This document shows, piece after piece, positions 1 through 64,000 of a DNA stretch of 64,000 nucleotides. A program made the translations under genes and the position numbers. The DNA comes from Blastocatellia bacterium (GTDB lineage: Bacteria > Acidobacteriota > Blastocatellia > UBA7656), in contig DASUNP010000004.1 in the NCBI GenBank assembly GCA_036277095.1, positions 115,300-179,299 of the forward strand, read 5' to 3'. Positions within the stretch are counted from its first letter, which is position 1, and the number at the start of each line of letters is the position of its first letter. Under the pieces are notes generated by a model. That model did no database searches and had not been told where the DNA came from. It worked only from the letters and a program-made list of their open reading frames with translations.

Positions 1-51
1 CTGGGGATGAGGCGCGAAAAGCAGCGCGCAGTGTGGAATGAATCGCTGAGG

Positions 52-303
52 CTAGCTGGCTTTCTCGATCTTATCTATCCGGTCCTGCACGTAACGCATA
101 TCGCCGCGAAGCTTTACCATATCGCTGCTCATCACCTCAATGCGGCGTTCCATATCGCGAAACCCTTGACGCACTTCATCGCGCAATTCTGTAACCCCAT
201 TCTCAAGCGCGCCTATGCGGGTTTCCAGTCTTGCGCCGAGTTCATTGATGCGCTCAAGCACGGTTTCGATTGAGGGTTTGGTGTCGAGGTCGTCGCTGTT
301 CAT
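52..303 (-). CDS. hypothetical small coiled-coil protein (83 aa)
   Basis: Intact ORF downstream of galU on the same strand. The translation is heptad-rich and charged (ERINELGARLETRIGALENGVTELRDEV...). No recognisable catalytic motif. Confidence 0.35.
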   Translation of the reverse strand: MNSDDLDTKPSIETVLERINELGARLETRIGALENGVTELRDEVRQGFRDMERRIEVMSSDMVKLRGDMRYVQDRIDKIEKAS

Positions 304-343
304 GGCTTCAGTCTATTATGAAAATATGGAACTGGCAATGAAT

Positions 344-1204
344 TTATTCAGCTCCCAACCGCTTGCGCAAGAGCGGCTCAATTGCGGCGCGCAGCTCTTC
401 ATCATCCATCACGTATTCCATCATCGTCCTGAGATAATTAACAGGGTCGCCTATCGTCAGCCATCTGCCATTGACTACGGATTCCGATACAATGCGACCG
501 CCGCGATTGAGGTATTCGTGCATGGCGTCAGTAAGCCAAAGCTCGTTTGATTTGCCGAGGGGAATCTCTTTCAGTATTTGTATGATCTCGTGTGAGAGGA
601 GGAAGCGACCAAATAAAGCAAGATTTGATCTGGCTTCGCTGCGAGACGGTTTTTCGACAAGATCGTCCACTTCTTGAATCTCGCTCCCCTCTTTGATCTG
701 AGCAATGCCGTGGCGCTCGACAATCTCCCACGGAATCTCCTGTGTTCCGGCCACCAGCGCCCCTGTCCGCTCGTGCTTTTCAATAAGCTGACGAGTAAAC
801 GGTGATTCAGATTTGACGATATCGTCGCCGTAAGCGTAAATAAAACCCTCGTCCTTGGGTATGTGCGGTTGGGCGACAATGAGTGGCGTGCCGTTGCCAT
901 AAGCACCTTGTTGAGGCTCGAAGATCATTTCGACTCCCGCGAGCTTATCAGCAAATTCGTCCATCGCTTCATGTTGCCCGCGCGGCGGAAGATCCGTCAT
1001 GCTGTATTGGCGGCGCAAGGGCTCTGCATTCCTGCCGGTTATGATGATAATCTTCCTTACGCCAGAGTCGATGAACTCTTCAACGATGAGATGAATAGCG
1101 GGCTTGCTCATTATTGGTAGAAGCTCTTTTGGATAACCCAGCGTGACAGGCAACATTCGCGTCCCTGAGCCCGCAGCAGCTATCACACCTGTTTCAACTT
1201 TCAT
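344..1204 (-). CDS. galU: UTP--glucose-1-phosphate uridylyltransferase (UDP-glucose pyrophosphorylase)
   Basis: N-terminal sugar-nucleotidyltransferase G-rich loop GVIAAAGSGTRMLP. Length of 286 aa is typical of GalU. Confidence 0.8.
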   Translation of the reverse strand: MKVETGVIAAAGSGTRMLPVTLGYPKELLPIMSKPAIHLIVEEFIDSGVRKIIIITGRNAEPLRRQYSMTDLPPRGQHEAMDEFADKLAGVEMIFEPQQGAYGNGTPLIVAQPHIPKDEGFIYAYGDDIVKSESPFTRQLIEKHERTGALVAGTQEIPWEIVERHGIAQIKEGSEIQEVDDLVEKPSRSEARSNLALFGRFLLSHEIIQILKEIPLGKSNELWLTDAMHEYLNRGGRIVSESVVNGRWLTIGDPVNYLRTMMEYVMDDEELRAAIEPLLRKRLGAE

Positions 1205-1469
1205 CCACGACCCCCGTAATATAGATTAAAGATTGGAGCAGCGTAATTTCGCGAAGAGTAAAGATGATTCGATAAAAGAAAACCGTGGTGAACGATTTCA
1301 TACGCGACTCAATTCTACGATCACGAGAACCTGTTTGACAATGATGACTGAACAGCTTGCAGACGCGACGAACTTTGATATTTGCTTCATAAGCGAGTAA
1401 TGTACATGGCAGTAAGGCTCAATCATTTCCATCCTGTCGCCGTCTCGACCAGGGCTGGGGGGCAAAAGC

Positions 1470-2705
1470 ATGAATGATGGTGTAGCACTCGATGTGCTTG
1501 CAAAGAACCAGGATTTATTACGCGGCTCATTGGAGACTCTGGATCAAGAGGCCATAGTTAAGGCCTTTCTCTGGCTTAATGGCGAGGGGTCTTTCCCCTA
1601 TCCATCATCTATCCATTTAGACCTGACACTCAGATGCTCCGCCCGTTGCGCCCATTGCATGCAATGGGCATGGCCTGATCACGCAGAGCTCACGCTTTCC
1701 CAGCTCAAACAGCTCTTCGAAGTTTTCAGCTCGTGGGGAGTAAAAACTATAACCTTCGGTGGAGGCAACCCCCTGCTCCACGACCATTTCATTCCAGCGA
1801 TCAAGATGGCGTGTGAGGCTAAAATGGAAGTGGGCATTATTTCCGAGGGCATGGAAATGTCTAGCGAGCTGGCCAGCGCCATCTGTAAATATGGAAGGTG
1901 GATACGTTTCTCCTTAGACGGCCCGACACCTGAGATTCACGATAGCATTCGCAATGCTCCAGGATTGTTTAACCTTGTTTTATCCTGCATTGAATCTCTT
2001 CAAGCGGTTCCCAGCCCGTTACTAATCGGCCTTAATTGTGTTGTGCAAAAAAAGAATGTCAGCTCGCTGGCGGGGATGACTGAGCTTGCTGAGCGGATAG
2101 GTGTAGATACCCTACTATTCAAGATTCCTCACGGCGACGATCCCAACTCTCGTTTCTTGCCGTCCATAAATGAATGGAGAATGTTTGTTGAATGGATTCA
2201 CGCAACCGCTGATAAAAAGAGCTCCGTAAGAAACAATTTGAAAGAGCTGTCAGAATTGCTCGCTCCTGTATTTCTCGAAGAGGATGTTGTCGCCGGCAGG
2301 CCCGTAAGGGAATTCTACAAGCGAATAAATGCTCGTTGCTTTGCGCCCTTCTTCTTTCTCGTGTGCGATTCGGAAGGCAATGCTTACCCGTGCGATTATC
2401 TTCAGGCAGATACTCGCCAGTGGGGCGGTAAGTATGTGAATATTCGCAATGAATTCCGTTTGGGCAATATTCTGGAGGACAGTCAGGGAGTAATCGATAG
2501 ACTGGCGAGCATGATGCGCGAGCGAGTTCACCGTTTGCCAGGCTGCGGCTATGATGAATGCGGCTGCTGTACGCGCTTCTTCCAATTGAATGCCGCTCTC
2601 ACAAGTATCGATGATGGGCTGAAGAATCTGGCTGTTGATAGGAAGACTGTCCGCGAGCGGATCGCGCAAGTAAAGAACGAAGGCCCCGGCGCGTCGTTTT
2701 TGTAA
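1470..2705 (+). CDS. radical SAM enzyme with C-terminal SPASM domain (peptide/protein-modifying maturase family)
   Basis: CxxxCxxC cluster CSARCAHC near the N-terminus. C-terminal Cys-rich SPASM-like region: CFAPFFFLVCDSEGNAYPCDY ... LPGCGYDECGCC. GC about 48-50%, lower than neighbouring genes. Confidence 0.85.
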   Translation: MNDGVALDVLAKNQDLLRGSLETLDQEAIVKAFLWLNGEGSFPYPSSIHLDLTLRCSARCAHCMQWAWPDHAELTLSQLKQLFEVFSSWGVKTITFGGGNPLLHDHFIPAIKMACEAKMEVGIISEGMEMSSELASAICKYGRWIRFSLDGPTPEIHDSIRNAPGLFNLVLSCIESLQAVPSPLLIGLNCVVQKKNVSSLAGMTELAERIGVDTLLFKIPHGDDPNSRFLPSINEWRMFVEWIHATADKKSSVRNNLKELSELLAPVFLEEDVVAGRPVREFYKRINARCFAPFFFLVCDSEGNAYPCDYLQADTRQWGGKYVNIRNEFRLGNILEDSQGVIDRLASMMRERVHRLPGCGYDECGCCTRFFQLNAALTSIDDGLKNLAVDRKTVRERIAQVKNEGPGASFL

Positions 2706-2717
2706 TCCTTAGACGGT

Positions 2718-3704
2718 TTGAGAACTCTTATGCCTCATGTATTCATTAGCTATTCGCACGACGATGAAGACAAAGCTCGGACCGTGAAGGACTATCTAGC
2801 GGATGCCGGGATCAAAGCGTTTATCGATACCTCGAAGCTAAAGGCAGGCGACGAATGGCGCATAGAATTGCAATCCGCTTTGGATAGCGCGTTCGCGGTC
2901 ATCGTCATCTGTACAAAGGCTTCGATGGCATCGCAAGAAGTTGCGTTTGAGTGGGCTTATGCGATGGGACAAGGCACGATAATTATTCCTTTGATTTACG
3001 AGCCTGATACCCGGATTCATTCACGTTTGCAAACGCTTCAGCATCTTCAGTTTTCCGATCCGCGTCAGCGCCCGTGGGGAACGCTAACCAAATTTCTTTC
3101 AGACGCGCGCGATAATTATGAGCCGACATCGGCGTTTCTGCGGCAAGCCGGTATTTTCCGAATCGTTTACTCCCGGTCCGATTTGGGCCAGGAATACTCG
3201 ATTTCAGGCATATTGAATCAGGTTAAAGCGAGCGCTGAATTACTCGTCATCTCGCGCAGCGGAGAGGCTTGGGCTAGAGAGTTTAATCATATGCAAACCG
3301 CGCTGAACGAAAAATCTTTGCATATCAGGCTCGCCCTTGTTAACCCTGACATTCCCAGAGAGCAATGGATGATACGGTCAGATTACGCACATTCGGACAC
3401 TGGATCAACTGTAAGCAAACTGAATCAGATAAAGATTGAGCAAAGCTCTAAAGGCATTCTTCAGGTTTATTATCTGCCGAGCTCTCCATTATTCTCTTTT
3501 GTTCATTTCGAGGATCAAGACAGCAACAAATGGGGAATTCTCGAAGCGGGAGCTGGTCTGCCTTTAAACGAACGCACAATTCTGATATTGAAGTCAGGCG
3601 ATCACGAGGAAGGATTGATCCTGAAAAGAATACACAAAATATATGCCAGTGTGTTGAAAGATTTGAGTCCCGTTATCGATCTTCGCTCATTAGCAGCGGG
3701 CTAG
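2718..3704 (+). CDS. TIR-domain protein with uncharacterised C-terminal domain of about 200 aa
   Basis: N-terminus reads VFISYSHDDEDKARTVKDYLADAGIKAFIDTSKLKAGDEWRIELQSALDSAFAVIVICTKAS, the canonical start of a bacterial TIR domain. The ORF track begins at a TTG (2718). The first ATG is at 2730 (MPHVFISY), which is the likelier start. It lies 13-25 nt after the rSAM stop. GC is low, about 48%. Confidence 0.8.
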   Translation: MRTLMPHVFISYSHDDEDKARTVKDYLADAGIKAFIDTSKLKAGDEWRIELQSALDSAFAVIVICTKASMASQEVAFEWAYAMGQGTIIIPLIYEPDTRIHSRLQTLQHLQFSDPRQRPWGTLTKFLSDARDNYEPTSAFLRQAGIFRIVYSRSDLGQEYSISGILNQVKASAELLVISRSGEAWAREFNHMQTALNEKSLHIRLALVNPDIPREQWMIRSDYAHSDTGSTVSKLNQIKIEQSSKGILQVYYLPSSPLFSFVHFEDQDSNKWGILEAGAGLPLNERTILILKSGDHEEGLILKRIHKIYASVLKDLSPVIDLRSLAAG

Positions 3705-3719
3705 GCGCTATATTTTTTT

Positions 3720-4136
3720 ATGGCTGAAAAACGACCTGACCAAAATAATTCCTATGTAGTCGGCAACGCCGTTGACGAAGGTCAGCAAGAAAACCAGAGG
3801 GGCTGGTTTGTTGGGCACTTTATCCCCAACGATTGCGGATTAAGGTGTACTCCTGATGTAGAGATCAAATGGGGCATACACCCAGGTAACGAAAAAAAGC
3901 CCGCCGCCAGCTCAAATGGAGAGAGCACTACTTTAACTCTCTTGATAAGCGGTCTGTTTCTTATTAGCTTTCCCGAGCTTGGCGCTACTATTACTCTCGA
4001 ACGCGAGGGTGATTATGTCGTTTCTGCCCCCGGAGTTTTGCACGGTTGGAAAGCTATAAAGGACTCAGTAGTTTTGACAGTCCGCTGGCCCTCCGTAATA
4101 AACGACAAGGCAGATGTCAGGGACAAAGAAGCATAG
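3720..4136 (+). CDS. small hypothetical protein (138 aa), possibly a cupin-like beta-barrel
   Basis: Starts 16 nt after the TIR gene stop on the same strand. GC about 47%. Mixed charged/hydrophobic sequence with a predicted beta-rich core (TLTLLISGLFLISFPELGATITLEREGDYVVSAPGVLHGW). No confident family assignment. Confidence 0.5.
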   Translation: MAEKRPDQNNSYVVGNAVDEGQQENQRGWFVGHFIPNDCGLRCTPDVEIKWGIHPGNEKKPAASSNGESTTLTLLISGLFLISFPELGATITLEREGDYVVSAPGVLHGWKAIKDSVVLTVRWPSVINDKADVRDKEA

Positions 4137-4143
4137 CCTTGTA

Positions 4144-4593
4144 TCATCGTTTCTCGGTCTTCATCATAACGAACCCGTCCAGCGAGTCGTTGTAATAATT
4201 CTCTATTCGCTCAAGTATGAAATAACCATGCTTTTCATAAAAGCCCTGCGCGCCTTTGTCATCGACAGGAGTTTCGAGGTAGATGGCCTCCGCTCCACGA
4301 CCCCATAGCCAGGCTTCGATCTCTGCCAGCAACCGGCTGCCTACGGCCTTCCGCTGGCGATGAGGCACGACATCGATTGTGATTATATGGCCGAGCCTCT
4401 CGGCTTCCGATTTGGCAATGACAAAGCCGACGACTTCGCCACGGTCTTCGGCAATCAAAGTCCGGCTTGCTCGATTTCGCAGGTAGAATTGGAGTTCGAG
4501 ATGGGAGTATGCGATTCCGGGTTCAAAGGCCGCCTGGTCTATCTCGTATAATCTTTCAAAGTCGGCGGGTTTGTACTCGCGAATCTTAACCAT
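4144..4593 (-). CDS. GNAT family N-acetyltransferase
   Basis: Acetyl-CoA binding core of GNAT acetyltransferases, RimI-like: VVGFVIAKSE...HIITIDVVPHRQRKAVGSRLL...AEAIYLETPVDDKGAQGFYEKHGY. Confidence 0.8.
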   Translation of the reverse strand: MVKIREYKPADFERLYEIDQAAFEPGIAYSHLELQFYLRNRASRTLIAEDRGEVVGFVIAKSEAERLGHIITIDVVPHRQRKAVGSRLLAEIEAWLWGRGAEAIYLETPVDDKGAQGFYEKHGYFILERIENYYNDSLDGFVMMKTEKR

Positions 4594-4599
4594 ACCCCT

Positions 4600-4950
4600 C
4601 TAAGGGCTGCGCAGGTAGGCGTCGTCGCCCTGCTCCCAGTCTGAGCGCGGCGGCGAGAAAACGTCAAGCGCGTCTGTGTCTTCTACTGCTTCGACGTAGT
4701 GGGTTGCGAAGGGCGGAATCTGAATGGTCTCGCCCGACCGCACTATGATCTCGTCACCGTCGACTATGAATTTGAGCGCGCCCGTGATGACAGTCGACAT
4801 CTGTTCGTTCGCGTGGCTGTGGGCTTGAACGAGGCACCCTTTCTTTAGGAAGAACCTTGCCATTGTGACGTTGGTGCTTGAAATATAGCGGCGAGTTAAT
4901 AGATCTGTGATCTGTTCGCTCTCAATATCGTTCCAGTTGTGAAGCTTCAT
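4600..4950 (-). CDS. cupin domain protein
   Basis: Small 116-aa protein with a two-His cupin signature (GCLVQAHSHANEQMSTVITG ... PPFATHYVE). Confidence 0.65.
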   Translation of the reverse strand: MKLHNWNDIESEQITDLLTRRYISSTNVTMARFFLKKGCLVQAHSHANEQMSTVITGALKFIVDGDEIIVRSGETIQIPPFATHYVEAVEDTDALDVFSPPRSDWEQGDDAYLRSP

Positions 4951-4975
4951 ATCGACCTCCGGACGAACCCTATTT

Positions 4976-5563
4976 CTACACAGTTAACGCTTCATGCTCA
5001 AGAGACGCCATCTCGATAAAAAGTGAATGAACGCGGTTGTCGCTTGTAAGCTCAGGGTGAAAAGTTGCGGCGAGCAAGTTGTTCTGCCTAACAAGAACCG
5101 GCTCGCCATTTATCGTTGAAAGCGTTTCGACGCCCGCGCCGATGCGCGTGATTCGCGGAGCGCGGATAAAGACTGCTTCCATCGGCCCATCCCCGAGCGA
5201 CGTGTCGACCTTTCGGATGAAGCTATCGATCTGCCGCCCGTAAGAATTCCGCTCTACGATGATGTCCATCAGCCCGAGCGACTGTTGCTCGGGGTTATGA
5301 ACTTCGCTCGCCAGCAGGATCGCGCCCGCGCAAGTGCCGAAGACAGCCTTTCCCGCACGCGCAAATTCCCTGATCGGATCGACCAAATACTCTTCGAGCA
5401 TGACCTTGAGAATGGTAGTGCTCTCGCCGCCCGGGATAATCAACCCGTCGAGCATTGCGAGTTGCTCGGCGCGGCGGACTTCAACCGGCTCGACGCCCGA
5501 GCGAGCAAGCACGCGCGCGTGCGCCGCGAAATCTCCCTGGATTGCGAGAACCCCAACCTTCAT
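4976..5563 (-). CDS. pdxT: pyridoxal 5'-phosphate synthase glutaminase subunit PdxT
   Basis: Class I glutamine amidotransferase: GLIIPGGESTT, catalytic GTCAG, C-terminal HPE. Immediately downstream of pdxS. Confidence 0.9.
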   Translation of the reverse strand: MKVGVLAIQGDFAAHARVLARSGVEPVEVRRAEQLAMLDGLIIPGGESTTILKVMLEEYLVDPIREFARAGKAVFGTCAGAILLASEVHNPEQQSLGLMDIIVERNSYGRQIDSFIRKVDTSLGDGPMEAVFIRAPRITRIGAGVETLSTINGEPVLVRQNNLLAATFHPELTSDNRVHSLFIEMASLEHEALTV

Positions 5564-5564
5564 G

Positions 5565-5670
5565 ATTTTGGATTTTAGATTTTAGATTTTGGATTGACGG
5601 AGTTGGATATAGACTTACGTCAGCAGGTTAAAGCTCTGCAATCCAAAATCCAAAATCCAAAATCCAAAAT
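5565..5670. repeat. imperfect inverted repeat built from tandem heptamers (ATTTTGG/ATTTTAG x4 ... CCAAAAT x4) with a loop of about 45 nt, in the pdxS-pdxT intergenic spacer
   Basis: Direct reading. Left arm attttggattttagattttagattttggatt (5565-5595). Right arm aatccaaaatccaaaatccaaaatccaaaat (5640-5670). The arms are reverse complements apart from two G/A differences. Confidence 0.7.
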
Positions 5671-5674
5671 CGAT

Positions 5675-6565
5675 TTACCAGCCTCTCGTCTGTAGCAATT
5701 CGCTTTCGGCCATCTTCGCGACATCAAGCCCACGCATCGCCTCGCCAAGCTCTTCGCTGGCTTCGAGAATCGCTTTCGGGTCACGGAAGTGAGTCGTCGC
5801 TTTCACGATAGCCCGCGCGCGAACTGCGGGGTCCGTAGATTTGAAAATGCCTGAGCCGACGAATACCGATTCGGCGCCAAGCTGCATGCAGAGCGCGGCG
5901 TCGGCGGGCGTAGCCACGCCGCCCGCTGCAAAGTTAGGCACGGGTAACCGCCCGTCGCGCGCGACCATTCGCACTATCTCGTAGGGAGCGCCGAGATTCT
6001 TGGCTTCGGCCATCAACTCTTCCTGCCCGAGAATAGTGAGGCGCTTGATCTCGTTATGAATTCGCCTCAGATGCCGGACCGCTTCGACGATATTACCCGA
6101 CCCGGCTTCGCCTTTGGTGCGCATCATTGCCGCGCCTTCTCCGATTCGGCGCAAAGCTTCTCCGAGGTTACGCGCCCCGCAGACGAAAGGCACTTTGAAA
6201 GCGTGCTTATCGATGTGATGTTCTTCGTCGGCGGGCGTCAGCACTTCGCTTTCATCTATGAAATCTACGCCGAGAGCCTCAAGCACCTGTGCCTCGACCA
6301 GGTGGCCTATGCGGACTTTCGCCATGACAGGAATTGTGACTGCGGCCATGATCTCGCGAATCTTTTTCGGCGAGGCCATGCGCGCGACGCCGCCTTCTGC
6401 ACGGATGTCTGCGGGCACGCGCTCAAGCGCCATCACCGCAACCGCGCCCGCCTCTTCGGCTATCCTTGCCTGCTCGGCGTCGGTCACGTCCATTATCACT
6501 CCGCCTTTCAGCATCTCTGCCAGGCCTGTCTTCAAGCGAATTGAATTGTCAGTCATCTCTTTCAC
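5675..6565 (-). CDS. pdxS: pyridoxal 5'-phosphate synthase lyase subunit PdxS
   Basis: Full-length match to the PdxS/SNZ family (GGVIMDV..., ...[15 protein letters not shown]...GEAGSGN...). Confidence 0.95.
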
Positions 6566-6567
6566 TC

Positions 6568-7479
6568 CTACGACAGAAGAATCTCGCCGCGCCCCGTTAT
6601 CACAACTCCGCCTCCGACGCGGATCGCGGTTACTTCCTTCGTGCTGGTATCTGTGTCTACTTCGATGTGAAGCAGGCTGGGCCGCTTCATCTCAAATCCT
6701 TGCTCGCTGATGATCTTTGTCGTGGCCGATGGCTCCACCATCCCATGCCTGACCATGTAAAAACCGAGAGGCCCGTTAGCCGACCCCGTCGCAGCATCTT
6801 CGAGTACTCCTGCCGCTGGCGCGAAGACTCGACAGTGAGCCGCGCTCGTGGGCTCGACGGTTTCGCGAGTGAACACCAGTACTGTCGCGGCTCCCATCTC
6901 GCGGCTGATAGCTTCTAACTTATTCGCGTCGACTCTGATTCTCTGCACGGCGTCGAGCGACGCGGCGGAGGCTATCAATACGGTTATGCCGTTGTAGATC
7001 GCCTCTGCCGGAAGCTCCGCCAAATCGCCCGTGTCGAGCGAGAGCGCCTGGGCGAGCCTCGCCCTGTCAGAGAAAGTCCCTTTTATCTGAGGCAGGGGCT
7101 GCGTCATCGTCGTGTGTCCCGCGCGGTCGCTCTCTGTATTCACGGTTACGCGAATCGGGCCGACTCCTGTTTCAAGCACCACCGTTGTCTCGCCGCCGGT
7201 CCACGCCTTCATGCGGTCTGCGACTATGACGTGGCCCGTGCCTACGCAGGGGTGTCCGGCAAAGGGGAGCTCCTCTGCGGGCGTGAATATCCTCACGCGG
7301 TAGTCGCCACCCTCTTCAGGCGGTAAAAGGAAAGTGGTTTCGGAATAATTCATCTCGCGCGCAATATTCTGCATCGTTGAAGTGTCAAGCCCCTCCCCGT
7401 CGATGAAGACCGCGAGCTGGTTTCCGCCGAAGCGCTGCTCAGTGAAAACATCTGCGATGACAAAGCTTCTGTTCCTCAT
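6568..7479 (-). CDS. PhzF family isomerase (phenazine biosynthesis protein PhzF-like)
   Basis: PhzF/YddE signature: [14 protein letters not shown]...[11 protein letters not shown]...[19 protein letters not shown]. Its start overlaps the stop of the upstream aminotransferase by 4 nt. Confidence 0.85.
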
Positions 7480-8687
7480 ATCAACCTCTTCTTCAGGATT
7501 CTTCCGATCCTGGAAACGCCTTCACGGATCATGTCCGGCGGGCGGTTCGAGAAATTCAACCTGATGAAGTTCTCCTTCGGCTCGCTGGCGAAAAACGGAG
7601 CGCCGGGGACGAATGAGACTTTGTCGGCTAACGCCTCCTCGAAAAGGTCCTGCCCGCTTATCGAAGGCGGCAGCTCCACCCACACAAACAACCCGCCTTC
7701 CGGCTGTGTCGGGCGACACTCGGCAGGGAACTCCTTCGCGATGGCGTCGAGCATCGTCTCGCACCGCGCGCCATACTCGCGCCTTAGCTCTGCGATATGC
7801 CCGTCATAATCGAACTCGGCCAGCAATCGCGCCGCCGCACGCTGTTCGACTGTCGAGGTGTGGAGGTCGGAAGCCTGCTTCACGATGACCATCGCCTGCA
7901 TTAGCTCAGAAGAACTGACGGCCCACCCCAATCTCATGCCGGGGCTTATCGTCTTTGAGAAGGTGCTGAGATAGATGACCAGCCCATCACGGTCTAAGGC
8001 GGCCAGCGGCGGTCGCGCCTCGCCCCTGTAACGAAGCTCGCCATATGGGTCGTCTTCGAGAATGGGGACCTGGTGTCGCCTGGAGAGCTCGATCAGTTGA
8101 TGCCTGCGAGCGGTGGAGAGCGACGTCCCTTTCGGGTTATGAAACTCGCTTACGATATAGATAAACTTAGGATTAGAATTGCCAAGCGCCATTTCCACCT
8201 GATCGACGTTGATCCCTTCGTCGTCGCTGTCGACTGCTATGAACGACGCCTCGTAGCTGGTGAATGTCTGTAGCGCAGCCAGGTAGCAAGGGTTCTCTAC
8301 AATGACTGTGTCGCCCGGCTCAAGAAAAATCCTGGCGACGAGGTCTATGCCCTGTTGCGACCCGCTCGTCATCAACACGCGGTCCGGGTGCGCGTCGATC
8401 CCTTTCTGCTTCATCCGGTTGGAAATCCATTCTCGAAGAGGCCGCCACCCTTCCGTAGTGCTGTATTGCAATGACTCCGGCCCTTCGTCCGCAAAGACCG
8501 CCGCGTGAGCCCGCGCCACCGCTTCGACCGGAAAAAGCTCAGGCGCGGGCATACCCCCCGCGAAAGAGATGATGTCGGGTCGCTCGCTCACCTTCAGAAT
8601 CTCGCGTATAGCAGAAACGTTCATCTTCTTCATGCGGCGCGCAAAACGAAAATTGCGCCGCTCTGTCTTTGCCGTCATAGTTGCCAT
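7476..8687 (-). CDS. PLP-dependent aminotransferase (class I/II, MocR-C-domain-like) without HTH
   Basis: The PLP-lysine region STFSKTISPGMRLGW is typical of the fold-type I aminotransferase family. Length 403 aa with no N-terminal wHTH. Confidence 0.8.
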   Translation of the reverse strand: MATMTAKTERRNFRFARRMKKMNVSAIREILKVSERPDIISFAGGMPAPELFPVEAVARAHAAVFADEGPESLQYSTTEGWRPLREWISNRMKQKGIDAHPDRVLMTSGSQQGIDLVARIFLEPGDTVIVENPCYLAALQTFTSYEASFIAVDSDDEGINVDQVEMALGNSNPKFIYIVSEFHNPKGTSLSTARRHQLIELSRRHQVPILEDDPYGELRYRGEARPPLAALDRDGLVIYLSTFSKTISPGMRLGWAVSSSELMQAMVIVKQASDLHTSTVEQRAAARLLAEFDYDGHIAELRREYGARCETMLDAIAKEFPAECRPTQPEGGLFVWVELPPSISGQDLFEEALADKVSFVPGAPFFASEPKENFIRLNFSNRPPDMIREGVSRIGRILKKRLI

Positions 8688-8708
8688 AATATCTCCTCGC
8701 TCGACCGG

Positions 8709-10226
8709 CTAGACCAGCGCGCGATACCCTTCCGATTTGCGAAGCGCGCGCGGCTGTTTTCTTGTCGTCATCCTTGCCTTGATTACAGCCCCAAGGCGTT
8801 TGATTCCTTCTTCGATTAAAGGGGGACTTGCCATCGTGAAACAGAGCCGCATCATATTCATCTTCGGCGCGGTTGAATAGAAATGGCTCCCCGGACTGAA
8901 GATCACTCCGTTCTCTGCCGCATGGACTAGAACCTCGTCCGCGTTTAGCATCCCCGGTAGCGTGACCCATACAGCCATGCCGCCGGCGGGACGTGTCCAC
9001 TTTGCCTCCGCCGGAAAATGCTTCTCAAGCGCCTGGAGCATGGCGTCTCGCTGCTGGCGATAAGCCCTTCTCACGCGCTTGATATGTTTTTGTAAAAGGC
9101 CATGCCGCGAGAATTCATAGACCGCCGCCTGTGTAAGCAGGCTCGCATGCAGATCGCAATGCTGCTTTGCCACGTTCAGGTGATCGATGACCTCGCGAGG
9201 CGCTACGATCCAGCCTACGCGCAAGCCCGGAAAACCGACTTTTGAAAAACTGCCGATCGAGATCACAACGCCGTGATCGTCGAGCGCTTTAAGGGATGGG
9301 AGCGTTGGCCCGTCGTAACGCAGCTCACTGTAAATATCATCTTCGATGATCGGAACGCGGTGCTTTATTGCCAGCCCCAGCAGCCTGTGGCGCGCGAGCA
9401 TATCCAGAGTCGTTCCGGTAGGGTTTTGATAGGTCGGCACGGTGTAAATAAGCTTGGGCCTGCGACGCGACAAAACGTCTTCGAGCGTATCCAGGTCCAT
9501 CCCCTTGTCCGTCACGGGCACGCTTATGAACTTTGACCCCGCCCCGCAGAAAATGCTCAACGCACCCGGGTAGGTCGGATTCTCCAAGACCACTTCGTCG
9601 CCGGGCCCGACAAAGACCCTCCTCATCAAATCGAGCGACTGCTGGCAACCGTTTGTAATCAGTAATTCGGCAGGCTTCGCGTCAATGCCCGAAGCCGACA
9701 GTTGCGAGCTGAGGGATTGCCGGAGCGGCTCGTAGCCGCTGCTCATTCCTAGTTGAAGCAAGTTTCTGCCGTCCCGCCTCAGCACGCGGTCCACGCAGCG
9801 TCGAAACTCGTCGAGCGGGAACATCTCCGCCTGCGGGAGCCCCCACGCCAGCGAGATAGTCTCCTTTCGCTGTTGGGCGTGGAGCAGGGGACTGAGCCAG
9901 ATGTCCCCCGTCTGGTCGGCCAGCAGCGAGTCCCACACGATTGGAGAAGCCACAACCGGAGCGGCCGGCGCGCGACTCTTTGGAACCGCGCTGACAAAAG
10001 TGCCACGCCCTACGTGAGAAGTAATCAACCCGTCGGCTTCAAGCTCGGCATAAGCATTGCTCACCGTCGTGCGGTTCACGCCAAGCGTTTCGGCAAGCTC
10101 GCGATTGGCAGGCAACCGGTCGCCGACCTTCAACGCGCCGCGCGAGATCATCTCGCGGACCTGCGTGACCACCTGTAGGTAGAGCGGAATGCGGCTTTTT
10201 CGGTCGAGCTCAAGAATCATCATCAA
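8709..10226 (-). CDS. MocR/GntR-family transcriptional regulator with aminotransferase-like domain (PdxR-like)
   Basis: N-terminal GntR wHTH (IPLYLQVVTQVREMISRGALKVGDRLPANRELAETLGVNRTTVSNAYAELEADGLI). It is fused to a roughly 400-aa aminotransferase-like domain (SFSKVGFPGLRVGW). Sits upstream of, and co-oriented with, the aminotransferase-phzF-pdxS-pdxT string. Confidence 0.85.
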   Translation of the reverse strand: MMMILELDRKSRIPLYLQVVTQVREMISRGALKVGDRLPANRELAETLGVNRTTVSNAYAELEADGLITSHVGRGTFVSAVPKSRAPAAPVVASPIVWDSLLADQTGDIWLSPLLHAQQRKETISLAWGLPQAEMFPLDEFRRCVDRVLRRDGRNLLQLGMSSGYEPLRQSLSSQLSASGIDAKPAELLITNGCQQSLDLMRRVFVGPGDEVVLENPTYPGALSIFCGAGSKFISVPVTDKGMDLDTLEDVLSRRRPKLIYTVPTYQNPTGTTLDMLARHRLLGLAIKHRVPIIEDDIYSELRYDGPTLPSLKALDDHGVVISIGSFSKVGFPGLRVGWIVAPREVIDHLNVAKQHCDLHASLLTQAAVYEFSRHGLLQKHIKRVRRAYRQQRDAMLQALEKHFPAEAKWTRPAGGMAVWVTLPGMLNADEVLVHAAENGVIFSPGSHFYSTAPKMNMMRLCFTMASPPLIEEGIKRLGAVIKARMTTRKQPRALRKSEGYRALV

Positions 10227-10361
10227 AATCCAAAAAAAATTGGTCTACTACTATAGGCCACTTTAGATCATTTCGACAGATTGTAAAGAGACAATATCGA
10301 GCCAATTTTTACCAGCCAATTCGCGTTGACGCCAGGCCCGTTTTTTATCAAGCTTAGACAG

Positions 10362-11243
10362 ATGCAGGTTTGGAAGCTGACAATTGAGTATGAAGGCACG
10401 CGGTATCGCGGGTGGCAGGAGCAAAAGAATGCCCGCACAATTGCGGGCGAGCTTGGCCGGGCCGCGCGAACAGTTTGCGGCCCTGAGATCGAAATCGGTG
10501 GCGCGGGTCGCACCGATGCGGGCGTACACGCGCTCGCTCAGGTGGCGCATCTCAGAACCGACAGGCGGCTGAAAACCGGCGAGCTCGCTCGGCAGCTTAA
10601 CGACAACCTCCCCGCCGACATAAACGTTTTAAAGGTGGAACAGACCACAAGAGATTTTCACGCGCGGAGGAGCGCCTTAGCCCGTAGCTACCTCTATCAA
10701 ATCTCGACGAGGCGGACGGCGTTCGCAAAGCAATACGTCTGGTGGGTTAAAGACGGCCTCGATTTTGAAGCCATGCAGAAGGTTTCAGCGTTACTGGTCG
10801 GCCGTCACAACTTCGTTAACTTCTCCGAGCCGAGCACCGATGACCGATCGACGATAGTAGTTGTGGATGCCGTAGAATTGGCTCTGGCAGCCGATCTCGT
10901 GTTGCTCCGCATTACTGCATCTCACTTTCTGTGGAAGATGGTCCGCCGCATCGTGGGTGCGCTGGTCGAGCTTGGGCGCGGGAACATCTCTCAAACGGTC
11001 TTTGCGAATCTGCTTGATCCTGAACGAATGGGACACACGCACACGGATTTCAAAGTCGCGGCGCACACCGCGCCGCCATCGGGCCTGTTTTTGGAACGGG
11101 TGATCTATGACAGGTCTGAGCGGCTTGCTCCCATCGCTCCTGCCTTCGAGGTGCGCTCGGTGTTTAATCGACTGCCTGGTCGGAGCGGATCGGAGCATTA
11201 TCCGGCGCGGCGGCCTTCGCGCGGCTCATACGGTGGCGTATGA
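10362..11243 (+). CDS. truA: tRNA pseudouridine(38-40) synthase TruA
   Basis: TruA motifs: MQVWKLTIEYEGTRYRGWQEQ..., and catalytic Asp in GAGRTDAGVHA. The ORF track starts 12 codons earlier at 10326. The 3' end overlaps the convergent dedA gene by 80 nt. Confidence 0.85.
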   Translation: MQVWKLTIEYEGTRYRGWQEQKNARTIAGELGRAARTVCGPEIEIGGAGRTDAGVHALAQVAHLRTDRRLKTGELARQLNDNLPADINVLKVEQTTRDFHARRSALARSYLYQISTRRTAFAKQYVWWVKDGLDFEAMQKVSALLVGRHNFVNFSEPSTDDRSTIVVVDAVELALAADLVLLRITASHFLWKMVRRIVGALVELGRGNISQTVFANLLDPERMGHTHTDFKVAAHTAPPSGLFLERVIYDRSERLAPIAPAFEVRSVFNRLPGRSGSEHYPARRPSRGSYGGV

Positions 11244-11856
11244 ACTCTACGATGACAGGCAAGACCGAGATCAGAACGATGACAATTATGACAATCGAGA
11301 AATTATTCTTAACGATCGGTATGTTGCCGAAAAAGTACCCCGCGAAGACGCAGATGCCCACCCACAGAATTCCGCCGACTACGTTGTAGGTTATAAAGCG
11401 CCAGTAAGTCATGCTGCCGATGCCGGCGACGAACGGAGCGAATGTTCGAATGATCGGGATAAACCTCGCGATGATGATCGTCTTACCGCCATATTTTTCA
11501 TAAAAGGCGTGTGTACGCTCCAGATATTTTTTGTTTAAGAAACGGACATCATCTTTGTAGAAAACCCTTGGCCCGACGTAATGGCCTAACCAATAGTTGA
11601 CTGTGTCCCCGATAATTGCGGCCACACTTAAAAGGACGAAAAGCAACCAAACATTCAGCCCCCTGCCAGCCGCAAACGTTCCGGCAGCAAACAGCAACGA
11701 ATCGCCGGGAAGGAATGGGGTTATCACAAGCCCCGTCTCGGCGAAGATGATCAGAAAAAGAATGAGGTAGGTCCAAAAGCCATAGTTCTTGATAATGTCC
11801 TCAAGTTTATCGTCGAGGTGAAGAAAAAAATCGAGTATATCCTTTATTAATTCCAT
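11164..11856 (-). CDS. DedA/SNARE-associated family membrane protein
   Basis: Multi-pass membrane protein with the DedA core: FLPGDSLLFAAG...IGDTVNYWLGHYVG. Confidence 0.8.
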   Translation of the reverse strand: MELIKDILDFFLHLDDKLEDIIKNYGFWTYLILFLIIFAETGLVITPFLPGDSLLFAAGTFAAGRGLNVWLLFVLLSVAAIIGDTVNYWLGHYVGPRVFYKDDVRFLNKKYLERTHAFYEKYGGKTIIIARFIPIIRTFAPFVAGIGSMTYWRFITYNVVGGILWVGICVFAGYFFGNIPIVKNNFSIVIIVIVLISVLPVIVEFIRHRMSRAKAAAPDNAPIRSDQAVD

Positions 11857-11910
11857 GTCTGGTCAATCATCTTTCGAGAGAATCTATTATGCTTGAAACT
11901 CGTGGCCGCG

Positions 11911-12618
11911 CTAAGAAGGCCATCCGTGCCGCCCGATCAATTTCACAAACTGGCAGAGCCCGTGTTCTTCGACCACTCTCCCCGTCTCTGTCTTGATGAC
12001 GCGGACGAGCGTCTGGCGTTGAGTGTCTCCGACAGGTATGACCAGGCGGCCGCCCGTCGCGAGCTGCGCGACCAGCGGCTCAGGAATCTCAGGCCCGCCC
12101 GCCGCCACAAGTATCCCGTCATACGGCGCATGCTCGCTCCACCCAATGGTGCCGTCAAACCATTTCACTGTCGCGTTATAACAGCCGAGCTTTCGGATGT
12201 TCGCCTGCGCTTTGCGCGCCAGGTCCCCGATCCTTTCGATTGCAAATACTCGACCCGCTACGGCCGAAAGCACCGCCGTCTGGTAGCCCGAGCCCGCGCC
12301 AATCTCAAGGACCGTTGAGTCTTTGTCGACCTCAAGAAGCTCCGTCATCCGCGCGACCATATAGGGCTGAGAGATTGTCTGCATTTCGCCTATAGGGAGC
12401 GCGTGGTCGCCATAGGCCTTCGCGACGAGAGCGTCGGGGACGAACAGGTGTCGCGGCACATCTTCCATAGCGCGCAAGACCCACTCGTCACGTATCCCGC
12501 GACTCTTGAGCAATTCGATCATCCGCGCCCGCTGCCCCTGGTAGAGAAGCGATGCGGGGTTTTCATTAAAGATGTGATTCTGTCTCATCGTGGTTGTGTT
12601 TCGAAGGCTATATCCCAA
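11911..12618 (-). CDS. pcm: protein-L-isoaspartate O-methyltransferase
   Basis: SAM-binding motif VLEIGAGSGYQTAVLS plus the PCMT post-I/II regions. Adjacent to surE, the classic surE-pcm order. An alternative start at 12588 (MRQNH...) lies 3 nt downstream of the surE stop; the track start at 12618 overlaps the 3' end of surE by 34 nt. Confidence 0.85.
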   Translation of the reverse strand: MGYSLRNTTTMRQNHIFNENPASLLYQGQRARMIELLKSRGIRDEWVLRAMEDVPRHLFVPDALVAKAYGDHALPIGEMQTISQPYMVARMTELLEVDKDSTVLEIGAGSGYQTAVLSAVAGRVFAIERIGDLARKAQANIRKLGCYNATVKWFDGTIGWSEHAPYDGILVAAGGPEIPEPLVAQLATGGRLVIPVGDTQRQTLVRVIKTETGRVVEEHGLCQFVKLIGRHGWPS

Positions 12619-13349
12619 TCCCTTGATCTTATCTCTTCAAGCATTCGGTAGTCTGTAAGGTCGTTTCTGAGCGGCGTGATCGATACGAGCCCCTGGCGCA
12701 GCGCCTCGTAATCCGTGCCTTCCTCCTCGTTCCACGTCAGGGCCTCCTCGCCGATCCAGTAATACTTCCTCTGGCGGGGGTCCGTGCCTTCGATGATCGT
12801 CGGCTTGATTATTTTTGTCCCCTGGCGTGTCACACGCACGCCTCGAACGGGGCCGGGCGGCAGGTTGACGTTCAACAGCGTGCCGCGAGGCAGCCCGTTG
12901 TCGAGCACTCTGCGAGCAAGGTTGGCGGCGAACTCTGAGGCGTGAGTGAACTCAAAGTCAACGCGCTGCACAAGGCTGACGGCAATGCCGGGAAGCCCGT
13001 AAATCGACGCTTCGAGCGCGCCGGCAACTGTCCCGGAATAGCTTACGTCGTCGCCCAGGTTCCCGCCCTTGTTGACGCCCGAAAGCACTATGTCGGGCGG
13101 GTTCTCTTTTAGAATTTTGTTCATCGCGAGCGTGACGCAATCCGTTGGCGTCCCGTCGACAGAGTAGTGCGCGTCATCTATCTTTTCGATGCGAAGCGGG
13201 CGTGTCAAAGTCAGCGAGTGAGACGCGGCGCTCATTTCGTGAGCGGGGGCGACGACGATCACGTCCCCGAGCGTGCCGAGGGCTTCGGCCAATGCGATGA
13301 TGCCTGCGGAATGTATGCCGTCGTCGTTTGTTACCAATATTCTCGGCAT
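12585..13349 (-). CDS. surE: 5'/3'-nucleotidase SurE
   Basis: MPRILVTNDDGIHSAGI is the conserved SurE N-terminus. The start was trimmed from the track ORF (13475) to the ATG at 13349, giving 255 aa. Confidence 0.85.
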   Translation of the reverse strand: MPRILVTNDDGIHSAGIIALAEALGTLGDVIVVAPAHEMSAASHSLTLTRPLRIEKIDDAHYSVDGTPTDCVTLAMNKILKENPPDIVLSGVNKGGNLGDDVSYSGTVAGALEASIYGLPGIAVSLVQRVDFEFTHASEFAANLARRVLDNGLPRGTLLNVNLPPGPVRGVRVTRQGTKIIKPTIIEGTDPRQRKYYWIGEEALTWNEEEGTDYEALRQGLVSITPLRNDLTDYRMLEEIRSRDWDIAFETQPR

Positions 13350-13433
13350 AAAAAAGAAGGCCCGGGAGAGAGAACAAACGACCGAGGCCCACAATCTGAA
13401 TCTATTGCAAATGAATAAAGAGATTGAATTTAA

Positions 13434-13507
13434 TCGGGACGACTGGATTTGAACCAGCGACCTCTTCCACCCCAAGGAAGCGCGCTACCAGGCTGCGCCA
13501 CGTCCCG
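13434..13507 (-). tRNA. tRNA-Pro (anticodon GGG)
   Basis: Reverse complement reads CGGGACGTGGCGCAGCCTGGTAGCGCGCTTCCTTGGGGTGGAAGAGGTCGCTGGTTCAAATCCAGTCGTCCCGA. It has a 7-bp acceptor stem, a D-loop AGCCTGGTAG and a T-loop GGTTCAAATCC. The anticodon loop is CUUGGGGU, so the anticodon is GGG. CCA is not encoded. Confidence 0.8.
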
Positions 13508-13536
13508 TTCTGCTAACCAACAATGAGCCGTTTTGC

Positions 13537-14013
13537 TCAACTTTTGATGCTAGCATTCGAGTTCAGCAATGTCAATAAATCCTCAAGATCGCGCTTGATG
13601 ACCCTCAGCGCGCGGCGGGCTTGGGGTGTGATGGTCTGCTCCGAGACTGTTTCAATCGGCTCGGAGATAGGGACATCGTCGGCCTCATCCGGCAATGCGG
13701 GAAGCTCTGCCGGTGACGAGTCGGGTGCTACATTTTTCCCTCGCGTTGAACTCCCACGCATCTCGTCCATCAGCTTCTTTTTCGCGCCTGCTATCGTGAA
13801 TTTCTCTTCATACAGGAGGTCGCGTATGCGCAAAACCATCTCGACATCTTTCCGGCGGTAAACGCGCTGGCCCGCCCGATTCTTCTGCGGAGCAAGCATG
13901 GGGAATTCCGTCTCCCAGTACCGGAGGACGTGCGGCTGCACCTTTATCAGCTCGCAGACTTCTCCTATCCTGAAGAATAGTTTCTCTGGGATTCTTGACG
14001 AGACTTCCATCAT
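13537..14013 (-). CDS. MerR-family transcriptional regulator
   Basis: N-terminal MerR HTH: FRIGEVCELIKVQPHVLRYWETEFPMLAPQKNRAGQRVYRRKDVEMVLRIRDLL. Confidence 0.75.
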   Translation of the reverse strand: MMEVSSRIPEKLFFRIGEVCELIKVQPHVLRYWETEFPMLAPQKNRAGQRVYRRKDVEMVLRIRDLLYEEKFTIAGAKKKLMDEMRGSSTRGKNVAPDSSPAELPALPDEADDVPISEPIETVSEQTITPQARRALRVIKRDLEDLLTLLNSNASIKS

Positions 14014-14040
14014 ACAATCGCGCGCCCTTCGAGCAGGCCA

Positions 14041-14310
14041 TCAGACAGAGCGGATCGAGCGGGAAGGACGGAAGACCAGAGCACGACGGCCGGACAGCAA
14101 TATCTCTTCGCCCGTCCTGGGGTTTCGGCCTCGCCGTGGTTTACGCCTAACAACCTCGAGCGTGCCGAACCCAACTATATGAACCTCTTCGCCCTGCAGG
14201 AGCCTCTCTTTTATCACGTCAAATACCAGATCTACCAGACGCAAAGCTTCTCGATTTGTCAGGTCGCCGTGATTCTCATAAACGATTCGTGCGAGATCGG
14301 CCTTGGTCAT
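14041..14310 (-). CDS. integration host factor / HU-family DNA-binding protein
   Basis: MTKADLARIV...GEEVHIVGFGTLEVVRRKPRRGRNPRTGEEI matches the bacterial DNA-binding protein arm (IHF/HU). Start trimmed to MTKADL. Confidence 0.75.
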   Translation of the reverse strand: MTKADLARIVYENHGDLTNREALRLVDLVFDVIKERLLQGEEVHIVGFGTLEVVRRKPRRGRNPRTGEEILLSGRRALVFRPSRSIRSV

Positions 14311-14503
14311 CGCGTGATTGCCCCATGCCCCAGGTCCGAAGCGCGTGGCCTGACATCCACGGCACACCTCGCAGCTTCTCCAGGCGTTTTTCGCCTGCCT
14401 TATGTTATGCGTTTAAATTGGCCGTGTCAATGGATTTGATCTGAAAAACGCCACAATGACAGCGGTTTAGGCGCAGATTGTGAAAGCAATCTGTCAACCC
14501 TTC

Positions 14504-16156
14504 CTAGATGCCGCTCGCTGCAGTCGACTCTTCAAGCGCAGGGCTTGGAAGGCTGGATTCAAACTTGACCGACACGCGAAATATCCCTCGGAACCACCGC
14601 GCCTTCCGGTCTGCCGACCATAACTCAAGCTCGGCTCCCGAGTCGCTCTCAAGATGCATTGTCACGGTCGCGCCTTTAATCTCGCACCGCACGTCGCCGA
14701 CCAGTTGCTGGTGCGAGCGGTCCAGCCCGTCGGCAATCTGTAGAATCGCGGCGAGCTTCAGGACGTTCGCGCGGTGGCTCCGCTCGACGCTCAAAAAGTC
14801 TTCGTGCTCGCGACGCATCCGCGCGTCGACGGCTTTTTTCGGCATCGAGCCTCTGTGATACCTGACGACCGCAGCCATGATTGCGATCTCGTTACCATTA
14901 AAGCCCGGCATCTCGGAATTCTTTATCAAGTAAAGGCTGTGACGGTGATGGTTGTTAGGCGCGATGTGGTAGCCGATGTCGTGAAGCAGCGAGGCGTATT
15001 CGAGCAAGTTGCGTTCCTGGTCGCCCATCCCGTGGAGGTCCTGCGTGTCGTCGAATATTCTGGTCGCCAGCCTCGCCACGTGATGCGAGTGCGTCGCGTC
15101 GTAATCGTAACGCCGCGCGACTGACAGAACCGACCTCTTGCGGATGTCGGGAGGCCCGCTCGTATCAATCAAGGGAGCAGAATTGATTCCCGCCTCTATC
15201 GCGTGGGGCTCCGCTGCGAGCTTGCGCAGGTGATTGAGTATAACTCCTTCTCTCAACGACCAGTCACAGCTCGTAATCTCTTTCGCGCCCAGCGCCGACA
15301 TTATTGTTTCAAGCAGCAAGCCCCCGGCTACAACGATGTCTGCGCGATCTTTTTCAATCCCTGGCACGCGCCCACGCTCTCGCAAGGTCATGCTTGAAAG
15401 ACGCCTGTTAAGGCGCTTGATCTGAGAGAGCGTGACGGTCTGGCTGAACGGCTCGTAGTCGGAATGGTCCTCAATGTGCGCGGCCGCCTCGGCCTGTACA
15501 ATCGCGCTTACCATGTTGAGGACCGTTCCTGAAGTTCCCATCACAAAATCGAAGCCAAGCCGCTTGATCTCCCACACGACTCGCGTCAAATCGGCACGGA
15601 TAGTGGCCGTCAAACGATCGCGCTCTTCATGTGAGATGGGATCCGTAGTTATGAACTTCTCTGAGAGGCGGACGGCTCCGAGCCGTATCGACAGCAATAA
15701 CTCCGGGCCCGCTCCGCTCGTTACGATGAACTCAGTCGACCCGCCGCCGATGTCTATGATTAGCGCGCGGCGACCGTTAAAGTCCGTTACCTCCGAGACT
15801 GCTAGCGCGATCAAGCGAGCCTCTTCGACGCCCGGCAGCAGATGAACGTGGAGCCCGACTTCCTGTCGAACAGTCTCTATAAACTCGTCTGCGTTGTGAG
15901 ATTCGCGAACGGCGGCCGTCGCTGTCGCTATGATCAAATCGACGCGATTTGCTTCCGCCATCTGCTTGAAACGGCGCAGCGTCGTGATCGCGCGCTCGAT
16001 GGTTTGCTTCGACAGCTTGTGCGCCCGAAGGGTACCGGACCCGAGCCGCACCATCTCTTTTTCTCGGTCGATTATTTCGAGGTGTTGCCCCGGCTCCGCG
16101 CGAACTATTACCAGGTGTATCGAATTCGAGCCAATGTCTATTGCAGCAAGCTTCAT
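14504..16156 (-). CDS. Ppx/GppA family exopolyphosphatase / guanosine pentaphosphate phosphohydrolase with C-terminal HD domain
   Basis: N-terminal actin-like ATPase motifs AAIDIGSNSIHLVIV and IIDIGGGSTEF. C-terminal HD region (HHRHSLYLI). Confidence 0.85.
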   Translation of the reverse strand: MKLAAIDIGSNSIHLVIVRAEPGQHLEIIDREKEMVRLGSGTLRAHKLSKQTIERAITTLRRFKQMAEANRVDLIIATATAAVRESHNADEFIETVRQEVGLHVHLLPGVEEARLIALAVSEVTDFNGRRALIIDIGGGSTEFIVTSGAGPELLLSIRLGAVRLSEKFITTDPISHEERDRLTATIRADLTRVVWEIKRLGFDFVMGTSGTVLNMVSAIVQAEAAAHIEDHSDYEPFSQTVTLSQIKRLNRRLSSMTLRERGRVPGIEKDRADIVVAGGLLLETIMSALGAKEITSCDWSLREGVILNHLRKLAAEPHAIEAGINSAPLIDTSGPPDIRKRSVLSVARRYDYDATHSHHVARLATRIFDDTQDLHGMGDQERNLLEYASLLHDIGYHIAPNNHHRHSLYLIKNSEMPGFNGNEIAIMAAVVRYHRGSMPKKAVDARMRREHEDFLSVERSHRANVLKLAAILQIADGLDRSHQQLVGDVRCEIKGATVTMHLESDSGAELELWSADRKARWFRGIFRVSVKFESSLPSPALEESTAASGI

Positions 16157-16221
16157 AATTACTCCGCGAAAGTAAAAAGTATAACTAGACTCTTATGGGT
16201 TTCAAAACAATTGCTATTAAC

Positions 16222-17436
16222 CTATTCATCGTCCAGGTGAAAGAGATCGTGAACCAGTTTCACGGCCCGTTCGGCGTCCGTATCGCTTATGGCGCAGCTT
16301 ATTCTGATATCAGAAGAGGAGATCATCTTGATGTTGATGCCGGCCTGGCCGAGCGCGGAAAACATGCGTGCGGCGATGTCGGGTTGATCCATCAACCCCG
16401 CGCCGACTATGCTCAGCTTTGCAACGTCCCTGTCCGCGATTATGCCCTGAGCGCCAATGCGAGCCGATACCTCTTCGAGCACAGCGCGCGCGGTATCAAG
16501 GTCGCTCCTTCTTACAGTGAATGTAATGTCATTGACCGATCCGTCTTGATGAAACGCCTGAATAATCATATCGACGCTCACTCGGCGTTCGGCGAGCGCC
16601 CCGAAGATATCTCCGGCGACGCCCGGGCGATCAGGGACCTTCAAGATAGCGAGCCGCGCCTGATCTCGGTCGATTGTGACGCCGCCGACGGGGCGATAGA
16701 TCTCCATCTCCTCCGCTCCTAAAAGAATGGTTCCATCGTGCTCAGGGTTAAAAGTATTCCTGACCCTCACTCTCAAATGATGCTTGCGCGCAAGCTCGAC
16801 CGCGCGTGGGTGAAGCACCTGCGCGCCAACGCGCGCCATCTCAAGCATCTCTTCGTATGAAATCTCTTTAAGCAAGCGCGCGGTCGAAACAATGTTCGGG
16901 TCCGCCGTATAAACCCCGTTGACATCTGTGTAGATGTCGCAAGCATCTGCCCCGATGGCTGCTGCAATTGCGACCGCCGTTGTGTCCGACCCGCCGCGCC
17001 CAAGCGTAGTCACGTCGCCGTCCTTCGTAGCGCCTTGAAACCCCGCTGCGACCACTATGAACCCATCCTTCAAATAACCAAGAATGCGGTCAGTTTTTAT
17101 ATCAACGATTCGGGCAGCCGTGTGAACGCTCTCGGTAGTGATCCCGATCTGCGCCCCCGTGAGCGATATGGCGCGCACGCCAAGCTCGCTCAGGGCCATC
17201 GCAACGAGAGCAATCGATATCTGCTCTCCGGTCGCAAGCAGCGCGTCAAGCTCGCGGCGGTTCGGCTGAGGACTGGTCTGCCTGGCAATCTTGACAAGAT
17301 AATCTGTCGTATCGCCCATCGCGGAGACGACAACCACGACGGGCTCGCGAGCGGCGGCGCGGGCCGCAATGCTCGCGACATTCTTTATCCGCGCTATCGA
17401 TTTGACCGAAGTCCCGCCGAACTTTTGAACGAGCAT
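16222..17436 (-). CDS. lysC: aspartate kinase
   Basis: MLVQKFGGTSV... VVVVSAMGDTTD, the amino-acid kinase fold. C-terminal ACT domains. Confidence 0.9.
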   Translation of the reverse strand: MLVQKFGGTSVKSIARIKNVASIAARAAAREPVVVVVSAMGDTTDYLVKIARQTSPQPNRRELDALLATGEQISIALVAMALSELGVRAISLTGAQIGITTESVHTAARIVDIKTDRILGYLKDGFIVVAAGFQGATKDGDVTTLGRGGSDTTAVAIAAAIGADACDIYTDVNGVYTADPNIVSTARLLKEISYEEMLEMARVGAQVLHPRAVELARKHHLRVRVRNTFNPEHDGTILLGAEEMEIYRPVGGVTIDRDQARLAILKVPDRPGVAGDIFGALAERRVSVDMIIQAFHQDGSVNDITFTVRRSDLDTARAVLEEVSARIGAQGIIADRDVAKLSIVGAGLMDQPDIAARMFSALGQAGINIKMISSSDIRISCAISDTDAERAVKLVHDLFHLDDE

Positions 17437-17439
17437 AAT

Positions 17440-17509
17440 CAGAATCAGAAGTCAGGAGTCAGAAATCAGAATCTTTATTTGCTCCATGTCCTCATTCTGA
17501 CTTCTGACT
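17440..17509. repeat. hairpin built from TCAGAA-like tandem repeats between the hom stop and the lysC start
   Basis: Left arm gagtcagaaatcagaat (17456-17472) pairs with right arm attctgacttctgact (17494-17509) over 16 bp with one mismatch. The loop is about 21 nt. The right arm overlaps the hom stop codon. Confidence 0.6.
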
Positions 17510-18773
17510 ACTCAAAGACTCGAAGCACGAGGCCGATGCGCAGTGTCGTCGCCTGAGCTTCGATCTCGCGGATCGCGCGCGCGACGTTGCGCTCGCTGCT
17601 GCGATGAGTGAGCAGAATGATGGTCGCGTCCCCCGTGTCGGTCACTCCCCGCTGCACAAGACTGTGAAGGCTTACCTGATGGCTGCCAAGGGCGTGGCCT
17701 ATATTACCTATCACGCCCGGCGAGTCCTGGGTTTCAAGACGGATATAAAACGCGCTCTCGCCGTCTTCGACAGAACAGACCGGGACTTCGCTCGCATCTA
17801 TTGTGGGCTGAAAGTAAGGCGCGAAATCAGGCAGCCTGAGCGCGCTGGCGAGGTTTATCAAATCCCCCACGACCGCGCTTGCCGTCGGCATCTGGCCAGC
17901 TCCGGGGCCAACGAGCATCACCTGCCCAACGGCGTCACCGCTAATAAAAATTGCGTTGTTTGCTCCCTCGACCGACGCGAGCAAGTGATGCAAAGGGACT
18001 AGCATCGGGTGGGCGCGAACGTCTAGACACCCGTCGCCTCTGCGCGCGAGCCCAATCATCTTCACTCTGTAACCGAACTCTTTTGCGGTCTTCATGTCCA
18101 CGTCGGTCACTGCCGAGATTCCTTGCCTGTAAACCGATTCGGCATCCACGAAACGACCGAAGGCAAGCGAAGCCAGAATGGTTATCTTGTAAGCCACGTC
18201 GAAGCCTTCAACGTCGTTGGTCGGGTCCGATTCGGCAAAGCCGAGCTGTTGCGCGCCACTGAGCGCTTCATCGAAGCTTTGGCCGCGCCCTTCCATCTCT
18301 GAGAGGATGTAATTAGTCGTACCGTTCAGAATACCCGCTACGCTCGAAATCTTGTTCGCCTCCAGGCCCCGTTGAATAGTCGAGATCAGCGGAATGCCGC
18401 CGCCGACCGCAGCCTCGAAGAGGATCGTGACGTTGTGATGATTGGCCCGATCGAAAAGCTCGGAGCCATGCGTCGCTATCAGCTCTTTATTCGCAGTGAC
18501 AACATGCTTGCCCTGCTCTATGGCGCTTCTAATAACTTCGTAAATAGGCTTGATCCCGCCCGCGACTTCGATAATTATCTCGACCTCCGGGTCTCGGACG
18601 ATCTCCATTGGGTCTTCGGTCAGGCGAACCGTCGAAAGGTCCACCTTGCGCGCCTTCGTTTTATCGCGCACCGCCACCCACTTGATTCTGAAGCGCGGGT
18701 CGTCCGATAAGAGTTTGATTACGCCTGTCCCGACTGTGCCGAGGCCGAGTATGCCTAAAGTAATCTTCGCCAT
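17508..18773 (-). CDS. hom: homoserine dehydrogenase
   Basis: NAD-binding GILGLGTVGTGV, catalytic domain and C-terminal ACT domain. Start trimmed to MAKITLGILG. Confidence 0.85.
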   Translation of the reverse strand: MAKITLGILGLGTVGTGVIKLLSDDPRFRIKWVAVRDKTKARKVDLSTVRLTEDPMEIVRDPEVEIIIEVAGGIKPIYEVIRSAIEQGKHVVTANKELIATHGSELFDRANHHNVTILFEAAVGGGIPLISTIQRGLEANKISSVAGILNGTTNYILSEMEGRGQSFDEALSGAQQLGFAESDPTNDVEGFDVAYKITILASLAFGRFVDAESVYRQGISAVTDVDMKTAKEFGYRVKMIGLARRGDGCLDVRAHPMLVPLHHLLASVEGANNAIFISGDAVGQVMLVGPGAGQMPTASAVVGDLINLASALRLPDFAPYFQPTIDASEVPVCSVEDGESAFYIRLETQDSPGVIGNIGHALGSHQVSLHSLVQRGVTDTGDATIILLTHRSSERNVARAIREIEAQATTLRIGLVLRVFE

Positions 18774-18910
18774 CCGAGCTGTCCTTCGCAGAATTGACAC
18801 GTCAGAGTAGCTGACTATCGTCCCCAGCGCAACCGCGTTGGCGATGGTGCGCATCTTTGACAATGCGCGCCGCCGCGCCTAGAATGGGCATCTGCTGGAT
18901 GGCTAAAGGC

Positions 18911-19477
18911 ATGCGAATCTCGAAGGTCTATACGAAGACGGGCGATGGCGGGGAGACTTCGCTCGTCGGCGGCGCGCGCGTGAGCAAGGCCAGCCCGCGC
19001 GTAGATGCCTACGGCGATGTCGACGAGCTTAATTCTCTGATCGGACTCGCCCGCTCGCTTGGCGATGACAGTGAGATAGATGAAACGCTGGCCCTGATCC
19101 AGAATGATCTTTTTACCGTCGGCGGAGACCTGGCTTCGCCTCTGGGGATCGAAGTCCCTCGCGTGGCCGAGAGCTTCGTCACGACTCTTGAAGAATTATC
19201 CGATCGCTTCCTCAAAGAGCTGGAGCCGTTAAAGGAATTTATCCTGCCGGGCGGGTGCGAAGCGGGCGCGACTCTCCACCTTGCGCGAACGGTCGCCCGC
19301 CGCGCGGAACGGCGCGTGGTCGCTCTGGCCGAAACGGAAGAAATCAATTCTGAAACGATCGTTTATCTGAACAGGCTCTCGGACCTGCTCTTCATCCTTG
19401 CGAGGAGCGTCAACCGCCGCGCGGGCGTGCCGGAAAAAATGACGGATTTCAGCAGGAGGAGCCGTACTAAGTCCTGA
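18911..19477 (+). CDS. ATP:cob(I)alamin adenosyltransferase, PduO type
   Basis: [18 protein letters not shown]...[15 protein letters not shown] is the hallmark N-terminus of PduO/MMAB-type adenosyltransferases. Confidence 0.8.
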
Positions 19478-19518
19478 GTGCTGAGTGCTGAGTATTATCT
19501 TTTACTCAGCACTCAGGA
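19473..19518 (+). terminator. stem-loop (15-bp perfect stem, GAGTGCT x2 tandem unit) directly after the adenosyltransferase stop and before accD
   Basis: cctgagtgctgagtgctgagta (19473-19494), loop ttatctttt, then tactcagcactcagg (19504-19518). No U-tract follows, so it may be a processing or stability element rather than a canonical intrinsic terminator. Confidence 0.5.
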
Positions 19519-19530
19519 CTTTCAAAAGCT

Positions 19531-20409
19531 ATGTCGTGGTTTAAGAAAAAAGAGCGACCGAAGACTACAACCCCTGACGAGGAGAAGACTGTTCGGACCG
19601 AAGGGCTGTGGATTAAGTGCCTGGGCTGCGAGCAGATGCTTTTCAAGCGCGAGATCGAAGAGAACCTCAGCGTCTGCCCGAAGTGCGGTCATCACCGTCG
19701 CATAAAAGCTCAAGAGCGCCTCGACATGACTTTCGACAACTCGGAGTGGTCCGAGTTTGATCGGGGGCTTGAGTCGAATGACCCGCTCAATTTCGTCGAC
19801 ACGAAGAACTATAAGGCCCGCCTGAAAGATATGCAGAAGAGCACGGGCCTGCGCGACGCGCTGATCACTGCCGAAGGCGTCGTTGGCGACCACCACGCGA
19901 TTGTGTGCGCTATGGAGCTAGCCTTCGTGGGCGGGTCGCTGGGCAGCGTTGTGGGCGAGAAGATCACTCGCGCCATCGAGCGCGCGATTCAAACCCGATC
20001 ATCGCTGATTATCTTCTCAGCCTCGGGCGGCGCAAGGATGCAGGAAGGTGCGATCTCGCTCATGCAGATGGCAAAGATCTCTGCCGCGCTCGCACGACTA
20101 GACGACGCAGGTCTTCCATTCATCTCTGTGTTGACCGACCCGACAACGGGCGGAGTCACGGCCAGCTATGCGATGCTCGGCGACCTCAACATAGCCGAGC
20201 CGGGCGCGCTGATAGGCTTTGCCGGGCCGCGCGTCATTGAACAGACGATCAAGCAGAAGCTGCCCGAAGGTTTTCAACGCGCTGAGTTCTTGCTGGCTCA
20301 CGGCATGCTCGACGCGGTTGTTGAGAGAAAGAACCTGAGAGAGTTCATCATCAACTCGCTCGAATTCATGAATCAGAATGGGAAGCCGTCCGCGACCAAA
20401 AAGGCGTAG
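19531..20409 (+). CDS. accD: acetyl-CoA carboxylase carboxyltransferase subunit beta
   Basis: Zn-ribbon CLGCEQ...CPKCGHH followed by the carboxyltransferase domain. Confidence 0.9.
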   Translation: MSWFKKKERPKTTTPDEEKTVRTEGLWIKCLGCEQMLFKREIEENLSVCPKCGHHRRIKAQERLDMTFDNSEWSEFDRGLESNDPLNFVDTKNYKARLKDMQKSTGLRDALITAEGVVGDHHAIVCAMELAFVGGSLGSVVGEKITRAIERAIQTRSSLIIFSASGGARMQEGAISLMQMAKISAALARLDDAGLPFISVLTDPTTGGVTASYAMLGDLNIAEPGALIGFAGPRVIEQTIKQKLPEGFQRAEFLLAHGMLDAVVERKNLREFIINSLEFMNQNGKPSATKKA

Positions 20410-20495
20410 AACGGCCGGTAAGAAAATCTTTTAATGTGCCACTCAACAGACTCCCCGTATCTCCTCATTTATAACCAGACGGTTATTAGCATAAG

Positions 20496-21812
20496 ATGGA
20501 TTATTCCGAATCGATAAGTTATCTATATGGACTCGGACACGAAGTCCTTGCGGCCAAGTACGGTCTGGACAGCACGCGCCTGCTGCTTGAAAAGCTCGAC
20601 CGCCCCGATCTCTCTTTCCAGTCGGTGATAGTGGCCGGGACCAACGGGAAAGGGTCGGTCGCTGCTATGATCGAATCGATCACAAGGGCATCAGGCATCC
20701 GAACGGCGCTATATACATCGCCTCATCTCGTAAGGATCGAAGAGCGCGCGCGCGTAAACGGAGTCAATATCTCTGCCGACGAGTTTGCGCGCCACGCTAC
20801 GGTGATAAGGCGCGCGGCCCAATCGCTCGTGGAAGAAGGCAGGCTAGAGGCGCTGCCGACATTTTTCGAGCAGATGACGGCGATTGCCCTGTCACATTTC
20901 CGAGAAAGCGGCGCGCAACTGGCGGTGCTCGAAGTTGGTTTAGGTGGGCGACTTGACGCGACAAACGTCGTAGACGCTCTATGCTCGGTCGTCACACAAA
21001 TTGACTTCGACCATCAAAACATTTTGGGAAATACGATTGCAGAGATCGCCGCCGAGAAAGCTGCCATAATCAAACCCGGGGCGCGGGCAGTGATTGGCCG
21101 CCAGCGCCATCAGGTGGCCGTCGACGTTTTGATGCGGCAATGTCTTGAGACAAACGTGCTGCCCGTCTTCGCAAACGAGCCGACGGCGGTTTCGATCAGC
21201 GATTACGGCAGGACCACTTTCGATTACGAATCGGGGCGGTCGAACTACAGCCGCATAATGGTCGGGCTGCGGGGCCGTCACCAGGCGCAGAACGCCGCCG
21301 CCGCTATCGAAGCCGCAGAGCTCTTGTCCGATCTCGGATTCGCCGTCAAGCGCGGGGCAATAATTAAAGGGCTGCGGACGGTCCAGTGGCCCGGGAGGCT
21401 TGAGCTGATCGATGATCGCCCTTCGATTCTGCTCGACGGCGCGCATAACCCCGGCGGCGCGCGCGCCTTGCGCGCCTATCTCGAAGAAGTCTGGCACGGC
21501 CCTGTGACATTAGTCTTTGGAGCGATGGGCGATAAAGACATCGCAGGCATGGCCGCGGAGCTGTTCCCGGCCGCAAAGACCATTGTCCTGACGAGAGTCA
21601 AAGACCGTCGCGCGGCTACAAACACAAGGCTCGGGACTTCGGCGCTCGGCGGGACGCGCAACGTGATCTTCACTGAATCGGTCGGCCAGGCAGTCTCGTG
21701 GGCGCGGAGCGTGACGCCGCCCGATGGGTTGATATGCGTCGCGGGCTCGCTTCATCTGGTCGGAGAGGTCAAGCAATGGCTTGAGGACGAAGACGGGCAG
21801 CAACCTTCTTAA
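20496..21812 (+). CDS. folC: bifunctional folylpolyglutamate synthase / dihydrofolate synthase
   Basis: Mur ligase P-loop VAGTNGKGS. Conserved accD-folC gene order. Confidence 0.9.
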   Translation: MDYSESISYLYGLGHEVLAAKYGLDSTRLLLEKLDRPDLSFQSVIVAGTNGKGSVAAMIESITRASGIRTALYTSPHLVRIEERARVNGVNISADEFARHATVIRRAAQSLVEEGRLEALPTFFEQMTAIALSHFRESGAQLAVLEVGLGGRLDATNVVDALCSVVTQIDFDHQNILGNTIAEIAAEKAAIIKPGARAVIGRQRHQVAVDVLMRQCLETNVLPVFANEPTAVSISDYGRTTFDYESGRSNYSRIMVGLRGRHQAQNAAAAIEAAELLSDLGFAVKRGAIIKGLRTVQWPGRLELIDDRPSILLDGAHNPGGARALRAYLEEVWHGPVTLVFGAMGDKDIAGMAAELFPAAKTIVLTRVKDRRAATNTRLGTSALGGTRNVIFTESVGQAVSWARSVTPPDGLICVAGSLHLVGEVKQWLEDEDGQQPS

Positions 21813-21822
21813 GAATAAAATT

Positions 21823-22356
21823 ATGGCTTATGAGCTTATAAAAAGAGATTACATCTATCGCGGCAAGATACTCGATCTGTCAAAGAGTCGCTTCGAGTCT
21901 GCTACTAAAGGCGAAGTCGAAATCGAGATCGTCCATCACAATGGCGGAGCGGGAGCTTTGCCCGTGTTTGATGACAGAACAATCGCGCTCGTCCGTCAAT
22001 GGCGCTACCCGTTGGGTCGTTATTCGCTTGAAATCTCTGCCGGCCGCATCGAGCCCGGGCAGACTCCTGAGATGGCTGCGCGCAGGGAGCTTGAAGAAGA
22101 GGTAGGGTTGCGCGCTGCGAGCCTTACAAAGCTTTGCGAGTTTATTGTAGCGCCGGGTTATTGCGAAGAGCGAATCTACACATACCTCGCGACGGGGTTG
22201 GAAGAGTTCGCCCAAAGTCTCGACGACGACGAAGAGATCGAAGTTGTTCGCCTGCCTTTCGCCGAAGCCCTCGGCTTAGTACGCGCGCGCGAGATCGACG
22301 ATGCGAAAAGCATAATCACTCTGCTCATGGCTGCGCCGTTGATAGAAAACATGTAG
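21823..22356 (+). CDS. NUDIX hydrolase (ADP-ribose pyrophosphatase-like)
   Basis: Nudix box GRIEPGQTPEMAARRELEEEVGL. Start trimmed to MAYELIK, 11 nt after the folC stop. Confidence 0.75.
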   Translation: MAYELIKRDYIYRGKILDLSKSRFESATKGEVEIEIVHHNGGAGALPVFDDRTIALVRQWRYPLGRYSLEISAGRIEPGQTPEMAARRELEEEVGLRAASLTKLCEFIVAPGYCEERIYTYLATGLEEFAQSLDDDEEIEVVRLPFAEALGLVRAREIDDAKSIITLLMAAPLIENM

Positions 22357-22421
22357 AATGATCTGTCAAGGCGTTCAATCGCCGTAGCCCTGCGCCCGAA
22401 TCTACCGTCGAGGTTAGTCTG

Positions 22422-23204
22422 GTGAGCAAGCTCAAGACAACGCTTGTATATCTTTGGGCTCCGCTGGCAAACCTGCTCTGGTATGTCTACACGATCTTGA
22501 TTGGGACGATCTCTCTAATCCTCTGGCCCTTTGACCGGACAGGACGGATGCAGCATTCGTGCGGGCGGTTGTGGTGTCGCATGATTGCCTGGACGATAGG
22601 CGCGCGCCTGAGGGTTTATGGAACGGAATGGCTTTCGCCCGAGGGGCGATACGTCTACATGGCAAACCACGCGAGCCTGATCGATATTCCCGCGCTCTTT
22701 GCTTGCTTGCCCTATCAGTTTCACATTCTGGCGAAGAAGGAGCTCTTTTACGTCCCGTTTCTAGGCTGGTATCTCCGTTCTGCGGGACACTTCGCTATCG
22801 ACCGGAGCGACGCCAGGAGGACCGCGCGCAGCATACGGCGCGTCGTCATGGCATTGCGCAATGGCCGGTCGCTTGCCGTCTTCCCCGAAGGCACGCGCTC
22901 ATCCGATGGCCGTGTGAGGGAGTTCAAGCCGGGGGCGTTCAAGATCGCCCTGCGCGCAGGGGCCGCGATCGTGCCCGTGACGATTAGAGGCGCGCACGAG
23001 CTGCTGCCGAAAGGCTCGCTCGCGCCGCGCCCGGGCAGAGTCGATGTAATAATTGGCGAGCCGATCGAAACAATCTCTTACTCCGAGGCTCAGTTGCCGC
23101 AGTTGATCGCAAGGACGCGGAGCGCGATAATCGACAGCCTTCTTGAGCCTGCTTTAAATGAACGAAAAGAGGCAAGCTTGACCGCACAATCTTCAGGCCG
23201 CTAA
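22422..23204 (+). CDS. plsC: 1-acyl-sn-glycerol-3-phosphate acyltransferase
   Basis: Acyltransferase motifs NHASLID (HX4D variant) and FPEGTRS. GTG start with GAGG 8 nt upstream. Confidence 0.85.
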   Translation: MSKLKTTLVYLWAPLANLLWYVYTILIGTISLILWPFDRTGRMQHSCGRLWCRMIAWTIGARLRVYGTEWLSPEGRYVYMANHASLIDIPALFACLPYQFHILAKKELFYVPFLGWYLRSAGHFAIDRSDARRTARSIRRVVMALRNGRSLAVFPEGTRSSDGRVREFKPGAFKIALRAGAAIVPVTIRGAHELLPKGSLAPRPGRVDVIIGEPIETISYSEAQLPQLIARTRSAIIDSLLEPALNERKEASLTAQSSGR

Positions 23205-23239
23205 ACTGGCATTGCTACTAACGTGCTCGAAGGTAATAG

Positions 23240-24043
23240 ATGTCAGACCAACCGCTGGCCCTAGTAAACGCCGACCATCAAACCGCGCTTGCAAGACCCG
23301 ACCCTGACAATCCGCAATGGGGGCTCATTGGCGGCGTCTGCATCTGGCTTCTCAGTTTCTCGTTGCCGCAAGTAGTGCCAGTGCCATATCTGCTCATCGC
23401 ACGCCAGGCCGGGAAGGTTGTTATCCCGACTCCCGAAGACCTGTCGACCGGCAACCTCGACGTAAGGTTTATCATTATTTCTCTTGTTTCGACCCTTATT
23501 ATCCACATCATCATGCTTGCTGTGTGCTGGGCGGTCGTCACTCAGTTCAGGCGCCTCCCATTCTTCGCCACTCTCGGGTGGCACTGGGCAGGAATGCCTC
23601 TCTGGATGAGAATTATGCTGGTGATATGGGTCCTCGGATTAGTCTTTCTAATCAACATCTTTTTGCCGTACATACTGCCCGATACACAGACCACTCCCTT
23701 CGCGCACATTCTGCGGTCGTCCAAGGCCGCGAAGTATCTTGTCGTCGGCGTGGCCGTGTTGACTGCCCCATTCGTCGAAGAGCTGGTTTATCGGGGAATG
23801 CTTTACTCGGGGCTGCGGAGCCGGCTTCCGGAATCGGTTTCTATCCTGGTAGTGACACTGGTCTTCGCCATAGTCCACATTCAGCAGTACTGGGGGGCAT
23901 GGTCATCTCTCATAGGGCTGACGACGCTCAGCCTTTCCATGACTGTCATACGAGCAAAGACAAAATCGCTTCTTCCCTGCGTGGTTATTCATCAGGTCAA
24001 CAACACGATAGCAGGCTTACTCATTCTCGCCGGTGTTGAATGA
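23240..24043 (+). CDS. CPBP-family (CAAX/Abi) intramembrane metalloprotease
   Basis: Polytopic membrane protein with EELVYRG (the EExxxR motif) and FAIVHIQ (the second His motif). Confidence 0.75.
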   Translation: MSDQPLALVNADHQTALARPDPDNPQWGLIGGVCIWLLSFSLPQVVPVPYLLIARQAGKVVIPTPEDLSTGNLDVRFIIISLVSTLIIHIIMLAVCWAVVTQFRRLPFFATLGWHWAGMPLWMRIMLVIWVLGLVFLINIFLPYILPDTQTTPFAHILRSSKAAKYLVVGVAVLTAPFVEELVYRGMLYSGLRSRLPESVSILVVTLVFAIVHIQQYWGAWSSLIGLTTLSLSMTVIRAKTKSLLPCVVIHQVNNTIAGLLILAGVE

Positions 24044-24046
24044 CCG

Positions 24047-24691
24047 TCACAGCACCCAGAGCGGCCGCGTCGGATAGTAATCTGGCGATTGGCCCGGATT
24101 GCGCTTGCTGAATTCGAGGTAGCGGCGGTGCCATTTCCGATAGCGGGCGTCGGATGAACGGATAGCCGCGTGCGGAATCTCCTGGAGGTGGCGCTCAACC
24201 TTCCACACGTTGCGGAGTGAGAACCTCCAATCGTAATTGCCCAGGTCGTTGAGGTCCGCGACGCTATACCCTGTTATGCGGCCGGTCTTATCTATGTAGG
24301 TATCGAAATAGCTCATCACGAGGTCGCGCACGGTGCGAAAGACGGGTTTGCGACCGTGAAGCCCGATGTCACGGGACCGCGCGACTGAACCGTAACGGTC
24401 GCCTTTCCTATAAAGAAATAAAACGTGGTCCAACAAGTCCTGCGACTCGATACTGACCAGCAGCGGGGGATAGCCCCAGTACTCCAGAATGACTGCCGCG
24501 ACGATCGCCGCCTCCAGACAATGAGCGCGGTTGTTTCTGATGACGCCGCGAAAAGAGAGGAGAGTCCCCCCGCCCTCTTCGCGGTTATAGGGGAGCGAGC
24601 TCAAATACCGCTGGACCTGGTAGGGCGTGCGATGACTATCGATGACGCTCAACTCTTTGGGCGTGAAATCTGATTTGGACGGCTTCATCAC
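24047..24691 (-). CDS. hypothetical protein, possibly a transglutaminase-like Cys-protease fold
   Basis: A Cys in AHCLEAAIV resembles the GxCxxFA environment of transglutaminase-like enzymes, with downstream His/Asp candidates. Weak assignment. The stop/start overlaps the upstream GT39 gene by 4 nt. Confidence 0.4.
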   Translation of the reverse strand: MMKPSKSDFTPKELSVIDSHRTPYQVQRYLSSLPYNREEGGGTLLSFRGVIRNNRAHCLEAAIVAAVILEYWGYPPLLVSIESQDLLDHVLFLYRKGDRYGSVARSRDIGLHGRKPVFRTVRDLVMSYFDTYIDKTGRITGYSVADLNDLGNYDWRFSLRNVWKVERHLQEIPHAAIRSSDARYRKWHRRYLEFSKRNPGQSPDYYPTRPLWVL

Positions 24692-26475
24692 TCGGGCCTG
24701 GTTCCTTTTTCGATCTTGTAAATTATCGCCTCCTGATTATTCGGAATCTCAAAGCTCGCGATCTTTGTGAAGCGCTCAGGCGCAGCCCGCAGAATCTCTT
24801 CGACGCGGCGCTCGGCGGGTGCGACGTAGTCTTCCGGCGCGTAGCCCGTGCGGACAAGAAGATAATCGCAAGTATCTATGCGGTCGAGCGCGGATTCGAC
24901 TACTAGCCAGTCGACGTAGATCAACGGCGGGCCTGCTCGTTCGGGGGCCATCAGGCGCGCGGTCATGCCGATGGTCGACGGATTCATTTGAGGCATGTTT
25001 ACTACAATCCCCAAAATCGCCTGCCCTGCTTCATCGAATATGCCTATGCCTTTCGTCGGAGGCGAGATAGTCTCTTCAGGGGTCGGCTGGCGACCGCTCG
25101 TCTGCCGATTGGCACTCTCAGACCTGTCCCTCATCTTCGCAAGCTCCTGGTCGCGGTGTGCTTTCACAGCCCGGACTATATCCTGGATCTTCCAATCATC
25201 AGACAACGGGTGATGGTCGAAGCCATAATAGTTTCTTGCGAATATCCTCCAACTGAAAAGCGGCAGCTCATAAGAGAGTCCATAACCGTCGCGCGGGTAT
25301 TGCGCATTCATGAAACTTACAACTGACCAAACCACGATAACGGCTGCCAGAGCCGGTTTCAGGGCGCGCTTGAGCTTCGATGCGGGCGACGGCTTTGAGC
25401 TTGTAAACCAACTGACCGACAGCAGCGCGACGGCGGGAAGAATAGGCACGGTGTAGCGAGCGTCTTTGTTTGCTACAAAAGTAAAGGCGATCATCCCGCT
25501 CAGGACCCAGAGGCTGAGCAACGCGGTCCCCTTGCGACGGCGGACCAGCGAGTAGATAAGTCCGAACAGGAAGAGCGCACCAAAAGGAACCTGCACCTGT
25601 GTGCTGAGCAGCGCGTGAACGTAAAACAGGTTCGACCCTATGGTGTAAAGCGGCGCTTCGTTTTCATTGACCGCGCCGACTTGATTCACCTTGTAAATCG
25701 CGATGACATCATCCAGATGCGGGACGTACCAGATGCCTGCGATGACTATTGCAACAGCCGCCGCGAGCACCAGATTCAAAATTGCCTTCGCGTCGCGGCT
25801 GATTAATACGCGGATCGTTATGTAGAGGGCGGGCAGGAAGAAAAAGAACGGGAACGTCTGCTTGGTCAGCATCCCTAATCCTGTGACTACGCCAAATGCA
25901 ACAGCGTGGCGGCGGACCTTAAAATCACCTGCGCGGATGAGCAAGGCGAAACTCAACGCGACTATCGCGATCAACGGGTAATCCAGGAATGCATCGTGGA
26001 CAAGCCACGCGGGGAAGTGGTAACAGACCACGAGCAGAGCTGCCAGAATGCCCGGCCAATAAACTGGTCGCCCGTTGCCGTTTGCACCCTCCAGGCTCTC
26101 TTTCGAGTAAAGGAACCTCGCTGTCCAGTAGACGGAGCCTAACAAGATTGCCAGTGAGATAAAGTTCACGCCTATGCCGGCCAGTCGAGACGCGCCGAAG
26201 ACCAGAAAGACGAGGGCCGTCACGATGTGGACCAGCGGCGCGTAGAAATGCGGCATGGAAAAAAAGTCCTTCGCGAAATCAGCAAACCGGAGGTGCGCCA
26301 GACTCTGATAGTAATCATAACCTGCGCTGATGTGGTCGGCGGGGTCCCAGGGCGGGGGCGTCTTGTCCAACTCGGTCCAGATGATGGTAGACAGACTTAC
26401 ACCCAGGAATAGGATCGCGAGCGGCAATACGTGTTTATAAGGTCGTAGTCTGTTTCCAGTCACGGTAGCGGGCAA
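24688..26475 (-). CDS. GT39/GT83-like (ArnT/PMT-type) membrane glycosyltransferase
   Basis: 595 aa. The N-terminal two-thirds has more than 10 predicted TM helices with a short first periplasmic loop (DxD-like region TELDKTPPPWDPADH). The C-terminal soluble domain is about 200 aa. Confidence 0.7.
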   Translation of the reverse strand: MPATVTGNRLRPYKHVLPLAILFLGVSLSTIIWTELDKTPPPWDPADHISAGYDYYQSLAHLRFADFAKDFFSMPHFYAPLVHIVTALVFLVFGASRLAGIGVNFISLAILLGSVYWTARFLYSKESLEGANGNGRPVYWPGILAALLVVCYHFPAWLVHDAFLDYPLIAIVALSFALLIRAGDFKVRRHAVAFGVVTGLGMLTKQTFPFFFFLPALYITIRVLISRDAKAILNLVLAAAVAIVIAGIWYVPHLDDVIAIYKVNQVGAVNENEAPLYTIGSNLFYVHALLSTQVQVPFGALFLFGLIYSLVRRRKGTALLSLWVLSGMIAFTFVANKDARYTVPILPAVALLSVSWFTSSKPSPASKLKRALKPALAAVIVVWSVVSFMNAQYPRDGYGLSYELPLFSWRIFARNYYGFDHHPLSDDWKIQDIVRAVKAHRDQELAKMRDRSESANRQTSGRQPTPEETISPPTKGIGIFDEAGQAILGIVVNMPQMNPSTIGMTARLMAPERAGPPLIYVDWLVVESALDRIDTCDYLLVRTGYAPEDYVAPAERRVEEILRAAPERFTKIASFEIPNNQEAIIYKIEKGTRPE

Positions 26476-26611
26476 TTATGTGGAATGCTTGCCTGGAAGG
26501 TCAAGCAGAGCTTGAATGTCTGAGAGTACAGCTTTGATCCATGCCCGCTTCGTTCGCATACGGCCAGGCTCGCTTTCAGCGCGCTAGAGGCGCGAACTAA
26601 ACGGGTCAGGC

Positions 26612-26626
26612 TGGCACAGCGGTTGC
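26612..26626 (+). promoter_or_regulatory. sigma-54 (RpoN) promoter consensus: TGGCAC-N5-TTGC
   Basis: cTGGCACagcggTTGCg, with correct GG(-24)/GC(-12) spacing. Lies about 30 nt upstream of an AGGAGG RBS and the ATG at 26655. Confidence 0.5.
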
Positions 26627-26654
26627 GATTATCAACATCAGGAGGGACGAATAG

Positions 26655-26855
26655 ATGTTAGCCGTACTTATACCAATATTGTTCTTCGCGATGCTCACAG
26701 TAGTCACTTTAGCGATTAGCTTTTATTGCGTAGACATCGTCTTGAGGTTAATCGGTCGTGGCCTCTTAAGCCAGGTTGCGCCGTCGCCCGAGCCTGTACG
26801 CGTCCAAACGGTCCACAGAGCTGCCACCGGGCCTTTGCGGGCGCTTAGAACTTGA
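26655..26855 (+). CDS. small hypothetical membrane protein (66 aa)
   Basis: Strong SD (AGGAGGG) 7 nt upstream. The N-terminal 35 aa form a TM helix (MLAVLIPILFFAMLTVVTLAISFYCVDIVL). Preceded by a sigma-54 consensus. Low GC. Confidence 0.35.
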   Translation: MLAVLIPILFFAMLTVVTLAISFYCVDIVLRLIGRGLLSQVAPSPEPVRVQTVHRAATGPLRALRT

Positions 26856-27043
26856 AGCCTTCGTCCTCGATTTCCCTTCGGCCCCCCTCCCTTTGACTCG
26901 CGCAACTTCTTTATCAATGGCGGCTTAACCTACACTTCCTAGTACCGAAACCATCCGGTAATTCTTCACCGCCACGTTCGGCCACTAAGGAATAAAGGCG
27001 CACTTTAGAGACAAAAAACGCTAAATCGATAGGGAGTCTTAAC

Positions 27044-27058
27044 TGGCACGCCTATTGC
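27044..27058 (+). promoter_or_regulatory. sigma-54 (RpoN) promoter consensus: TGGCAC-N5-TTGC
   Basis: aacTGGCACgcctaTTGCc. Lies about 55 nt upstream of the ATG at 27114, with SD GGGGTGA. Confidence 0.55.
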
Positions 27059-27113
27059 CACGGCTAGGTCGGAACGAACAAGGGTTTAGGGTAAACGAAA
27101 GGGGTGACGGGTA

Positions 27114-28193
27114 ATGCGAAGAGCAAGCGCTATCTTACTAATAATCATCTTCGGTTGCACGGGATTTGCGACCGCAGGGCTTGGCAATAATGTAGAGACG
27201 ATTGAGTCCATTCAGCCTCACGTCCTTCACTTAAAACTCAAGGCGGATGACCTGAGAACCATCGCTGACAAGCAGGTAGTTACACATCCGCTCTCTTCGA
27301 AGAACCCGAAAGTCCTGGCGGGGTTCGGCGTTGCCCTTGCGGACGCGACACCGGGAGCATTTGTTGAATCATATAAATCGCTCGATCAGCTTCACAAGAG
27401 CCCTTACGTCATCGAAGCCGGGAAATTCAGCGCAACGCCTAGCCTTGCAGACTTTGCTCGTCTCACGTTTGATGATAAAGAGCTCTATGCGCTATTCAAG
27501 GCGAAGCCAGGAAATTCAAACATAAAACTCTCGGACGAGGAGATCACAAGGATTCGCGCCGCGATCGGACAGGCCGCCCGTTTCACGCCTCAAGTCAAAA
27601 CGCAATTGGCGAGCGAATATAAAAAGCTCCTTGTCGAGCGCGTCAAAGCTTACAGCGCGGGTCGTCCAGCGCTGGGCGTCTTTGCGGACAAGGATAAGCC
27701 TGTAGATGCACAAGAGGCATTCGACTCGCTCGCAGACGAACAGAAAGCAGGGGCCGGGCATTGCTCGCACCTCTACTCGCATCTGGAGAGCTACCCCGCC
27801 GGAGCCACTGCCGAGTCGGAGTCATTCATTTACTGGGCGAAGCAGAGGTTTGGAGATGCCAAGCCGGTTCTTAGCCTCGTCCACGTTCTGATTCACAACG
27901 AAGGCGAGAGAGTATTCATAGCCTCAAAGCAGATCTATTCCAACCATTACACTGAGGCCGCGTTGTCCGTAGCAGAATTGATTCATTTCAAAGACTCGGT
28001 TGGGCACTCGCGCACCGTGATCGCTTACACGATTCGCCTCCAGGCAGACATGCTCGGCGGCACGCTGGGATTCATGAAGAAGCGGATGGCCCAGCCTAAA
28101 CTGCTCGGCACGCTCAAACAGAGCATCAACGGATTGCGGACGAATATGGAAGCTCTGAGCCGCGATTCGAATGCTACGCGAGCGGGATTCTAA
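27114..28193 (+). CDS. secreted hypothetical protein (359 aa) with N-terminal signal peptide
   Basis: MRRASAILLIIIFGCTGFATAG is a signal peptide, possibly a lipoprotein (Cys15). No recognisable domain. Downstream of a sigma-54 consensus promoter. Confidence 0.6.
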   Translation: MRRASAILLIIIFGCTGFATAGLGNNVETIESIQPHVLHLKLKADDLRTIADKQVVTHPLSSKNPKVLAGFGVALADATPGAFVESYKSLDQLHKSPYVIEAGKFSATPSLADFARLTFDDKELYALFKAKPGNSNIKLSDEEITRIRAAIGQAARFTPQVKTQLASEYKKLLVERVKAYSAGRPALGVFADKDKPVDAQEAFDSLADEQKAGAGHCSHLYSHLESYPAGATAESESFIYWAKQRFGDAKPVLSLVHVLIHNEGERVFIASKQIYSNHYTEAALSVAELIHFKDSVGHSRTVIAYTIRLQADMLGGTLGFMKKRMAQPKLLGTLKQSINGLRTNMEALSRDSNATRAGF

Positions 28194-28552
28194 GTCGCGG
28201 GCTGATTCTTGTGCGACTGAATCGCCTGGCGAAGCGACGATGAGGTGATTGCAAAGTGCGAGGCGTTCCAGATCTGACGGCCATCGCGGACAAGTATCGC
28301 TTGAGGGGTTTCGTGGCGAACGCCTAACCGCGAGGCGATTTCATTAGAGATGGGGCGCGCGCTCTGGACCGTTATCAGGTTGTAACTGACCTCGGGGTCG
28401 GCCTTTTCCAGATAGGAGATCAACTCGTTATAAGCGCGCAGGCTGATTGGGCAAGTCAGGCTGTGTTTGAACAGAAGCACAGGCCTCCGGCTCGAATCGG
28501 CAAGCGCCTTCTCTAGCTCTTTTATTTGCCTGATTTCCCTGATCGTTTTCAT
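28190..28552 (-). CDS. YtxJ-family thioredoxin-like protein (bacillithiol-system redox protein family, DUF2847)
   Basis: Diagnostic single-Cys motif LFKHSLTCPIS (TCPIS). Length 120 aa. Confidence 0.7.
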   Translation of the reverse strand: MKTIREIRQIKELEKALADSSRRPVLLFKHSLTCPISLRAYNELISYLEKADPEVSYNLITVQSARPISNEIASRLGVRHETPQAILVRDGRQIWNASHFAITSSSLRQAIQSHKNQPAT

Positions 28553-28793
28553 CGGTCAAATTCCCCCTGCTTCAATACTATTTACAGCGTGAGTCGTCGG
28601 TTTGCAAGCCGTCGGCTAAGAGGGGCTTAAATCCAGGCACAAAAAACTTTTCTGGCGGGCCACGCGCGGAGCCTGAGAAACATCGCAATCCAGGGGAAAA
28701 AGCTGGACGGGGTCGAAAAGAGTCGCCGGCCCGCGCCGCTTGCACACCTTACCGGGCGCGGGATGCCTGGATTTCAGTAAACGGAGTATAAGC

Positions 28794-30536
28794 ATGTGCC
28801 CTAAAGCCATACGCCAGACGCTTGCCGCAACCCTGATCGCGTTAGCTTTGATATCGATGCTGCCCGCGGATTTTGCTTCCGCGGCGCAAAGCTCTGCCCA
28901 GGCTAACCGGCCAAAGCGGGGCAAAAACGGGCAAATAGTGACCGGAAGCGGCTCGCAAAGCGCGCCTGCTCGGAAGACGACGAGCCCGACCGTCGAGCTA
29001 CCGAGGCAGGAGAGCGAACCCGTCGCGGAGGGCGAAGATCTTCCGCCTGCGGCTCAGACCCAGACTCGGACAAAGGCCCCGCCGCCGGTTTCTAGTTCTT
29101 CGCAAAGGACAATGGACAACACGGCGCAGCGCCCGCAGCCGACACAGCAACGCCGCGAGCCGCCACCGTTCGACCGCCCGCCGCTAGACGCAGGGCAGCA
29201 GTCTCAACAGACGTCGCAGCCCCGCGTAACTCAACCCCCTGCGAGCCCTCAAACCGCCGATTCGTCTACGCCTACATATCGGTCGTCGCAAGGCGGGAGG
29301 CCGCGAGTCGAGCAGAGACGGGATGCAGACCCCGCGCCGTCTAATAACGACAGAGGGCGCGCCACCCCGCCGGACCTGGGCGGTTATGATCAACAGAATC
29401 GCAGGGAGAAGGATAAACCCGTGCTTCGCCGCCGGTCGGACCCTCCCGCACGCGCTGAACAGGAGACAGACGATCCGGGTCCAATCGCCTCGTCGAAGTC
29501 CGAATCTACGCCGCCCGTTGATGAAAGCGACGAGGTCAGGCTCGACGCGACGCTCGTCAATATCCCTATACTCGTCAGCGACCGCTCCGGGCGCTACATC
29601 CCGCAACTGTCTCAGAACGATTTTCTGCTTTACGAAGACGGGACCCAGCAGGAGATAGCTTTTTTCGGCGATGAGCAAGTGCCTTTCAACGTCGCCCTTG
29701 TGCTTGACGTCAGCCCGAGCGTCCAGGGGAGCCTTGAAGAGATTCAACGCGCGGCGCTCGAATTCGTGCGCCAGCTTCGCGGCGGCGACCGCGTGATGAT
29801 CGTCTCCTTTGATAAGGACATACATTATCACACGGACTTTACTAGTAACCGGCGCGAGCTTGAATCAGCAATACGCAATACCGAGACCGGGTCCGGGACA
29901 AGCGTGTATGACGCCGTCTATGAAGTCGTCAGCCGTAAGCTTAGCGCAATCGAAGGTCGCAAGGCTTTGATATTGCTTTCCGACGGCGAAGACACGACGA
30001 GCAGCCACGCGAGCTATGACGAGGCTGTCAACGTAGTGACAGAGTCGGACGTGCTGGTTTACGGGCTTCGATACGATAGCGGTGGAGGAGGGAATATAAG
30101 AATAGACCCCTGGCCTCGAAACCGCATCCCGGATCTCCCGATACCGCTGCCCTGGCCCTGGCCCTTCCCGCGCAGGCGCAGAGGCGGAACCTTTGCAGAC
30201 CCGAACTCGATGCTGATGAACGCCGCCCCGACTGTTACAGCAGCGGCGCAGGGACGCGGGCGACGTGGCCGCCAGGGCGATTTCATGGAAGACCTGGCTA
30301 CTGCTGGCGGCGGCCCCGTTTATGACGCGGACAACATCAGCGATTTGAGCCGGCTCGCAGCGCGCGTAGCCGAAGAGTTGCGTCATGTTTATCAAATAAG
30401 CTACTACCCTACGAATGCGCTTACAAACGGTGGGTATCGCTCAATAAGAGTCCGTGTGCGAGGGCGTGACGACATAGCCGTTCGTCACCGTCGAGGCTAC
30501 AACGCTCGCGACGTTGCCACGCGACCTTCGACTTGA
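28794..30536 (+). CDS. secreted protein with C-terminal VWA-like module (tentatively the 'VWFA-related Acidobacterial domain' family)
   Basis: Signal peptide MCPKAIRQTLAATLIALALISMLPADFASA. A disordered region of about 250 aa rich in Pro/Gln/Ser/Arg follows. The C-terminal VWA-like module reads LVNIPILVSDRSGRYIPQLSQNDFLLYEDGTQQEIAFF ... VALVLDVSPS ... ILLSDGEDT ... YYPTN...GGYRSIRVRV. The track ORF starts at 28740; the ATG at 28794 gives the signal peptide. Confidence 0.75.
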   Translation: MCPKAIRQTLAATLIALALISMLPADFASAAQSSAQANRPKRGKNGQIVTGSGSQSAPARKTTSPTVELPRQESEPVAEGEDLPPAAQTQTRTKAPPPVSSSSQRTMDNTAQRPQPTQQRREPPPFDRPPLDAGQQSQQTSQPRVTQPPASPQTADSSTPTYRSSQGGRPRVEQRRDADPAPSNNDRGRATPPDLGGYDQQNRREKDKPVLRRRSDPPARAEQETDDPGPIASSKSESTPPVDESDEVRLDATLVNIPILVSDRSGRYIPQLSQNDFLLYEDGTQQEIAFFGDEQVPFNVALVLDVSPSVQGSLEEIQRAALEFVRQLRGGDRVMIVSFDKDIHYHTDFTSNRRELESAIRNTETGSGTSVYDAVYEVVSRKLSAIEGRKALILLSDGEDTTSSHASYDEAVNVVTESDVLVYGLRYDSGGGGNIRIDPWPRNRIPDLPIPLPWPWPFPRRRRGGTFADPNSMLMNAAPTVTAAAQGRGRRGRQGDFMEDLATAGGGPVYDADNISDLSRLAARVAEELRHVYQISYYPTNALTNGGYRSIRVRVRGRDDIAVRHRRGYNARDVATRPST

Positions 30537-30566
30537 TCGTCCACCAATCCGAGAAAGAATCTTCAA

Positions 30567-30592
30567 AGGTCAGCCGCGAGCTGGCCTTTTTT
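30567..30592 (+). terminator. intrinsic terminator after the first VWA gene
   Basis: AGGUCAGC-cgcga-GCUGGCCU (8-bp stem with one G-U pair), followed by UUUUUU at 30587-30592. Confidence 0.6.
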
Positions 30593-30777
30593 GTCTTATC
30601 TGCCTGTAACCCGTTGATTTCTAAGAGATTACCTGAATGGGTTATATGGTTTTTGTTTGACTCTAATTTCGGCCTGGGCCAGAATGCAACTATCCGCCAT
30701 TCGTTGTCGCCCACAGGCCCAAGGGGCTTTGCAGGCGATGAGATTGTCTTTTCCGGTTTGAATCAGCGGAGGCTAGC

Positions 30778-32970
30778 ATGAAGAACCGAGTCCCCCGACG
30801 CCCGAACTTGATCGTTGCATTGATAATTACACTTGCATTGATGGCCTTAGACCTGACACCCGTCGTAAACGCGCAGGCCGCAGCTTCGCGGGTCGAGACC
30901 TTTAGTCTCGCTCCTGACGGCCAGGTGAGAGTCGAGAACTTGAGAGGCGCAACGAGCATTGAAGTCTGGAACGAAGACAGCGTACGAGTTGTTGCCGAGC
31001 GGAAGACCCCGCCTTCGCTTGCGCTTGAGCCTGCCGACGTGGTTCTGATGAGCGCGCAGAACACTGTCATCATCGAGTGCAGGCAATCGGGTAAACCTGG
31101 TCGAATCGACCTGACGGTTTATCTGCCTGCGTACGCACACATTCAATTAACGGGCGGCACCTGGCCCGTAGAAGTCAACGGGCCACTGGCGAGCGCCGTC
31201 GTCGAAACGACAGGCGGCAGCATTTCTTATCTATTGCCAAAGAGCGATGACGCGCATGTCGTGATGCGGTCGGCGCGCGGCGTCGTAAAATCTACTGTTG
31301 AGCTTGCCGAGATGGAGCGTGTCGGCACGAACAGTCTGCAAGGCAAGCTCGGTGCGGGCACCTCGCCGATCATGCTCAATAGTCGAACCGGCAACATCAC
31401 TCTTTCTCCCGGCGCAAGCTTTTCAACTATCGCTAAAGCTTCATACGGGCGACCCGCTGCGAGCACGCAGGGCGATCAACAGAGCAGGCAATCGCCTGAC
31501 CGGGAGGATCAAGGCTACCGAGGCGACTATTCGCGGCAGTATCCATCCGCGCAGCCTTCACGTGACCCCGATCTGATTATTCCCGGATCACCTAAGCCGG
31601 GGTATGGCGCCTCTCGCGGGCCAGTCTCTTCGGGCGGTCAGAGGTCGAGCGGCGATTGGACTGACCTCGCCGGGCAGCAGAGGGAGGACGACAACAGCAG
31701 CACAAACAAAGGCGGACCGATCTTGCGCCCGAGGGAAGAGAAGATCAATAGCAACAACGGAGCAGGGTTCAGGGTCAGAATAATCCCGGCGGATTCCACG
31801 TCCTCGGGAGCGAGGCGACCCAGCAATCCCATCTATGACGATCCAGTTGAAGAGCAATCACGCAAGCCACAACAGGGCGGCAATCGCTCGTCCGGCACAT
31901 GGTCCGATCAGGCTACATACGATCCTCAAACCGGCTGGTCTGACGCCAAAAAGCCTGCTCGCGTTGAGCTCGCTGAAGAATCTGCAGTCGATAGCTCCAG
32001 CTCAAGCAGACGCGGCGACCCGCCGCCTTCGCTCAGGCGAAGCCCGAGCGGAGAACCCACCCCTGAGGCGTCGCAGCCTGCGGCTTCCAGGCCGGAAGAC
32101 GACGAGATCGTTCTCAACTCTGCTGTGGTCAACCTGAATGTCAGCGTCACCGATAGGTCTGGGCTGGCGCTGGCAAACTTGAAGAAAGAGGATTTCGAAG
32201 TCTATGAGAACAACGAGCGACAAGCCGTTGAATTCTTTGCACCCAGCACAACCCCTTTTAACCTTGTGTTGCTGCTTGACCTGTCCGGTTCGATAAAGGA
32301 CAAGCTCGACGTAGTCAAGGCGGCTGCTTTGCGATTCATAGACGTGATCGGGCCGCAGGACAAGGTCGCCGTCCTCACTTTTACGCACGAGGTGAGGGTC
32401 GTGTCGCAATTGACTGCGAACCGCGACATCCTCCGCAAGCGAATTAAAGAGATCGAAAAGCCCGAAGGCGGCACCGCGTTTTATGATGCGATGTGGTGGG
32501 CGATGCTCGACACGCTGCGAGGCACTGCGGGGCAGCGAAACGCGATAGTCGTGATGACGGATGGCGTGGACAGCTCGCTCGACCGCTACAACCCGGCGGA
32601 GACTCGCGTGACGTTTAATCAACTCGCGCGCAAGCTCGAAGAGTCGGACGTGATAGTCTTCCCGATCTACCTTGATACCGAGTACGAAGAGGTTTTTGTG
32701 CGCGGGAACGGATCGTCCGAGAGTTACGCCATGGCGCGGACGCAGCTTGAGAAGATAGCCGAGCTTTCGGGCGGCCAGCATTTCAAGGCCGAGCAGGCGA
32801 AGGATCTGTCGGGAGTATACAAGCAAGTTGCCGCCGCATTGCGCACGCTTTACAGCGTCGGTTATTACCCGACTAATTCCGAGCGCGATGGCACATACAG
32901 GCGCGTGCGCGTGGGCGTAACACGGCCCAATGCCGCCGTCCGGTCAAGAAAGGGGTATTACGCCAAGTAA
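30778..32970 (+). CDS. secreted protein: N-terminal beta-rich adhesin-like (DUF4097-like) domain, disordered linker, C-terminal VWA-like module (paralog of 28794-30536)
   Basis: Signal peptide. Repetitive beta-strand region (VRVENLRGATSIEVWNEDSVRVVAERK ... IDLTVYLPAYAHIQLTGGTWPVEVNG). The C-terminal module aligns with the upstream paralog: LNSAVVNLNVSVTDRSGLALANLKKEDFEVYENNERQAVEFF ... LVLLLDLSGS ... VVMTDGVDS ... YYPTNSERDGTYRRVRVGV. Confidence 0.75.
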   Translation: MKNRVPRRPNLIVALIITLALMALDLTPVVNAQAAASRVETFSLAPDGQVRVENLRGATSIEVWNEDSVRVVAERKTPPSLALEPADVVLMSAQNTVIIECRQSGKPGRIDLTVYLPAYAHIQLTGGTWPVEVNGPLASAVVETTGGSISYLLPKSDDAHVVMRSARGVVKSTVELAEMERVGTNSLQGKLGAGTSPIMLNSRTGNITLSPGASFSTIAKASYGRPAASTQGDQQSRQSPDREDQGYRGDYSRQYPSAQPSRDPDLIIPGSPKPGYGASRGPVSSGGQRSSGDWTDLAGQQREDDNSSTNKGGPILRPREEKINSNNGAGFRVRIIPADSTSSGARRPSNPIYDDPVEEQSRKPQQGGNRSSGTWSDQATYDPQTGWSDAKKPARVELAEESAVDSSSSSRRGDPPPSLRRSPSGEPTPEASQPAASRPEDDEIVLNSAVVNLNVSVTDRSGLALANLKKEDFEVYENNERQAVEFFAPSTTPFNLVLLLDLSGSIKDKLDVVKAAALRFIDVIGPQDKVAVLTFTHEVRVVSQLTANRDILRKRIKEIEKPEGGTAFYDAMWWAMLDTLRGTAGQRNAIVVMTDGVDSSLDRYNPAETRVTFNQLARKLEESDVIVFPIYLDTEYEEVFVRGNGSSESYAMARTQLEKIAELSGGQHFKAEQAKDLSGVYKQVAAALRTLYSVGYYPTNSERDGTYRRVRVGVTRPNAAVRSRKGYYAK

Positions 32971-32993
32971 GGCTGATTTATGAGAACTGGATT

Positions 32994-33083
32994 CACCGCA
33001 GAGACGCAGAGAACACAGAGTTCACGCAGAGCAGAATTATGTTCTCTCTGCGCCCGCTCTGTGTTCTCTGCGTCTCTGCGGTG
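32994..33083. repeat. 27-bp perfect inverted repeat (CGCAGAGA-type tandem units) flanking a 36-nt loop that itself carries a nested imperfect inverted repeat
   Basis: caccgcagagacgcagagaacacagag (32994-33020) ... ctctgtgttctctgcgtctctgcggtg (33057-83). The arms are exact reverse complements. The inner loop holds cgcagagcagaa/ttctctctgcg. It lies between the VWA paralog stop and the ABC exporter start. Confidence 0.75.
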
Positions 33084-33213
33084 AAGAATGACTTTTCCTT
33101 CCCGATACTTCTCCTTGCCCTCTACTGAATCGTCCTGCCTTCGCCTTGACGGTTGACCTCTCAAGCGTATAATCAATCGTTTAATCAGGGCTCGCCCCCG
33201 CAGACATGAATCA

Positions 33214-35037
33214 ATGAAGGACTTCCGCATACTGCTCCGACATGTCAGACCCTACGCAGGGCTATTTGCGCTCGCCTTTCTGCTGATGACGTTTGTCGGA
33301 TTATTCGAAGCAGGTCGCACTGCTTTGCTGAAATCGATCATCGATGAGCTGCCCACAGGGCCACAGGCCCCTACTACGGGTCTGGCTTCTTACATAGATT
33401 TGCGCAACTACTTGCCCGGGGTGGCAAATATCTTGCCGCTGGTCGCAGCGCTGCTAATTATCTTTACTCTCATCCGAGGGGCCTCTGAGTATCTATCAAA
33501 CCTGCTGATGTGGCGCATAGGCGTGGCGGCGGTTGTCGACCTGCGACAGCGCCTCTACGACCACATTCTCAAGCAGTCGAGCGAGTTCTTCACCGATCAT
33601 CCGACAAACACGCTTACTACGCACATCCTTAGCGATGCGGAAAAAGTGCAGGTTTCAGTCTCAACACTGCTCGCCGACTTGCTCAGGGAGAGCCTGACAT
33701 TCCTCGCGCTTTTCGCGCTTGTCTTCATGCTCAACTGGAAGTTGACCCTGGCGATCCTGATTGTCGGCCCTTTCATCTACCTCGTCACGGTGAAATTCGG
33801 CAGGCGACTCAGGCGGCTCGCGCGTTCGACGCAGGAAAATACCGAAGAGGTCCTCGACATTGCGCAGGAGACGATCTCAGGCTATCGAATCGTGACTGCG
33901 TTTGGGATGGAAAAATTCGAGCAGCGCCGGTTCCGCAACGCGCTTTTGCGGCTCGCGCACACGCAGGTTCGAGCGGCCCGCGTAGTCTACCTATCGTCGC
34001 CGATCCTGGAGTTGGTCGGCGTCATACTCGCTGCCGGCTTTTTGATCTACGCAGAGCGCTTGATCGGTTCGGGCGCTATGACGTTAGGCGATTTCATGGC
34101 CTACATCGTGGCGATGCTCCAGATGTATGACCCGCTGAGAAAGATCTCCCGAATCCAGAATTATCTTCAGCAATCATTCGCGGCAATAACGCGCATCTAC
34201 TCGCTGCTCGACAAGCACACCGAAAAACAAGACCGCGCAGACGCAGTCGAGCTTGCCCCACTAAAGGATAGGCTTGAGATGCGCGGCGTCTCTTTCAAAT
34301 ACCAGGACTCAAACGACTGGGTGCTCAAGGATGTCGAACTCACGGTGCGCAGGGGCGAAGTCGTCGCGCTCGTCGGTCTTTCGGGCGCGGGCAAATCTAC
34401 GCTGACAAATATCCTGATGCGCTTTTACGATCCGACTCTTGGACAACTGGTCGTAGACGGCATCGACGCGCGCGACGTGACGCTTGCGAGCCTGCGAGCG
34501 CAGATCGCGCTCGTCACTCAGGAAGTGATTCTGTTCAACGACACGATCATAAACAACATAGCCTACGGCAGGCCCGACTTTGATCGGGGTAAGATTGAAG
34601 CGGCTGCTCGCGCAGCCTACGCGCACGATTTTATAATAGAACGTGGCGGGTACGACGTGGTGATAGGAGAGCGCGGCGTTAAGCTATCGGGCGGCGAGCG
34701 ACAGCGGTTAGCAATCGCGCGAGCGTTGCTCAAGGACGCGCCGATCCTGATTCTCGACGAAGCTACTTCTGCGCTCGACACTCAATCCGAGCGGCTGGTC
34801 CAGCGAGCGCTTGCGAACCTCATGAAGGGCCGCACGACCATAGTCATCGCGCACCGCCTGACTACGATTCACAGCGCAGACAAGATAGTCGTTTTAGATC
34901 GCGGGCGCGTGATTGACCAGGGAAGTCATAAGGAGTTGATGTCGCGTGGGGGCATATACCGCGATCTGTACGAGCTTCAATTCTCAGATCAGATCATCGA
35001 CGTAGACGAAGTGGCAGTGGCAGAAGAAAAACAGTGA
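33214..35037 (+). CDS. ABC transporter ATP-binding/permease protein (MsbA-like exporter)
   Basis: Six-TM N-terminal domain. Walker A GLSGAGKST, ABC signature LSGGERQRLAIARAL, Walker B ILILDEATSALD, H-loop IAHRL. Confidence 0.9.
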   Translation: MKDFRILLRHVRPYAGLFALAFLLMTFVGLFEAGRTALLKSIIDELPTGPQAPTTGLASYIDLRNYLPGVANILPLVAALLIIFTLIRGASEYLSNLLMWRIGVAAVVDLRQRLYDHILKQSSEFFTDHPTNTLTTHILSDAEKVQVSVSTLLADLLRESLTFLALFALVFMLNWKLTLAILIVGPFIYLVTVKFGRRLRRLARSTQENTEEVLDIAQETISGYRIVTAFGMEKFEQRRFRNALLRLAHTQVRAARVVYLSSPILELVGVILAAGFLIYAERLIGSGAMTLGDFMAYIVAMLQMYDPLRKISRIQNYLQQSFAAITRIYSLLDKHTEKQDRADAVELAPLKDRLEMRGVSFKYQDSNDWVLKDVELTVRRGEVVALVGLSGAGKSTLTNILMRFYDPTLGQLVVDGIDARDVTLASLRAQIALVTQEVILFNDTIINNIAYGRPDFDRGKIEAAARAAYAHDFIIERGGYDVVIGERGVKLSGGERQRLAIARALLKDAPILILDEATSALDTQSERLVQRALANLMKGRTTIVIAHRLTTIHSADKIVVLDRGRVIDQGSHKELMSRGGIYRDLYELQFSDQIIDVDEVAVAEEKQ

Positions 35038-35047
35038 GTAGAACATA

Positions 35048-35923
35048 ATGATAAAGAGCATGACAGGGTTCGGGCAGGGGAGCGCGGACGGCGAGAGCTT
35101 CAAAGTGCGCGTAGACATACGCTCCGTGAACAATCGCTTTCTGGACGTGCACACGCGGTTGCCGCAGGAGCTTTCCAGCCTCGAAGTGACTCTGAAAAAG
35201 CAGGTGCAGGCCGGGCTCAAGCGCGGTCGCATAGACGTAACGGTCGTAATCGAGCAGACCAGACAGGCGACGTTCGAAATTAACCGCCCGCTCGTCTCCG
35301 GGTACCTCAAAGCTCTGAGCGAGCTGAAATCGGAGTTCGAGCTTCAGGGCGATCCGTCGCTTGAGCTGGTTGCAAAGCTGCCCGGCGCAATCCAGGTGTC
35401 GCAAGACTCCGGGAAGCTCGATGAGGTGTTTGTCGCTGGGGTGATCGCCGCAGTATCGCAGGCGATAGTTACGCTTACGGAGATGCGCGTCACGGAAGGG
35501 CAGGGGCTGGCCGGGGAGCTCAAGCAGAGGCTCGACAACATCGAAAACCGGCTGCCCATAATCGAGAGCGAGGCCGCAAGGCTGCCGGGCGTCTACCGCG
35601 AGAAGCTCCAGAAGCGGCTCCAGGATCTTGTCGAGGGCGGGCAGATCGATGAGACGCGGCTCGCGCAGGAGGCCGTGATGCTGGCCGACCGCAGCGACAT
35701 TAGTGAAGAGATCACAAGGCTCAAGAGCCACATATCGCAGATGCGCGACCAGCTTCACGGGGAGGACGAGGTCGGCAAGCGGTTGGATTTTATACTGCAA
35801 GAGATGAATCGTGAGGCGAACACGATACTCTCGAAATCGAGCGACCTGTCGATAAGCGATGCCGCCATCGTTATCAAGACCGAAGTGGAGAAGTTGAGAG
35901 AGCAGGTTCAGAATGTCGAATGA
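35048..35923 (+). CDS. yicC: YicC/YloC family stress-induced protein (endoribonuclease YicC)
   Basis: MIKSMTGFGQG...RSVNNRFLD is the conserved YicC N-terminus. C-terminal DUF1732 region (NREANTILSKS). Confidence 0.85.
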   Translation: MIKSMTGFGQGSADGESFKVRVDIRSVNNRFLDVHTRLPQELSSLEVTLKKQVQAGLKRGRIDVTVVIEQTRQATFEINRPLVSGYLKALSELKSEFELQGDPSLELVAKLPGAIQVSQDSGKLDEVFVAGVIAAVSQAIVTLTEMRVTEGQGLAGELKQRLDNIENRLPIIESEAARLPGVYREKLQKRLQDLVEGGQIDETRLAQEAVMLADRSDISEEITRLKSHISQMRDQLHGEDEVGKRLDFILQEMNREANTILSKSSDLSISDAAIVIKTEVEKLREQVQNVE

Positions 35924-36557
35924 GGCGCAACCGCGCGGCAATCTGATCGTCGTGTCAGCCCCTTCGGGTGCGGGGAAATCCTCGCTCGTCGGAGAGGCGT
36001 TAAAGCGGGTGGACGGCTTGAAGTACTCGATCTCGTACACGACAAGAAAAACTCGCGGCGCAGAGCGCGATGGAGTAGAGTATTATTTTGTCAGCAAAGA
36101 GGAATTCCTTGACATGCGCGACCGCGGCGAGTTTTTAGAATCAGCCGAAGTTCACGGCTTCCTCTACGGAACGCAGAGGACGACCGTCGAGCGAATTCTC
36201 GGCGAGGGCTCGGACGTGGTTCTCGATCTCGACGTGCAGGGCGCGCGACAAATCTTACAACAGATGCCCGAAGCGGTGACGGTCTTCGTTCTTCCGCCGT
36301 CGCGAGAGATCCTGGAATCCCGATTACGCATGAGGAATCTGAATGATCCCGAGGATCTTGAGATAAGATTGAAAAATGCGTCTCGCGAGGTCTTGTCATA
36401 TTCAAGCTTCAAATACGTTATCGTGAACGACGATTTGGAGCGCGCGACCCGCGAGCTTGAGGCGGTGATAATTGCGGAGCGCCACCTGCTCGGCCGCCAG
36501 CGACAGCTCGTCAAACCGATTATAGACTCTTTTGGAGGTGAGGGTTTTTATGCCTGA
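35913..36557 (+). CDS. gmk: guanylate kinase
   Basis: P-loop SAPSGAGKSS, SYTTRKTRGAE-DGVEYYFVS and Gmk body. Overlaps the yicC stop by 11 nt. Confidence 0.9.
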   Translation: MSNEAQPRGNLIVVSAPSGAGKSSLVGEALKRVDGLKYSISYTTRKTRGAERDGVEYYFVSKEEFLDMRDRGEFLESAEVHGFLYGTQRTTVERILGEGSDVVLDLDVQGARQILQQMPEAVTVFVLPPSREILESRLRMRNLNDPEDLEIRLKNASREVLSYSSFKYVIVNDDLERATRELEAVIIAERHLLGRQRQLVKPIIDSFGGEGFYA

Positions 36558-36771
36558 AAATAAAAATGATTCGGATTGGACTAATGAAATCGATAGCAAG
36601 TATCGCCTCGTGCTGCTGGCGGCGAAGCGAAGCAAGCAGTTGCAGAAAGGGGCGAAGCCTCGATTGCAGTCTACCGCAAAGAAGCCGACGCGCATCGCGC
36701 TCGAAGAGGTCCAGCACGGGCTTATTCAATATCAACAGATCGTAAAACCGGTGCCGGCGGAAGAAGAATAA
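36550..36771 (+). CDS. rpoZ: DNA-directed RNA polymerase subunit omega
   Basis: 73-aa protein with the omega core YRLVLLAAKRSKQL. Classic gmk-rpoZ-coaBC order. The ATG overlaps the gmk 3' end. Confidence 0.8.
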   Translation: MPENKNDSDWTNEIDSKYRLVLLAAKRSKQLQKGAKPRLQSTAKKPTRIALEEVQHGLIQYQQIVKPVPAEEE

Positions 36772-36781
36772 GCAGACCGAC

Positions 36782-37993
36782 ATGAAGATTGCGCTGGGTG
36801 TAACAGGTTGCATAGCCGCTTACAAGGCCGTCGAGGTGTTGCGCGGGCTCCAGAAGCGCGACGTAACGGTCCAGGTCGTTATGACCCGGCACGCGGCCGA
36901 GTTCGTAGGCCCGCTCACATTTCAATCTATCTCGGGTCTACCGGTCATCACAGAGATGTTCGCGCCTACGGACGACCCTGAGATAAAACATATCCAGATC
37001 GCCCAGTCGATAGATTTGTTGCTCGTCGCTCCGGCGACCGCCAACACGCTCGCGAAATTCGCAAACGGCATAGCGGACGATTTCCTCTCAACCCTTTACA
37101 TCTCTACGACAGCGCCGGTGCTCGTCGCGCCCGCGATGAACGTAGAGATGTGGGCGCACCCGGCGACGGTCGCGAACGTCGAGCGCCTCAAGTCGCGCGG
37201 CGTGCATTTCGTCGACCCGGGCGAAGGGTACCTGGCCTGCCGCACTGTCGGGGCGGGCAGACTTGCCGAGCCGGCTGAGATTGTCGAGCGCGCCTGGCAG
37301 ATCATCAACCGCGCCCCGGTCGCGACCGGCGATCTCACGGGTGAGCGGGTCCTTATCACGGCGGGCCCGACTTACGAGGCATTAGACCCCGTTCGCGGGT
37401 TGACGAACAGATCGTCGGGCAAGATGGGCTATGCGCTGGCGGAGGCGGCCGTCGCGCGCGGCGCGCAAGTTACGCTTGTGACCGGGCCAGTCTCACTTGC
37501 CGCTCCGCCGGGCGTTCAGGTGATTCGAGTTCAAGCGGCTGCGGAAATGTACCGAGCCGTTATGGACAATCTGGAACGCTCTACCGTCATCATCATGGCC
37601 GCGGCTGTGGCCGATTATCGCCCTGCGCAGGCGGCGGAGCAGAAGATAAAGAAGAACGGCGATAAGCTGCTCTTAGAGCTTGAGCAGACCGAAGATATTC
37701 TGGCCGAAGTCGGCAGATCAAAGAGTGCGCAGGTTGTGATCGGGTTTGCTGCCGAAACCGATAACCTCCTGGACAACGCCAGGAGGAAATTGCTTTCGAA
37801 GCGCGCGGACCTTATAGTCGCCAACGACGTATCGTCGAAGGACGCGGGCTTTGATGTCGATACTAACCGTATAGCGTTAGTCTCTGAACTGGAAACGGAG
37901 GAATTGCCGCTGCTTTCTAAACGCGAGGCCGCAGACCGAATACTCGATTCAGCCCTTCACATAAAAGAGTCACGCGCTTCTGTCATTCCTTAA
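36782..37993 (+). CDS. coaBC: bifunctional phosphopantothenoylcysteine decarboxylase / phosphopantothenate--cysteine ligase
   Basis: N-terminal flavoprotein GVTGCIAAYKA. C-terminal CoaB ligase domain (AADYRP, KIKK). Confidence 0.9.
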   Translation: MKIALGVTGCIAAYKAVEVLRGLQKRDVTVQVVMTRHAAEFVGPLTFQSISGLPVITEMFAPTDDPEIKHIQIAQSIDLLLVAPATANTLAKFANGIADDFLSTLYISTTAPVLVAPAMNVEMWAHPATVANVERLKSRGVHFVDPGEGYLACRTVGAGRLAEPAEIVERAWQIINRAPVATGDLTGERVLITAGPTYEALDPVRGLTNRSSGKMGYALAEAAVARGAQVTLVTGPVSLAAPPGVQVIRVQAAAEMYRAVMDNLERSTVIIMAAAVADYRPAQAAEQKIKKNGDKLLLELEQTEDILAEVGRSKSAQVVIGFAAETDNLLDNARRKLLSKRADLIVANDVSSKDAGFDVDTNRIALVSELETEELPLLSKREAADRILDSALHIKESRASVIP

Positions 37994-38774
37994 GATTTTG
38001 AGCACAGGCCGTAGAAGAGTCCGGTCGCCAGATTGTGGCGGAATAGCTACCGGCAGGCGGCAGTGGTGTGGCGTTTTTTACCCAAGTTTCATGCGCTCCC
38101 TGAGCGCTGCGTCAGAGCTTGACTTGCGCGCCCTGAACTCTTCAACCCACGCCTGGGTCCTTAGAACAAGCTCAGAGGTTGAAGGCTGTTCAGCCTCTTT
38201 GCTCGTCTTGTCAACCTGCTGACCCCTTTTGACCAATCTAACCGTCATTGTCTTAAACCTCGTCAAAAAATCTAACGCAATATTCTTGGCAAATAAGATG
38301 CCAAAGAGTTCTTTCTATGATTGTGCCCAATTCAAAGGTCAGTCTCAGCATTTTTTCGGCGACGGTGAGAGAAAATCATACGAGAAGGAAGATCGATGTA
38401 CGCAAACGGAATCCTCCTGGGCCTGTTCAACTTGATTCTCTGAAGGTCGAGGGATACCATAGAAAAAGGAATCCGTTGCAGGGTGCAGGCGAATTCGTAA
38501 CGGCTAGACGAGAGGCGCCATGAATGTGCAAAGCGCTTTTCGTTGAAAAGCGGCAACACCCCGAGCCCGTAGCCGCATCCAACAGACGACGGAGAGCCGT
38601 CGAGGCGCGATGCGCTTTCTAGTCCTTCTGAAAAGCATCCAGCGCTCAGGCAAGCTCCAATTGTCAGTCTTGAGATCTCTTTCGATGTGCCGCGATATGG
38701 GTGCCCCCGTAATTCGCCAGGCCCGTTTGAATAGGCCATCTAATACTTTGTGAAGGTACGTAGGCTTTAACGCG

Positions 38775-39656
38775 ATGACCGGCTGGCAAGGATTTTTAGA
38801 GTTCATCACACAGCTTCGATTGACCGACCTGGTCGACTTTCTCATCGTCTGGGCGATCATTTACGGCCTGCTGAAGCTCGTGCGCGGCACGCGGGCCGTG
38901 CAGATGGCGATCGGGCTGCTGGGCGTTGGACTCCTCTACCAGATTTCGGTCTACTTCGGGCTGGAGACTCTCCAGTTCGTGATGCGCAACACGCTCGTCT
39001 ACTTCGGATTTGCCATCTTAGTCATCTTTGCGCCTGAGATAAGGTCGGCCTTGATGAGGGTCGGCTCGAACCTGCGCCGCCCCTTGCGCTTCGGGCGCAC
39101 AAAGCTCGGCGAGGAGGTCTACGACGATATTGTGCTAGCCGCGATGACGCTCGCTTCGCGGCGCATCGGCGGGCTGATAGTCATCGAGCGGACAGTCGGG
39201 CTGCAAAATTACATCGATACGGGCGTGACTATGGGCGCGGCGCTCTCTTACGACCTGCTCGTCACGGTATTCGACCCGCACACGCCGCTGCACGACGGGG
39301 CGGTCATCATACGCAATTACAAGATCGCCGCCGCCAGTTGCTTTCTGCCGCTCACGTTGAACCCGCGATTGTCGAAAGAACTGGGCACGCGTCACAGGGC
39401 CGCGATCGGCGTGACAGAAGACACGGACGCGGTGGCCGTCGTTGTAAGCGAAGAGACAGGAGTCATCTCTTTTGTAGTCAATGGCGAGATCACGCGTTAC
39501 CTGAACAGCTCAAGGCTGCGAGATCTGATTAAGGAAGCACTCCAGCCGCCGCGCTTGAGCGAAGTCGTGCGCGCGGCAAGGCGGCGCACGCGCAAGGCTG
39601 TGGCTCACAGCGACACGACCGCGAGGGAGCGAGTGAGCGAAACCTATATCAAGTGA
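38775..39656 (+). CDS. cdaA: diadenylate cyclase CdaA (DisA_N/DAC domain)
   Basis: Three N-terminal TM helices. DAC domain with DGA (HDGAVII) and RHRAA motifs. Confidence 0.85.
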   Translation: MTGWQGFLEFITQLRLTDLVDFLIVWAIIYGLLKLVRGTRAVQMAIGLLGVGLLYQISVYFGLETLQFVMRNTLVYFGFAILVIFAPEIRSALMRVGSNLRRPLRFGRTKLGEEVYDDIVLAAMTLASRRIGGLIVIERTVGLQNYIDTGVTMGAALSYDLLVTVFDPHTPLHDGAVIIRNYKIAAASCFLPLTLNPRLSKELGTRHRAAIGVTEDTDAVAVVVSEETGVISFVVNGEITRYLNSSRLRDLIKEALQPPRLSEVVRAARRRTRKAVAHSDTTARERVSETYIK

Positions 39657-39666
39657 TGACCTGATT

Positions 39667-40620
39667 ATGGACCGATTGCTCTACTATCTGGCCGTGTTAA
39701 AGGATTACGCCAGGGATTACTTCCTGGAGAACACCGGGCTGAAGTTCCTCGCGCTCTTGATAACGGCTGTCCTGTGGCTATCGGTCGCGTCCAGGCCCAT
39801 GAGCCAGTTGATGCTCAGAGACGTGCCTATCGAATTCCCCAACATCCCTGATGGCCTCGCTATAACCATCTCGAAGGATGATCCCCTGACGGGGCGCGTC
39901 TATTTGAGCGGCCCGCGCGATCTGTTGGACACGCTGAGGACGGGCGATCTGGTCGTGTACGCTGACTTACAAGGCGTGGAGCCGGGTGTGCGCGTCATCC
40001 CGCTCAAGATGGACGAGAGCCGCCTGCCCGGAAGCGTTAAGATGCAGCGGATCGACCCGCAAAGCGTCCGTGTTAAAGTCGAGCCGCTTGTCGAAAAAGA
40101 GGTCCGCGTCGCTCCTCGCTTCGAGGGCCGGCCCCCCGAGGGCTTCGAAATCCTGGGAACGACCATCACGCCTTTGACCGTGCGCATAGCGGGAGTCGCA
40201 AGCGCCGTCAATGAGATCACAGAGATTTCTACGGAAACCGTCAGCCTTTCGGACAAGACAGAGCCTTTCAGCCGCACGGTCAAGCTCGACCTCGATTCGC
40301 CGAACGTCAATCTGAGCAACAAGCGCGACGTTATGTTGACGGTCGTCATAGGCGAGGTGCAAAAGGACCGCATCATAGACCGCGTGCCGGTGACCGTTGT
40401 GGGCGCTCCGCACCAACTTCAGCCCTTCCCTCGCTTCGTGAGAGTATCTCTGAGAGGCGGCCGGTCGGTCATTGACTCGATAACCCCCGCAGATATCGCA
40501 GTCAGAGTCGAATATCAGGCGGGCACAGTCGACTACACCCCGGTCGTAACGCTCTCCCCTGCCTTTGCGGAACGCATCACAGTCCAATCAGTCGAGCCAA
40601 AAACCATCCGGTTGCGATAG
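39667..40620 (+). CDS. cdaR: CdaR/YbbR-like regulator of diadenylate cyclase
   Basis: N-terminal TM anchor followed by repeated YbbR-like beta domains. Immediately downstream of cdaA, as in the cdaA-cdaR-glmM operon. Confidence 0.75.
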   Translation: MDRLLYYLAVLKDYARDYFLENTGLKFLALLITAVLWLSVASRPMSQLMLRDVPIEFPNIPDGLAITISKDDPLTGRVYLSGPRDLLDTLRTGDLVVYADLQGVEPGVRVIPLKMDESRLPGSVKMQRIDPQSVRVKVEPLVEKEVRVAPRFEGRPPEGFEILGTTITPLTVRIAGVASAVNEITEISTETVSLSDKTEPFSRTVKLDLDSPNVNLSNKRDVMLTVVIGEVQKDRIIDRVPVTVVGAPHQLQPFPRFVRVSLRGGRSVIDSITPADIAVRVEYQAGTVDYTPVVTLSPAFAERITVQSVEPKTIRLR

Positions 40621-40649
40621 AATGGATTCTCAAGCGGGGATAAATCTCA

Positions 40650-42017
40650 ATGTCGAACAAAGAGTCGAAGAAATTTTTCGGGACGGACGGAGTGAGGGGC
40701 GTTGCGGGCGAGTTCCCGCTTGATCGGCGTACGGTGAGCTTGATCGGCAAATCGCTGACCGCGAACCTGACGCGCGCTTCAGGCTCAAAGCCGAGAATCA
40801 TCATAGGCCGCGACACGCGCGAGTCAGGCCCGCAGATCGAGCAATGGCTTGCCGAAGGCGCGTCGGCTGCAGGCGCAGAAGTCGAGTCGGCGGGCGTCAT
40901 CACGACGCCGGGAGTAGCATTCATAACAAGAAAAGCCGGGTTCGATGCCGGCGTAGTCATCTCTGCATCGCACAACCCTTATCGCGATAACGGGATTAAG
41001 ATATTCTCACCTTCGGGAAAAAAATTAGATGACAGGACTGAGATCAGCATAGAAAAAGATCTGCAAGCCTGGATAGACGAAGAGTCTGTCGCGTTGAATC
41101 AAGGCCGCGTCCCTGCGGATGAGCATGCGGAGTATAAAGAGGATTACATAGGTTACCTTGCAAACGAAGTGGGAAACGGTCTGCGCCTCGATGGCTTGAA
41201 TGTGGCTATCGATTGTGCGAACGGCGCGGCTTCGGCCATCGCGCCGGAAGTATTCAGGAGGCTTGGGACAGCCGTCACTCTCCTTTCTGCCAGCCCCGAC
41301 GGGCGGAACATAAACGAGCAGTGCGGGTCGCTGCACATGGAGAACCTTCAAGAGGCCGTGCTGGCTCAAAAGCTCGATCTCGGCATCGCTTTTGACGGAG
41401 ATGCCGACCGCGCTCTGTTCGTAGACGGGAGCGGGGCGTTGATCGACGGCGATCACGTACTGCTCATTCTGGCAGAGCATATGAAAAGCAAAGGCGCTCT
41501 TGCGAAACAGACTGTGGTCGCGACTGTGATGAGCAACATAGGGCTGGAAATAGCGCTGCAGGAGCGCGCCATAGAGCTTGTGCGCGCGCAGGTCGGCGAC
41601 CGTTACGTTCTTGAAGAGTTGCTGGCGCGCGGCGCTAGCGTCGGGGGAGAACAGTCAGGCCACATCATCTTTCCTTCGATCTCTCTGGCCGGCGACGGAA
41701 TTATCACCGCAATCGAACTCTTGCGCGCCGTCCGGGAGTCGCGACAGACATTGACTGCGCTCGCATCAAAACTAACAAAGTTTCCCCAGGTGTTAATAAA
41801 CGTTCGGGTGGCGAGCAAGCCCCCGCTCGAAACGCTCCCCGAGGTGCAGAGTGAAGTCGATCGTATAGAAGAAGCGCTCAAGGGGCGCGGGCGATTGCTC
41901 GTCCGGTATTCCGGGACAGAGAACCTTGCCCGAGTGATGATTGAAGGCGAGGACCAGGCTAAGATTGAAGAGCAAGCGCGCGGGCTTGCCGGACTCATTC
42001 AGCGAGTGATCGGCTGA
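40650..42017 (+). CDS. glmM: phosphoglucosamine mutase
   Basis: FGTDGVRG N-terminus, active-site serine loop SASHNPYRDNGIK, length 455 aa. Confidence 0.9.
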   Translation: MSNKESKKFFGTDGVRGVAGEFPLDRRTVSLIGKSLTANLTRASGSKPRIIIGRDTRESGPQIEQWLAEGASAAGAEVESAGVITTPGVAFITRKAGFDAGVVISASHNPYRDNGIKIFSPSGKKLDDRTEISIEKDLQAWIDEESVALNQGRVPADEHAEYKEDYIGYLANEVGNGLRLDGLNVAIDCANGAASAIAPEVFRRLGTAVTLLSASPDGRNINEQCGSLHMENLQEAVLAQKLDLGIAFDGDADRALFVDGSGALIDGDHVLLILAEHMKSKGALAKQTVVATVMSNIGLEIALQERAIELVRAQVGDRYVLEELLARGASVGGEQSGHIIFPSISLAGDGIITAIELLRAVRESRQTLTALASKLTKFPQVLINVRVASKPPLETLPEVQSEVDRIEEALKGRGRLLVRYSGTENLARVMIEGEDQAKIEEQARGLAGLIQRVIG

Positions 42018-42097
42018 CGGTGCTGGCTTGACCCGGCGGCGCGGCTGAAATAAGCTACTTGCGTATAGCTCCAGACAGTTTCTTCCGGAGGTTCCTT

Positions 42098-42814
42098 ATG
42101 AAAAAAGGCGCATGTGCGATTATTCTGACTCTCCTAATATTGCTCGCGTCCGCCGTGACTGCGCTGCCGCAGGCTGCGCGCGAAGCGACGATTGACACTG
42201 AGACTAAAGCGCGGATAGTGCTTCAAACTCAGCTCAACTCTAAACTGAGCGAGCCGGGCGATACGCTCACGGCTGTTCTGTATGAGCCGATCTTTGTGAA
42301 TGGTCAACTGGTCTTGCCTCGCGGCACGGAGTTTCATGGCCGAGTCACGGAAGCCGTTCCCGCCGGGCGCGGCCAGAAGAACGGCAAGCTCTCGATCATT
42401 TTCGAGCGCGTGCTTATGCCCTGGGGCGAAGAGCCTGTCGCCGTCGCTATCACTTCTCTCGATGATTGGGACAACAACGAGAAGATGAAGGCCGACGAGG
42501 AGGGCAAAGTCAGCGGCAAGCGCAGCGGAAAACGGACAGCAGAGAACACAAGGACTGGCGGTGAGATCGGTACGGCCGCCGGCATTGGGACCATCCTGGT
42601 CGGCGGGAGCCACACAGCCGGGGGCATAGGCATTCTCGGCGGGCTGGCCGGAGGGCTCTTGCTGACGAAGGGCGGCGAGGTCCGCGTCAATCCCGGCGCA
42701 ATCTTTAGAATCAAGTTCGTCAAACCCCTGACACTGCCTATAATCCAGCAGGCGGGTGCGTCGCCTCGGCCCATACAACAAGAGCCGCCGCCCGAGCCTG
42801 TCAAGAAACCTTGA
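42098..42814 (+). CDS. secreted Gly-zipper domain protein
   Basis: Signal peptide MKKGACAIILTLLILLASAVTA. The module LSEPGDTLTAVLYEPIFVNGQLVLPRGTEFHGRVTEAVPA is followed by a glycine zipper, GEIGTAAGIGTILVGGSHTAGGIGILGGLAGGLLL. Paralogous to the N-terminal region of the protein at 56823-58841. Confidence 0.6.
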   Translation: MKKGACAIILTLLILLASAVTALPQAAREATIDTETKARIVLQTQLNSKLSEPGDTLTAVLYEPIFVNGQLVLPRGTEFHGRVTEAVPAGRGQKNGKLSIIFERVLMPWGEEPVAVAITSLDDWDNNEKMKADEEGKVSGKRSGKRTAENTRTGGEIGTAAGIGTILVGGSHTAGGIGILGGLAGGLLLTKGGEVRVNPGAIFRIKFVKPLTLPIIQQAGASPRPIQQEPPPEPVKKP

Positions 42815-42879
42815 CGGGGCCAATTTTGATCGGCCTCCGTTGAATTTGACATAATGAGGTTTCGGGCTGGAGGATTCTT

Positions 42880-43275
42880 ATGAGAATTATTACCCGCCTT
42901 CTAGCTCTTTGCTGCGCCGTGATGGCCGCAAATTGTCTACTCGCCCTCACTGGCGCTGCTCAGGATCAGCCTAACCCTAACTTAAGTCCTCCCCCGACTC
43001 CCGTGGTGCTAACCTGTGAGCTTAAGCGAAGTCAGGCGGGCGTCTACACTCTGCACCTCACCGGCCATAACCTTATCGAAGGAGCAGCGGTTACTATCGA
43101 TGAGGTCGCGCCGAAAAAGGTAAAGTTCAAGGGCGCGGCGCCTGGTGACGGGGGGCTCATGAGGTTGGTTGCGAAAGGACGGATCTGCGATTCGTTGCCG
43201 GGCATAGTGGTGGTGAGCAATCCTGATGGCCGGTCGGGGATACCGTTTAATTGTAATCAAAGGTGCAGGGGTTGA
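42880..43275 (+). CDS. small secreted hypothetical protein (131 aa, Cys-containing)
   Basis: Signal peptide MRIITRLLALCCAVMAANCLLALTGAAQ. Pro-rich linker. Four further Cys residues in the mature part. Confidence 0.45.
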   Translation: MRIITRLLALCCAVMAANCLLALTGAAQDQPNPNLSPPPTPVVLTCELKRSQAGVYTLHLTGHNLIEGAAVTIDEVAPKKVKFKGAAPGDGGLMRLVAKGRICDSLPGIVVVSNPDGRSGIPFNCNQRCRG

Positions 43276-43279
43276 GAAT

Positions 43280-44041
43280 ATGTGGGAGCGGACGAAACGG
43301 CTGATTAATTCTTATCTCGATGACCTGATCGAGCGGACGAGCGGGCCGGACCGCGACATACGCCAGATCACGCGCGCCGAGATCGCACGGCTCAACGAGC
43401 TTGAGGTACAGGCTCGCGCTTCGATCAAGATGCTTGAGAAGGAATTGGCCGAAGTTGAATTAAAGATGATAGCGCTCTCCGAGCGCCAGCGAATTGCCGC
43501 CGAGCGCGGTGACGCCGCAGCGGCAAGCTCGGCATCGAGCGAGCTCGTCTCGCTTTCATCGCACCGCGATTTTCTTAAACAACAGATAACCGAGGCGAAC
43601 TCGTCCGCCGCGCGCGCGCAGGCGCTCAGGGAACAGCGCCGCGCTATGGGAAACGAACTGGCGAACGAAACCTATCTGACCTCGATGCGAGAAAACATAG
43701 CCGGGCTTCAGTCTCCGTTTGACAAGAACGACCCGTCGGCAACGATAGACGAAATGCGCGCCCGGCTATCAAAGTATTCTGAACCGACAGTCGATTCGCG
43801 CGTGGCCGAAGCCGACCGCGAGCTTGAGGCTCAGCGAGCGCACTCGCAGGTCGATGAAATGCTCGCCCGCTACAAGCAATCTGTGAACGATCCTCCCGCT
43901 GCGTCGCGGGAGGCTGTCTCCCCGCCAGCGCAAACGCAGCCCGCAGCTTCCGCGCCGTCGAACGCTACGCCCGAAGACCAAGAGCCTGAACAGCCGAAAT
44001 CGCTCGGGCGCAACGAAGGCCCTGTGCGCCCGATTGATTGA
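43280..44041 (+). CDS. PspA/IM30 (phage-shock protein A / Vipp1) family protein
   Basis: MWERTKRLINSYLDDLIERTSGPDRDIRQITRAEIARLNELEVQAR parallels the PspA N-terminus (..[35 protein letters not shown]). Long coiled coil. Start trimmed to MWERTK. Confidence 0.65.
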   Translation: MWERTKRLINSYLDDLIERTSGPDRDIRQITRAEIARLNELEVQARASIKMLEKELAEVELKMIALSERQRIAAERGDAAAASSASSELVSLSSHRDFLKQQITEANSSAARAQALREQRRAMGNELANETYLTSMRENIAGLQSPFDKNDPSATIDEMRARLSKYSEPTVDSRVAEADRELEAQRAHSQVDEMLARYKQSVNDPPAASREAVSPPAQTQPAASAPSNATPEDQEPEQPKSLGRNEGPVRPID

Positions 44042-44058
44042 ATCACAAATTGATTGAA

Positions 44059-45573
44059 TCACAATCGGCTCTCTTCAAGTTCTTGAGTCACTGTTCGAAC
44101 CGCGAGCGGCAAACGGCATCGAAAAACCGTGCCTGTGTTGTCACTCTTTTCGACCGCGACATCCCCTCCGTGAGCTACGAGAATCTTCTGAACGATTGCA
44201 AGCCCAATCCCGTACCCCCGCGATTTCGTCGTGAAGAACGGTATGAAGATTCTATGCAAGTCGGTCGATGAAATGCCTCCGCCCGTGTCGCTGATGCGGA
44301 TGTTTGCATAGCGCCGGTCAGGCCCCGCGTCAATCGAGCCTGTGATCGAAATGAGCCGGCGCTCCGACTCGTTATCGATGGCTTCCGCCGCGTTGCGGAC
44401 AAGGTTGGAAATGGCGCTCCTTAGCAATGTCTCGTCGCCCGGAAGGTCAGGGAAGTCGCCTTCGACCTTCAGCTCGATCTGTTTCAGTTTGAGCTGTGGA
44501 TTTATCTCCTTAGCGCAATCATCGATGATCGAACGCAGGCTGATCTTCGAGAGGCTGAGCGTCTGCGGGCGCGCGAAATTCAAAAAGTCCGTCACCAACC
44601 GGGCCAGCATCCTTACTTCGTTGAGTGTTGCGTCGAGCGTCTGCCGCTTCTTGTCCTCCAAGGCTGAAGAGTCGCTCTGCGCGTCGAGCAACTGGACATA
44701 TCCGTGAATGGTCGCCAGGGAGTTCTTAAACTCGTGAGCAAGCCCCGCTGCCATCTCGCCCAGATTGGCAAGGCTCTCTTGAAGTTTCATTCGCTCGCGA
44801 AGCTCAATCACTTCGGTCAAATCAGTCATCATGCAGAGCGCGCCTTCGACGGCCCTGTCCGTGTCCGTGATGGGAGAGATGCTCAGGCCAAGATGACGCA
44901 CGCGGCCGTCTGCGAGCGTGACGTCGACCTCCTCGCGGCGAAAGGACTTGCCCGACGAAAGGCACTCAGAGAGAAGGTCGATCAATCGCGGCGCGGAGCC
45001 GAAGAAGTGCCGATAATCGACCTCAAATGCTTGCAACCCGTCTTCCGCGTCAAAGGTCTGTTGTTCGCCCGCGCGAGCATCCAGCCCGGAGAGAATTCTT
45101 CCGGCATGTGGGTTAGCAGTCGTGACGCGCCCCCTGGAATCGATGGCAACCAGCCCGCTCGGAATGTTGGCGATCAAGCGCTCGCTGAATCGCTCGCTTC
45201 TTTCGGCTCGCCTGCGCTCAAGCGCATGAAGCTCGGCAAGCTCCCTCTCTTTGGCTTGAAGCTGCTCGACCAGGGCTTGAAAAGTTTCGACCACAAACTC
45301 GCTTTCGCTCTTCGCCGACAGCGCGTGGACGGGGCTGCCGCGCGCCGCCTCAACCATGCGGCGGTAAGGCCGTAGCAGCCACCTGACGAAGAGGAATGTG
45401 AGGCCGAGGCCGAAAATGAGAGCGACTACGAGGAAGCTGAAAACGTATGAGGCAGCGGGCGACGAAGCGCGCTCGACAGGGCGCGCGATCAGCACGACCC
45501 CAAGCCCTATCGTTATGAGCAGGACTCCGATCAACAGGGCTATGAAGAGACGGGCTCTGCTTTCGACCCTCAT
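44059..45573 (-). CDS. sensor histidine kinase (two TM segments, PAS-like, HisKA, HATPase_c)
   Basis: H-box LGEMAAGLAHEFKNSLATIHGY. N/G boxes LVRNAAEAI...DTGGGI...GYGIGLAIVQKIL. Confidence 0.85.
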   Translation of the reverse strand: MRVESRARLFIALLIGVLLITIGLGVVLIARPVERASSPAASYVFSFLVVALIFGLGLTFLFVRWLLRPYRRMVEAARGSPVHALSAKSESEFVVETFQALVEQLQAKERELAELHALERRRAERSERFSERLIANIPSGLVAIDSRGRVTTANPHAGRILSGLDARAGEQQTFDAEDGLQAFEVDYRHFFGSAPRLIDLLSECLSSGKSFRREEVDVTLADGRVRHLGLSISPITDTDRAVEGALCMMTDLTEVIELRERMKLQESLANLGEMAAGLAHEFKNSLATIHGYVQLLDAQSDSSALEDKKRQTLDATLNEVRMLARLVTDFLNFARPQTLSLSKISLRSIIDDCAKEINPQLKLKQIELKVEGDFPDLPGDETLLRSAISNLVRNAAEAIDNESERRLISITGSIDAGPDRRYANIRISDTGGGISSTDLHRIFIPFFTTKSRGYGIGLAIVQKILVAHGGDVAVEKSDNTGTVFRCRLPLAVRTVTQELEESRL

Positions 45574-45594
45574 ACGTCTTCAACTCTGCACGGA

Positions 45595-46440
45595 TCAGGC
45601 GGGTTGATCGATCACCGCTGCGTACTTATCGATAATAGGCAACACAGTCTCTCTATCTCCGGCTGGCACCAGGAAAATGACACGGTCCACGCCCGCCGTC
45701 GCAAGCTCATCTATTGCCGAGCGGTCAGGCATCACGCCGAAGATTGAGACGGAAATCGCTTTCGGGTCGCGGCCCGCCGCTTCGGCCCTGCGTCGCAGGT
45801 CTGCGATCTTCTCCGGTATGTTTGGAGAGCGCACGCCGATGGGCATCCACCCGTCACAGAATTCAATCACCCTGTCGAAAGTCGTAGGCCCATCGCCGCC
45901 CATCAAGATAGGCGGGTGCGGCTTCTGCGCGGGCTTTGGGTAGGACCATATCTTGTCGAAGTTCACGAACTCCCCGTGATATTCGGCTTCGTCCTTCGTC
46001 CAAATCTCTTTCATAGCCAGGATGCGCTCTCTCAAAATGCGCCAACGCTTCTTGAAAGGAGTGCCGTGGTTTTCCATCTCTTCTGCGTTCCACCCGCCGC
46101 CGATGCCGAACAGGAAGCGGCCATTCGATAATTGATCCAGGCTCGCAACTTCTTTCGCGGTAGTAATCGGGTCGCGCTCGACGATCAGGCAGATGCCGCT
46201 CGCGATCTTGAGTCGCTCGGTCGCCATTGCGGCAGCCGTCAGGGCTACGAACAGATCGTAAGTGTGCCAGTACTCTTTCGGCAGTTCAGGCCCGCCCGGC
46301 CAAGGGCTTCGGCGGCTAGCCGGTATGTGCGTGTGCTCGGGGAGCCACAGCGAATCGAAGCCGCGTTGCTCGACCTCGCGGGCGAGCTCATCGGGCCGAA
46401 TCGCGTAATCGGTCGCAAACATCGTGATGCCGTATAACAT
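45595..46440 (-). CDS. LLM-class (luciferase-like) flavin/F420-dependent oxidoreductase
   Basis: MLYGITMFATDYAIRPDELAREVEQRGFDSLWLPEH is the typical LLM N-terminus. Start trimmed to MLYGI. Confidence 0.8.
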   Translation of the reverse strand: MLYGITMFATDYAIRPDELAREVEQRGFDSLWLPEHTHIPASRRSPWPGGPELPKEYWHTYDLFVALTAAAMATERLKIASGICLIVERDPITTAKEVASLDQLSNGRFLFGIGGGWNAEEMENHGTPFKKRWRILRERILAMKEIWTKDEAEYHGEFVNFDKIWSYPKPAQKPHPPILMGGDGPTTFDRVIEFCDGWMPIGVRSPNIPEKIADLRRRAEAAGRDPKAISVSIFGVMPDRSAIDELATAGVDRVIFLVPAGDRETVLPIIDKYAAVIDQPA

Positions 46441-46467
46441 TTTCTTCTCCTTCTCTCTCAAAGCTAT

Positions 46468-47358
46468 TCAGCTCTCTTCTTTCTTGAAATGGAGTATGTC
46501 AAACAGGTCTCCCTTCCGCTCGTCGGACCAGACGGCCTGGACGCGCATCCCGCACCGGAGCGATTCGACCGGCTCCTCGATCAGGTGCGAGAAGTAAGTG
46601 CTCGCGCCGTCCAGAAGTATCAAGCCGTATGTGTAAGGCGGCTCGGTAGGCTGGCCGGGGAAGGGAAGATGAACTGTAGTAAATGTCTCAAGCACACCGT
46701 GGTCGCTCACCTCAACCCATTCTGTCGCCTCGACGAAACAGCGCGTGCAGATGCGCGCAGCCGGTACTGTAACCGACAAGCAGCGCGGGCATCGAGTCCC
46801 CATCAACCTTTTGTTGTCGCGAGACTCTTGAAAGAATCTTGAGAGAGCCTTTCCGTATGACCAGCGATAAGGAAGACTCACCTGACCCCTCACCTCTTTT
46901 AACGGCTGCGTAGTTGTCGCTTCTCTCTCAACGGTCGCATCTGCAAGAGGGACGAACTTGTCGATATCTAGTATGGTCCCTGAACGCTCTTCTTTGAACT
47001 TTGCCCGAACACGATCACCGGTTTTTAATCCCTCTTGCGCGAGATGGATCAGTTCGGTGTCTGCGCCGTCAAGTCTGACGAGCGCAAGCGTGTAAGGCGG
47101 CGGCAGCGGACTCCAGGGCAACTGGTAATGGACGGCTGAAGCGGCAATGATCTCGCCTTCGCCTGTAAGTTCCACCCACGCATCAAGCGGTTTGAAACAT
47201 TGACCGCAAACGTCTGTAGGCGGAACAAAGACTTTGTTGCACTCCGCGCATCTCGCGCCGACAATTCGGGCATTATCGCGCAACTCGGCGAGGAAGCGCC
47301 CGATCGCAGGCCCAGTTGTCCACTTGTAAGGAATTGTGATGTCGCCGTGTAAAATCAT
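46468..47358 (-). CDS. tandem DUF35 (Zn-ribbon + OB-fold) protein, thiolase-associated scaffold type
   Basis: Two repeats, each with a C4 zinc ribbon (CAECNKVFVPPTDVCGQC; CPRCLSVTVPAARICTRC) followed by an OB-fold region. DUF35 proteins are established partners of SCP-x-type thiolases and aldolases. Confidence 0.75.
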   Translation of the reverse strand: MILHGDITIPYKWTTGPAIGRFLAELRDNARIVGARCAECNKVFVPPTDVCGQCFKPLDAWVELTGEGEIIAASAVHYQLPWSPLPPPYTLALVRLDGADTELIHLAQEGLKTGDRVRAKFKEERSGTILDIDKFVPLADATVEREATTTQPLKEVRGQVSLPYRWSYGKALSRFFQESRDNKRLMGTRCPRCLSVTVPAARICTRCFVEATEWVEVSDHGVLETFTTVHLPFPGQPTEPPYTYGLILLDGASTYFSHLIEEPVESLRCGMRVQAVWSDERKGDLFDILHFKKEES

Positions 47359-47365
47359 AAACGTA

Positions 47366-48526
47366 TCAGTTCTTGTCTGTGCTCACGATCATCAAAGTGT
47401 GAAACTGAATCCCGCCGCCCCACCCGTGCGCGATGGCCGTCCGCGCCCCATCGATCTGATGCTGGCCCGCGCGCCCCATGACCTGCATGGCGGCTTCGGC
47501 CTGGCGCATCATCGCCGTCGCGCCGATCGTATTCGTAGACAAAACGCCCCCCGAAGGATTAACTGGTAAGTCCCCAGTCATCTCCGTAGCGCCTGATTCG
47601 ACGAGTTTTCCTCCCTCGCCACGCTCGCAAAAGAACATCGCTTCGGTCCACAGCATCTCCTGGAATGAGAAAGCCTCGTAAAGCTCTGCCACATCGATCT
47701 CGCGTCGCGGATCTGTGATGCCTGTCGTCTTGTAAACTTTCTTCGCAGCTTCCATCAACGCGAGCGGGTCGGCGAAGTTTCGACCGGCATAGTAAACGCC
47801 TTCGTTAAAGGTGGCCACCGCTTTTATCCATGCGGGCCGGTCGGCGTACTGTTCAGCCAGGCCCTCGCTCGCAATAACCATCGCGCAAGCGCCGTCGGAC
47901 GCCGGGCATGAGTCGAGCAGCTTTATCGGCGTCGACAACACCATAGAGTTCATCACCATCTCGACTGAGATGTTGGGAATGTGAAGCTGCGCGTAAGGAT
48001 TCAAGAGCGCGTTCTTCCGATTCTTGACGGCGACTAGCGCGGCCTGATGCTCGGTCACGCCGTACTTGTGCATGTACTGGCGCGCCTGGAGCGCGACGGC
48101 AGACGGCGCTCCGCACGCGAACTGGCGGCCAAGAATCGGGTCGTAAACAGTCGAGAGTCCCAATTGCACAGGGCTTTCTGAAAGCTTGTCACCCGTGACG
48201 GCTAGCACTGTGTCAAACATCCCGGCAGCAACGTAGTAAAAAGCGGCGATCCCCGTAGACGCGCCGACAGTCCCGCCCGTGTGAATGCGAATTTGAGGCT
48301 TTAAGAAAGCCCCTGAAGCGTCGGCGCACCACTGCTCAGGGTGGTTCACGCCTTCGAATAATTCGGGCGCGCTGCCGAAGACTACAGCGTCAACATCATC
48401 GATCGTTATCCCCGCGTCTTCAAGAGCACGAGTTGCGGCTTCGTAGATCAAGCCGGGGAAGCTCACGTCGTCGCGGCGCTCTTTGCACTTTGTCTGACCT
48501 GTGCCAACGATGGCTGCTCGTCTCAA
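47366..48526 (-). CDS. thiolase-like protein (SCP-x / nonspecific lipid-transfer-protein type)
   Basis: AIVGTGQTKC... N-terminus and overall thiolase fold. Active-site Cys region missing or altered, as in Ltp-type thiolases. Confidence 0.8.
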   Translation of the reverse strand: MRRAAIVGTGQTKCKERRDDVSFPGLIYEAATRALEDAGITIDDVDAVVFGSAPELFEGVNHPEQWCADASGAFLKPQIRIHTGGTVGASTGIAAFYYVAAGMFDTVLAVTGDKLSESPVQLGLSTVYDPILGRQFACGAPSAVALQARQYMHKYGVTEHQAALVAVKNRKNALLNPYAQLHIPNISVEMVMNSMVLSTPIKLLDSCPASDGACAMVIASEGLAEQYADRPAWIKAVATFNEGVYYAGRNFADPLALMEAAKKVYKTTGITDPRREIDVAELYEAFSFQEMLWTEAMFFCERGEGGKLVESGATEMTGDLPVNPSGGVLSTNTIGATAMMRQAEAAMQVMGRAGQHQIDGARTAIAHGWGGGIQFHTLMIVSTDKN

Positions 48527-48538
48527 GCTCCCCTCCGA

Positions 48539-49654
48539 TCAGGCTGACAACACATAGACGATATTCGATTGCAGGCAGAACCCCGATGTTGCGTGCGCGA
48601 CTGCATTTCCTCCGCGTTGCGAAATGCGATTGGCCGCTTCAGCAAGACGTATAAGACCTGTGGCAAAGATTGGATTGGCCGAGAGCGCTCCGCCGGATAG
48701 GTTTACGGGCAGGCGGCCATCTTCACGAGTCGCGCCGCTTTCGACCAGATGGCCGCCCTGGCCTTTTTCGCAGAAACCCAGAGCTTCGTAGATCATCAGC
48801 TCTTGAAACGAGAATGGCTCGTGAATCTCTGCGTAGGCAATCTCACGTTCAATGTCATGGATGTTTGCCATCTTGTAAGCACGCTCTGCGGCCTTGTGTG
48901 CCGAGCGTATCTCCGTCAAATCTCTATGGCCCGGATAAAAAGTGTCTGTCGAGAAACTGAGACCGCGAATCCATGCGGGCTTCATCTGAAAACGCTTCAC
49001 GGCATCTTCAGAGGCGAGCAGCAGAGCGCAGCAACCGTCGCTCACTGGCGACGCGTCGATCCGCTTGATCGGCGACGCAAGCAGAGGCGAGCGCATCACA
49101 TCTTCAACAGTGAGTTCGCCGCTAATCTGCGCGAACGGGTTCGAGAGGGCGTGCTTTCTATTCTTGATCGCGACGAGCGCGGCCTGCTCTTCTGTCACGT
49201 TGTAACGACTGAAGTAACACTGCGCCTGGAGCGCGGCGGCCGTGATCGCCTCGACGCCGAGCGGCCGAAGATAAAGCGGGTCGGCGATCATTCCTGAATA
49301 ATGCTGCGGCGAGCTGTCAGAGCCTTTGCTGTAAGCGTAAACAAGAGCCGTCTCGCATGCACCCGATGCGATTCGCATGAATGCGTACGATGCGGCGTAA
49401 GCGCCGTCGTCTTCGACCTTCGATTCTTCCTTCAGAAACGCTCCGGCGTACTCTGCTGTAAATACGTTTGAGATGCTCCGGCCGTCTAGCACGTCATCCC
49501 CGGCCCCTATGACCGCGTCCACGTCGCGGATGTCGAGCGAGACTTGATCCAGCAAACCGCGAACCGTCTCATAGATGATGTCTTCGACGTTTTGATCTGC
49601 GTTCCGCCGCTGGTGTCTCGACTGGCTTGAGCCGATTATGGCTACGCGCTGCAT
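48539..49654 (-). CDS. thiolase-like protein (SCP-x type), second copy
   Basis: MQRVAIIGSSQS... thiolase fold. Start trimmed to the ATG at 49654, which lies 7 nt downstream of the acyl-CoA dehydrogenase stop. Confidence 0.8.
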   Translation of the reverse strand: MQRVAIIGSSQSRHQRRNADQNVEDIIYETVRGLLDQVSLDIRDVDAVIGAGDDVLDGRSISNVFTAEYAGAFLKEESKVEDDGAYAASYAFMRIASGACETALVYAYSKGSDSSPQHYSGMIADPLYLRPLGVEAITAAALQAQCYFSRYNVTEEQAALVAIKNRKHALSNPFAQISGELTVEDVMRSPLLASPIKRIDASPVSDGCCALLLASEDAVKRFQMKPAWIRGLSFSTDTFYPGHRDLTEIRSAHKAAERAYKMANIHDIEREIAYAEIHEPFSFQELMIYEALGFCEKGQGGHLVESGATREDGRLPVNLSGGALSANPIFATGLIRLAEAANRISQRGGNAVAHATSGFCLQSNIVYVLSA

Positions 49655-49661
49655 ACTCTTT

Positions 49662-50831
49662 TTATCTGCCTTGTTTGAGGAATGATTTGATGAGCTCGTT
49701 GGCGATAACCATCTTCTGCACTTCGGACGTGCCCGCTCCGATCGTGCCGAGCCGCGCGTCACGATAGAAACGCTCGACAGGGTACTCGTGAATATAACCG
49801 TAGCCGCCGAAGACCTGGACCGCTTCATACGAGACGCGAACAGCGGCCTCCGTAGCCCAGAGCTTTGCGATGGCGGCCTCCATCATCGCCGATCTGCCCT
49901 GCTGTTTTAGCCACGCCACGCGGTAGACCAGCAGCCGCGCCGCTTCGACGGCGATCTTCATCTCGACAAGCTTTCGCTGTATGGCCTGGAACTCGGCTAT
50001 GGGCCGGCCAAACTGGTGGCGCTCCTTCGCGTACCTGGTTGAAACCTCTAGCATGAATTCCATGCCGCCAATTATGGGAGCGATCATGCAGCTGCGCTCC
50101 CACTCAAGCGTCTCTTTGCCTACGGCGATGAAGCCGAGGTCGGCGGGGCCTAGCAGGTTTTCGGCAGGCACTTCGCAATTGTCAAACGCGATCTCGGAAG
50201 TGACCGAAGTCCGATTGCCCATCTTCACAAGGTCCTTGCCTGACGAGAAGCCCGGGAAGTCGCGCTCGACTATGAATGTCGAGATGCCGCGATTGCCCGC
50301 GCCTTTGGCGGTCGAGGCGAATACGATGAAGATATTTGCGATCGGCGCGTTCGTGATAAACATCTTCGAGCCGTTGAGTATCCAGCGGTCGCCGCGCCGC
50401 TCAGCCGTCGTCTTCAACCCCGCTGCGTCAGAGCCTGACCCCGGCTCTGTCAATCCGAACGCGCCGACCCATTCGCCCGAACAGAGCTTTGGCAGGTATT
50501 TTTGCTTCTGCTCTGAAGTGCCTAGAAGCCAGATCGGGAGCCCGCAGAGAATCGTGTGCGCGCCCCAGGCCAGTGTCGTCCCGGCGTCTACGCCTGCGGC
50601 GCCCATAGCCTCCATCGCTATGCAGGTGGCGAGAGGCGATGCTTCGCTGCCGCCGTATTTTTCGGGGAAGGGCAGGCCGAGCAATCCCATCCCCGCGACT
50701 TCGCGCCAGTTCTCCCAACTGAACTCTCCGCGCGCATCAAGCTCTTCGGCGCGAGGCGCGAGCCGTTCTTTAGAGAAGCGATAAACAGCTTCCTTGAAAT
50801 CGAGATACTCTTGTGGGATTGAGAAGTCCAT
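49662..50831 (-). CDS. acyl-CoA dehydrogenase
   Basis: ACAD motifs GAFGLTEPGSGSDAAG, YASTAKGAGNRGISTF and C-terminal QVFGGYGY. Start trimmed to MDFSIPQEY. Confidence 0.85.
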   Translation of the reverse strand: MDFSIPQEYLDFKEAVYRFSKERLAPRAEELDARGEFSWENWREVAGMGLLGLPFPEKYGGSEASPLATCIAMEAMGAAGVDAGTTLAWGAHTILCGLPIWLLGTSEQKQKYLPKLCSGEWVGAFGLTEPGSGSDAAGLKTTAERRGDRWILNGSKMFITNAPIANIFIVFASTAKGAGNRGISTFIVERDFPGFSSGKDLVKMGNRTSVTSEIAFDNCEVPAENLLGPADLGFIAVGKETLEWERSCMIAPIIGGMEFMLEVSTRYAKERHQFGRPIAEFQAIQRKLVEMKIAVEAARLLVYRVAWLKQQGRSAMMEAAIAKLWATEAAVRVSYEAVQVFGGYGYIHEYPVERFYRDARLGTIGAGTSEVQKMVIANELIKSFLKQGR

Positions 50832-50880
50832 CCGGAGCGGCAAGATTAGCACAAACCGCAGAGGCGTTCCAAATACCAGG

Positions 50881-50910
50881 AAGATTATTAAACTGAAGAT
50901 TATTAAACTG
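50881..50910. repeat. perfect tandem direct repeat, 2 x 15 bp (AAGATTATTAAACTG)
   Basis: aagattattaaactg aagattattaaactg. It overlaps the stop of the 137-aa ORF and lies about 30-50 nt upstream of the acyl-CoA dehydrogenase start (minus strand). AT-rich in a GC-rich context. Confidence 0.7.
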
Positions 50911-51316
50911 TGGTATTGCCCGTGTACTCTGGGTCCAGTTCAGTGGCGGGCGCTCCGAGGTGGTCAGCCGCGCGCAAGACGAGACTGTTATCAACGTAGA
51001 AAGATAAACGAGCGGAGCGGTTGTGTTTGACCGGCGCTCCGCACACGCGCAGGTTATAACCCGCGAGCTCGAGCGTGATCTTATAACCCTGGCAATGCGG
51101 GACCATGATCTTTTTGAAATCCAGGACGCCCGAGCCCTGGCGCAGCGCATCTTCAATGTTGCTCTTGACGACGCGGGCAAAGCTCCAGAGCGCGACCGCT
51201 GTGTTGTACTCGTTTTCAGCCATGCGGGCTTCGCGCATCGCAAGCATCCGCTTGTAGACGTGCAGATCGAGCGCGATCAGGAATACTGCCGCAAGAGTTA
51301 TCAGAATAATTGACAT
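50903..51316 (-). CDS. hypothetical protein with N-terminal TM anchor (137 aa)
   Basis: MSIILITLAAVFLIALDLHV is a single N-terminal TM helix. No recognisable domain. Confidence 0.4.
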   Translation of the reverse strand: MSIILITLAAVFLIALDLHVYKRMLAMREARMAENEYNTAVALWSFARVVKSNIEDALRQGSGVLDFKKIMVPHCQGYKITLELAGYNLRVCGAPVKHNRSARLSFYVDNSLVLRAADHLGAPATELDPEYTGNTTV

Positions 51317-51479
51317 TCGGGTAGTCGTCCCGGTTGTCGAGAAGCCTCAGATTTCAGGGCGGGGTTTCCGCAAAGGGAAACCCCCACCACGGGGCTTCTC
51401 CCACGAGGAAGGGGGTCCTCGGCCGCTATCTTATAAGCATGTGACCTCTAAAGCAAGCTGTACTCGGCCTGAAAATCGG

Positions 51480-51749
51480 TTAAATGAACTCAGGAATCTT
51501 CTGCGCGACGAAAAGCTTATCGCCGTATTTGACAAAGAACTCGTCTTCGTCAGGCTCAGAATTATTCGTGATCCTCAGCGGAATCCCGTACCCCTCCTGT
51601 TTGAGGTCGGGCGGCCTCGTGACAAGCAGCAGAATCTCAACTCCGGGCTTTAGCTCGACATTCTCATCAACAACGATATCGTACTGATTTCGTTGGTCAG
51701 CCGCCTGCTGGTCCGCGCGGCCCGCCTCTACGCCTTTAAGCTCGATCAT
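51480..51749 (-). CDS. hypothetical small acidic protein (89 aa)
   Basis: Intact ORF. No motif recognised. Confidence 0.3.
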   Translation of the reverse strand: MIELKGVEAGRADQQAADQRNQYDIVVDENVELKPGVEILLLVTRPPDLKQEGYGIPLRITNNSEPDEDEFFVKYGDKLFVAQKIPEFI

Positions 51750-51899
51750 AGGTTCGCCTCCCCCTTACCAAACTTTAGTCGAACCGTTTTCAATGCACAA
51801 ACCCATCCACTGACTCATCGATACTACCTGTCAGGCTTTCTTACTAACTCCCCACTATGACGGGAATTCCCGTCCCTAATTCCGCTTCCCCTTTGCGCG

Positions 51900-51908
51900 T
51901 GCTAAAAT
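51900..51908 (+). promoter_or_regulatory. candidate extended -10 element (TGcTAAAAT) upstream of the SbcC-like gene
   Basis: tgctaaaat lies about 45 nt upstream of the ATG at 51954. Only a weak -35 is present, so this is speculative. Confidence 0.3.
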
Positions 51909-51953
51909 CATTTAGAGAAAACATTCCTCACGTCCTTGCTAAGGTTGAAAGAG

Positions 51954-54900
51954 ATGCTGATTACCAGAGTAGAGCTGGATAAGATAAAGAATTACGAAGC
52001 GGGCAGTTTCGAGTTTGCGCCGGGAATCACCGCTATAAGCGGGCCTAACGGCGCGGGCAAGACCACTATTCTCGAAGCCATCTCGTGGGCGCTGTTCGAT
52101 CAGCTCGCTTACAAAAAAGAGGACTTTCTCAAACGCGGGGCGAAGAAAGGCTCGGTCCGTGTAACATTCGTTTCAGCGCTCGACGGGCGCGAGTACACCG
52201 TCTACCGCGACACAGGGACGGGCTATTACATCTATGACCCTGTGACGAAGCTCCGTCTGGTCGAGCAAAAAAACCAGGTCGCCATCTGGCTCCGCCAACA
52301 CCTCGGCGTCGAGCCGGGGGCCGACCTCAAGAGCCTCTTCACATCGACGATAGGCGTTCCGCAAGGCACTTTTACCGTCGACTTTGCCGAGCAGCCGTCA
52401 AAGCGCAAGCCCGGGTTCGACAAGGTGCTGAGGGTCGACGAGTACCAGCGATCTTCCGAAGAGTTGAAGGCGCTGATACGACTCGTCGAGTCGAAAGATG
52501 TAGAGCTGCGGGAGCAGATCGCGGCGCTTGGCGTTGAAGTCGCCGCGCTCGATGGGCTGATCGATGAGCGAGCGGCAGTTGAAACGGCTATCGAGGAGTT
52601 GCGGCGCGACCTCGACAGCACGGAGCGCGAGCGCGAGCTTACCCGGTCAGAATTACTGAGACTCGATCAATTGCAGAGGAAGATCGAACAGGTCGACCGG
52701 GACCTGGCCGCTTTGAGATCGAGGTCGGAAGAGGTTGAACGACGCAGGGCCGCGCTCGCCGGCGATGTTGAAAAATCGCGTCTTGCCTCGGAGATCGTCC
52801 GCGCCACGGCCGCAGGTTTTGAGAATTACACTCAGGCTAATACTCGCCTAGCAACTTTAGAGGAGCATGTGGTTAAAAGAGATCAAGTAAAGCGAGACTC
52901 TGCGGAAAAAGAGAGAGAGCTTTACCGGATCGAGACGACTTCGCAGGCCGTAACGGAAAAGCTGAGCCAGATTGACGCCGACCGAAAAGAGATTGAACGG
53001 CTTGCGCCGCTGATCGAGGAACAGGCGCGGCTTGAGGCGCGCGCGACTGAGTTGCAGACCTCGATCGCAGAGCTAACTGCCATCGCCGAACAGATCCAAT
53101 CTGCCGAGCGCGAGCTTGAATCATCGCGCGGAGAATACCAGGACATCTCTAAGCGCATAAAAGAGGCGGAGAAGCTGCGAGAGCAGGCCGAGCGCGCGCC
53201 TCAGCTTGAAGAGGGTAGAAGGAATCTGGAAGCCGAGCTTCGAGAGATGCGCGTAGCGCTCGAACGCCTCAGCGAGCGAAAAAAAGAGTTGAGGCGGGCG
53301 CAGGCGGACATCGCGAAGATCAGCGCGGAGATAAAGACTCTCGAAAAAGAGATGCAAGCCGGACTGGAGGCTGAGACGGCGGCGGCGCGGCTTACAGAGC
53401 TTGAGGCAGAGGATCAAGCTACGATGGAAGAGATCGCGACTCTGCGGGCCAGCGTTGAGCGCGAGAAAAAGATTCTTTCACAGATCAAGGGAGGACTCTG
53501 CCCGCTGCTTTCCGAAAAGTGCCTGAACATGAAAGAGGGACAGGGGCTGGACCAGCATTTTCGGGTTCAGATAGGCACGGAAAGCGGAAGGCTGACCGAA
53601 GCAGAGCGGCGGCGTAAAGAGATTCAGCGCAAGCTTGCCGACGCCAAGGCCGCGCTGAAGACCTCTTATGCGGTTGAGACGCACCGCGTCCATTATTCCA
53701 GGTACGTCCAGGAGCTAGAGATCGGGCGCGCGAGCGCTGCGCGGCTGGAAGCCGAGATAGGCGGGGCGACGGCCAGCGAGCAAGAATTACGATTGGCCGA
53801 AGGTCGTCTCGTAAAACTTGAGCAGGAATTACAATCGGCGCAACAGGCGCGCGTGAAATACGAAAGCCTCGACGTGCTCCGCCAGCGTCTTGATCGTCTG
53901 AAGACCGAAGGGACCGAGCGCAAAAAAAATGTCGAAGAGTTGAAAACGCGCGTCGCGGCAATAACGGAATTGAGAGATGAGCTGAGCCGGATAATAGAGC
54001 GGCTCAAGACGATTGACGACCCGCGAGGGCGCGCGCGCTTGCTGCGCGCGGGGCTTGAAAAGGAGCCTGAATTAAGAGAGTCGCTGAAGGCGCTTGAAAC
54101 ACAGCAGCAATCGCTCGCTCGTACGCTCGAAGAGCTGGCGTCGCAGTTAGAAGGCTATCGGGACCTCGACGAACAGATCGCGACAGAGCGCGAGCGGCGC
54201 GCACGCTCCGAAAGCGATTATCGTGCCTTCATCGAAAACCAGCCGGTCGCCGCGATGCTCGAATCTCGTCAGGCCGAGTTGGACGAAGTTTCCCGCGAGC
54301 ATCAGAAGAATGCGCGCCAGATAGAAGAATGGACAGTCGAACTCAACCAGGCCCGAATGGAGTACGACCGTGAGCTTCACCAAACGCTCGCAATCCGGTT
54401 TGAGCAACTGCTACAGCGCGTAGCCACGCTTAATTCGGAATTGAACGCCGCGCTCGCCAGGATAAAAGAGCTTGTCACAGAGATTGACAGGCTCACCGCC
54501 GCCAGAGAGCGGCTGAGAAGTTTAGAAGCCCGACGGGATCGATACAATCAGGTTCTCGCTCTTTCGGACTTTATCCGCGACGTTCTGAAAAAAGCTGTAC
54601 CGTACATCACAGAGGCTCACCTGCAATCGATATCGATCGAAGCGAACCAGCTTTATCGCGATATAACCGGCAACCCGATGGTCTCGCTCAGGTGGGACCC
54701 GGGTTACGAGATCATGTTGGAAGAAGAGGGTCACGAAAGGGCTTTTGCAAGCCTGTCGGGCGGCGAGCAGATGGCCGCCGCTTTAGCCGTGAGGCTCGCG
54801 CTTCTGAAAGAGCTCTCTGATTTGCGGATAGCCTTTTTCGACGAGCCGACAACGAACATGGACGAGGAGCGCCGCCGCAATCTCGCGCAGCAGATTGGGA

Positions 54901-55004
54901 GGATTAAGGATTTCGACCAGCTCTTCGTCATAAGCCACGACGACGCGTTTGAAGGCTTCACAGATCAGATTGTAACGGTCACAGGCCGAGCGGAAGGGGT
55001 TTAA
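51954..55004 (+). CDS. SbcC/Rad50-like SMC-family ATPase (1016 aa) with a long coiled coil and a central Cys hook-like motif
   Basis: Walker A ISGPNGAGKTT. About 800 aa of coiled coil with a central CPLLSEKC. ABC signature LSGGEQMAAALAVRLAL, Walker B IAFFDEPTTNMD, H-loop FVISHD. The track ORF starts at a TTG (51936); the first ATG is at 51954. No sbcD/mre11 gene is adjacent. Confidence 0.8.
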   Translation: MLITRVELDKIKNYEAGSFEFAPGITAISGPNGAGKTTILEAISWALFDQLAYKKEDFLKRGAKKGSVRVTFVSALDGREYTVYRDTGTGYYIYDPVTKLRLVEQKNQVAIWLRQHLGVEPGADLKSLFTSTIGVPQGTFTVDFAEQPSKRKPGFDKVLRVDEYQRSSEELKALIRLVESKDVELREQIAALGVEVAALDGLIDERAAVETAIEELRRDLDSTERERELTRSELLRLDQLQRKIEQVDRDLAALRSRSEEVERRRAALAGDVEKSRLASEIVRATAAGFENYTQANTRLATLEEHVVKRDQVKRDSAEKERELYRIETTSQAVTEKLSQIDADRKEIERLAPLIEEQARLEARATELQTSIAELTAIAEQIQSAERELESSRGEYQDISKRIKEAEKLREQAERAPQLEEGRRNLEAELREMRVALERLSERKKELRRAQADIAKISAEIKTLEKEMQAGLEAETAAARLTELEAEDQATMEEIATLRASVEREKKILSQIKGGLCPLLSEKCLNMKEGQGLDQHFRVQIGTESGRLTEAERRRKEIQRKLADAKAALKTSYAVETHRVHYSRYVQELEIGRASAARLEAEIGGATASEQELRLAEGRLVKLEQELQSAQQARVKYESLDVLRQRLDRLKTEGTERKKNVEELKTRVAAITELRDELSRIIERLKTIDDPRGRARLLRAGLEKEPELRESLKALETQQQSLARTLEELASQLEGYRDLDEQIATERERRARSESDYRAFIENQPVAAMLESRQAELDEVSREHQKNARQIEEWTVELNQARMEYDRELHQTLAIRFEQLLQRVATLNSELNAALARIKELVTEIDRLTAARERLRSLEARRDRYNQVLALSDFIRDVLKKAVPYITEAHLQSISIEANQLYRDITGNPMVSLRWDPGYEIMLEEEGHERAFASLSGGEQMAAALAVRLALLKELSDLRIAFFDEPTTNMDEERRRNLAQQIGRIKDFDQLFVISHDDAFEGFTDQIVTVTGRAEGV

Positions 55005-55007
55005 CGG

Positions 55008-56726
55008 ATGCCCGCAAAACTTTTGAGCAAGCTGCCTGTTCGCCGGTTGGGATTACCGCTGGCTGCCGAGTCGCTTGTAAGAAATATCTTATTGGTTGGC
55101 TTCTGCGTGCTGTTGCTGTTGGTCGTGGGGCTCGGCTACTGGAGCCGGGAGAGCTTCCTCCAGGTCGAAGATGAAATCGCCTTCATCAAACAGTCTGAAT
55201 CCAAGCACGTGCATACTGCTTTGAGTATCGAAGGGACCATAGGAAAGATGGCCGCAGAGGCCCGCGCGGCTGCTGACAGCGGGCAGAATCGGCTGCTGCG
55301 GTTTCCCGCTCAGCAGCGGCTCAAGCAGCTCAAGATTGAGATGGACGGCTATCTCGACGAAGGGCGAAGAAGCAGCATGGCCTCGACGCAGGAATGGCAA
55401 GAACTTGAGCAGGCTTTCCAGACCTACTGGAACACGATCAACTCGGATAAACCCGTCGACTGGTTTGAAGAGAGAAAACAGATCACGGACGCCGTAAACG
55501 AGCTTGAACGGTGGACGAGTGCAGAGCGCGAGGAGAATGATCGGAAGGCGCAAGCGCTCAGTCGCCTGGCGAGGAATAGGGTCCTCATGGCTACTTGGGC
55601 GGCTATAATCGTCGGGCTTGTCGTCGCGGGGCTGACTTTTTACGAGATAAGGAGAATACTCGCGCGGCTAGGCAATTCGTACAGAGAGAGCTCTGAAGCT
55701 CGCGACTATTTGCAATCGCTTTTCGACAGCCTAGTCTCAGGCGTTGTCGTCATCGGGCAGGAAGGCGGCGTCCAGTCAGTAAGCAGCTCTTTTCGAAACG
55801 TGATGGGGCTGGACGCGGACGAGGCGTTGAACGCGAGCTACGCGGAGGTGCTGGGGGACAAACATGCTTTGATCGAGGCAGTAGGCGAGTACCTCGAAAA
55901 CAAGCCATCGGGCAGCCGCTATTTCGGGCGTCACGAGATGGTTGAGTCAAGACTGTTCGATGTGTACGGCTCGCCACTTATGATCGCAGAAGAACAGCGC
56001 GGCCTGATACTCGTCTTCGTAGAGATGACCGAAGTCGAGCGAGCGCAATCCGAGCTGCGCCGCAACCGCGCGCTTTCTGCAGTCGGCCAGATGACAGCCC
56101 AGATCGCGCACGAGATAAAAAACCCGCTTGGCAGCATACGCTTTGCCACAGAGGTCTTAAAACGCAGAGGCGACCAGAGTCAGGAATCAAAAGACACGCT
56201 TGAAGTGATAGACCGCAGCGTCGATCACCTGGCGGCCATCGTCTCTGAGCTTTCAGAGTTCGCGCGGCCAAAGGAGCTTAACCGCACAGAGACGGACCTG
56301 AACAAGCTGCTCGACGATCTGATGCCGATGGTAGCCGACCGTCTCAGCGACAAGGAGATGCGGATCAGGAGAGAATACGCGGATGATCTGCCTAGCGCTT
56401 CATTCGACCCGACAGAGCTGAGAAAGCTCTTCTTGAATCTGATAATAAACGCTATAGATGCGAGCGAGCCGGGAAGCGAGATCGAGGTAAAGACGAGCGT
56501 CGCGGCGAGGGGGCTGGTTACAGTGGCCGTGACGGACCACGGGGCGGGGATGGACCCCGAGACGCGAAGGCGCGTCTTTGAGCCGTTCTACACGACCAAG
56601 CAGGCGGGCACGGGTCTTGGCATGGCCATAGCGAAAAAGATCGCCGAACTGCACAGGGGCGACCTGGGTGTGGCAAGCCGATTGGGCGAAGGGACTACTA
56701 TCACTGTGAGGCTTCCGGTAGAATAA
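55008..56726 (+). CDS. sensor histidine kinase (NtrB/AtoS-like; 2 TM, periplasmic/coiled region, PAS-like, HisKA, HATPase_c)
   Basis: H-box LSAVGQMTAQIAHEIKNPLGSI. N/G boxes NLIINAIDA ... DHGAGMD ... GTGLGMAIAKKI. Its ATG is 3 nt after the SbcC-like stop, and a GAAGGGG SD sits inside the upstream gene. Confidence 0.85.
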   Translation: MPAKLLSKLPVRRLGLPLAAESLVRNILLVGFCVLLLLVVGLGYWSRESFLQVEDEIAFIKQSESKHVHTALSIEGTIGKMAAEARAAADSGQNRLLRFPAQQRLKQLKIEMDGYLDEGRRSSMASTQEWQELEQAFQTYWNTINSDKPVDWFEERKQITDAVNELERWTSAEREENDRKAQALSRLARNRVLMATWAAIIVGLVVAGLTFYEIRRILARLGNSYRESSEARDYLQSLFDSLVSGVVVIGQEGGVQSVSSSFRNVMGLDADEALNASYAEVLGDKHALIEAVGEYLENKPSGSRYFGRHEMVESRLFDVYGSPLMIAEEQRGLILVFVEMTEVERAQSELRRNRALSAVGQMTAQIAHEIKNPLGSIRFATEVLKRRGDQSQESKDTLEVIDRSVDHLAAIVSELSEFARPKELNRTETDLNKLLDDLMPMVADRLSDKEMRIRREYADDLPSASFDPTELRKLFLNLIINAIDASEPGSEIEVKTSVAARGLVTVAVTDHGAGMDPETRRRVFEPFYTTKQAGTGLGMAIAKKIAELHRGDLGVASRLGEGTTITVRLPVE

Positions 56727-56822
56727 AGAGCGCGGACAACACCAGAGCCCTCTGGAACGTCACAAGAACTGGTAAAAGAGTGCCCCGGTCGCGTGGTTTG
56801 CAGGGTTTGGAGGGAAATCGCA

Positions 56823-58841
56823 ATGAATCTCAAGGTTTCGGTAAGGTTGACGGCTCTGGCAGCGGTCATGCTCATGGTCACAGGGTTAAGCGTAACGTCA
56901 TTTTCGCAGCAGAGCCGGCCCCGCTATAACCAGCGAACATATGGCGGTGGCGGGTGGACACTCCCTCCTGACACCATCATCAGCATGAGAATGGACCAGA
57001 CCTTAAGCTCGAAGAGTTCGCGGGTCGGAGACAGGTTTACCGCATCGGTGACGGAGCCGGTCCAGGCGAACGGCCGTGTAGTCATACCAGCGGGGACAAT
57101 CGTTGAGGGGCGTGTAACACAGGTGACGCCTGCAAAAAGAATGAGCAAGGCAGGGATGATCGCGATCGACTTTGATTCGATTACTATGCCTGACGGCAGA
57201 AGGGTTCCTCTGGTCGGGAGTCTCACATCGGACGATCCCGAAATCCGCCGAAGGATCGATGATGAGAATTCTGTTCGCGGGCCTAACAGTGATCGTAAGG
57301 CTGTATTTGTCGGCGGGGGTGGCACGCTAGGGGCCGTGCTCGGCGGGATCGCAGGCGGCGGAAAAGGCGCGGTTATAGGCGGTATCGCCGGTGCAGGCGT
57401 GGGCATAGCCGGAGTGCTCTTGTCGAAAGGCGAAGAGGCTGAGGTACGAGCGGGAACGCCTTTTGGGATACAACTGCGGCAGCCGCTTTCGATGCGCGGT
57501 GACCCGAACTATGACAATAGCCCCGGCGGTTATAGTTCTCGTGATAATAATTCACGTGATAACAATTCTCGCGCGGGTGAAACCAGGCCACGTCCGAACC
57601 GTGACCCCGGGCCTGATTATGACCGCCCAGGCCGGAGGGACTCAGAGCCTCGCAATTATCCTGATCGAAGACCTCAACCCGAACCTGAAGAGTCGGACCC
57701 GGATGATGTTCCCGTGGAGCCTGCGCGCGAGCCCGCGCGTGACCCGGAGCCGGTCAGGAGGACTGAATCGACCGCAAACCCTGAGCCGGCAGCCAGCGAC
57801 CCCGAGCCTGAGCCGGTGGCTGTAAACCTGCCGCTCTCATCGGCTGAGATGATCCGCCGCGCCCAGGTCGCTATGCGGCATCAAGGTTATTACGAGGGTC
57901 CGCTTGACGGCGTCATGACTCCGAGAACTTCGAACTCACTTAAGACCTATCAGCGCGAGAATAACCTTCCGCAGACGGGCGACCTCGACCCGACGACGGC
58001 AGACAAGCTTGGCATCACGAAGGCTACCCCCGCGAACGCGCGCAGAGAGACTCGTCCGCCGCAAAGCCAGCCGCGGCCTTCGGGCAGCGCAGGCGCGAGC
58101 GATCCGGCGACGGATGACAGAGTCGTCCTCGCAAATGTGCTTTCGGCGACAGCCAACCGCGTTGCGGACGGCTCACTCTACATATTGATAAACACGCAGG
58201 CAAACACGGGTGGGTGGCGATGGTTTGGCGAGCCGGTCGCTAACGGCGACACGCTTGAAGTCTACGCGCGCGCGGTCAAGCCAGACGGCATGGTTACGCA
58301 AGCTTTGACTCGCGGCAGGATTGAATTGAATGTAAAAGAGGGCGTTGATCTGGTGCGGCGAGTCGTAGTCCACGGCGCCGCAGGCAACATCACGATCCCG
58401 CTCGGCAGCACTACGCGACCGAGCGAGTCGAGCAGCAGCCGGGCGAGCGAACCGCAATCTTCGCCCGTGAGCAACATTCAGCGTCAAGCCGAGCAACTCT
58501 TATCCGATTACAAGCGCCAGATAGGCGTTCGGTCGTCGGGGTCGCGAACTGAGATCGATTCGCGATACGGAGAGCCTGAAATCGAATTGCTGTTGGCGCT
58601 TGAAAGTTTTGCCAACGCTGCGCGGCACTATAACAATCTGATCCCGGGGATACAAGACAGGCAATCTGCGCGCAGCGCGACGCTCTCGCTGGCGAGGGAG
58701 GCCAGAAAGACTGACCGCGTAATAACTACTACTTCAAGCTCATTAGCCGATTCGGTCAACAGGGGCTGGGACGGCATCAGGTTAGAGGTTTTAAAACTCA
58801 TCAAGGCCCACAACATCAGCTCGTCAGACCTGGATGATTAA
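56823..58841 (+). CDS. secreted multidomain protein: Gly-zipper module + Pro/Glu-rich linker + putative peptidoglycan-binding domain + uncharacterised C-terminal domain
   Basis: Signal peptide MNLKVSVRLTALAAVMLMVTGLSVTSFSQQ. Module GDRFTASVTEPVQANGRVVIPAGTIVEGRVTQVTPA plus GGGGTLGAVLGGIAGGGKGAVIGGIAGAGVGIAGVLL, paralogous to 42098-42814. PG_binding_1-like segment MIRRAQVAMRHQGYYEGPLDGVMTPRTSNSLKTYQRENNLPQTGDLD. Confidence 0.65.
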   Translation: MNLKVSVRLTALAAVMLMVTGLSVTSFSQQSRPRYNQRTYGGGGWTLPPDTIISMRMDQTLSSKSSRVGDRFTASVTEPVQANGRVVIPAGTIVEGRVTQVTPAKRMSKAGMIAIDFDSITMPDGRRVPLVGSLTSDDPEIRRRIDDENSVRGPNSDRKAVFVGGGGTLGAVLGGIAGGGKGAVIGGIAGAGVGIAGVLLSKGEEAEVRAGTPFGIQLRQPLSMRGDPNYDNSPGGYSSRDNNSRDNNSRAGETRPRPNRDPGPDYDRPGRRDSEPRNYPDRRPQPEPEESDPDDVPVEPAREPARDPEPVRRTESTANPEPAASDPEPEPVAVNLPLSSAEMIRRAQVAMRHQGYYEGPLDGVMTPRTSNSLKTYQRENNLPQTGDLDPTTADKLGITKATPANARRETRPPQSQPRPSGSAGASDPATDDRVVLANVLSATANRVADGSLYILINTQANTGGWRWFGEPVANGDTLEVYARAVKPDGMVTQALTRGRIELNVKEGVDLVRRVVVHGAAGNITIPLGSTTRPSESSSSRASEPQSSPVSNIQRQAEQLLSDYKRQIGVRSSGSRTEIDSRYGEPEIELLLALESFANAARHYNNLIPGIQDRQSARSATLSLAREARKTDRVITTTSSSLADSVNRGWDGIRLEVLKLIKAHNISSSDLDD

Positions 58842-58847
58842 AGAGAC

Positions 58848-58884
58848 GGGGCGCGGCGATTGGAAATGGTTCGCCGCGCCTTCA
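58848..58884 (+). terminator. GC-rich stem-loop (10-bp perfect stem) after the Gly-zipper/PG-binding gene
   Basis: GGCGCGGCGA-uuggaaaugguu-UCGCCGCGCC directly after the stop at 58841. The U-tract is weak (uucaucucuc). Confidence 0.45.
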
Positions 58885-58939
58885 TCTCTCGCACTGCTTC
58901 CCACATCACGCCACTTAAAATATAATTAACCGGGATATT

Positions 58940-59425
58940 ATGAAGCGAATAACTATCGTGTGTGATGGAAGCTCGCTCGGCAATGGTCAGCAAGTGTCGA
59001 GGGCAGGGGCCGTGGCGGTCCTCATTTATGTCAACGGGGAAGGGAAGGCGCAACATAAGGTCGTAGGGGAATACCTGGGACACGCGACGAATAATCAGGC
59101 GGAGATCGTGGCGGCAGCCATAGGGCTTGAGGCGCTCAAAGAGCCTTGCGATGTTCAAGTGATAAGCGACTCGCGGTATGTTATCGAAACTCGAAACGGT
59201 AACTTTCGCGAGAAGACCAATCATGCTTTTTGGAAGCGGCTTCGCGACGCGGCCAGCCCTCACAGAGTTAGCTGGACCTGGACGAGAGGCCATAGCGGCC
59301 ATCCAGTTCAAGAGCTTTGCGACAAGGCCGCAAAGAAGATCGCCGCGCTAGGCCACACTGACGAATCTGTTTTAGACGAAACGCTCGCCCAGGTTTTCAT
59401 CGCCGCCCGGCAGGCCTCTTTGTAA
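58940..59425 (+). CDS. rnhA: ribonuclease HI
   Basis: RNase H fold with catalytic residues in VCDGSSLGN (D), NNQAEI (E), ISDSRYV (D) and HSGH..N..D. Confidence 0.85.
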   Translation: MKRITIVCDGSSLGNGQQVSRAGAVAVLIYVNGEGKAQHKVVGEYLGHATNNQAEIVAAAIGLEALKEPCDVQVISDSRYVIETRNGNFREKTNHAFWKRLRDAASPHRVSWTWTRGHSGHPVQELCDKAAKKIAALGHTDESVLDETLAQVFIAARQASL

Positions 59426-59428
59426 GCT

Positions 59429-60241
59429 ATGAGACTCTTCAGAAAATCAAAGAATGTCATCGCCGTCGTAAAGATCGAAGGCATTATTGCGGACAGCGAT
59501 TTTTTCGCAGGGGGTCGCGCCAAGGTCATAGCCTCGCTGAAAGAGGCTGAGCGTAAAAGGGCGCGGGCCGTCGTCTTGCGCGTCAACAGTCCGGGCGGGA
59601 GCGTGGCGGCTTGCCAGGAGATATTCTCTGCGATCGCAAGGCTGAAAGCGAAGGGCATCCCGATAGTGGCCTCGATGGGCGATGTGGCGGCTTCCGGAGG
59701 CGTCTATGTTTCGATGATCGCCAATGAGGTTATAGCCAATGCCGGGACCGTTACTGGGTCGATTGGGGTGATAATACGAGGCAACGATCTGAGTCACCTC
59801 TACGACAAGCTTGGCGTTTCGCCAAAGGTTGTGAAGTCGGGACCTCACAAGGACATGCTGGCGACCTACCGCTCGTTTTCAAAAGACGAAGAGTCGCTTT
59901 TGCAGGATGTCATAAATGATACCCATTCCCAGTTCGTCGAAGCAGTGGCCAGTTCGCGCAACAGGCCGCGCGAGGATGTCGAACGGATCGCGGACGGGAG
60001 AATAATGACCGGCAGGCAGGCTCTCGAAGCAGGGTTGGTGGATCGGCTCGGTGATCTTGATCTGGCAGTGGAACGGGCTACCTCACTGGCGGGGATCACC
60101 GTTAAACCTGAAGTCCTCTCGATCCACCCGCGAAAGAGCCTCTTGCAACGCCTGCTCGGCCCCTTTGGTAAGCTCGGCCAGCAGGCCTCGCTCGGCGGAA
60201 GTCTTTCGGGAATACCTTTATGGCTGCTGCCGACGTTCTAA
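59429..60241 (+). CDS. sppA: signal peptide peptidase SppA (36K type)
   Basis: ClpP/crotonase-fold S49 peptidase: VLRVNSPGGSVAA ... catalytic Ser in MGDVAASGGVY ... Lys in KVVKSGPHKD. Confidence 0.85.
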   Translation: MRLFRKSKNVIAVVKIEGIIADSDFFAGGRAKVIASLKEAERKRARAVVLRVNSPGGSVAACQEIFSAIARLKAKGIPIVASMGDVAASGGVYVSMIANEVIANAGTVTGSIGVIIRGNDLSHLYDKLGVSPKVVKSGPHKDMLATYRSFSKDEESLLQDVINDTHSQFVEAVASSRNRPREDVERIADGRIMTGRQALEAGLVDRLGDLDLAVERATSLAGITVKPEVLSIHPRKSLLQRLLGPFGKLGQQASLGGSLSGIPLWLLPTF

Positions 60242-60274
60242 GATTCATTCTCGAAATATCTTATTAATCCTCGA

Positions 60275-61597
60275 TTGCGAATCTCCATGAAGAATCTTAA
60301 AGAAGAAGCCGAACAAATCTTCTTTGCTACATTAAATGCCCTGGATCTAAAGCTGCTTGTTAATAAAAATCTCAAGCTTGAGGACAACACTCTTCATCTG
60401 AAAGATGAAGAGATAAAGTTGAAAGATTATAGAGATCTTTTTTTAATCGGCTTTGGGAAAGCGAGCCTCACCATAGCGGCTGCGGTAGAAGGCCTGCTAG
60501 GCGAGAGAATAACGAGATCGCTTCTCGTATCAGATGCGCCGCACGAGTTAAAGCTAAAATCTGAAATCATAATCGCGGGCCATCCCTTGCCCGATCAAAA
60601 TAGTTTGCTTGCGGGAAAAAGAATCCTTGAGCTGGTTCAAGCAGCACCGCCGGATTCTCTGATAATCTTCATCGTAACGGGCGGCGGCTCCGCGCTCGTC
60701 GAACAGCCGATTTCACACGACGTGACGCTTGAAGACTTGAGAGAGCTGAACCGGTTGCTGGTCAACAGCGGCGCAACGATCCGCGAGATCAACGTTGTTC
60801 GAAAACACCTGTCACAGATCAAAGGCGGGCGGCTCGGTTACCTCGCTCGCAATAACTCAAGCATCAGGCTCTTCCTGTCTGACGTGAATCCGGGTGACTT
60901 GCGATCTATCGCTTCAAACCCTCTACTTCCCGATGAAGTCGAACTCGATGATTTCTTTGACATTCTTGAGCGATACAAGCTGGCTGATAGACTACCTCGC
61001 TCAATACTTGAGATCATCCGGAAAGGTGAGATTGGCGAGCTTCCAAGAGAGTGGGCCTACGAGAAAAAAAGCATAAACCTATTGCTGGCAGACAATCACG
61101 ACGCGATCAGGCTGGCAGCGGAGATCGCTCGGCGGAAGGGCTTTCACGTTGAAACTGATTTGCGATTCTCCGAGGGCGATTATAAGGCGGTGAGCATGGA
61201 ATTGATTAAGACACTGCTGGCGCTGAAAGAGCGTTTCCCCGACGAGCCTGTCTGCCTGGTCTCGGGCGGCGAAGTCTCTTGCCCTGTCAAGGGCGATGGA
61301 GTTGGCGGCCGCAACCAGGAATTCGTTCTTTATACGGCTATCGAGCTATCAAGAATTGACGACTTTGAGGCGTGCGCGCTCTCTTGCGGGACAGATGGCG
61401 TAGACGGCAACAGCCCTGCGACTGGGGCAGTTGCCGATGCTGAGACAATAAGGCTGGCCCTGCGACTAGGTTTAGACCCGGTCGTTTTCCTCGAACGAAA
61501 CGATTCACACTCTTTTTTTGAGCTTGTTGGGGGGGCTGTCTACACTGGACCGACGGGAAATAATGTTCGCGACCTCAGGCTCCTCATCGCTTCGTGA
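60275..61597 (+). CDS. glycerate 2-kinase (MOFRL family, GckA/TtuD-like)
   Basis: DUF4147/MOFRL architecture: FLIGFGKAS ... IIFIVTGGGSALVEQP ... CLVSGGEVSCPVKGDGVGGRNQEFVL. Confidence 0.8.
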   Translation: MRISMKNLKEEAEQIFFATLNALDLKLLVNKNLKLEDNTLHLKDEEIKLKDYRDLFLIGFGKASLTIAAAVEGLLGERITRSLLVSDAPHELKLKSEIIIAGHPLPDQNSLLAGKRILELVQAAPPDSLIIFIVTGGGSALVEQPISHDVTLEDLRELNRLLVNSGATIREINVVRKHLSQIKGGRLGYLARNNSSIRLFLSDVNPGDLRSIASNPLLPDEVELDDFFDILERYKLADRLPRSILEIIRKGEIGELPREWAYEKKSINLLLADNHDAIRLAAEIARRKGFHVETDLRFSEGDYKAVSMELIKTLLALKERFPDEPVCLVSGGEVSCPVKGDGVGGRNQEFVLYTAIELSRIDDFEACALSCGTDGVDGNSPATGAVADAETIRLALRLGLDPVVFLERNDSHSFFELVGGAVYTGPTGNNVRDLRLLIAS

Positions 61598-61638
61598 CAA
61601 TTGATCTATGACAATCATTATGTGATAAATGGTGAGAT

Positions 61639-63042
61639 ATGGAAAACGTTGTGCTGATAGTCGACGACGAGCCGGCCGCGCGATACGGGATGAGGCGGGC
61701 GCTCGAAAAGGAAGGGCATAGGATATTTGAAGCCGACAGCGTCGCTTCTGCCGAACAGGTAGTCGATAGCCAATCGCCAAGCGTCATACTTCTGGACGTA
61801 AAGTTAGCCTCAGAATCGGGGCTTGATTACCTGCCCGAGTTGGTCGCGCGAAAGGAGGCGCCGGTCGTCATCATAGTCACAGCGCATGGCTCGGAGCGGC
61901 TCGCCGTTGAGGCGATTAAGAAGGGCGCTTTTGATTACCTCGCCAAGCCTTTTGACGTCGATGAGCTGCGGATACTTGTAAGAAACGCGCTCGGCGCTTA
62001 CAGGCTCAGGACTGAGAACGAGCAGCTTCGTAATGAGCTGTCGGGAACCGAGACCTATGGTCAGTTGATAGGCTCATCACCGGCCATGTCGAGGGTCTAT
62101 TCACTCATCGAAAAGATTTCGCAGACGGACGTGAGCGTGCTGATAATGGGCGAATCAGGCACGGGCAAAGAGATGGTCGCCAGGGAGATTCACGCGCGCA
62201 GCAGGGCGGGAGCTGGCCCTTTTGTTGCGCTCAATTGCGCCGCGATGCCGGAGGAATTGATCGAGTCCGAGCTATTCGGTCACGAGAAAGGGGCCTTTAC
62301 CGGCGCGACGGGGAAGAGAATTGGCAAGTTTGAGGCAGCCAACAAAGGGACTCTCTTTTTGGATGAGATCGGCGATATGAGCCTCTCGACACAGGCAAAG
62401 GTTCTGCGTGTGATTGAGGAAAAGAAGTTCCAGCGGCTGGGTAGCAATGAGCTTCTTTCGACCGACGTTCGGATTATTAGCGCGACCAACAAGAATCTGG
62501 AAAAAGAGGTCGAGCAGCAACGATTCAGGGAAGATTTATTCTACCGTCTAGCGGTCGTCTCCCTGACCCTTCCGCCACTCAGGGAACGAAAGACCGACAT
62601 ACCGGCGCTTGCCCAGTCATTCTGCGACAGATATTCGGTGGCTTATAGAACAGGCCCTTTAAGGATCTCAAAACCAGCCCTTAAAGTAATGCTTGAGCAT
62701 GGCTGGCCAGGCAACGTTAGACAACTTCGTAATGTAATTGAGCGATCTGTAGTTCTTACTGAAGGTGAAGAAATTACATTAGATGTATTGCCTCAAGAAT
62801 TAACGGCTAAACAATTCCAGGAAGAGGTGATAGCAGATCTCTCAGGCGGGATAAATATACCCCTCTCGTTAAACTTTAAGGATGCAAAAAGAGAGTTTGA
62901 GCGAAAATACATCGAACGGTGTTTAGAAAGCACATCCGGGAACATCACGCAGGCGGCATCCATGCTTGGTATGCACCGTCAAAGCCTTCAGCATAAGATT
63001 AAAGAGCTTGGGCTGACCAAACGCTTTATTTCGACAGACTAA
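61639..63042 (+). CDS. sigma-54-dependent two-component response regulator (NtrC/AtoC family bEBP)
   Basis: Receiver domain (VLIVDDEP, D in LLDVKL). AAA+ sigma-54 activation domain with Walker A GESGTGKE, the GAFTGA motif and an arginine finger. C-terminal Fis-type HTH. Confidence 0.9.
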   Translation: MENVVLIVDDEPAARYGMRRALEKEGHRIFEADSVASAEQVVDSQSPSVILLDVKLASESGLDYLPELVARKEAPVVIIVTAHGSERLAVEAIKKGAFDYLAKPFDVDELRILVRNALGAYRLRTENEQLRNELSGTETYGQLIGSSPAMSRVYSLIEKISQTDVSVLIMGESGTGKEMVAREIHARSRAGAGPFVALNCAAMPEELIESELFGHEKGAFTGATGKRIGKFEAANKGTLFLDEIGDMSLSTQAKVLRVIEEKKFQRLGSNELLSTDVRIISATNKNLEKEVEQQRFREDLFYRLAVVSLTLPPLRERKTDIPALAQSFCDRYSVAYRTGPLRISKPALKVMLEHGWPGNVRQLRNVIERSVVLTEGEEITLDVLPQELTAKQFQEEVIADLSGGINIPLSLNFKDAKREFERKYIERCLESTSGNITQAASMLGMHRQSLQHKIKELGLTKRFISTD

Positions 63043-63051
63043 TTCGCCGCA

Positions 63052-63483
63052 CTAGAATGGGATATCATCGTCAGTTATAGGCTCGGGCGCGTCCTCTTGC
63101 GTTGATGGTCTTGCCGGGCTACGCTCCTCGCGGAAGCCGGAGCTTTCTTCACCTCTCGACCCTACGAACTGCACTTCCGTGCAATTGACATCCAGGCTTG
63201 TCCGCGTATTGCCGTCCCTGTCCTGGTATTCGCGTTGGTTGAGGCGGCCTTCCAGGTAGACAAGCTTCCCTTTTGTGAGGTACTGGTGAATGCTCTCAGC
63301 ACGCTTTCCCCAATAGCTCACGCGAAACCAGGTCGTGTGGTCTTGGAATTCGCCGGATTTATCTTTACGGCGCTCCGTTGTGGCTATTGAGAAATCACAC
63401 ACAGGGGTACCCTGGGGGGTATAGCGCAGTTCAGCATCGCGACCCAGGTATCCAACCATGATTATCTTGTTAAACGACGCCAT
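63052..63483 (-). CDS. ssb: single-stranded DNA-binding protein
   Basis: OB-fold N-terminus MASFNKIIMVGYLGRDAELRYTPQGTPVCDFSIA..., Gly/acidic tail ending DDDIPF. Confidence 0.9.
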   Translation of the reverse strand: MASFNKIIMVGYLGRDAELRYTPQGTPVCDFSIATTERRKDKSGEFQDHTTWFRVSYWGKRAESIHQYLTKGKLVYLEGRLNQREYQDRDGNTRTSLDVNCTEVQFVGSRGEESSGFREERSPARPSTQEDAPEPITDDDIPF

Positions 63484-63548
63484 TCTGCCTCCTTATTCTG
63501 ATTCAGAATATCTAGCTGGGGATGAGTGCACTCAGTTACCTTAATTGC

Positions 63549-63992
63549 CTACATCTTGTAATCGCTGGCATCATCGATAATGTCTTCGGGCCAATCGTCA
63601 TCTTCTTCCGCTGGCTCTTCGGTAATAGTCGTGCTCGAATTGTTTATCACTTCTTGATTGACGTAGATTGGGCAGTCGACTCTGAGGGCGAGGGCAATGG
63701 CGTCGCTGGGCCGGGAATCCACGACCAGCATCTCACCGTCCTTGTGCATCTCGATGACCGCAAAAAAAGTGTTATCAATCAGGTCCGTAATGACTATCCG
63801 CCTGACGGTCGCCCCCAGTTCCCATATTATGTTTTTGATCAGGTCGTGCGTCATGGGCCTTTGCGTGGCGAGTTTTTCTATCTCAACTGCTATCGCGTTT
63901 GCTTCAAAGGCGCCGACCCATATCGGTAGCATCGCGTCGCCGTTGATGTCTTTGAGGATAATAATCGGTGTGTTGGCCGCCGGGTCCATCAT
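63549..63992 (-). CDS. bifunctional nuclease family protein (DUF151/BFN domain)
   Basis: Conserved BFN core: DAMLPIWVGAFEANAI ... THDL ... DSRPSDAIALALR. Acidic C-terminal tail. Confidence 0.7.
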   Translation of the reverse strand: MMDPAANTPIIILKDINGDAMLPIWVGAFEANAIAVEIEKLATQRPMTHDLIKNIIWELGATVRRIVITDLIDNTFFAVIEMHKDGEMLVVDSRPSDAIALALRVDCPIYVNQEVINNSSTTITEEPAEEDDDWPEDIIDDASDYKM

Positions 63993-64000
63993 AAGGCCCC

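Follow-up and report, generated by a model that had tools for sequence, protein, structure and literature searches.

Hairpins built from mirrored heptanucleotide arrays are a fast-changing intergenic repeat that is common across the Blastocatellia, a soil lineage of the Acidobacteriota, and their closest precedent is the little-studied class of convergent GGGAATC repeat pairs in Xanthomonas, of which the present elements are a variant (PMC4692102). Four loci (L1-L4; three-digit labels such as L002, L003 and L012 denote relatives) had been flagged in the 64-kb stretch of DNA analysed here, which comes from a Blastocatellia bacterium and is hereafter the window, by a sequence-only reading that treated them as one recurrent class with a common architecture rather than a common sequence. 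Such a class does exist lineage-wide, but the four loci do not all belong to it. For L1-L3, there is an even chance that they are palindromic heptanucleotide microsatellites, made and maintained by replication slippage and template switching and tolerated in the stop-to-start spacers within operons.

All four inverted repeats are real, lie where they had been placed and are the four strongest in the window (Table 1). The gene names pdxS/pdxT, hom/lysC and PduO/accD were upheld, every locus lies between co-directional genes, and no U-tract follows any of the four stems on either strand. The build ascribed to the whole set, a tandem array of 6-8-nt units that is then mirrored, applies to L1, L2 and L3, whose units all measure 7 nt (TRF period 7 in each case), but not to L4, a different, dispersed palindromic element with only an 8-nt doublet. 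In L1-L3, a 7-nt unit repeated two to six times is followed by a loop of 17-42 nt and a reverse-complement array; these elements start 0-3 nt from a stop codon and finish 0-9 nt from a start codon. Their units are GATTTTG, AGTCAGA and GAGTGCT, three different ones within 64 kb with GG as the longest G run, and each element is present once in the window, the part of the genome that was searched. An Rfam search of the window at gathering score matched none of L1-L4 and returned only a tRNA at 13434-13507.

Individually, the three elements differ in strength. In L1, period-7 arrays of 4.6 copies each (5564-5595 and 5640-5671) fill the spacer from 3 nt after the pdxS stop to 0 nt before the pdxT ATG, the sense-strand fold, as used for all loci, reaches -50.2 kcal/mol (z -8.6), and an independent Logan contig terminates within the 3' arm. 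L3 contains a period-7 array of 3.4 copies (19470-19493) and folds at -38.7 kcal/mol (z -7.6); the PduO stop TGA (19475-19477) belongs to its first unit, the accD ATG (19531) lies 9 nt beyond the stem end, and orthologues of the element occur in L002, L012 and L003. The PduO-type adenosyltransferase gene probably starts later than 18857. L2 overlaps the hom stop codon (17508-17510), reaches 0 nt before the lysC ATG (17436), consists of period-7 arrays of 4.9 copies (17439-17471) and 2.1 copies (17495-17509), and is matched by homologous arrays at the hom-to-lysC junction of L002 and of L011. As a significant hairpin, however, L2 fails: one arm holds 5-6 units and the other 2, its stem has 16 bp, and its fold of -25.4 kcal/mol (z -1.3) is equalled by 22 of 200 shuffles.

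Table 1. Coordinates of the four inverted repeats, their parts and the flanking genes in the window
Feature	Position	Strand	Details
L1 mirrored heptamer hairpin	5564..5671	-	33-nt arms, 94% complementary
L1 G/T-rich arm	5564-5596		GATTTTG/GATTTTA units
L1 loop	5597-5638
L1 C/A-rich arm	5639-5671		AATCCAA x4.6
pdxS, upstream of L1	5675..6565	-	NF003215, E 1e-152
pdxT, downstream of L1	4976..5563	-	start confirmed by full-length alignment to orthologues
L2 mirrored heptamer element, unequal arms	17437..17512	-	19-nt arms, 89%
L2 longer array	17437-17473		~5.7 units, (A/G)AGTCAG/AATCAG type
L2 complementary array	17494-17512		~2 units
hom, upstream of L2	17508..18863	-
lysC (aspartate kinase), downstream of L2	16222..17436	-	start ATGCTCGTTCAAAAG kept in relatives
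L3 mirrored heptamer hairpin	19469..19521	+	units TCCTGAG/TGCTGAG
L3 arms	19469-19486 and 19504-19521		18 bp, perfect
PduO-type adenosyltransferase gene, upstream of L3	18857..19477	+
accD, downstream of L3	19531..20409	+
L4 long palindrome	32992..33085	+	29-bp perfect stem, 40 nt at 90% complementarity
Solo L4-family end motif	50855..50866	+	ACCGCAGAGGCG

L4 is a copy of a fixed-sequence dispersed palindromic element of ~95 nt that resembles REPs and MITEs. Its perfect stem, previously put at 27 bp, measures 29 bp and folds at -77.1 kcal/mol (z -12.3); the arms show no internal periodicity (best self-match 0.45) and carry one 8-nt doublet each (CGCAGAGA x2, at 32997-33012 and 33065-33080). 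A homologue occupies a non-orthologous spacer in L012 (14375-14535), a further match is found in L081, and ACCGCAGAGRNG matches the window three times against 0.09 expected. L4 lies 21 nt past the stop of a VWA-domain gene and 128 nt ahead of the start of an MsbA-like gene, a position at which it could end a transcription unit.

Beyond the window, a scan of 479 kb (27 related genomes and the window), controlled by five dinucleotide shuffles and 233 kb of control genomes, returned 55 period-7 arrays against 3.0 per shuffle, and 7, 13 and 7 arrays of periods 6, 8 and 9, respectively. A reverse-complement partner within 170 nt accompanies 39 of the 55 period-7 arrays; such mirrored arrays number zero both in the shuffles and in the control genomes. 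By period, the mirrored-arm hairpins of the lineage comprise 22 of period 7, four of period 8 and two of period 9. They are also strongly polar: the 5' arm has more G than C in 25 of 27 elements, and metagenomic GATTTTG elements are G-first in 24 cases and C-first in none. Where (GATTTTG)n arrays are unpaired, their C/A-rich strand, a (CCAAAAT)n leader, stands directly upstream of start codons (22 vs 4).

The turnover of these elements is most visible at syntenic junctions. L012 has full synteny with the window at ~85% amino-acid identity, and its pdxS-to-pdxT and hom-to-lysC junctions measure 8 and 5 nt, against 111 and 71 nt in the window, with no hairpin in either. More generally, elements are present in some relatives and absent from others at the same junction, their copy number differs, and the empty junctions of close relatives span 5-25 nt or consist of overlapping genes. 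Where orthologous elements are retained, their units diverge: at pduO-to-accD the window has TGCTGAG, L002 has TGCTGAG/TCCTGAG and L012 has TGATGAG, and at hom-to-lysC the window has (A/T)AGTCAG, L002 has TAGCCAG with one TAGTCAG variant, and L011 has AGGTCAG/AAGTCAG. A single-base change (GAGTGCT in the window, GAGTGAT in L012) is fixed in both arms; unit numbers are unequal between the arms of L2 and of elements in L012 and L017. Between the window and L002, the loop agrees at 3 of 10 positions when aligned directly and at 7 of 10 when one copy is replaced by its reverse complement, a pattern suggestive of a possible loop inversion. Filled and empty sites, compared between the window and L012 or L003, show no target-site duplications. 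The earlier proposal of slippage plus palindromisation offers the best fit to these comparative data, in that copy number varies between arms and genomes, the same unit changes appear in both arms, the stop codon lies inside the first unit and target-site duplications are absent.

Under the microsatellite explanation, replication slippage would lengthen and shorten each array, and template switching between the arms would generate the second arm and copy unit variants across, so that complementarity would be upheld in the DNA and not by selection on RNA pairing. Elements that do no harm would survive. A closed stem would fill the spacer and bring the stop codon and the start codon side by side at its foot, where a ribosome that terminates at the end of the upstream gene may melt the stem base and expose the downstream start, presumably keeping translational coupling intact; the start codon would adjoin the C/A-rich arm rather than the G-rich arm, and any effects on mRNA decay or processing would be by-products that differ by locus. 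Template switching within an inverted repeat is a known DNA-level process that corrects quasi-palindromes, makes the two arms alike, lengthens them and can invert the spacer (PMC8604942, PMC13100816, PMC7202029), which agrees with the matched arm changes and the possible loop flip; it is described for single inverted repeats, whereas the arms here are themselves microsatellites.

It is unlikely, in our view, that the hairpins are instead selected RNA elements, namely terminators or attenuators without U-tracts, 3'-end stabilisers or RNase III sites in polycistronic mRNA, which would determine how strongly adjacent genes are expressed relative to each other, through a conserved structure of drifting sequence. 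Sense stems are very stable at L1, L3 and L4 (z -7.6 to -12.3), unit changes are matched between arms, terminators of the canonical hairpin-plus-U type are no more frequent in this genome than in shuffles (22 vs 22.0), and the Xanthomonas heptamer repeats are mostly transcribed (PMC4692102). In 12 of 13 genomes the pduO-to-accD spacer contains a hairpin despite differences in the unit, which could mean that the structure is selected there. The transcribed strand, however, shows no G·U excess (90 sense vs 81 antisense, Wilcoxon p = 0.85, a test of limited power), and of 29 elements, 15 fold more stably as the sense strand and 11 as the antisense strand (p = 0.85), so that no selection on RNA pairing can be seen. 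Most junctions, moreover, are only sporadically occupied, and the short or overlapping empty ones need no hairpin; elements also lie in the divergent hom|pduO spacer of L011, L017 and L025. With only 0-9 nt left between L1-L3 and the next start, efficient termination would shut off lysC, pdxT and accD. Given this spacing and the hairpin-free junctions of close relatives, the terminator or pause role suggested earlier is unlikely; all of L1-L4 are missing from the set predicted by a terminator scan, and L1-L3 have neither a U-tract nor a position at the end of a transcription unit.

Mobility presents a comparable challenge, since the heptamer hairpins could be non-autonomous, REP/MITE-like or ectopic-conversion-spread arrays that were copied within each genome and later diversified by slippage, an account that we find improbable. 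L4 is clearly dispersed, classical GTAG-type REP palindromes coexist in the relatives' genomes, and each genome tends to its own unit families and even its own period: GGTTTCT is found at four of four loci in L017, where it is the dominant family and also occupies pduO-to-accD, L013 has only 9-mers and L025 mainly 8-mers. Such specificity is not explained by slippage in situ, against which it also counts that the GATTTTG elements of the window and of L003, which have GGATTGCAG in common at the arm-loop border, sit at loci that are not orthologous. Nevertheless, L1-L3 have neither the target-site duplications that flank a MITE nor conserved termini; same-unit elements within one genome have unrelated loops, the upstream stop codon is merged into the first unit, and units diverge gradually among orthologous elements, consistent with vertical descent. 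GT(A/G)G is absent from the 5' foot of L1, L3 and L4, and the GTAG at L2 is simply part of the GAG-TAG with which hom ends. REPs and REPINs are mobilised by RAYT transposases (PMC3116915, PMC8266576), and as short extragenic palindromes, many of them transcribed within operons, they are matched by L4 and by the relatives' GTAG palindromes; the REP-like label holds for L4 only. L1-L3 have internally periodic arms and, within the 64 kb of this genome covered, no conserved family sequence, GTAG head or evidence of transposition.

Least probable, and hardly credible in our judgement, is that G-rich arrays form G-quadruplexes or are occupied, one unit at a time, by a single-strand-binding protein (S1, CSP-like) with the mirrored copy secondary, as proposed for the heptamers of Xanthomonas/Nostoc and Beggiatoaceae: the G-rich-first polarity, the C/A-rich leaders before start codons, which parallel TAACTGA repeats (PMC4679880), and GGG-rich units in L018 and L025 favour it, but no window unit has more than two G in a row, which makes a stable G4 unlikely, the units are too varied for a single sequence-specific binder, and the mirrored majority of arrays would be locked in duplex stems.

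Cyanobacterial heptamers of the STRR type were reportedly described by Mazel in 1990 (cited in PMC4692102). Among long repeats in prokaryotes, as here, period 7 is dominant and the location intergenic; heptanucleotides are the most abundant class of long simple-sequence repeat in bacteria, with polymerase slippage as their proposed origin (Mrazek, Guo & Shah 2007 PNAS, as summarised in PMC4679880 and PMC4692102), and they are described as direct arrays, without the mirrored polar hairpin form. The TAACTGA direct repeats of Beggiatoaceae, cyanobacteria and Bacteroidetes stand upstream of start codons, ending 1 nt before them (MacGregor 2015, PMC4679880), and resemble the present arrays in finishing a few nucleotides from the start codon in a fixed orientation; unlike these, they use a single unit and are inverted in only 1 of 170 sets (PMC4679880). 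In Xanthomonas, 7-nt tandem intergenic arrays, mostly transcribed, form 70-75 pairs per genome on opposite strands, convergent and capable of forming stem-loops, and related species have the same gene pairs occupied with variable length and sequence (Rehm et al. 2015, PLoS One, PMC4692102). The 7-nt unit is shared by L1-L3 but not by L4, the G-rich-first polarity here corresponds to the convergent arrangement there, and the same gene pairs are likewise occupied in relatives with variation in length and sequence. The differences lie in the host phylum, here Acidobacteriota, in the mirrored share of arrays (~70% vs ~40% in Xanthomonas), and in the unit, which varies by locus in place of one dominant G4-prone GGGAATC consensus and, in the window, has no G-tract of at least three and cannot form a three-tetrad G4.

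Slippage by itself does not predict that the G-rich arm comes first. A more far-reaching idea, which we consider decidedly unlikely, is that the arrays are not passive by-products but are made or acted upon by a trans-acting system peculiar to the lineage, such as a repeat-adding or copying activity or a protein that reads the units in register, and that the polar mirrored form is an evolvable intercistronic device. Each genome would owe to such a system its period (7 mostly, 8 in L025, 9 in L013) and its dominant unit; as a leader, the C/A-rich arm would allow SD-independent translation, and the G-rich arm would keep it covered until the terminating upstream ribosome opens the stem. If true, this would make the hairpins of the Blastocatellia a self-generating element of translational coupling and insulation that would be new for bacteria.

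Arrays of tandem 7-nt units mirrored by their reverse complement constitute a real, lineage-wide class of element in Blastocatellia. A scan of species-representative genomes, with the Ppx protein of the window as query, identified 26 loci from Blastocatellia (63-89% identity) and unrelated Clostridia and cyanobacterial loci, the latter serving as controls. Tandem arrays (>=20 nt, >=80% identity) were counted across the window and 27 Blastocatellia loci (479 kb), an array being called mirrored when a reverse-complement 11-mer lay within 170 nt; this yielded 55 period-7 arrays, 39 of them mirrored, against 3.0 and 0 in dinucleotide shuffles (mean of 5) and 10 and 0 in the control genomes (233 kb). 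The recurrence of such hairpins, proposed by a sequence-only reading from four loci, is thus borne out against shuffled sequence. In the Blastocatellia set, arrays of periods 6, 8 and 9 numbered 7, 13 and 7, and a separate hairpin search recovered 28 strong periodic-arm hairpins (22 of period 7, four of period 8, two of period 9), a density of about one per 17 kb that extrapolates to a few hundred in a 5-Mb genome. An assembly artefact was rejected, as the same element type lies between intact conserved genes in independent MAGs of different projects, and the 3' arm of L1, the pdxS/pdxT element, was recovered in a separate assembly too.

The surrounding gene order is conserved class-wide (accD<-pduO, divergent from hom->lysC->ppx ... 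pdxS->pdxT), and the window also contains a TIGR03436 (acidobact_VWFA) match indicative of Acidobacteriota. Three of the relatives (L009, L017 and L029), titled 'uncultured Clostridia bacterium', combine a Ppx identity of 67-72% with Blastocatellia synteny, and these MAGs are probably mislabelled.

Elements L1-L4 are the four strongest inverted repeats of the 64-kb window, and all lie between co-directional genes that the sequence-only reading had assigned correctly. Its grouping of the four into one class holds for L1-L3, which are heptamer microsatellites, and fails for L4, a dispersed fixed-sequence palindrome. An alignment of ~100 nt that takes in the interior links L4 to an element of the relative L012 that is flanked by orthologues of two other genes, and the window spacer orthologous to that site is empty; together with an end motif, ACCGCAGAGRNG, present in three copies in the window against 0.09 expected, this homologue elsewhere marks L4 as REP/MITE-like. 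A second repeat class was seen in relatives, namely fixed-sequence REP-like palindromes with GTAG (e.g., CTGTAGGGGCGTCCCTCCGTGGGCGCCCCT and CCCAACTCCGTAGGAGTTG), which in L002 and L003 sit inside heptamer-hairpin loops and also occur in L004, L007, L013, L014, L017 and L021; none was seen in the window.

Repeat elements and other features of the window and its relatives (arrays of L1-L4 from Tandem Repeats Finder)
Feature	Position (strand)	Arrays or composition	Sense-strand RNA fold (kcal/mol)	z	Placement
L1, pdxS/pdxT	5564..5671 (-)	5564-5595 and 5640-5671; period 7, 4.6 copies each	-50.2	-8.6	begins 3 nt past pdxS stop; last base directly before pdxT ATG
L2, hom/lysC	17437..17512 (-)	17439-17471 (4.9 copies) and 17495-17509 (2.1 copies); period 7	-25.4	-1.3	overlaps hom stop; last base directly before lysC ATG
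L3, pduO/accD	19469..19521 (+)	19470-19493; period 7, 3.4 copies	-38.7	-7.6	PduO stop codon within first unit; ends 9 nt before accD ATG
L4	32992..33085 (+)	8-nt doublet only, one per arm	-77.1	-12.3	21 nt past VWA-domain gene stop, 128 nt ahead of MsbA-like gene
Ppx protein	14504-16156 (-)				
L4 homologue	L012 14375-14535				
Empty orthologous spacer	11857-11910				
GTAG palindromes	L002 8381-8731; L003 6604-6706				
Layered elements	L021 3545-3720; L005 12195-12310	outer arms GAGGATN / GGATGAA, inner arms GAAAATT / AATTTCA			
Adjacent long arrays	L029 937-1142	GGGGAGC/GGGGTGC-type, then CCACTGA/CCACCGA-type			hom-to-lysC
Unpaired array	L027 18743-18762	AGGGTTT x3			intergenic
Adjacent gene trio	1470-4136 (+)	radical SAM (411 aa), TIR_2-domain (328 aa), uncharacterised (138 aa)			
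Direct duplication	44033-44064	perfect, 16 nt, ATTGATTGAATCACAA x2; palindromic core TGATT-G-AATCA			between two convergent genes
Short direct duplication	50880-50910	GAAGATTATTAAACT x2			poorly defined gene region
Short direct duplication	57532-57568	15-nt unit x2.5			within ORF 56793-58841

Although mirrored, L2 is a poor hairpin, as its weak fold indicates, and its arms are unequal (5-6 units versus 2). The earlier statement that no U-tract follows the stems was upheld, with no T-run behind L1-L4 on either strand; hairpin-plus-T-run terminators in window 1-20000 numbered 22, the same as in shuffles (22.0), with none at the flagged loci, and an Rfam scan of the whole window returned one tRNA and nothing else. 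Sigma-70-like promoter matches in window 1-20000 ran at about twice expectation (24 against 10.7).

Comparison of orthologous junctions reveals both turnover and concerted change. Of 13 genomes, 12 have a hairpin in the pduO-to-accD spacer, with differing units: GAGTGCT in the window and in L002 (32-bp stem), GAGTGAT in L012, CGTGATN in L011, TTCCGGG in L015, GGTTTCT in L017, GGGGGCC in L018, GAGGATN in L021, and, in L003, remnants whose loop encloses a REP-like palindrome. The hom-to-lysC spacer is occupied in the window, L002, L007, L011, L017, L025 and L029, and measures just 5-25 nt in L003, L009, L012, L015, L016, L024 and L027; the pdxS-to-pdxT spacer spans 111 nt in the window versus 8 nt in L012. 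Many spacers among 23 tabulated conserved gene pairs are sporadically occupied, and the divergent hom/pduO spacer is filled in L011, L017 and L025. L012 and the window, syntenic over 21 kb at ~85% amino-acid identity, disagree at three of the four element sites as to whether the site is occupied. The upstream stop codon forms part of the first unit, and no target-site duplications emerged when filled and empty junctions were compared.

At pduO-to-accD, a single base is changed in all units of both arms (TGCTGAG in the window, TGATGAG in L012), while hom-to-lysC units read (A/T)AGTCAG in the window, TAGCCAG with one remaining TAGTCAG in L002, and AGGTCAG/AAGTCAG in L011. Only when one is reverse-complemented do the pduO-to-accD loops of the window and L002 agree at 7 of 10 positions, which hints at spacer inversion. 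Unit families and periods are specific to each genome: L013 holds 9-mers only, L025 mostly 8-mers, and L017 uses GGTTTCT at four of four loci. The loops of these L017 elements are unrelated, and those of L1 and the L003 elements have only GGATTGCAG in common, at the arm border. Layered elements, with one unit family outside another around a central GC-rich hairpin, were seen in L021 and L005 and suggest stepwise growth or nesting; the two non-complementary arrays of L029 indicate that arrays can sit side by side without a clean stem, and the unpaired L027 unit is that of plant telomeres.

The elements are, moreover, polarised. The 5' arm contains more G than C in 25 of 27 periodic-arm hairpins (p = 5.6e-6), compared with a 25:25 split among strong non-periodic hairpins; since many of the 27 are related, the count by unit family is estimated at ~12 versus 2. 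The polarity is independent of strand because a palindrome is identical read from either one. A metagenome scan for (GATTTTG)x3 returned at least 120 stretches; among the matches listed (80 loci), 24 of 85 arrays have a complementary partner, downstream of the G-rich array in 24 cases and upstream in 0. Among the 61 unpaired arrays in these listed matches, those facing a gene start have a C/A-rich sense leader in 22 cases and a G-rich one in 4 (p = 5e-4). Where arrays of the Blastocatellia set adjoin a stop, the sense strand is the G-rich one in 25 cases versus 6, a tally non-independent of the polarity. The hairpin and unpaired-array orientations together make the polarity equivalent to a rule that the C/A-rich copy adjoins the start codon, and it may arise from selection on translation or from the generating mechanism. 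Rho avoidance as its cause is weakened by the unpaired C-rich sense-strand arrays common upstream of starts.

Enrichment, the 7-nt period, mirroring, polarity, placement between stop and start codons, presence/absence turnover, unequal arms and identical unit changes in both arms are established features. The account we favour, which we consider evenly poised between right and wrong, is that replication slippage would alter unit number, template switching between arms would create and homogenise the second arm, and elements would survive where harmless. Template switching between the arms of inverted repeats is well established, and PMC8604942, PMC13100816 and PMC7202029 describe it as homogenising and lengthening arms and inverting spacers. 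Harmlessness could follow from geometry: a closed stem would juxtapose the stop and start codons at its base. On terminating, a ribosome unwinds ~10 nt past the stop, and would thereby free the AUG and the final bases of the 3' arm, so that the tight coupling observed in relatives, whose stop-to-start distances are 2-5 nt, would outlast a 70-110-nt insertion.

If the pairing were instead selected in mRNA, G·U pairs should build up on the transcribed strand. Across 29 elements in co-directional spacers, there were 90 sense and 81 antisense G·U pairs, with no RNA-strand signal, and the more stable fold was sense in 15 and antisense in 11 (Wilcoxon p = 0.85), which fits complementarity kept up in DNA; we regard selected RNA elements as an unlikely explanation. 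Similarly doubtful is dispersal through transposition or ectopic conversion, which is clearly true of L4 and is suggested for the heptamer elements by their genome-specific units and periods. G4 or protein-binding arrays appear very improbable. Integron attC sites, considered for their sequence-free common architecture, gene-end position and 7-nt core, were rejected given the syntenic housekeeping genes, true tandem arrays in the arms and lack of a GTTRRRY core.

Among known repeats, these elements most resemble the convergent GGGAATC heptamer pairs of Xanthomonas, which are intergenic, mostly transcribed and of unknown function, occupy the same gene pairs with varying lengths, and number 70 inverted pairs among 186 arrays in Xcc (PMC4692102); in Beggiatoaceae, TAACTGA heptamers abut start codons (PMC4679880). 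Relative to known heptamer repeats, the Blastocatellia elements have diverse units and a high mirrored fraction, and those of the window lack G4 potential. Among long simple-sequence repeats of bacteria, heptanucleotides are the most abundant class, and polymerase slippage has been put forward as their cause (Mrazek 2007, cited in PMC4679880, PMC4692102). Within the literature collection searched, no account of heptamer or hairpin repeats in Acidobacteria/Blastocatellia was found, and these elements are a variant of an already known, poorly understood kind.

Elsewhere in the window, the gene trio, with Pfam labels from the Logan gene table, could be a defence-type operon, and the 16-nt duplication looks like an operator; two further short direct duplications were also seen.

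Practically, short-read assembly of uncultured Acidobacteriota breaks at these elements, as indicated by Logan contig SRR25158523_97440 (L001 1-30 = window 5564-5593), which ends within the L1 3' arm (TCCAAAATCTAAAATCTAAAATCCAAAATC, then the pdxT ATG); they also inflate spurious ORF calls and could serve as VNTR-like strain markers. For ~20 years heptanucleotide repeats have been recognised as the commonest long microsatellites of bacteria, and to our knowledge neither a function nor a mechanism has been established for them. A rich natural experiment is available in this lineage, with many units and with filled and empty junctions in fully syntenic genomes; combined with the two-arm unit changes, the G-first polarity and the start-codon rule, it renders slippage/template-switch and translation-leader models directly testable.

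What the first reader, a model, noticed from the sequence alone, without database searches (positions are those of the whole stretch)
26476..27113. Two sigma-54 promoter consensus sites in one 640-bp intergenic region, driving a small membrane-peptide ORF and a secreted hypothetical protein
Seen in sequence. cTGGCACagcggTTGCg (26612-26626) and cTGGCACgcctaTTGCc (27044-27058) both have the exact GG-N10-GC spacing of RpoN promoters. Both are oriented toward the + strand genes. The first sits about 30 nt before an AGGAGG SD and the 66-aa TM-helix ORF at 26655. The second sits about 55 nt before the 359-aa signal-peptide protein at 27114.

Established knowledge. Sigma-54 promoters strictly require a bacterial enhancer-binding protein. 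This window encodes an NtrC-family bEBP (61639-63042) and two cognate-type histidine kinases.

Inference. The 26655 and 27114 genes may form a small RpoN regulon responding to one of these two-component systems. Finding two such matches in 640 bp is unlikely by chance.
Basis: partly seen in the sequence, partly recalled or inferred. Interest (0 to 1): 0.55.

Follow-up and report, generated by a model that had tools for sequence, protein, structure and literature searches.

The report
Two conserved sigma-54 promoters, Blastocatellia locus
Two textbook sigma-54 promoter motifs lie in one intergenic region of an uncultured soil acidobacterium and are kept at the same two positions in about 15 related genomes, so they are almost certainly real promoters for a tiny membrane protein gene and an exported lipid-binding-fold protein gene; this is a solid but ordinary regulatory finding.

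Summary
TGGCAC-N5-TTGC occurs at 26612-26626 and 27044-27058, both on the + strand. These are the only two exact matches in 64 kb (0.19 expected).

Comparative evidence makes chance untenable. Across 27 related Blastocatellia loci (188.6 kb), 32 matches to TGG[CT]A[CT]-N5-TTGC occur where 1.75 are expected, and all are on the + strand. 14 sit 26-40 nt before a conserved small ORF, and 14 sit about 40-75 nt before the 359-aa gene. GG and GC are invariant, while the spacer varies.

Each promoter has a conserved block about 80-160 nt upstream, which is a candidate enhancer. No terminator separates the two genes. One relative (L002) has lost P1 and the small ORF but kept P2.

Verdict: real sigma-54 promoters, a new member of a known kind, of modest interest.

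The parts
26475..26504 (-). Sigma-70-type promoter of the divergent glycosyltransferase gene. It reads TTGACC-18-CATAAT, with the -35 at 26499-26504 and the -10 at 26475-26480.
   Evidence: Found by the consensus scan with 10 of 12 matches. GGTCAAGC and ATTATG are conserved with 17-18 nt spacing in distant loci L003, L004, L010, L011 and L019. This implies that the glycosyltransferase starts at GTG 26463, not TTG 26475.
26499..26563 (.). Conserved block upstream of P1. It contains the palindrome TCAAGC-AGA-GCTTGA (26501-26515), GAGTACAGCTTTGATCCA (26524-26541) and CCGCTTCGTTCGCATACGG (26545-26563). It is a candidate enhancer for P1, a regulatory site of the divergent promoter, or both.
   Evidence: Almost invariant in the 5-genome alignment A3, whereas the following 45 nt are not. 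The GTAY-N7-RKYCR element is found 76-141 nt before the -24 element in 12 of 15 loci. It lies at a roughly fixed 23-34 nt from the divergent -35 by my own count on the sequences, so assigning it to one promoter is ambiguous.
26612..26626 (+). P1, the distal sigma-54 promoter core TGGCAC-AGCGG-TTGC. The predicted transcription start is near 26638.
   Evidence: Exact consensus. It is conserved as TGGCA[CT]-N5-TTGC, 26-40 nt before the small-ORF ATG where measured, in all 15 genomes that have the small ORF (14 fetched loci plus the window). It is the only stretch of the intergenic region that blastn still aligns to distant locus L003.
26640..26645 (+). Shine-Dalgarno sequence AGGAGG of the small ORF.
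   Evidence: Read directly. Comparable GGAGG-type sites precede the ORF in all relatives.
26655..26855 (+). Gene for a 66-aa single-pass membrane protein. It has an N-terminal hydrophobic helix with the motif GISF-C-E-VLR-IGRG and a basic, proline-rich tail.
   Evidence: Found by tblastn, or as an ORF, in 14 other loci and aligned as A2. dN/dS is 0.12-0.30 over the first 38 codons. The 30-member family is all 'hypothetical' and, wherever a source names the organism, Blastocatellia. It has no Pfam or NCBIfam match.
26917..26958 (+). Conserved block upstream of P2: ATGGCGGCTTAACCTACAC..AGTACCGAAACCATCCGG. It is a candidate enhancer for P2.
   Evidence: Conserved in A3 and in L002. The core AGTAY(n)GAAAGCCGTYC recurs 77-157 nt before the proximal -24 element in all 16 loci examined, in otherwise unalignable spacers.
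27044..27058 (+). P2, the proximal sigma-54 promoter core TGGCAC-GCCTA-TTGC. The predicted transcription start is near 27070.
   Evidence: Exact consensus. It is conserved as TGG[CT]A[CT]-N5-TTGC, about 40-75 nt before the 359-aa gene's ATG, in 15 genomes (14 fetched loci plus the window). The spacer varies freely: CCTA, CCTC, ACTC, GGCT, AGTC, TGTT, CATT. It is retained in L002, which lacks P1 and the small ORF.
27094..27105 (+). Conserved ribosome-binding context AACGAAAGGGGT of the 359-aa gene.
   Evidence: Present in nearly all homologous loci, including those without sigma-54 sites.
27114..28193 (+). Gene for a 359-aa exported protein with a START/SRPBCC (helix-grip) fold. The N-terminus MRR-ASAILLIIIFGC is a signal peptide with a lipobox-like Cys.

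Best explanation
The 26464-27113 region of this Blastocatellia (Acidobacteriota) genome carries two functional sigma-54 (RpoN) -24/-12 promoters in tandem on the + strand.

P1 (26612-26626) starts transcription near 26638 and drives a short-leader mRNA for a 66-aa single-pass membrane protein. P2 (27044-27058) starts near 27070 and drives the 359-aa exported START-fold protein.

No terminator lies between the two genes. P1 transcripts therefore probably read through, so the START-fold gene is fed by both promoters, while P2 can act alone.

Like all sigma-54 promoters, each should be silent until an AAA+ enhancer-binding protein opens the closed complex. That protein would bind upstream, most plausibly at the conserved blocks 26499-26563 and 26917-26958. 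It is not identified and is probably encoded elsewhere in the genome.

What is shown: the motifs, their conservation, the reality of both genes, and the predicted fold. What is inferred: the start sites, RpoN dependence, read-through, the enhancer assignment, and a role in the cell envelope or in lipid handling.
For: - **Motif in the window.** The two sites are the only exact matches in 64 kb, against 0.19 expected, and are the two top weight-matrix scores.
- **Motif in related loci.** In 188.6 kb of 27 related loci, 32 matches to TGG[CT]A[CT]-N5-TTGC occur against 1.75 expected, all on the + strand. 28 of them lie at the two orthologous positions.
- **P1 conservation.** P1 is present in all 15 genomes that carry the small ORF (14 fetched loci plus the window), 26-40 nt before its ATG where measured.
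- **P2 conservation.** P2 is present in 15 genomes. GG and GC are invariant and the spacer is free, which is the footprint expected of sigma-54 contacts.
- **Flanks have diverged.** Blastn aligns only the P1 core to L003.
- **Natural experiment.** L002 lost P1 and the small ORF but kept P2.
- **Sigma-54 machinery exists.** The window encodes a GAFTGA-bearing activator. In relative L008 a canonical site follows an activator gene.
- **Placement.** Correctly placed and oriented sites in sigma-54-containing genomes are reported to be mostly genuine (PMC3162934).
- **Candidate enhancers.** Conserved blocks sit at enhancer-typical distances.
- **No barrier between the genes.** No terminator and no significant RNA fold lie between them.
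Against: - There are no transcription data of any kind.
- rpoN itself is not in the window: no RpoN box was found.
- No activator gene lies within 30 kb of the locus.
- The upstream blocks lack a clear dyad symmetry. The distal block keeps a fixed distance to the divergent sigma-70 promoter, so it may serve that promoter instead.
- The -11 position is G or C rather than the consensus A/T.
- P1 leaves only about 17 nt of leader.
- More distant family members (L012-L018) have no such sites, so control by sigma-54 is specific to one clade.
Confidence: 0.82

Rival explanations
1. The NtrC-type response regulator at 61639-63042, partnered with one of the window's histidine kinases, would be the activator of P1 and P2, forming a small local RpoN regulon.
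For: It is the only sigma-54 activator in the 64-kb window, with REC, AAA+ (GAFTGA) and Fis-type HTH domains. Two histidine kinases are also present.
Against: - It lies 35 kb away, adjacent to a DUF4147/MOFRL gene and not to a kinase.
- No copy of the conserved upstream motifs lies near it.
- No fetched orthologous locus has an activator of this type nearby.
- The sister clade (L008, L020) pairs the gene family with a GAF-type activator instead.
- From my own knowledge, acidobacterial genomes usually encode many such activators, so one being present in the same 64 kb is weak evidence.
Confidence: 0.1
2. The conserved motifs would be operators of a dimeric transcription factor, or some other conserved DNA element, rather than sigma-54 promoters. 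In the window P2 reads TGGCA-N7-TGCCA, which is a perfect palindrome.
For: The P2 sequence TGGCACGCCTATTGCCA is palindromic in the window and in L001. A similar palindrome, TTGGCA-N7-TGCCAA at 38287-38304, scores as sigma-54-like on both strands but looks like an operator.
Against: - The palindrome is not conserved. L002, L003, L004, L007, L010 and L019 break it, yet all keep GG-N10-GC.
- P1 is not palindromic.
- All 32 matches in the related loci point the same way as the genes.
- The distances to the start codons fit promoters.
Confidence: 0.05
3. Only one of the two sites would be a working promoter. For example, P1 drives a two-gene operon and P2 is a decaying or redundant copy, or the reverse.
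For: No terminator lies between the genes. In L011 the P2 position reads TTGT instead of TTGC while P1 is intact. In L002 only P2 exists.
Against: Both sites keep invariant GG and GC across lineages whose synonymous sites are saturated, which argues that each is under selection. Each also has its own conserved upstream block.
Confidence: 0.1
4. The two motifs would be chance matches in a G+C-balanced intergenic region.
For: A single site of this strength appears in roughly a quarter of shuffled 64-kb windows. 2 of 100 shuffles gave two exact matches somewhere in the window.
Against: Both matches fall within 432 nt, on the same strand, in one non-coding region, and each is correctly placed before a gene. 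In addition, 28 orthologous matches occur in the related loci, where 32 matches in total compare with 1.75 expected.
Confidence: 0.01

Closest known systems
Sigma-54 (RpoN) dependent -24/-12 promoters, such as glnAp2, nifH and pspA. The consensus is TGGCACG-N4-TTGCW (Barrios et al. 1999, as used in PMC3162934).
   Same: Exact TGGCAC-N5-TTGC cores with GG and GC 10 nt apart. The sites are intergenic, co-oriented with the downstream gene, and 28-55 nt before the start codon. Conserved blocks lie about 80-160 nt upstream, where enhancers sit. A GAFTGA activator is present in the genome.
   Different: The -11 base is G or C rather than A/T. No adjacent activator gene and no identified enhancer dyad. 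Two such promoters lie in tandem within 432 nt. There is no experimental support in this phylum that I could find.
The phage-shock (psp) system of Enterobacteria. This is a sigma-54 and PspF dependent envelope-stress operon that includes small single-pass membrane proteins (PspB, PspG).
   Same: The logic is similar: a sigma-54 promoter drives a very small membrane protein together with an envelope-located partner. This is in line with the proposal that sigma-54 mainly controls the cell exterior (PMC3162934).
   Different: The 66-aa protein has no sequence similarity to any Psp family (no Pfam or NCBIfam hits). There is no PspA or PspF homologue at the locus. The partner is a START-fold protein. 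This is an analogy only.
START / SRPBCC (Bet v 1-like, helix-grip) superfamily. Examples are the Xanthomonas START-related lipid-transfer protein 3qsz, polyketide cyclases, CoxG and PYR/PYL receptors.
   Different: There is no detectable sequence relationship. At about 335 mature residues it is roughly twice the usual size, with a helical insertion of about 115 residues (111-226). It is exported or lipid-anchored. Named members of the family are all Blastocatellia.

Membership tests
Sigma-54 dependent promoter | -24 GG and -12 GC elements exactly 10 nt apart, within a TGGCAC-N5-TTGC-like core | tested here: met
   Both sites match all 10 specified bases and hold the top two weight-matrix scores in the window.
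Sigma-54 dependent promoter | Intergenic location, co-oriented with the downstream gene and within about 300 nt of its start codon | tested here: met
   The sites lie 28 nt and 55 nt before the ATGs at 26655 and 27114, on the + strand like both genes. This is the criterion of PMC3162934.
Sigma-54 dependent promoter | Evolutionary retention of the GG and GC dinucleotides and their spacing while the spacer and flanks drift | tested here: met
   15 distal and 15-16 proximal orthologous sites (window included) have invariant GG and GC and variable spacers. In the fetched loci there are 32 matches against 1.75 expected, all on the + strand.
Sigma-54 dependent promoter | The host encodes sigma-54 (rpoN) | tested here: inconclusive
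   No RpoN box is encoded in the 64-kb window. A GAFTGA-bearing activator, which has no role without sigma-54, is present. The rest of the genome was not available.
Sigma-54 dependent promoter | A cognate enhancer-binding protein, with a binding site about 80-150 nt or more upstream | tested here: inconclusive
   Conserved blocks lie at the right distance (26499-26563 and 26917-26958). They have no clear dyad, and no activator could be assigned. The GTAY-N7-RKYCR pattern was defined after looking at the data.
Sigma-54 dependent promoter | Transcription start about 12 nt downstream of the GC, and dependence on rpoN and ATP hydrolysis by the activator | not testable with these tools
   This needs 5'-end mapping and genetics or in vitro transcription.
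START / SRPBCC superfamily (359-aa protein) | Helix-grip fold: an antiparallel beta-sheet wrapped around a long C-terminal helix, forming a hydrophobic cavity | tested here: met
START / SRPBCC superfamily (359-aa protein) | Match to a curated sequence model of the superfamily (Pfam, NCBIfam) or to a solved relative by sequence | tested here: not met
   There are no Pfam or NCBIfam families at E <= 0.01 and no PDB sequence relative. The protein is therefore filed as START-like by fold only.
Psp-type small membrane proteins (PspB, PspG) for the 66-aa ORF | Sequence match to the family models | tested here: not met
   No Pfam or NCBIfam hit. Homologues are only 'hypothetical' proteins, named Blastocatellia where any name is given.

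The most novel reading that the evidence does not exclude
P1, P2 and their GTAY-containing upstream elements may define a Blastocatellia-specific envelope module controlled by sigma-54. In it, a largely unannotated single-pass membrane peptide and an exported START-fold lipid-binding (lipo)protein would work together. Their role could be lipid sensing or lipid trafficking under stress, similar in logic to the Psp response. A shared upstream site could co-ordinate them with the divergent GT39/PMT-like glycosyltransferase. A single, still unknown activator would recognise one site before each promoter.
Probability: 0.2. Interest if true: 0.5.

Novelty: new member of a known kind. Interest (0 to 1): 0.3.

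Why it matters
I found no published experimental work on sigma-54 promoters in Acidobacteria. This locus offers two promoters, supported by cross-genome conservation, that could anchor a lineage-specific sigma-54 model.

It also exposes a conserved small membrane-protein gene that gene callers skipped in three of three close relatives. It assigns a lipid-binding fold to a family of about 150 'hypothetical' exported proteins.

The association fits the proposal that sigma-54 mainly governs the cell exterior. It does not challenge any existing concept.

Tried and rejected
- **Rfam.** A scan of 26000-28500 at E <= 1 found no RNA family.
- **Terminator and RNA structure.** The terminator scan and the RNA fold of the 198-nt spacer between the small ORF and P2 found no terminator. 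The fold z-score was -1.0. A structured RNA element or an independent transcription stop was therefore dropped.
- **Protein family searches.** Pfam and NCBIfam gave nothing for either protein. A PDB sequence search with the family profile gave nothing.
- **Unavailable library.** The afdb50 fold library was not available.
- **Activator or rpoN near the locus.** Six-frame searches for GAFTGA, ESELFGH and the RpoN box found only the activator at 61639-63042 and no rpoN.
- **Upstream motif elsewhere.** I tested whether the candidate upstream motif also precedes the sigma-54 site next to the GAF-type activator of L008, L005 or L020. It does not, so that activator cannot be nominated.
- **IHF site.** I considered an IHF site (WATCAA-N4-TTR) on the reverse strand of the distal GTAC element. 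By eye there are only partial matches, and I did not pursue it.
- **Relationship between the two upstream elements.** I considered that the distal and proximal elements are inverted copies of one site. Their similarity is limited to GTAY-N7-RKYCR and the pattern was defined post hoc, so I do not claim this.
- **Literature.** Searches for sigma-54 in Acidobacteria or Blastocatellia found nothing relevant.

Full report
**Observation**

Reading 26200-27400 confirms cTGGCACagcggTTGCg at 26612-26626 and cTGGCACgcctaTTGCc at 27044-27058, both on the + strand. A pattern search shows these are the only exact TGGCAC-N5-TTGC matches on either strand of the 64-kb window. The expectation is 0.19, and 2 of 100 shuffles reached two matches. 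Allowing one mismatch adds only four weaker sites, which is close to expectation.

In a rough weight matrix built from the published consensus (my own approximation), the two sites score 15.9 and 15.4 bits, ranking first and second. One site of that strength does occur in about a quarter of shuffled windows. The case therefore rests on pairing, placement and conservation.

**Organism and genes**

The 359-aa product is 100% identical to a 'hypothetical protein' of a Blastocatellia metagenome-assembled genome on a 275-kb contig. It has 157 homologues. Wherever a source names the organism it is Blastocatellia, and none has a Pfam domain. Neither it nor the 66-aa ORF matches Pfam or NCBIfam.

The neighbours are:
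- a divergent PMT_2-like glycosyltransferase of about 590 aa, followed by a 214-aa protein with a weak vasohibin-like hit;
- a convergent BrxC monothiol bacilliredoxin;
- two VWA-domain proteins.

The same order recurs in every related contig examined: the 213-aa gene and the glycosyltransferase on the - strand, then divergently the small ORF and the ~360-aa gene on the + strand, then BrxC on the - strand.

**Comparative test of the promoters**

I fetched 20 loci from species-representative genomes with a family profile and 7 more through exact-protein look-ups.

- **P1.** A TGGCA[CT]-N5-TTGC site lies 26-40 nt (where measured) upstream of a homologue of the small ORF in all 14 fetched loci that have one: L001, L003, L004, L007, L010, L011, L019 and L021-L027. 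With the window that makes 15.
- **P2.** A TGG[CT]A[CT]-N5-TTGC site lies about 40-75 nt upstream of the large gene's ATG in 14 fetched loci, 15 with the window. L009 has one at -138. L011 has TTGT in place of TTGC.
- **Conservation pattern.** Among the unique sequences, T, GG, A, TT and G are invariant, and C of the GC is invariant except in L011 P2. The four to five spacer bases vary freely, especially at P2. This is the pattern expected if selection acts on sigma-54 contacts rather than on the sequence as a whole.
- **Overall count.** Over all 188.6 kb of fetched loci there are 32 matches on both strands against 1.75 expected from shuffles. All 32 are on the gene strand, and 28 are at these two positions.
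- **Diverged flanks.** Outside the close relatives the non-coding DNA is unalignable. Blastn of the whole intergenic region against L003 recovers only the 39 nt around P1.
- **Natural experiment.** L002 (68% protein identity) has lost about 370 nt, including P1 and the small ORF, but keeps P2 and its upstream block.

PMC3162934 reports that, in genomes with sigma-54, consensus-like sites that are correctly oriented and within about 300 nt of a start codon are mostly genuine.

**The small ORF is a gene**

The eight first-found homologues align with a conserved hydrophobic N-terminus, an invariant Cys, and the motif GISF-C-E-VLR-IGRG. Nei-Gojobori dN/dS over the first 38 codons is 0.12-0.30 in all unsaturated pairs. 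Indels in the tail are in frame.

A profile search of 5.8 billion proteins finds only 30 members. All that carry a name are 'hypothetical', from Blastocatellia. Two of them have locus tags adjacent to the large gene's homologue. Gene callers missed the ORF in L021, L022 and L023.

**The large protein**

An AlphaFold2 model from a 28-sequence alignment has pLDDT 83 and pTM 0.82. Residues 1-24 are disordered, as expected for a signal peptide.

About 150 of the 335 mature residues form the helix-grip core, and residues 111-226 are a helical insertion. The N-terminus MRR-ASAILLIIIFGC resembles a lipoprotein signal. Several relatives have ILGC or ILSC, while others lack the Cys. No sequence-level relative exists in the PDB. 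I therefore call it START-like by fold only.

**Upstream elements**

Aligning the five closest intergenic regions shows two strongly conserved blocks.

- **Block 1 (26499-26563).** It begins with the -35 of a sigma-70-type promoter for the divergent gene: TTGACC-18-CATAAT at 26504-26475 on the - strand, conserved even in distant loci. It continues through GAGTACAGCTTTGATCCA and CCGCTTCGTTCGCATACGG. Conservation then collapses until P1.
- **Block 2 (26917-26958).** It lies 86-127 nt before P2. Its core AGTAY(n)GAAAGCCGTYC is found 77-157 nt before the proximal -24 element in all 16 loci examined.

A degenerate description, GTAY-N7-RKYCR, fits 12 of 15 distal and 14 of 16 proximal upstream regions. 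It occurs only four times in the whole window, two of them here. I derived that pattern from these sequences, so it is a lead, not a test.

The distal element keeps a roughly constant 23-34 nt from the divergent -35 (my count on the sequences). It may therefore serve that promoter, P1, or both. Neither block shows a convincing dyad.

**Architecture**

No intrinsic terminator, no Rfam family and no unusually stable fold lies between the small ORF and P2. P1 transcripts therefore probably continue into the large gene. The convergent BrxC gene overlaps the large gene's stop, which bounds the unit.

**The activator**

The window encodes one activator (61639-63042; REC, AAA+ with GAFTGA, and HTH_8 domains) and two histidine kinases. 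Nothing connects them to this locus. The activator is 35 kb away, next to a DUF4147/MOFRL gene, and the candidate motifs are absent there.

In a sister clade (L008, L020) the homologous gene lies just downstream of a GAF-type (FhlA/NifA-like) activator. In L008 a canonical sigma-54 site follows that activator gene. This shows that the lineage uses the canonical motif and that this gene family is repeatedly associated with sigma-54. That clade lacks the GTAY motif, however. No rpoN is in the window.

**Verdict**

The proposed link to the local two-component genes is unsupported.

The feature is a new, well-supported example of a known kind of promoter. It comes with two side results: an overlooked small membrane-protein gene and a fold assignment for an unannotated exported protein family.

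I found no prior literature on sigma-54 promoters in this phylum. Nothing here is mechanistically surprising, so I score interest at 0.3.

Noticed in passing
window 26463-26504 (- strand): A conserved sigma-70-type promoter (TTGACC-18-CATAAT) ends at 26475. This is exactly where the mechanical ORF list starts the 595-aa glycosyltransferase (TTG). The real start is probably GTG at 26463, as called in relative L022. That leaves a leader of only about 5 nt, making the mRNA nearly leaderless.
   Followed up: partly
window 26501-26515: A perfect palindrome, TCAAGC-AGA-GCTTGA, overlaps the -35 of the divergent promoter. It is conserved in the five closest genomes but not in distant ones, and may be an operator.
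   Followed up: no
window 38287-38304: The palindrome TTGGCA-N7-TGCCAA lies in the non-coding stretch between the CoaBC gene and the next gene. It scores as sigma-54-like on both strands but looks more like a transcription-factor operator.
   Followed up: no
L008 80-5002; L020 253-2562; L016 1115-1129; L020 2840-2854: In a sister clade the START-like gene lies downstream of a GAF-type sigma-54 activator. In L008 the order is activator gene, TGGCAC-N5-TTGC site (1611-1625), then an Ndh-like oxidoreductase ORF and further ORFs, then the START-like gene. In L016 and L020 another canonical sigma-54 site follows the START-like gene. The L020 copy of the gene carries an internal deletion (271 aa).
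   Followed up: partly
window 27094-27105 and equivalent positions in L001-L011, L019, L020: The ribosome-binding context AACGAAAGGGGT(A/G) before the START-like gene is conserved far beyond the Shine-Dalgarno core. This holds even in loci that lack sigma-54 sites, which hints at a constraint at the level of translation.
   Followed up: no
window 24047-24691 and 24688-26463 (- strand): A 214-aa protein with a weak vasohibin-like (transglutaminase-like peptidase) Pfam hit overlaps the end of the PMT_2-like glycosyltransferase gene by 4 nt. A gene of about 213 aa sits next to the glycosyltransferase in most related contigs examined, suggesting a conserved two-gene operon divergent from the sigma-54 unit.
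   Followed up: no
window 28740-30536 and 30778-32970: Two adjacent VWA-domain proteins have long N-terminal regions of low complexity, rich in Pro, Ser, Gln and Arg. They are also syntenic in relatives L021-L023 and L027.
   Followed up: no
L002 3742-3763: This 5.7-Mb Blastocatellia contig has a clean loss of about 370 nt that removes P1 and the small ORF. The distal upstream block is joined almost directly to the proximal block and P2.
   Followed up: partly

What the first reader, a model, noticed from the sequence alone, without database searches (positions are those of the whole stretch)
45595..50910. Beta-oxidation-like cluster: ACAD + two SCP-x-type thiolase-like proteins + fused double DUF35 + LLM oxidoreductase, preceded by an AT-rich 2x15-bp direct repeat
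Seen in sequence. The minus-strand order is ACAD (49662-50831), then two thiolase-like genes (48539-49654 and 47366-48526, gaps 7 and 12 nt), then a protein with two complete Zn-ribbon/OB-fold DUF35 units (46468-47358), then a luciferase-like oxidoreductase (45595-46440). A perfect tandem repeat AAGATTATTAAACTG x2 lies 30-50 nt upstream of the ACAD start.

Established knowledge. DUF35 proteins scaffold SCP-x-type thiolases and aldolases in benzylsuccinate beta-oxidation (BbsAB), steroid side-chain cleavage (Ltp2-ChsH2) and the archaeal thiolase/HMG-CoA synthase complex.

Inference. The cluster is probably a dedicated pathway for an unusual branched, aryl or steroid-like acyl-CoA. The direct repeat is a plausible operator for a regulator, since a direct repeat suits a tandem-binding TetR/IclR/GntR-type protein.
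Basis: partly seen in the sequence, partly recalled or inferred. Interest (0 to 1): 0.5.

Follow-up and report, generated by a model that had tools for sequence, protein, structure and literature searches.

The report
Ltp3/Ltp4-like aldolase operon with tandem DUF35
A soil Blastocatellia bacterium carries a small operon for two thiolase-shaped proteins that have lost the thiolase catalytic residues, so they probably act as a paired aldol-cleaving enzyme held by a double zinc-ribbon/OB-fold clamp; the short DNA repeat upstream is a recent duplication with no sign of being a regulatory site.

Summary
The 2x15-bp repeat is real.

The two "thiolases" are not thiolases. Both lack the nucleophilic Cys, the catalytic His and the HDCF Cys.
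- The second one (beta, 386 aa) keeps an invariant Tyr at the site of the catalytic base of the steroid aldolases Ltp2 and Sal. It is 48% identical to a Rhodococcus Ltp3.
- The first one (alpha, 371 aa) is a degenerate Ltp4-like partner.
- The fused double DUF35 matches the uncharacterised Rv3521-type protein encoded beside ltp4/ltp3.

The order alpha-beta-DUF35-DUF35 is kept in every related locus fetched with enough flank, drawn from about seven labelled phyla. Most sit among housekeeping genes. The DUF35 units occur fused to each other, split, or fused to an SCP2 domain or an acyl-CoA ligase.

The adjacent ACAD has the isovaleryl-CoA dehydrogenase type of catalytic-base placement. The luciferase-like oxidoreductase occurs only in this lineage.

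The repeat is single-copy in the nearest relative, and the spacer that holds it is absent in another relative, so nothing supports an operator.

Verdict: a new member of the Ltp3/Ltp4 heteromeric aldol-lyase kind. Substrate unknown, probably a beta-branched lipophilic acyl-CoA.

The parts
51480..51749 (-). 89-aa ORF of unknown function; first gene of the conserved block
   Evidence: Called at the same place in the close relatives L001-L003 and L035. No Pfam or PHROG hit.
50903..51316 (-). 137-aa ORF of unknown function with a hydrophobic N-terminus, directly upstream of the ACAD
   Evidence: Its C-terminal coding sequence aligns in L001, L012, L014 and L017. In L014 its stop lies 2 nt from the ACAD ATG, which suggests co-transcription. 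No family hit.
50881..50910 (.). Perfect tandem duplication, 2 x AAGATTATTAAACTG; overlaps the stop codon of the 137-aa ORF
   Evidence: Single copy in L001/L003. Identical duplication only in L035, a second assembly of the same strain. The spacer is not conserved.
49662..50831 (-). Acyl-CoA dehydrogenase (389 aa) with IVD-type placement of the catalytic base
   Evidence: Pfam ACAD N, M and C domains. Best solved relatives are the isovaleryl-CoA dehydrogenases 4o5m and 4kto. It has 'IGAGTSE' in place of the MCAD 'YEGT' Glu, and 'LEWER' aligned to the IVD 'LDYER'. The same motifs occur in module-adjacent ACADs of L007, L012, L014, L017 and L004; L019 keeps the C-terminal motif.
48539..49654 (-). 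Alpha subunit: Ltp4-like thiolase-fold protein (371 aa), predicted non-catalytic
   Evidence: Three-residue deletion at the nucleophile site, HEPF for HDCF, Asn for the catalytic His. The HDCF-site residue varies (H/Y/S/T/C) across 28 alpha sequences. NCBIfam PRK07937 (Ltp4 model) scores 247.7 bits, below the 419 cut-off. It is 33.6% identical to a Rhodococcus Ltp4.
47366..48526 (-). Beta subunit: Ltp3-like thiolase-fold protein (386 aa), predicted catalytic (aldolase)
   Evidence: Gly85 replaces the nucleophilic Cys, Y283-E-A-F replaces HDCF, and Asn332 replaces the catalytic His; all three hold in 33 of 33 beta sequences. Invariant in beta but variable in alpha: T83, C207, Y283, W293. PRK08313 (Ltp3 model) scores 467 bits against a 514 cut-off, with the next model at 315. 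It is 47.7% identical to a Rhodococcus Ltp3. AF2 model pLDDT 88, pTM 0.91, SCP2-thiolase fold, TM up to 0.92.
46468..47358 (-). Tandem DUF35 protein (296 aa): unit D1 about residues 1-137, linker about 138-155, unit D2 about 156-296; both four-Cys zinc ribbons intact
   Evidence: Pfam finds two stretches each of zf-ChsH2 and OB_ChsH2_C. AF2 model pLDDT 88.5, with two units of identical secondary-structure order and a disordered linker at 141-144. Foldseek matches only single-DUF35 chains: BbsA, ChsH2-DUF35, 3irb, 6esq_E, Shy-DUF35. It is colinear at 34% identity with the Rhodococcus Rv3521-position protein. In most Blastocatellia it is split into D1-SCP2 and D2.
45595..46440 (-). Luciferase-like (LLM) oxidoreductase, TIGR03619 (Rv2161c-type, predicted F420-dependent)
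   Evidence: above the curated cut-off. Nearest solved relatives are F420-dependent Mer and hydroxymycolate dehydrogenase. Present only in the window, L001-L003 and L035; absent from the 26 genome loci.
44059..45573 (-). PAS sensor histidine kinase (AtoS-like by best hit, below cut-off), 21 nt downstream of the LLM gene
   Evidence: A 63-66% identical kinase follows the module in nearly all Blastocatellia-type loci with enough flank, including L013.

Best explanation
The core of the cluster is a four-domain module: alpha, beta and two DUF35 units (D1, D2). It encodes a heteromeric enzyme of the Ltp3/Ltp4 type that has a thiolase fold but is not a thiolase.

Proposed roles:
- Beta is the catalytic subunit. 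It most likely performs a retro-aldol (aldol-lyase) cleavage of a 3-hydroxyacyl-CoA into a short acyl-CoA plus a carbonyl compound. The invariant Tyr283 would act as base on the beta-hydroxyl, as in Ltp2 and Sal. The proton donor would be a residue other than those used by Ltp2 or Sal; invariant Cys207 is the leading candidate.
- Alpha is a degenerate structural partner.
- The tandem DUF35 protein is the zinc-ribbon/OB-fold staple that holds the two subunits together. D1 and D2 are distinct types. In other lineages they also tether an SCP2 lipid-binding domain or the acyl-CoA ligase.
- The IVD-type ACAD upstream would desaturate a beta-branched acyl-CoA. Hydration must be supplied by a gene elsewhere in the genome.
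- The lineage-specific LLM oxidoreductase may reduce or oxidise the carbonyl product.

The 2x15-bp repeat is a recent slippage-type tandem duplication of the 3' end of the upstream ORF, with no evidence of regulatory function.

Shown: gene content, loss of the thiolase residues, conservation patterns, synteny, the fusion variants, and non-conservation of the repeat.
Inferred: complex formation, aldolase chemistry, subunit roles, substrate class.
For: 1. Loss of the thiolase catalytic residues in both proteins, read against the archaeal thiolase 6esq and 7yvy and across 28 alpha and 33 beta sequences.
2. In beta, Tyr is invariant at the HDCF/YDHF/YDCY position and Gly sits at the nucleophile position. 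PMC12329534 reports this same Tyr as the catalytic base of TcLtp2 (Tyr294) and CtSal (Tyr302), and a Gly at the nucleophile site of CtSal.
3. Active-site positions are invariant in beta and variable in alpha.
4. Homology to Rhodococcus Ltp3, Ltp4 and the Rv3521-position protein at 47.7%, 33.6% and 34% identity. These sit in a fadD19/echA19-type steroid locus and hit the PRK08313 and PRK07937 models above cut-off. PMC6678751 describes Ltp3-Ltp4 as a heteromeric aldol-lyase.
5. The order alpha-beta-D1-D2 is kept in all genome loci with enough flank; the 26 loci carry seven or so phylum-level labels.
6. In Leptospiraceae locus L037 a MaoC hydratase directly follows beta, and an acyl-CoA ligase is fused to a D2-type DUF35. 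In the spirochaete-like locus L036 the ligase-DUF35 fusion recurs. In Actinomycetota loci a conserved AMP-binding gene follows D2. The L037 gene set is the ligase / hydratase / aldolase logic known from ChsH1-ChsH2-Ltp2 and Shy-Sal.
7. The DUF35 fold of both halves is supported by the AF2 model and its Foldseek matches.
8. The ACAD has the IVD-type catalytic-base placement, shared with module-adjacent ACADs in other phyla.
9. Repeat: one copy in L001/L003, no spacer in L014, and another tandem repeat in the same lineage varies in copy number.
Against: - No hydratase, ligase or carboxylase lies in the window cluster, so the pathway is incomplete as encoded here.
- Beta has neither the Ltp2 acid (Tyr344; Asn332 here) nor the Sal acid (Cys304; Ala285 here), so the aldolase chemistry is not fully transferable.
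- No member of the Ltp3/Ltp4 branch has published enzymology in the library searched.
- Beta and alpha score below the curated Ltp3 and Ltp4 family cut-offs.
- The high conservation of beta (54-89% identity in the genome loci, across phyla) in housekeeping neighbourhoods could point to a different, central reaction.
- The linker between D1 and D2 is only about 20 residues, and the quaternary arrangement could not be modelled.
Confidence: 0.55

Rival explanations
1. The two proteins are genuine 3-ketoacyl-CoA thiolases scaffolded by DUF35, like benzoylsuccinyl-CoA thiolase BbsAB. They would complete a beta-oxidation cycle begun by the ACAD.
For: Public annotation of homologues reads 'acetyl-CoA C-acetyltransferase' or 'thiolase domain-containing protein'. 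The fold is that of an SCP2-thiolase, with BbsB among the top structural matches. An ACAD is adjacent.
Against: The nucleophilic Cys is absent: Gly in beta, a deletion in alpha. The catalytic His is replaced by Asn in both. The HDCF Cys is absent. This holds in all beta sequences and, apart from one paralogue with His at the His site, all alpha sequences examined.
Confidence: 0.04
2. The complex is a Cys-independent decarboxylase or other enolate-forming enzyme acting on a carboxylated acyl-CoA. The model is the weak malonyl-CoA decarboxylase activity reported for the Cys-less TbSLP. It might remove the carboxyl group introduced on a beta-branch.
For: TbSLP, a Cys-less SCP2-thiolase-like protein with a Tyr in a YDCF motif, decarboxylates malonyl-CoA slowly (PMC12329534). 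TbSLP is a structural match to beta. The oxyanion-hole Asn and His residues conserved in both subunits (N323, H367) would suit enolate chemistry.
Against: The same paper argues that TbSLP is more likely an aldolase, and that CtSal has no such activity. MaoC hydratase linkage in L037 fits a hydroxyacyl-CoA substrate better. No carboxylase is linked in any locus.
Confidence: 0.12
3. The module works in the synthetic direction or as an acyltransferase, like the DUF35-containing PhlABC and MucABC complexes or the archaeal thiolase/HMG-CoA synthase complex. It would make a C-C bond for a lipid or secondary metabolite rather than degrade one.
For: PhlC and MucABC chains and the archaeal thiolase are structural and sequence relatives that use DUF35 scaffolds. 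Aldol reactions are reversible. Housekeeping neighbourhoods and high conservation would suit a biosynthetic role.
Against: The solved PhlC-type homologue was studied as a C88S active-site variant (9skm). From my own knowledge, not re-read here, both PhlC and the archaeal thiolase act through a Cys nucleophile, which is absent from alpha and beta. No KAS III-like PhlA or HMGCS partner is encoded here. Partners found in relatives are catabolic in type: ACAD, ligase, MaoC.
Confidence: 0.1
4. Neither subunit is an enzyme. The complex would be a lipid or acyl-CoA binding and transfer device or a sensor input, as the legacy name 'lipid-transfer protein' suggests, perhaps feeding the adjacent histidine kinase.
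For: The canonical catalytic residues are lost. An SCP2 lipid-binding domain is fused to D1 in most Blastocatellia. Sensor kinases recur next to the module in three lineages.
Against: The polar residues at the former active site of beta are strictly invariant while the same positions drift in alpha. That is the signature of one catalytic and one structural subunit. The Ltp relatives Ltp2 and Sal are proven enzymes.
Confidence: 0.08
5. The 2x15-bp direct repeat is an operator bound by a tandem-binding regulator that controls the operon.
For: It is a perfect, AT-rich direct repeat 50-79 nt upstream of the ACAD start. It is kept in a second assembly of the same strain.
Against: - One copy only, with 2 mismatches, in the closest relative, where an unrelated 110-nt hairpin insert follows it.
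- The spacer is absent in L014 and unalignable in L007, L012 and L017.
- The first copy is simply the end of the upstream ORF including its stop codon.
- No other copy in the window or in 36 other loci.
- No DNA-binding regulator gene is adjacent.
- Another tandem repeat at a gene end in this lineage varies between 2 and 3 copies.
- No promoter-like site is called nearby.
Confidence: 0.05

Closest known systems
Ltp3-Ltp4 heteromeric aldol-lyase with the adjacent Rv3521-type protein (Mycobacterium / Rhodococcus KstR regulon; C24-branched sterol side-chain degradation)
   Same: - Same three-protein architecture: a degenerate, shorter thiolase-like subunit, a roughly 390-aa subunit with Gly at the nucleophile site and an invariant Tyr in Yxx[F], and a roughly 300-aa tandem DUF35 protein encoded beside them.
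- An LLM oxidoreductase gene is also adjacent in Rhodococcus.
- Beta's best family model is the Ltp3 model.
   Different: - Identities are only 48%, 34% and 34%, and scores fall below the curated family cut-offs.
- Gene order here is alpha-beta-DD, against DD-alpha-beta in Rhodococcus.
- No fadD19, echA19, cyp, kstR or any steroid gene is nearby.
- Both zinc ribbons are intact here, whereas the actinobacterial D1 unit has lost its Cys ligands.
- The LLMs are only 28% identical, so they are not orthologues.
- The host is an Acidobacteriota (Blastocatellia) MAG.
ChsH1-ChsH2(DUF35)-Ltp2 and Shy(DUF35)-Sal steroid side-chain hydratase-aldolase complexes (PDB 6ok1, 9myr)
   Same: A thiolase-fold aldolase without the nucleophilic Cys, with Tyr at the first position of the HDCF-equivalent motif as the catalytic base, stapled by a Zn-ribbon/OB DUF35 domain.
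   Different: - Ltp2 and Sal are homodimers flanked by two identical DUF35 domains that belong to a MaoC hydratase. Here there are two different subunits and two different DUF35 units in one chain, with no hydratase.
- The acid catalysts of Ltp2 (Tyr344) and Sal (Cys304) are replaced by Asn332 and Ala285.
[quoted passage not shown]
   Same: An SCP2-type thiolase fold plus a DUF35 subunit. These are among the closest solved sequences and structures.
   Different: The archaeal thiolase 6esq shows an intact Cys/His active site in the alignments here. BbsB is deposited as a thiolase, but its residues were not inspected here. Alpha and beta have lost that active site. Each of these complexes has a single DUF35 per thiolase subunit and no tandem fusion.
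Isovaleryl-CoA dehydrogenase (PDB 4o5m, 4kto, 1ivh)
   Same: Best solved matches of the ACAD. They share the 'IGAGTSE' C-terminal motif and a Glu in the 'L-[DE]-x-E-R' helix.
   Different: Overall scores are nearly equal to those for butyryl-CoA dehydrogenases (339 against 336 bits). No NCBIfam equivalog cut-off is reached. The genomic partner is the alpha/beta module, not a Liu-type carboxylase, hydratase and lyase set.

Membership tests
Thiolase (EC 2.3.1.9 / 2.3.1.16), SCP2-type | Nucleophilic Cys at the N-terminal 'CxS' elbow | tested here: not met
   Beta has Gly85 (HTGGTVG). Alpha has a 3-residue deletion at that point. Both were read against Cys85 of 6esq.
Thiolase (EC 2.3.1.9 / 2.3.1.16), SCP2-type | Catalytic His of the G-H-P motif and acid/base Cys of the HDCF motif | tested here: not met
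   His is replaced by Asn in both. HDCF becomes YEAF in beta and HEPF in alpha.
Thiolase superfamily, SCP2-thiolase fold | Five-layered thiolase fold with the Thiolase_C_1 domain | tested here: met
   Pfam PF22691 in both proteins. AF2 model of beta has pTM 0.91 and TM 0.85-0.92 to SCP2-type thiolases.
Ltp3 family (NCBIfam NF006180 / PRK08313) | Score at or above the curated cut-off (514 bits) | tested here: not met
   Beta scores 467 bits. This is its best model by 150 bits but is below the cut-off. The Rhodococcus Ltp3-position protein scores 751.7.
Ltp4 family (NCBIfam NF005924 / PRK07937) | Score at or above the curated cut-off (419 bits) | tested here: not met
   Alpha scores 247.7 bits. 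The Rhodococcus Ltp4-position protein scores 613.
Ltp3/Ltp4 heteromeric aldol-lyase system | Adjacent genes for one degenerate and one Tyr-bearing thiolase-like subunit, plus a tandem-DUF35 (Rv3521-type) gene | tested here: met
Ltp3/Ltp4 heteromeric aldol-lyase system | Location in a steroid catabolic (KstR) gene cluster with fadD19 and echA19 | tested here: not met
   No such genes in the 64-kb window or in the Blastocatellia relatives.
Ltp3/Ltp4 heteromeric aldol-lyase system | Retro-aldol activity and a physical alpha/beta complex | not testable with these tools
   Needs protein biochemistry. No enzymology for this branch was found in the library.
Ltp2-type steroid aldolase | Catalytic Tyr pair: Tyr294 of YDHF plus Tyr344 | tested here: not met
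   The first Tyr is present (Y283). The position 50 residues downstream, which is the thiolase His site, is Asn332.
Sal-type bile-acid aldolase | Tyr302/Cys304 dyad in YDCY, with Gly at the nucleophile site | tested here: not met
   Tyr and Gly are present. The Cys position is Ala285 (YEAF).
DUF35 (zf-ChsH2 + OB_ChsH2_C) scaffold proteins | Rubredoxin-like four-Cys zinc ribbon followed by an OB fold, encoded next to a thiolase-fold partner | tested here: met
   Two complete units. AF2 model plus Foldseek hits to BbsA, ChsH2-DUF35, Shy-DUF35, 6esq_E and PhlB. The Cys ligands of both ribbons are visible in the alignment.
Isovaleryl-CoA dehydrogenase-type ACAD | Catalytic Glu on helix G, with Gly/Ala at the MCAD Glu376 position | tested here: met
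   'LEWER' aligns with 'LDYER' and 'IGAGTSE' is shared with 4o5m and 4kto. Substrate specificity was not tested.
TIGR03619 F420-dependent LLM oxidoreductases | Score above the curated cut-off; use of F420 | tested here: inconclusive
   The score criterion is met (273.8 against 166.9). Cofactor use and the presence of F420 biosynthesis in this organism cannot be tested from the window.
Operator / regulator-binding direct repeat | Conservation in orthologous promoters, further copies in the regulon, and a cognate regulator gene nearby | tested here: not met
   No TetR/IclR/GntR gene is adjacent.

The most novel reading that the evidence does not exclude
The alpha-beta-D1-D2 module would be a widespread, biochemically uncharacterised family of heteromeric thiolase-fold lyases. 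It would extend well beyond actinobacterial sterol catabolism, into Acidobacteriota, Planctomycetota, Thermodesulfobacteriota, Syntrophomonadaceae, Leptospiraceae and abundant marine spirochaete-like bacteria.

It would use a third catalytic solution, with Tyr283 paired with Cys207 or another residue, distinct from both Ltp2 and Sal.

Its DUF35 units would act as interchangeable docking adaptors that recruit whichever pathway partner a lineage needs: an SCP2 domain, an acyl-CoA ligase, a hydratase, or simply each other. Its substrate would be a common beta-branched lipid such as an isoprenoid- or hopanoid-derived acyl-CoA, not a steroid.
Probability: 0.35. Interest if true: 0.6.

Novelty: new member of a known kind. 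Interest (0 to 1): 0.4.

Why it matters
Thousands of homologues of these proteins are annotated in public databases as acetyl-CoA acetyltransferases or thiolases, yet they cannot perform thiolysis.

Recognising the alpha/beta/tandem-DUF35 module as an Ltp3/Ltp4-type lyase would do three things:
- It gives a testable function to the unstudied Rv3521 family of Mycobacterium tuberculosis and its relatives.
- It supplies soluble non-actinobacterial orthologues, with intact zinc ribbons, for structural work on the only steroid side-chain lyase still lacking enzymology in the literature searched.
- It offers new C-C bond-cleaving or bond-forming biocatalysts for branched acyl-CoAs.

It also shows that DUF35 acts as a portable docking domain.

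For the genome scan, the result is a caution. A perfect short direct repeat at a gene end in this lineage is a copy-number-variable duplication, not a regulatory site.

Tried and rejected
- Sigma-54 or sigma-70 promoter reading of the conserved 'TTGGAACG...TGTGCTAATCTTGCC' stretch. By eye the GG-GC spacing is one base short of the sigma-54 consensus. The consensus scan found no promoter-like site on the coding strand near the operon start, and overall fewer sites than in shuffles. Dropped.
- The LLM as a conserved part of the module. tblastn found it in none of the 26 genome loci, and the Rhodococcus LLMs are only 27-28% identical. It is lineage-specific here.
- A steroid or aromatic catabolic island. 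The Pfam survey of the remaining window ORFs shows housekeeping genes only.
- A conserved catabolic neighbourhood across phyla. A pooled Pfam scan of 77 neighbouring ORFs gave mainly housekeeping families. Only AMP-binding enzymes, GAF/PAS kinases and ACADs recur.
- HMG-CoA-lyase-like role in leucine catabolism, suggested by the IVD-type ACAD. This cannot be excluded. The SCP2 fusion in most Blastocatellia and the absence of linked carboxylase or hydratase genes argue for a lipophilic substrate.
- Scanning genomes with the broad 16-sequence DUF35 alignment failed because no conserved stretch was long enough. A narrower alignment worked.
- The Wilbrink 2012 ltp3/ltp4 paper is not held. Its content is cited only through PMC6678751 and PMC6593523.
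- PHROG scan of the two small upstream ORFs: no hits.

Full report
**Observation**

All five genes are present on the minus strand at the stated coordinates and carry the stated domains.
- ACAD, 49662-50831.
- Two thiolase-like genes, 48539-49654 and 47366-48526.
- A 296-aa protein with two complete zf-ChsH2 + OB_ChsH2_C (DUF35) units, 46468-47358.
- A luciferase-like oxidoreductase, 45595-46440, which passes the curated cut-off of TIGR03619.

The gaps of 7 and 12 nt are right. The following gaps are 7, 27 and 21 nt, so the PAS histidine kinase at 44059-45573 is probably co-transcribed.

The 15-bp unit AAGATTATTAAACTG occurs twice in perfect tandem at 50881-50910. Two details differ from the finding:
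- The repeat lies 50-79 nt upstream of the ATG at 50831. Relatives show this ATG to be the conserved start.
- Its distal copy contains the last codons and the TAA stop of a conserved 137-aa ORF, 50903-51316.

**Source**

The beta protein is 100% identical to a protein that NCBI lists from a 'MAG TPA: Blastocatellia bacterium'. Close relatives (91% identity in the DUF35 protein) come from farmland-soil and other metagenomes with the same gene order. The rest of the window is housekeeping: pyridoxal synthase, aspartate kinase, homoserine dehydrogenase, DFP, guanylate kinase, DAC, phosphoglucomutase and an SbcC-like ATPase, plus an unrelated kinase and a sigma-54 response regulator. There is no steroid, aromatic, carboxylase, hydratase or CoA-ligase gene.

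**The two 'thiolases' are not thiolases**

I aligned both proteins to the archaeal thiolase 6esq and to 7yvy.
- The second protein (beta) has Gly85 where the nucleophilic Cys should be, YEAF where SCP2-type thiolases have HDCF, and Asn332 where the catalytic His should be.
- The first protein (alpha) has a three-residue deletion at the nucleophile position, HEPF, and Asn.

I then extracted 28 alpha and 33 beta sequences from related loci.
- Every beta has HTGG (or HTAG or YTGG), an invariant Tyr in Y-x-[AP]-F, and Asn.
- Every alpha has the deletion. All but one paralogue (L004, which has His) have the Asn. The HDCF-site residue of alpha drifts among H, Y, S, T and C.

A column-by-column comparison shows T83, C207, Y283 and W293 invariant in beta and variable in alpha. 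That is the pattern expected of one catalytic subunit and one structural subunit.

**What the catalytic pattern resembles**

PMC12329534 reports that the steroid aldolases TcLtp2 and CtSal are thiolase-fold proteins without the nucleophilic Cys. CtSal has Gly at that position. The Tyr at the first position of the HDCF-equivalent motif (Y294DHF in Ltp2, Y302DCY in Sal) is the catalytic base on the beta-hydroxyl. Beta shares that Tyr and the Gly.

It does not share either known proton donor.
- Ltp2 uses Tyr344, 50 residues downstream at the thiolase His site. Here that position is Asn332.
- Sal uses Cys304, the third motif position. Here it is Ala285.

So beta resembles these aldolases in its base but would need a third solution for the acid. 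The invariant, beta-specific Cys207 lies three residues before the conserved S-D-G segment, and it is the obvious candidate. This is an inference only, because no coordinates could be inspected.

**Family placement**

By NCBIfam, beta's best model by 150 bits is PRK08313 (467 bits, cut-off 514). Alpha hits PRK08313 (258.6 bits) and PRK07937 (247.7 bits, cut-off 419).

I fetched a Rhodococcus locus through a tandem-DUF35 homologue. It contains an AMP-binding gene, an enoyl-CoA hydratase, an LLM, a 324-aa tandem DUF35 protein, a 353-aa and a 391-aa thiolase-like protein, a second LLM, a TetR, a P450 and a thiolase. This matches my recollection of the fadD19-echA19...Rv3520c-Rv3521-ltp4-ltp3 region of the KstR regulon. 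Of that layout, the papers read here confirm only two things: the divergent Rv3520c/Rv3521 pair (PMC1995591) and the proximity of Rv3521 to ltp4 (PMC9782250).

Its 391-aa and 353-aa proteins score 752 and 613 bits on PRK08313 and PRK07937, so those models represent Ltp3 and Ltp4. Identities to the window proteins are 47.7% (beta to Ltp3), 33.6% (alpha to Ltp4) and 34%, colinear (tandem DUF35).

The literature describes Ltp3-Ltp4 as a heteromeric aldol-lyase. It cleaves the C24-C25 bond of C24-branched sterol side chains after desaturation, C28 carboxylation and hydration (PMC6678751; PMC6593523). Rv3521 homologues are still called hypothetical proteins (PMC9782250). In the searchable library the only paper that mentions both DUF35 and Ltp3 (PMC10398937) does not connect them.

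The window cluster is therefore a distant, non-actinobacterial member of this kind. It does not fall within the curated Ltp3 or Ltp4 families.

**The module is widespread and modular**

A genome scan with a DUF35 alignment returned 26 loci. By their record titles they come from Blastocatellia, Actinomycetota (including Acidimicrobiales, Geothermincola and Anoxymicrobiaceae), Planctomycetota, Thermodesulfobacteriota and Syntrophomonadaceae MAGs. In every locus with enough flank the order is alpha, beta, D1, D2. Beta is 54-89% identical to the window protein in these loci, and alpha is 43-74% identical.

The two DUF35 units are distinct types and occur in several arrangements:
- Fused to each other, as in the window, L004, L009, L021 and Rhodococcus.
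- Split into two genes, as in L013, L019, L020, L023 and L031.
- In most Blastocatellia, as D1 fused to an SCP2 domain plus a separate D2.
- In a Leptospiraceae genome and in a spirochaete-like bacterium seen on at least 183 contigs, with Tara Oceans among its sources: a D2-type unit (54% identical to the window's C-terminal half in the spirochaete-like L036, 44% in the Leptospiraceae L037) fused to the C-terminus of an acyl-CoA ligase. In the Leptospiraceae locus a MaoC hydratase gene directly follows beta.
- In Actinomycetota loci a conserved AMP-binding gene follows D2.

An exhaustive search of 1.84 billion representative proteins with the tandem protein gave 68 hits at E <= 1e-30. By my reading of the 150 best hits:
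- roughly 45 are colinear tandem proteins of 280-345 aa;
- about seven are ligase-DUF35 fusions;
- the rest are mostly single-unit DUF35 proteins.

The AF2 model of the tandem protein has pLDDT 88.5. It shows two units with the same secondary-structure order and a disordered linker at residues 141-144. Foldseek matches only single-DUF35 chains, including BbsA, ChsH2-DUF35, Shy-DUF35, the archaeal DUF35 and PhlB, so no tandem DUF35 appears among the solved matches. Beta models confidently (pTM 0.91) as an SCP2-type thiolase fold.

**Accessory genes**

The ACAD's best solved relatives are isovaleryl-CoA dehydrogenases. It shares their 'IGAGTSE' motif, which lacks the MCAD-type Glu, and it has a Glu in 'LEWER' aligned with the IVD 'LDYER'. 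As I recall the enzymology, this is the IVD-type placement of the catalytic base, associated with beta-branched or bulky substrates. ACADs of 57-84% identity sit next to the module in Blastocatellia, L004 and the Thermodesulfobacteriota locus L019. All keep the C-terminal motif, and all but L019 matched the 'LEWER' pattern.

The LLM occurs only in the window's own lineage. Its nearest structures are F420-dependent enzymes. In Rhodococcus, non-orthologous LLMs also flank the module.

A PAS kinase follows the module in nearly all Blastocatellia-type loci with enough flank.

**Mechanism proposed**

A beta-branched, probably lipophilic acyl-CoA is desaturated by the IVD-type ACAD and hydrated by an enzyme encoded elsewhere. 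The alpha/beta complex then cleaves the resulting 3-hydroxyacyl-CoA by retro-aldol chemistry. Tyr283 of beta acts as the base. Alpha serves as the structural partner. The tandem DUF35 staples the heteromer. The LLM may process the carbonyl product.

Complex formation, the chemistry and the substrate are all inferences. The loss of thiolase residues, the asymmetry between alpha and beta, the homology to Ltp3/Ltp4/Rv3521, the synteny and the fusion patterns are shown.

**The repeat**

The closest relatives (L001, L003) carry one copy of the unit (GGTTTAATGATCTT), followed by an unrelated insert of about 110 nt that contains a long hairpin. In L014 the upstream ORF's stop lies 2 nt from the ACAD ATG. 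In L007, L012 and L017 the spacer is unalignable. The duplication is found only in a second assembly of the same strain.

A second perfect tandem repeat in the window (16 bp x2 at 44033-44064, between convergent gene ends) is present in three copies in L001. Short copy-number-variable duplications at gene ends are therefore a habit of this lineage. No regulator gene is adjacent, and no promoter-like site is called there. I conclude that the repeat is real but is a recent duplication with no evidence of operator function.

**Verdict**

The locus is a new, distant member of the Ltp3/Ltp4/Rv3521 kind. Its main value is as evidence that this uncharacterised lyase module is widespread outside sterol catabolism and uses DUF35 as a portable adaptor. 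Interest is moderate.

Noticed in passing
window 44033-44064; L001 13300-13350: A perfect 16-bp tandem repeat (ATTGATTGAATCACAA x2) spans the stop codons of two convergent genes. The near-identical unit is present in three copies in the closest relative, so the repeat varies in copy number.
   Followed up: partly
window 44059-45573; L007 9359-10864; L021 3108-5132; L037 10785-14770: Sensor histidine kinases without an adjacent response regulator recur next to the alpha/beta/DUF35 module. A PAS kinase lies downstream in Blastocatellia, a GAF kinase upstream in Acidimicrobiales, and PAS and GAF hybrid kinases downstream in Leptospiraceae. The reason is unknown.
   Followed up: partly
window 50903-51316 and 51480-51749: Two small ORFs (137 aa with a hydrophobic N-terminus, and 89 aa) with no family hits. 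The 137-aa ORF's coding sequence aligns upstream of the ACAD in four Blastocatellia loci, and in L014 it appears translationally coupled to the ACAD. The 89-aa ORF is called only in the closest relatives.
   Followed up: partly
L001 6350-6470: The closest relative has an insert of about 110 nt with a long inverted repeat (cacagaggcaccgagagacagag...ctctgtctctgcgagtctctgtgg) between the 137-aa ORF and the ACAD. The insert is absent from the window. It may be a small mobile or REP-like element.
   Followed up: no
L004 1871-10942: One 3.17-Mb contig carries two paralogous alpha/beta pairs side by side. One pair has its two DUF35 genes flanking it; the other is followed by a fused tandem DUF35. Nearby lie an Fe-ADH::SCP2 fusion, ACADs, a B12-dependent acyl-CoA mutase, a BKACE enzyme and a further thiolase/DUF35 pair.
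   Followed up: partly
L013 (CAZTUB010000030.1): The contig is labelled 'uncultured Clostridia bacterium', but its beta, D1, D2 and kinase genes are 65-88% identical to the Blastocatellia window in the same order. This looks like a binning or labelling error.
   Followed up: no
L007 11624-12704; L013 4880-5878; L021 5129-5626: A Metallophos_2 phosphoesterase gene accompanies the module in Blastocatellia, where it lies after the kinase together with a DUF4112 gene, and in Acidimicrobiales, where it lies directly upstream of alpha. It is not next to the module in the window.
   Followed up: no
window 55008-56726 and 61639-63042: A second histidine kinase and a sigma-54-dependent response regulator lie about 4 and 11 kb beyond the operon's upstream end. 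No link to the cluster was established.
   Followed up: no
alignment A2: P0101, P0103, P0108: In actinobacterial Rv3521-type proteins the N-terminal DUF35 unit has lost its zinc-ribbon Cys ligands. The Blastocatellia protein keeps both four-Cys ribbons.
   Followed up: partly
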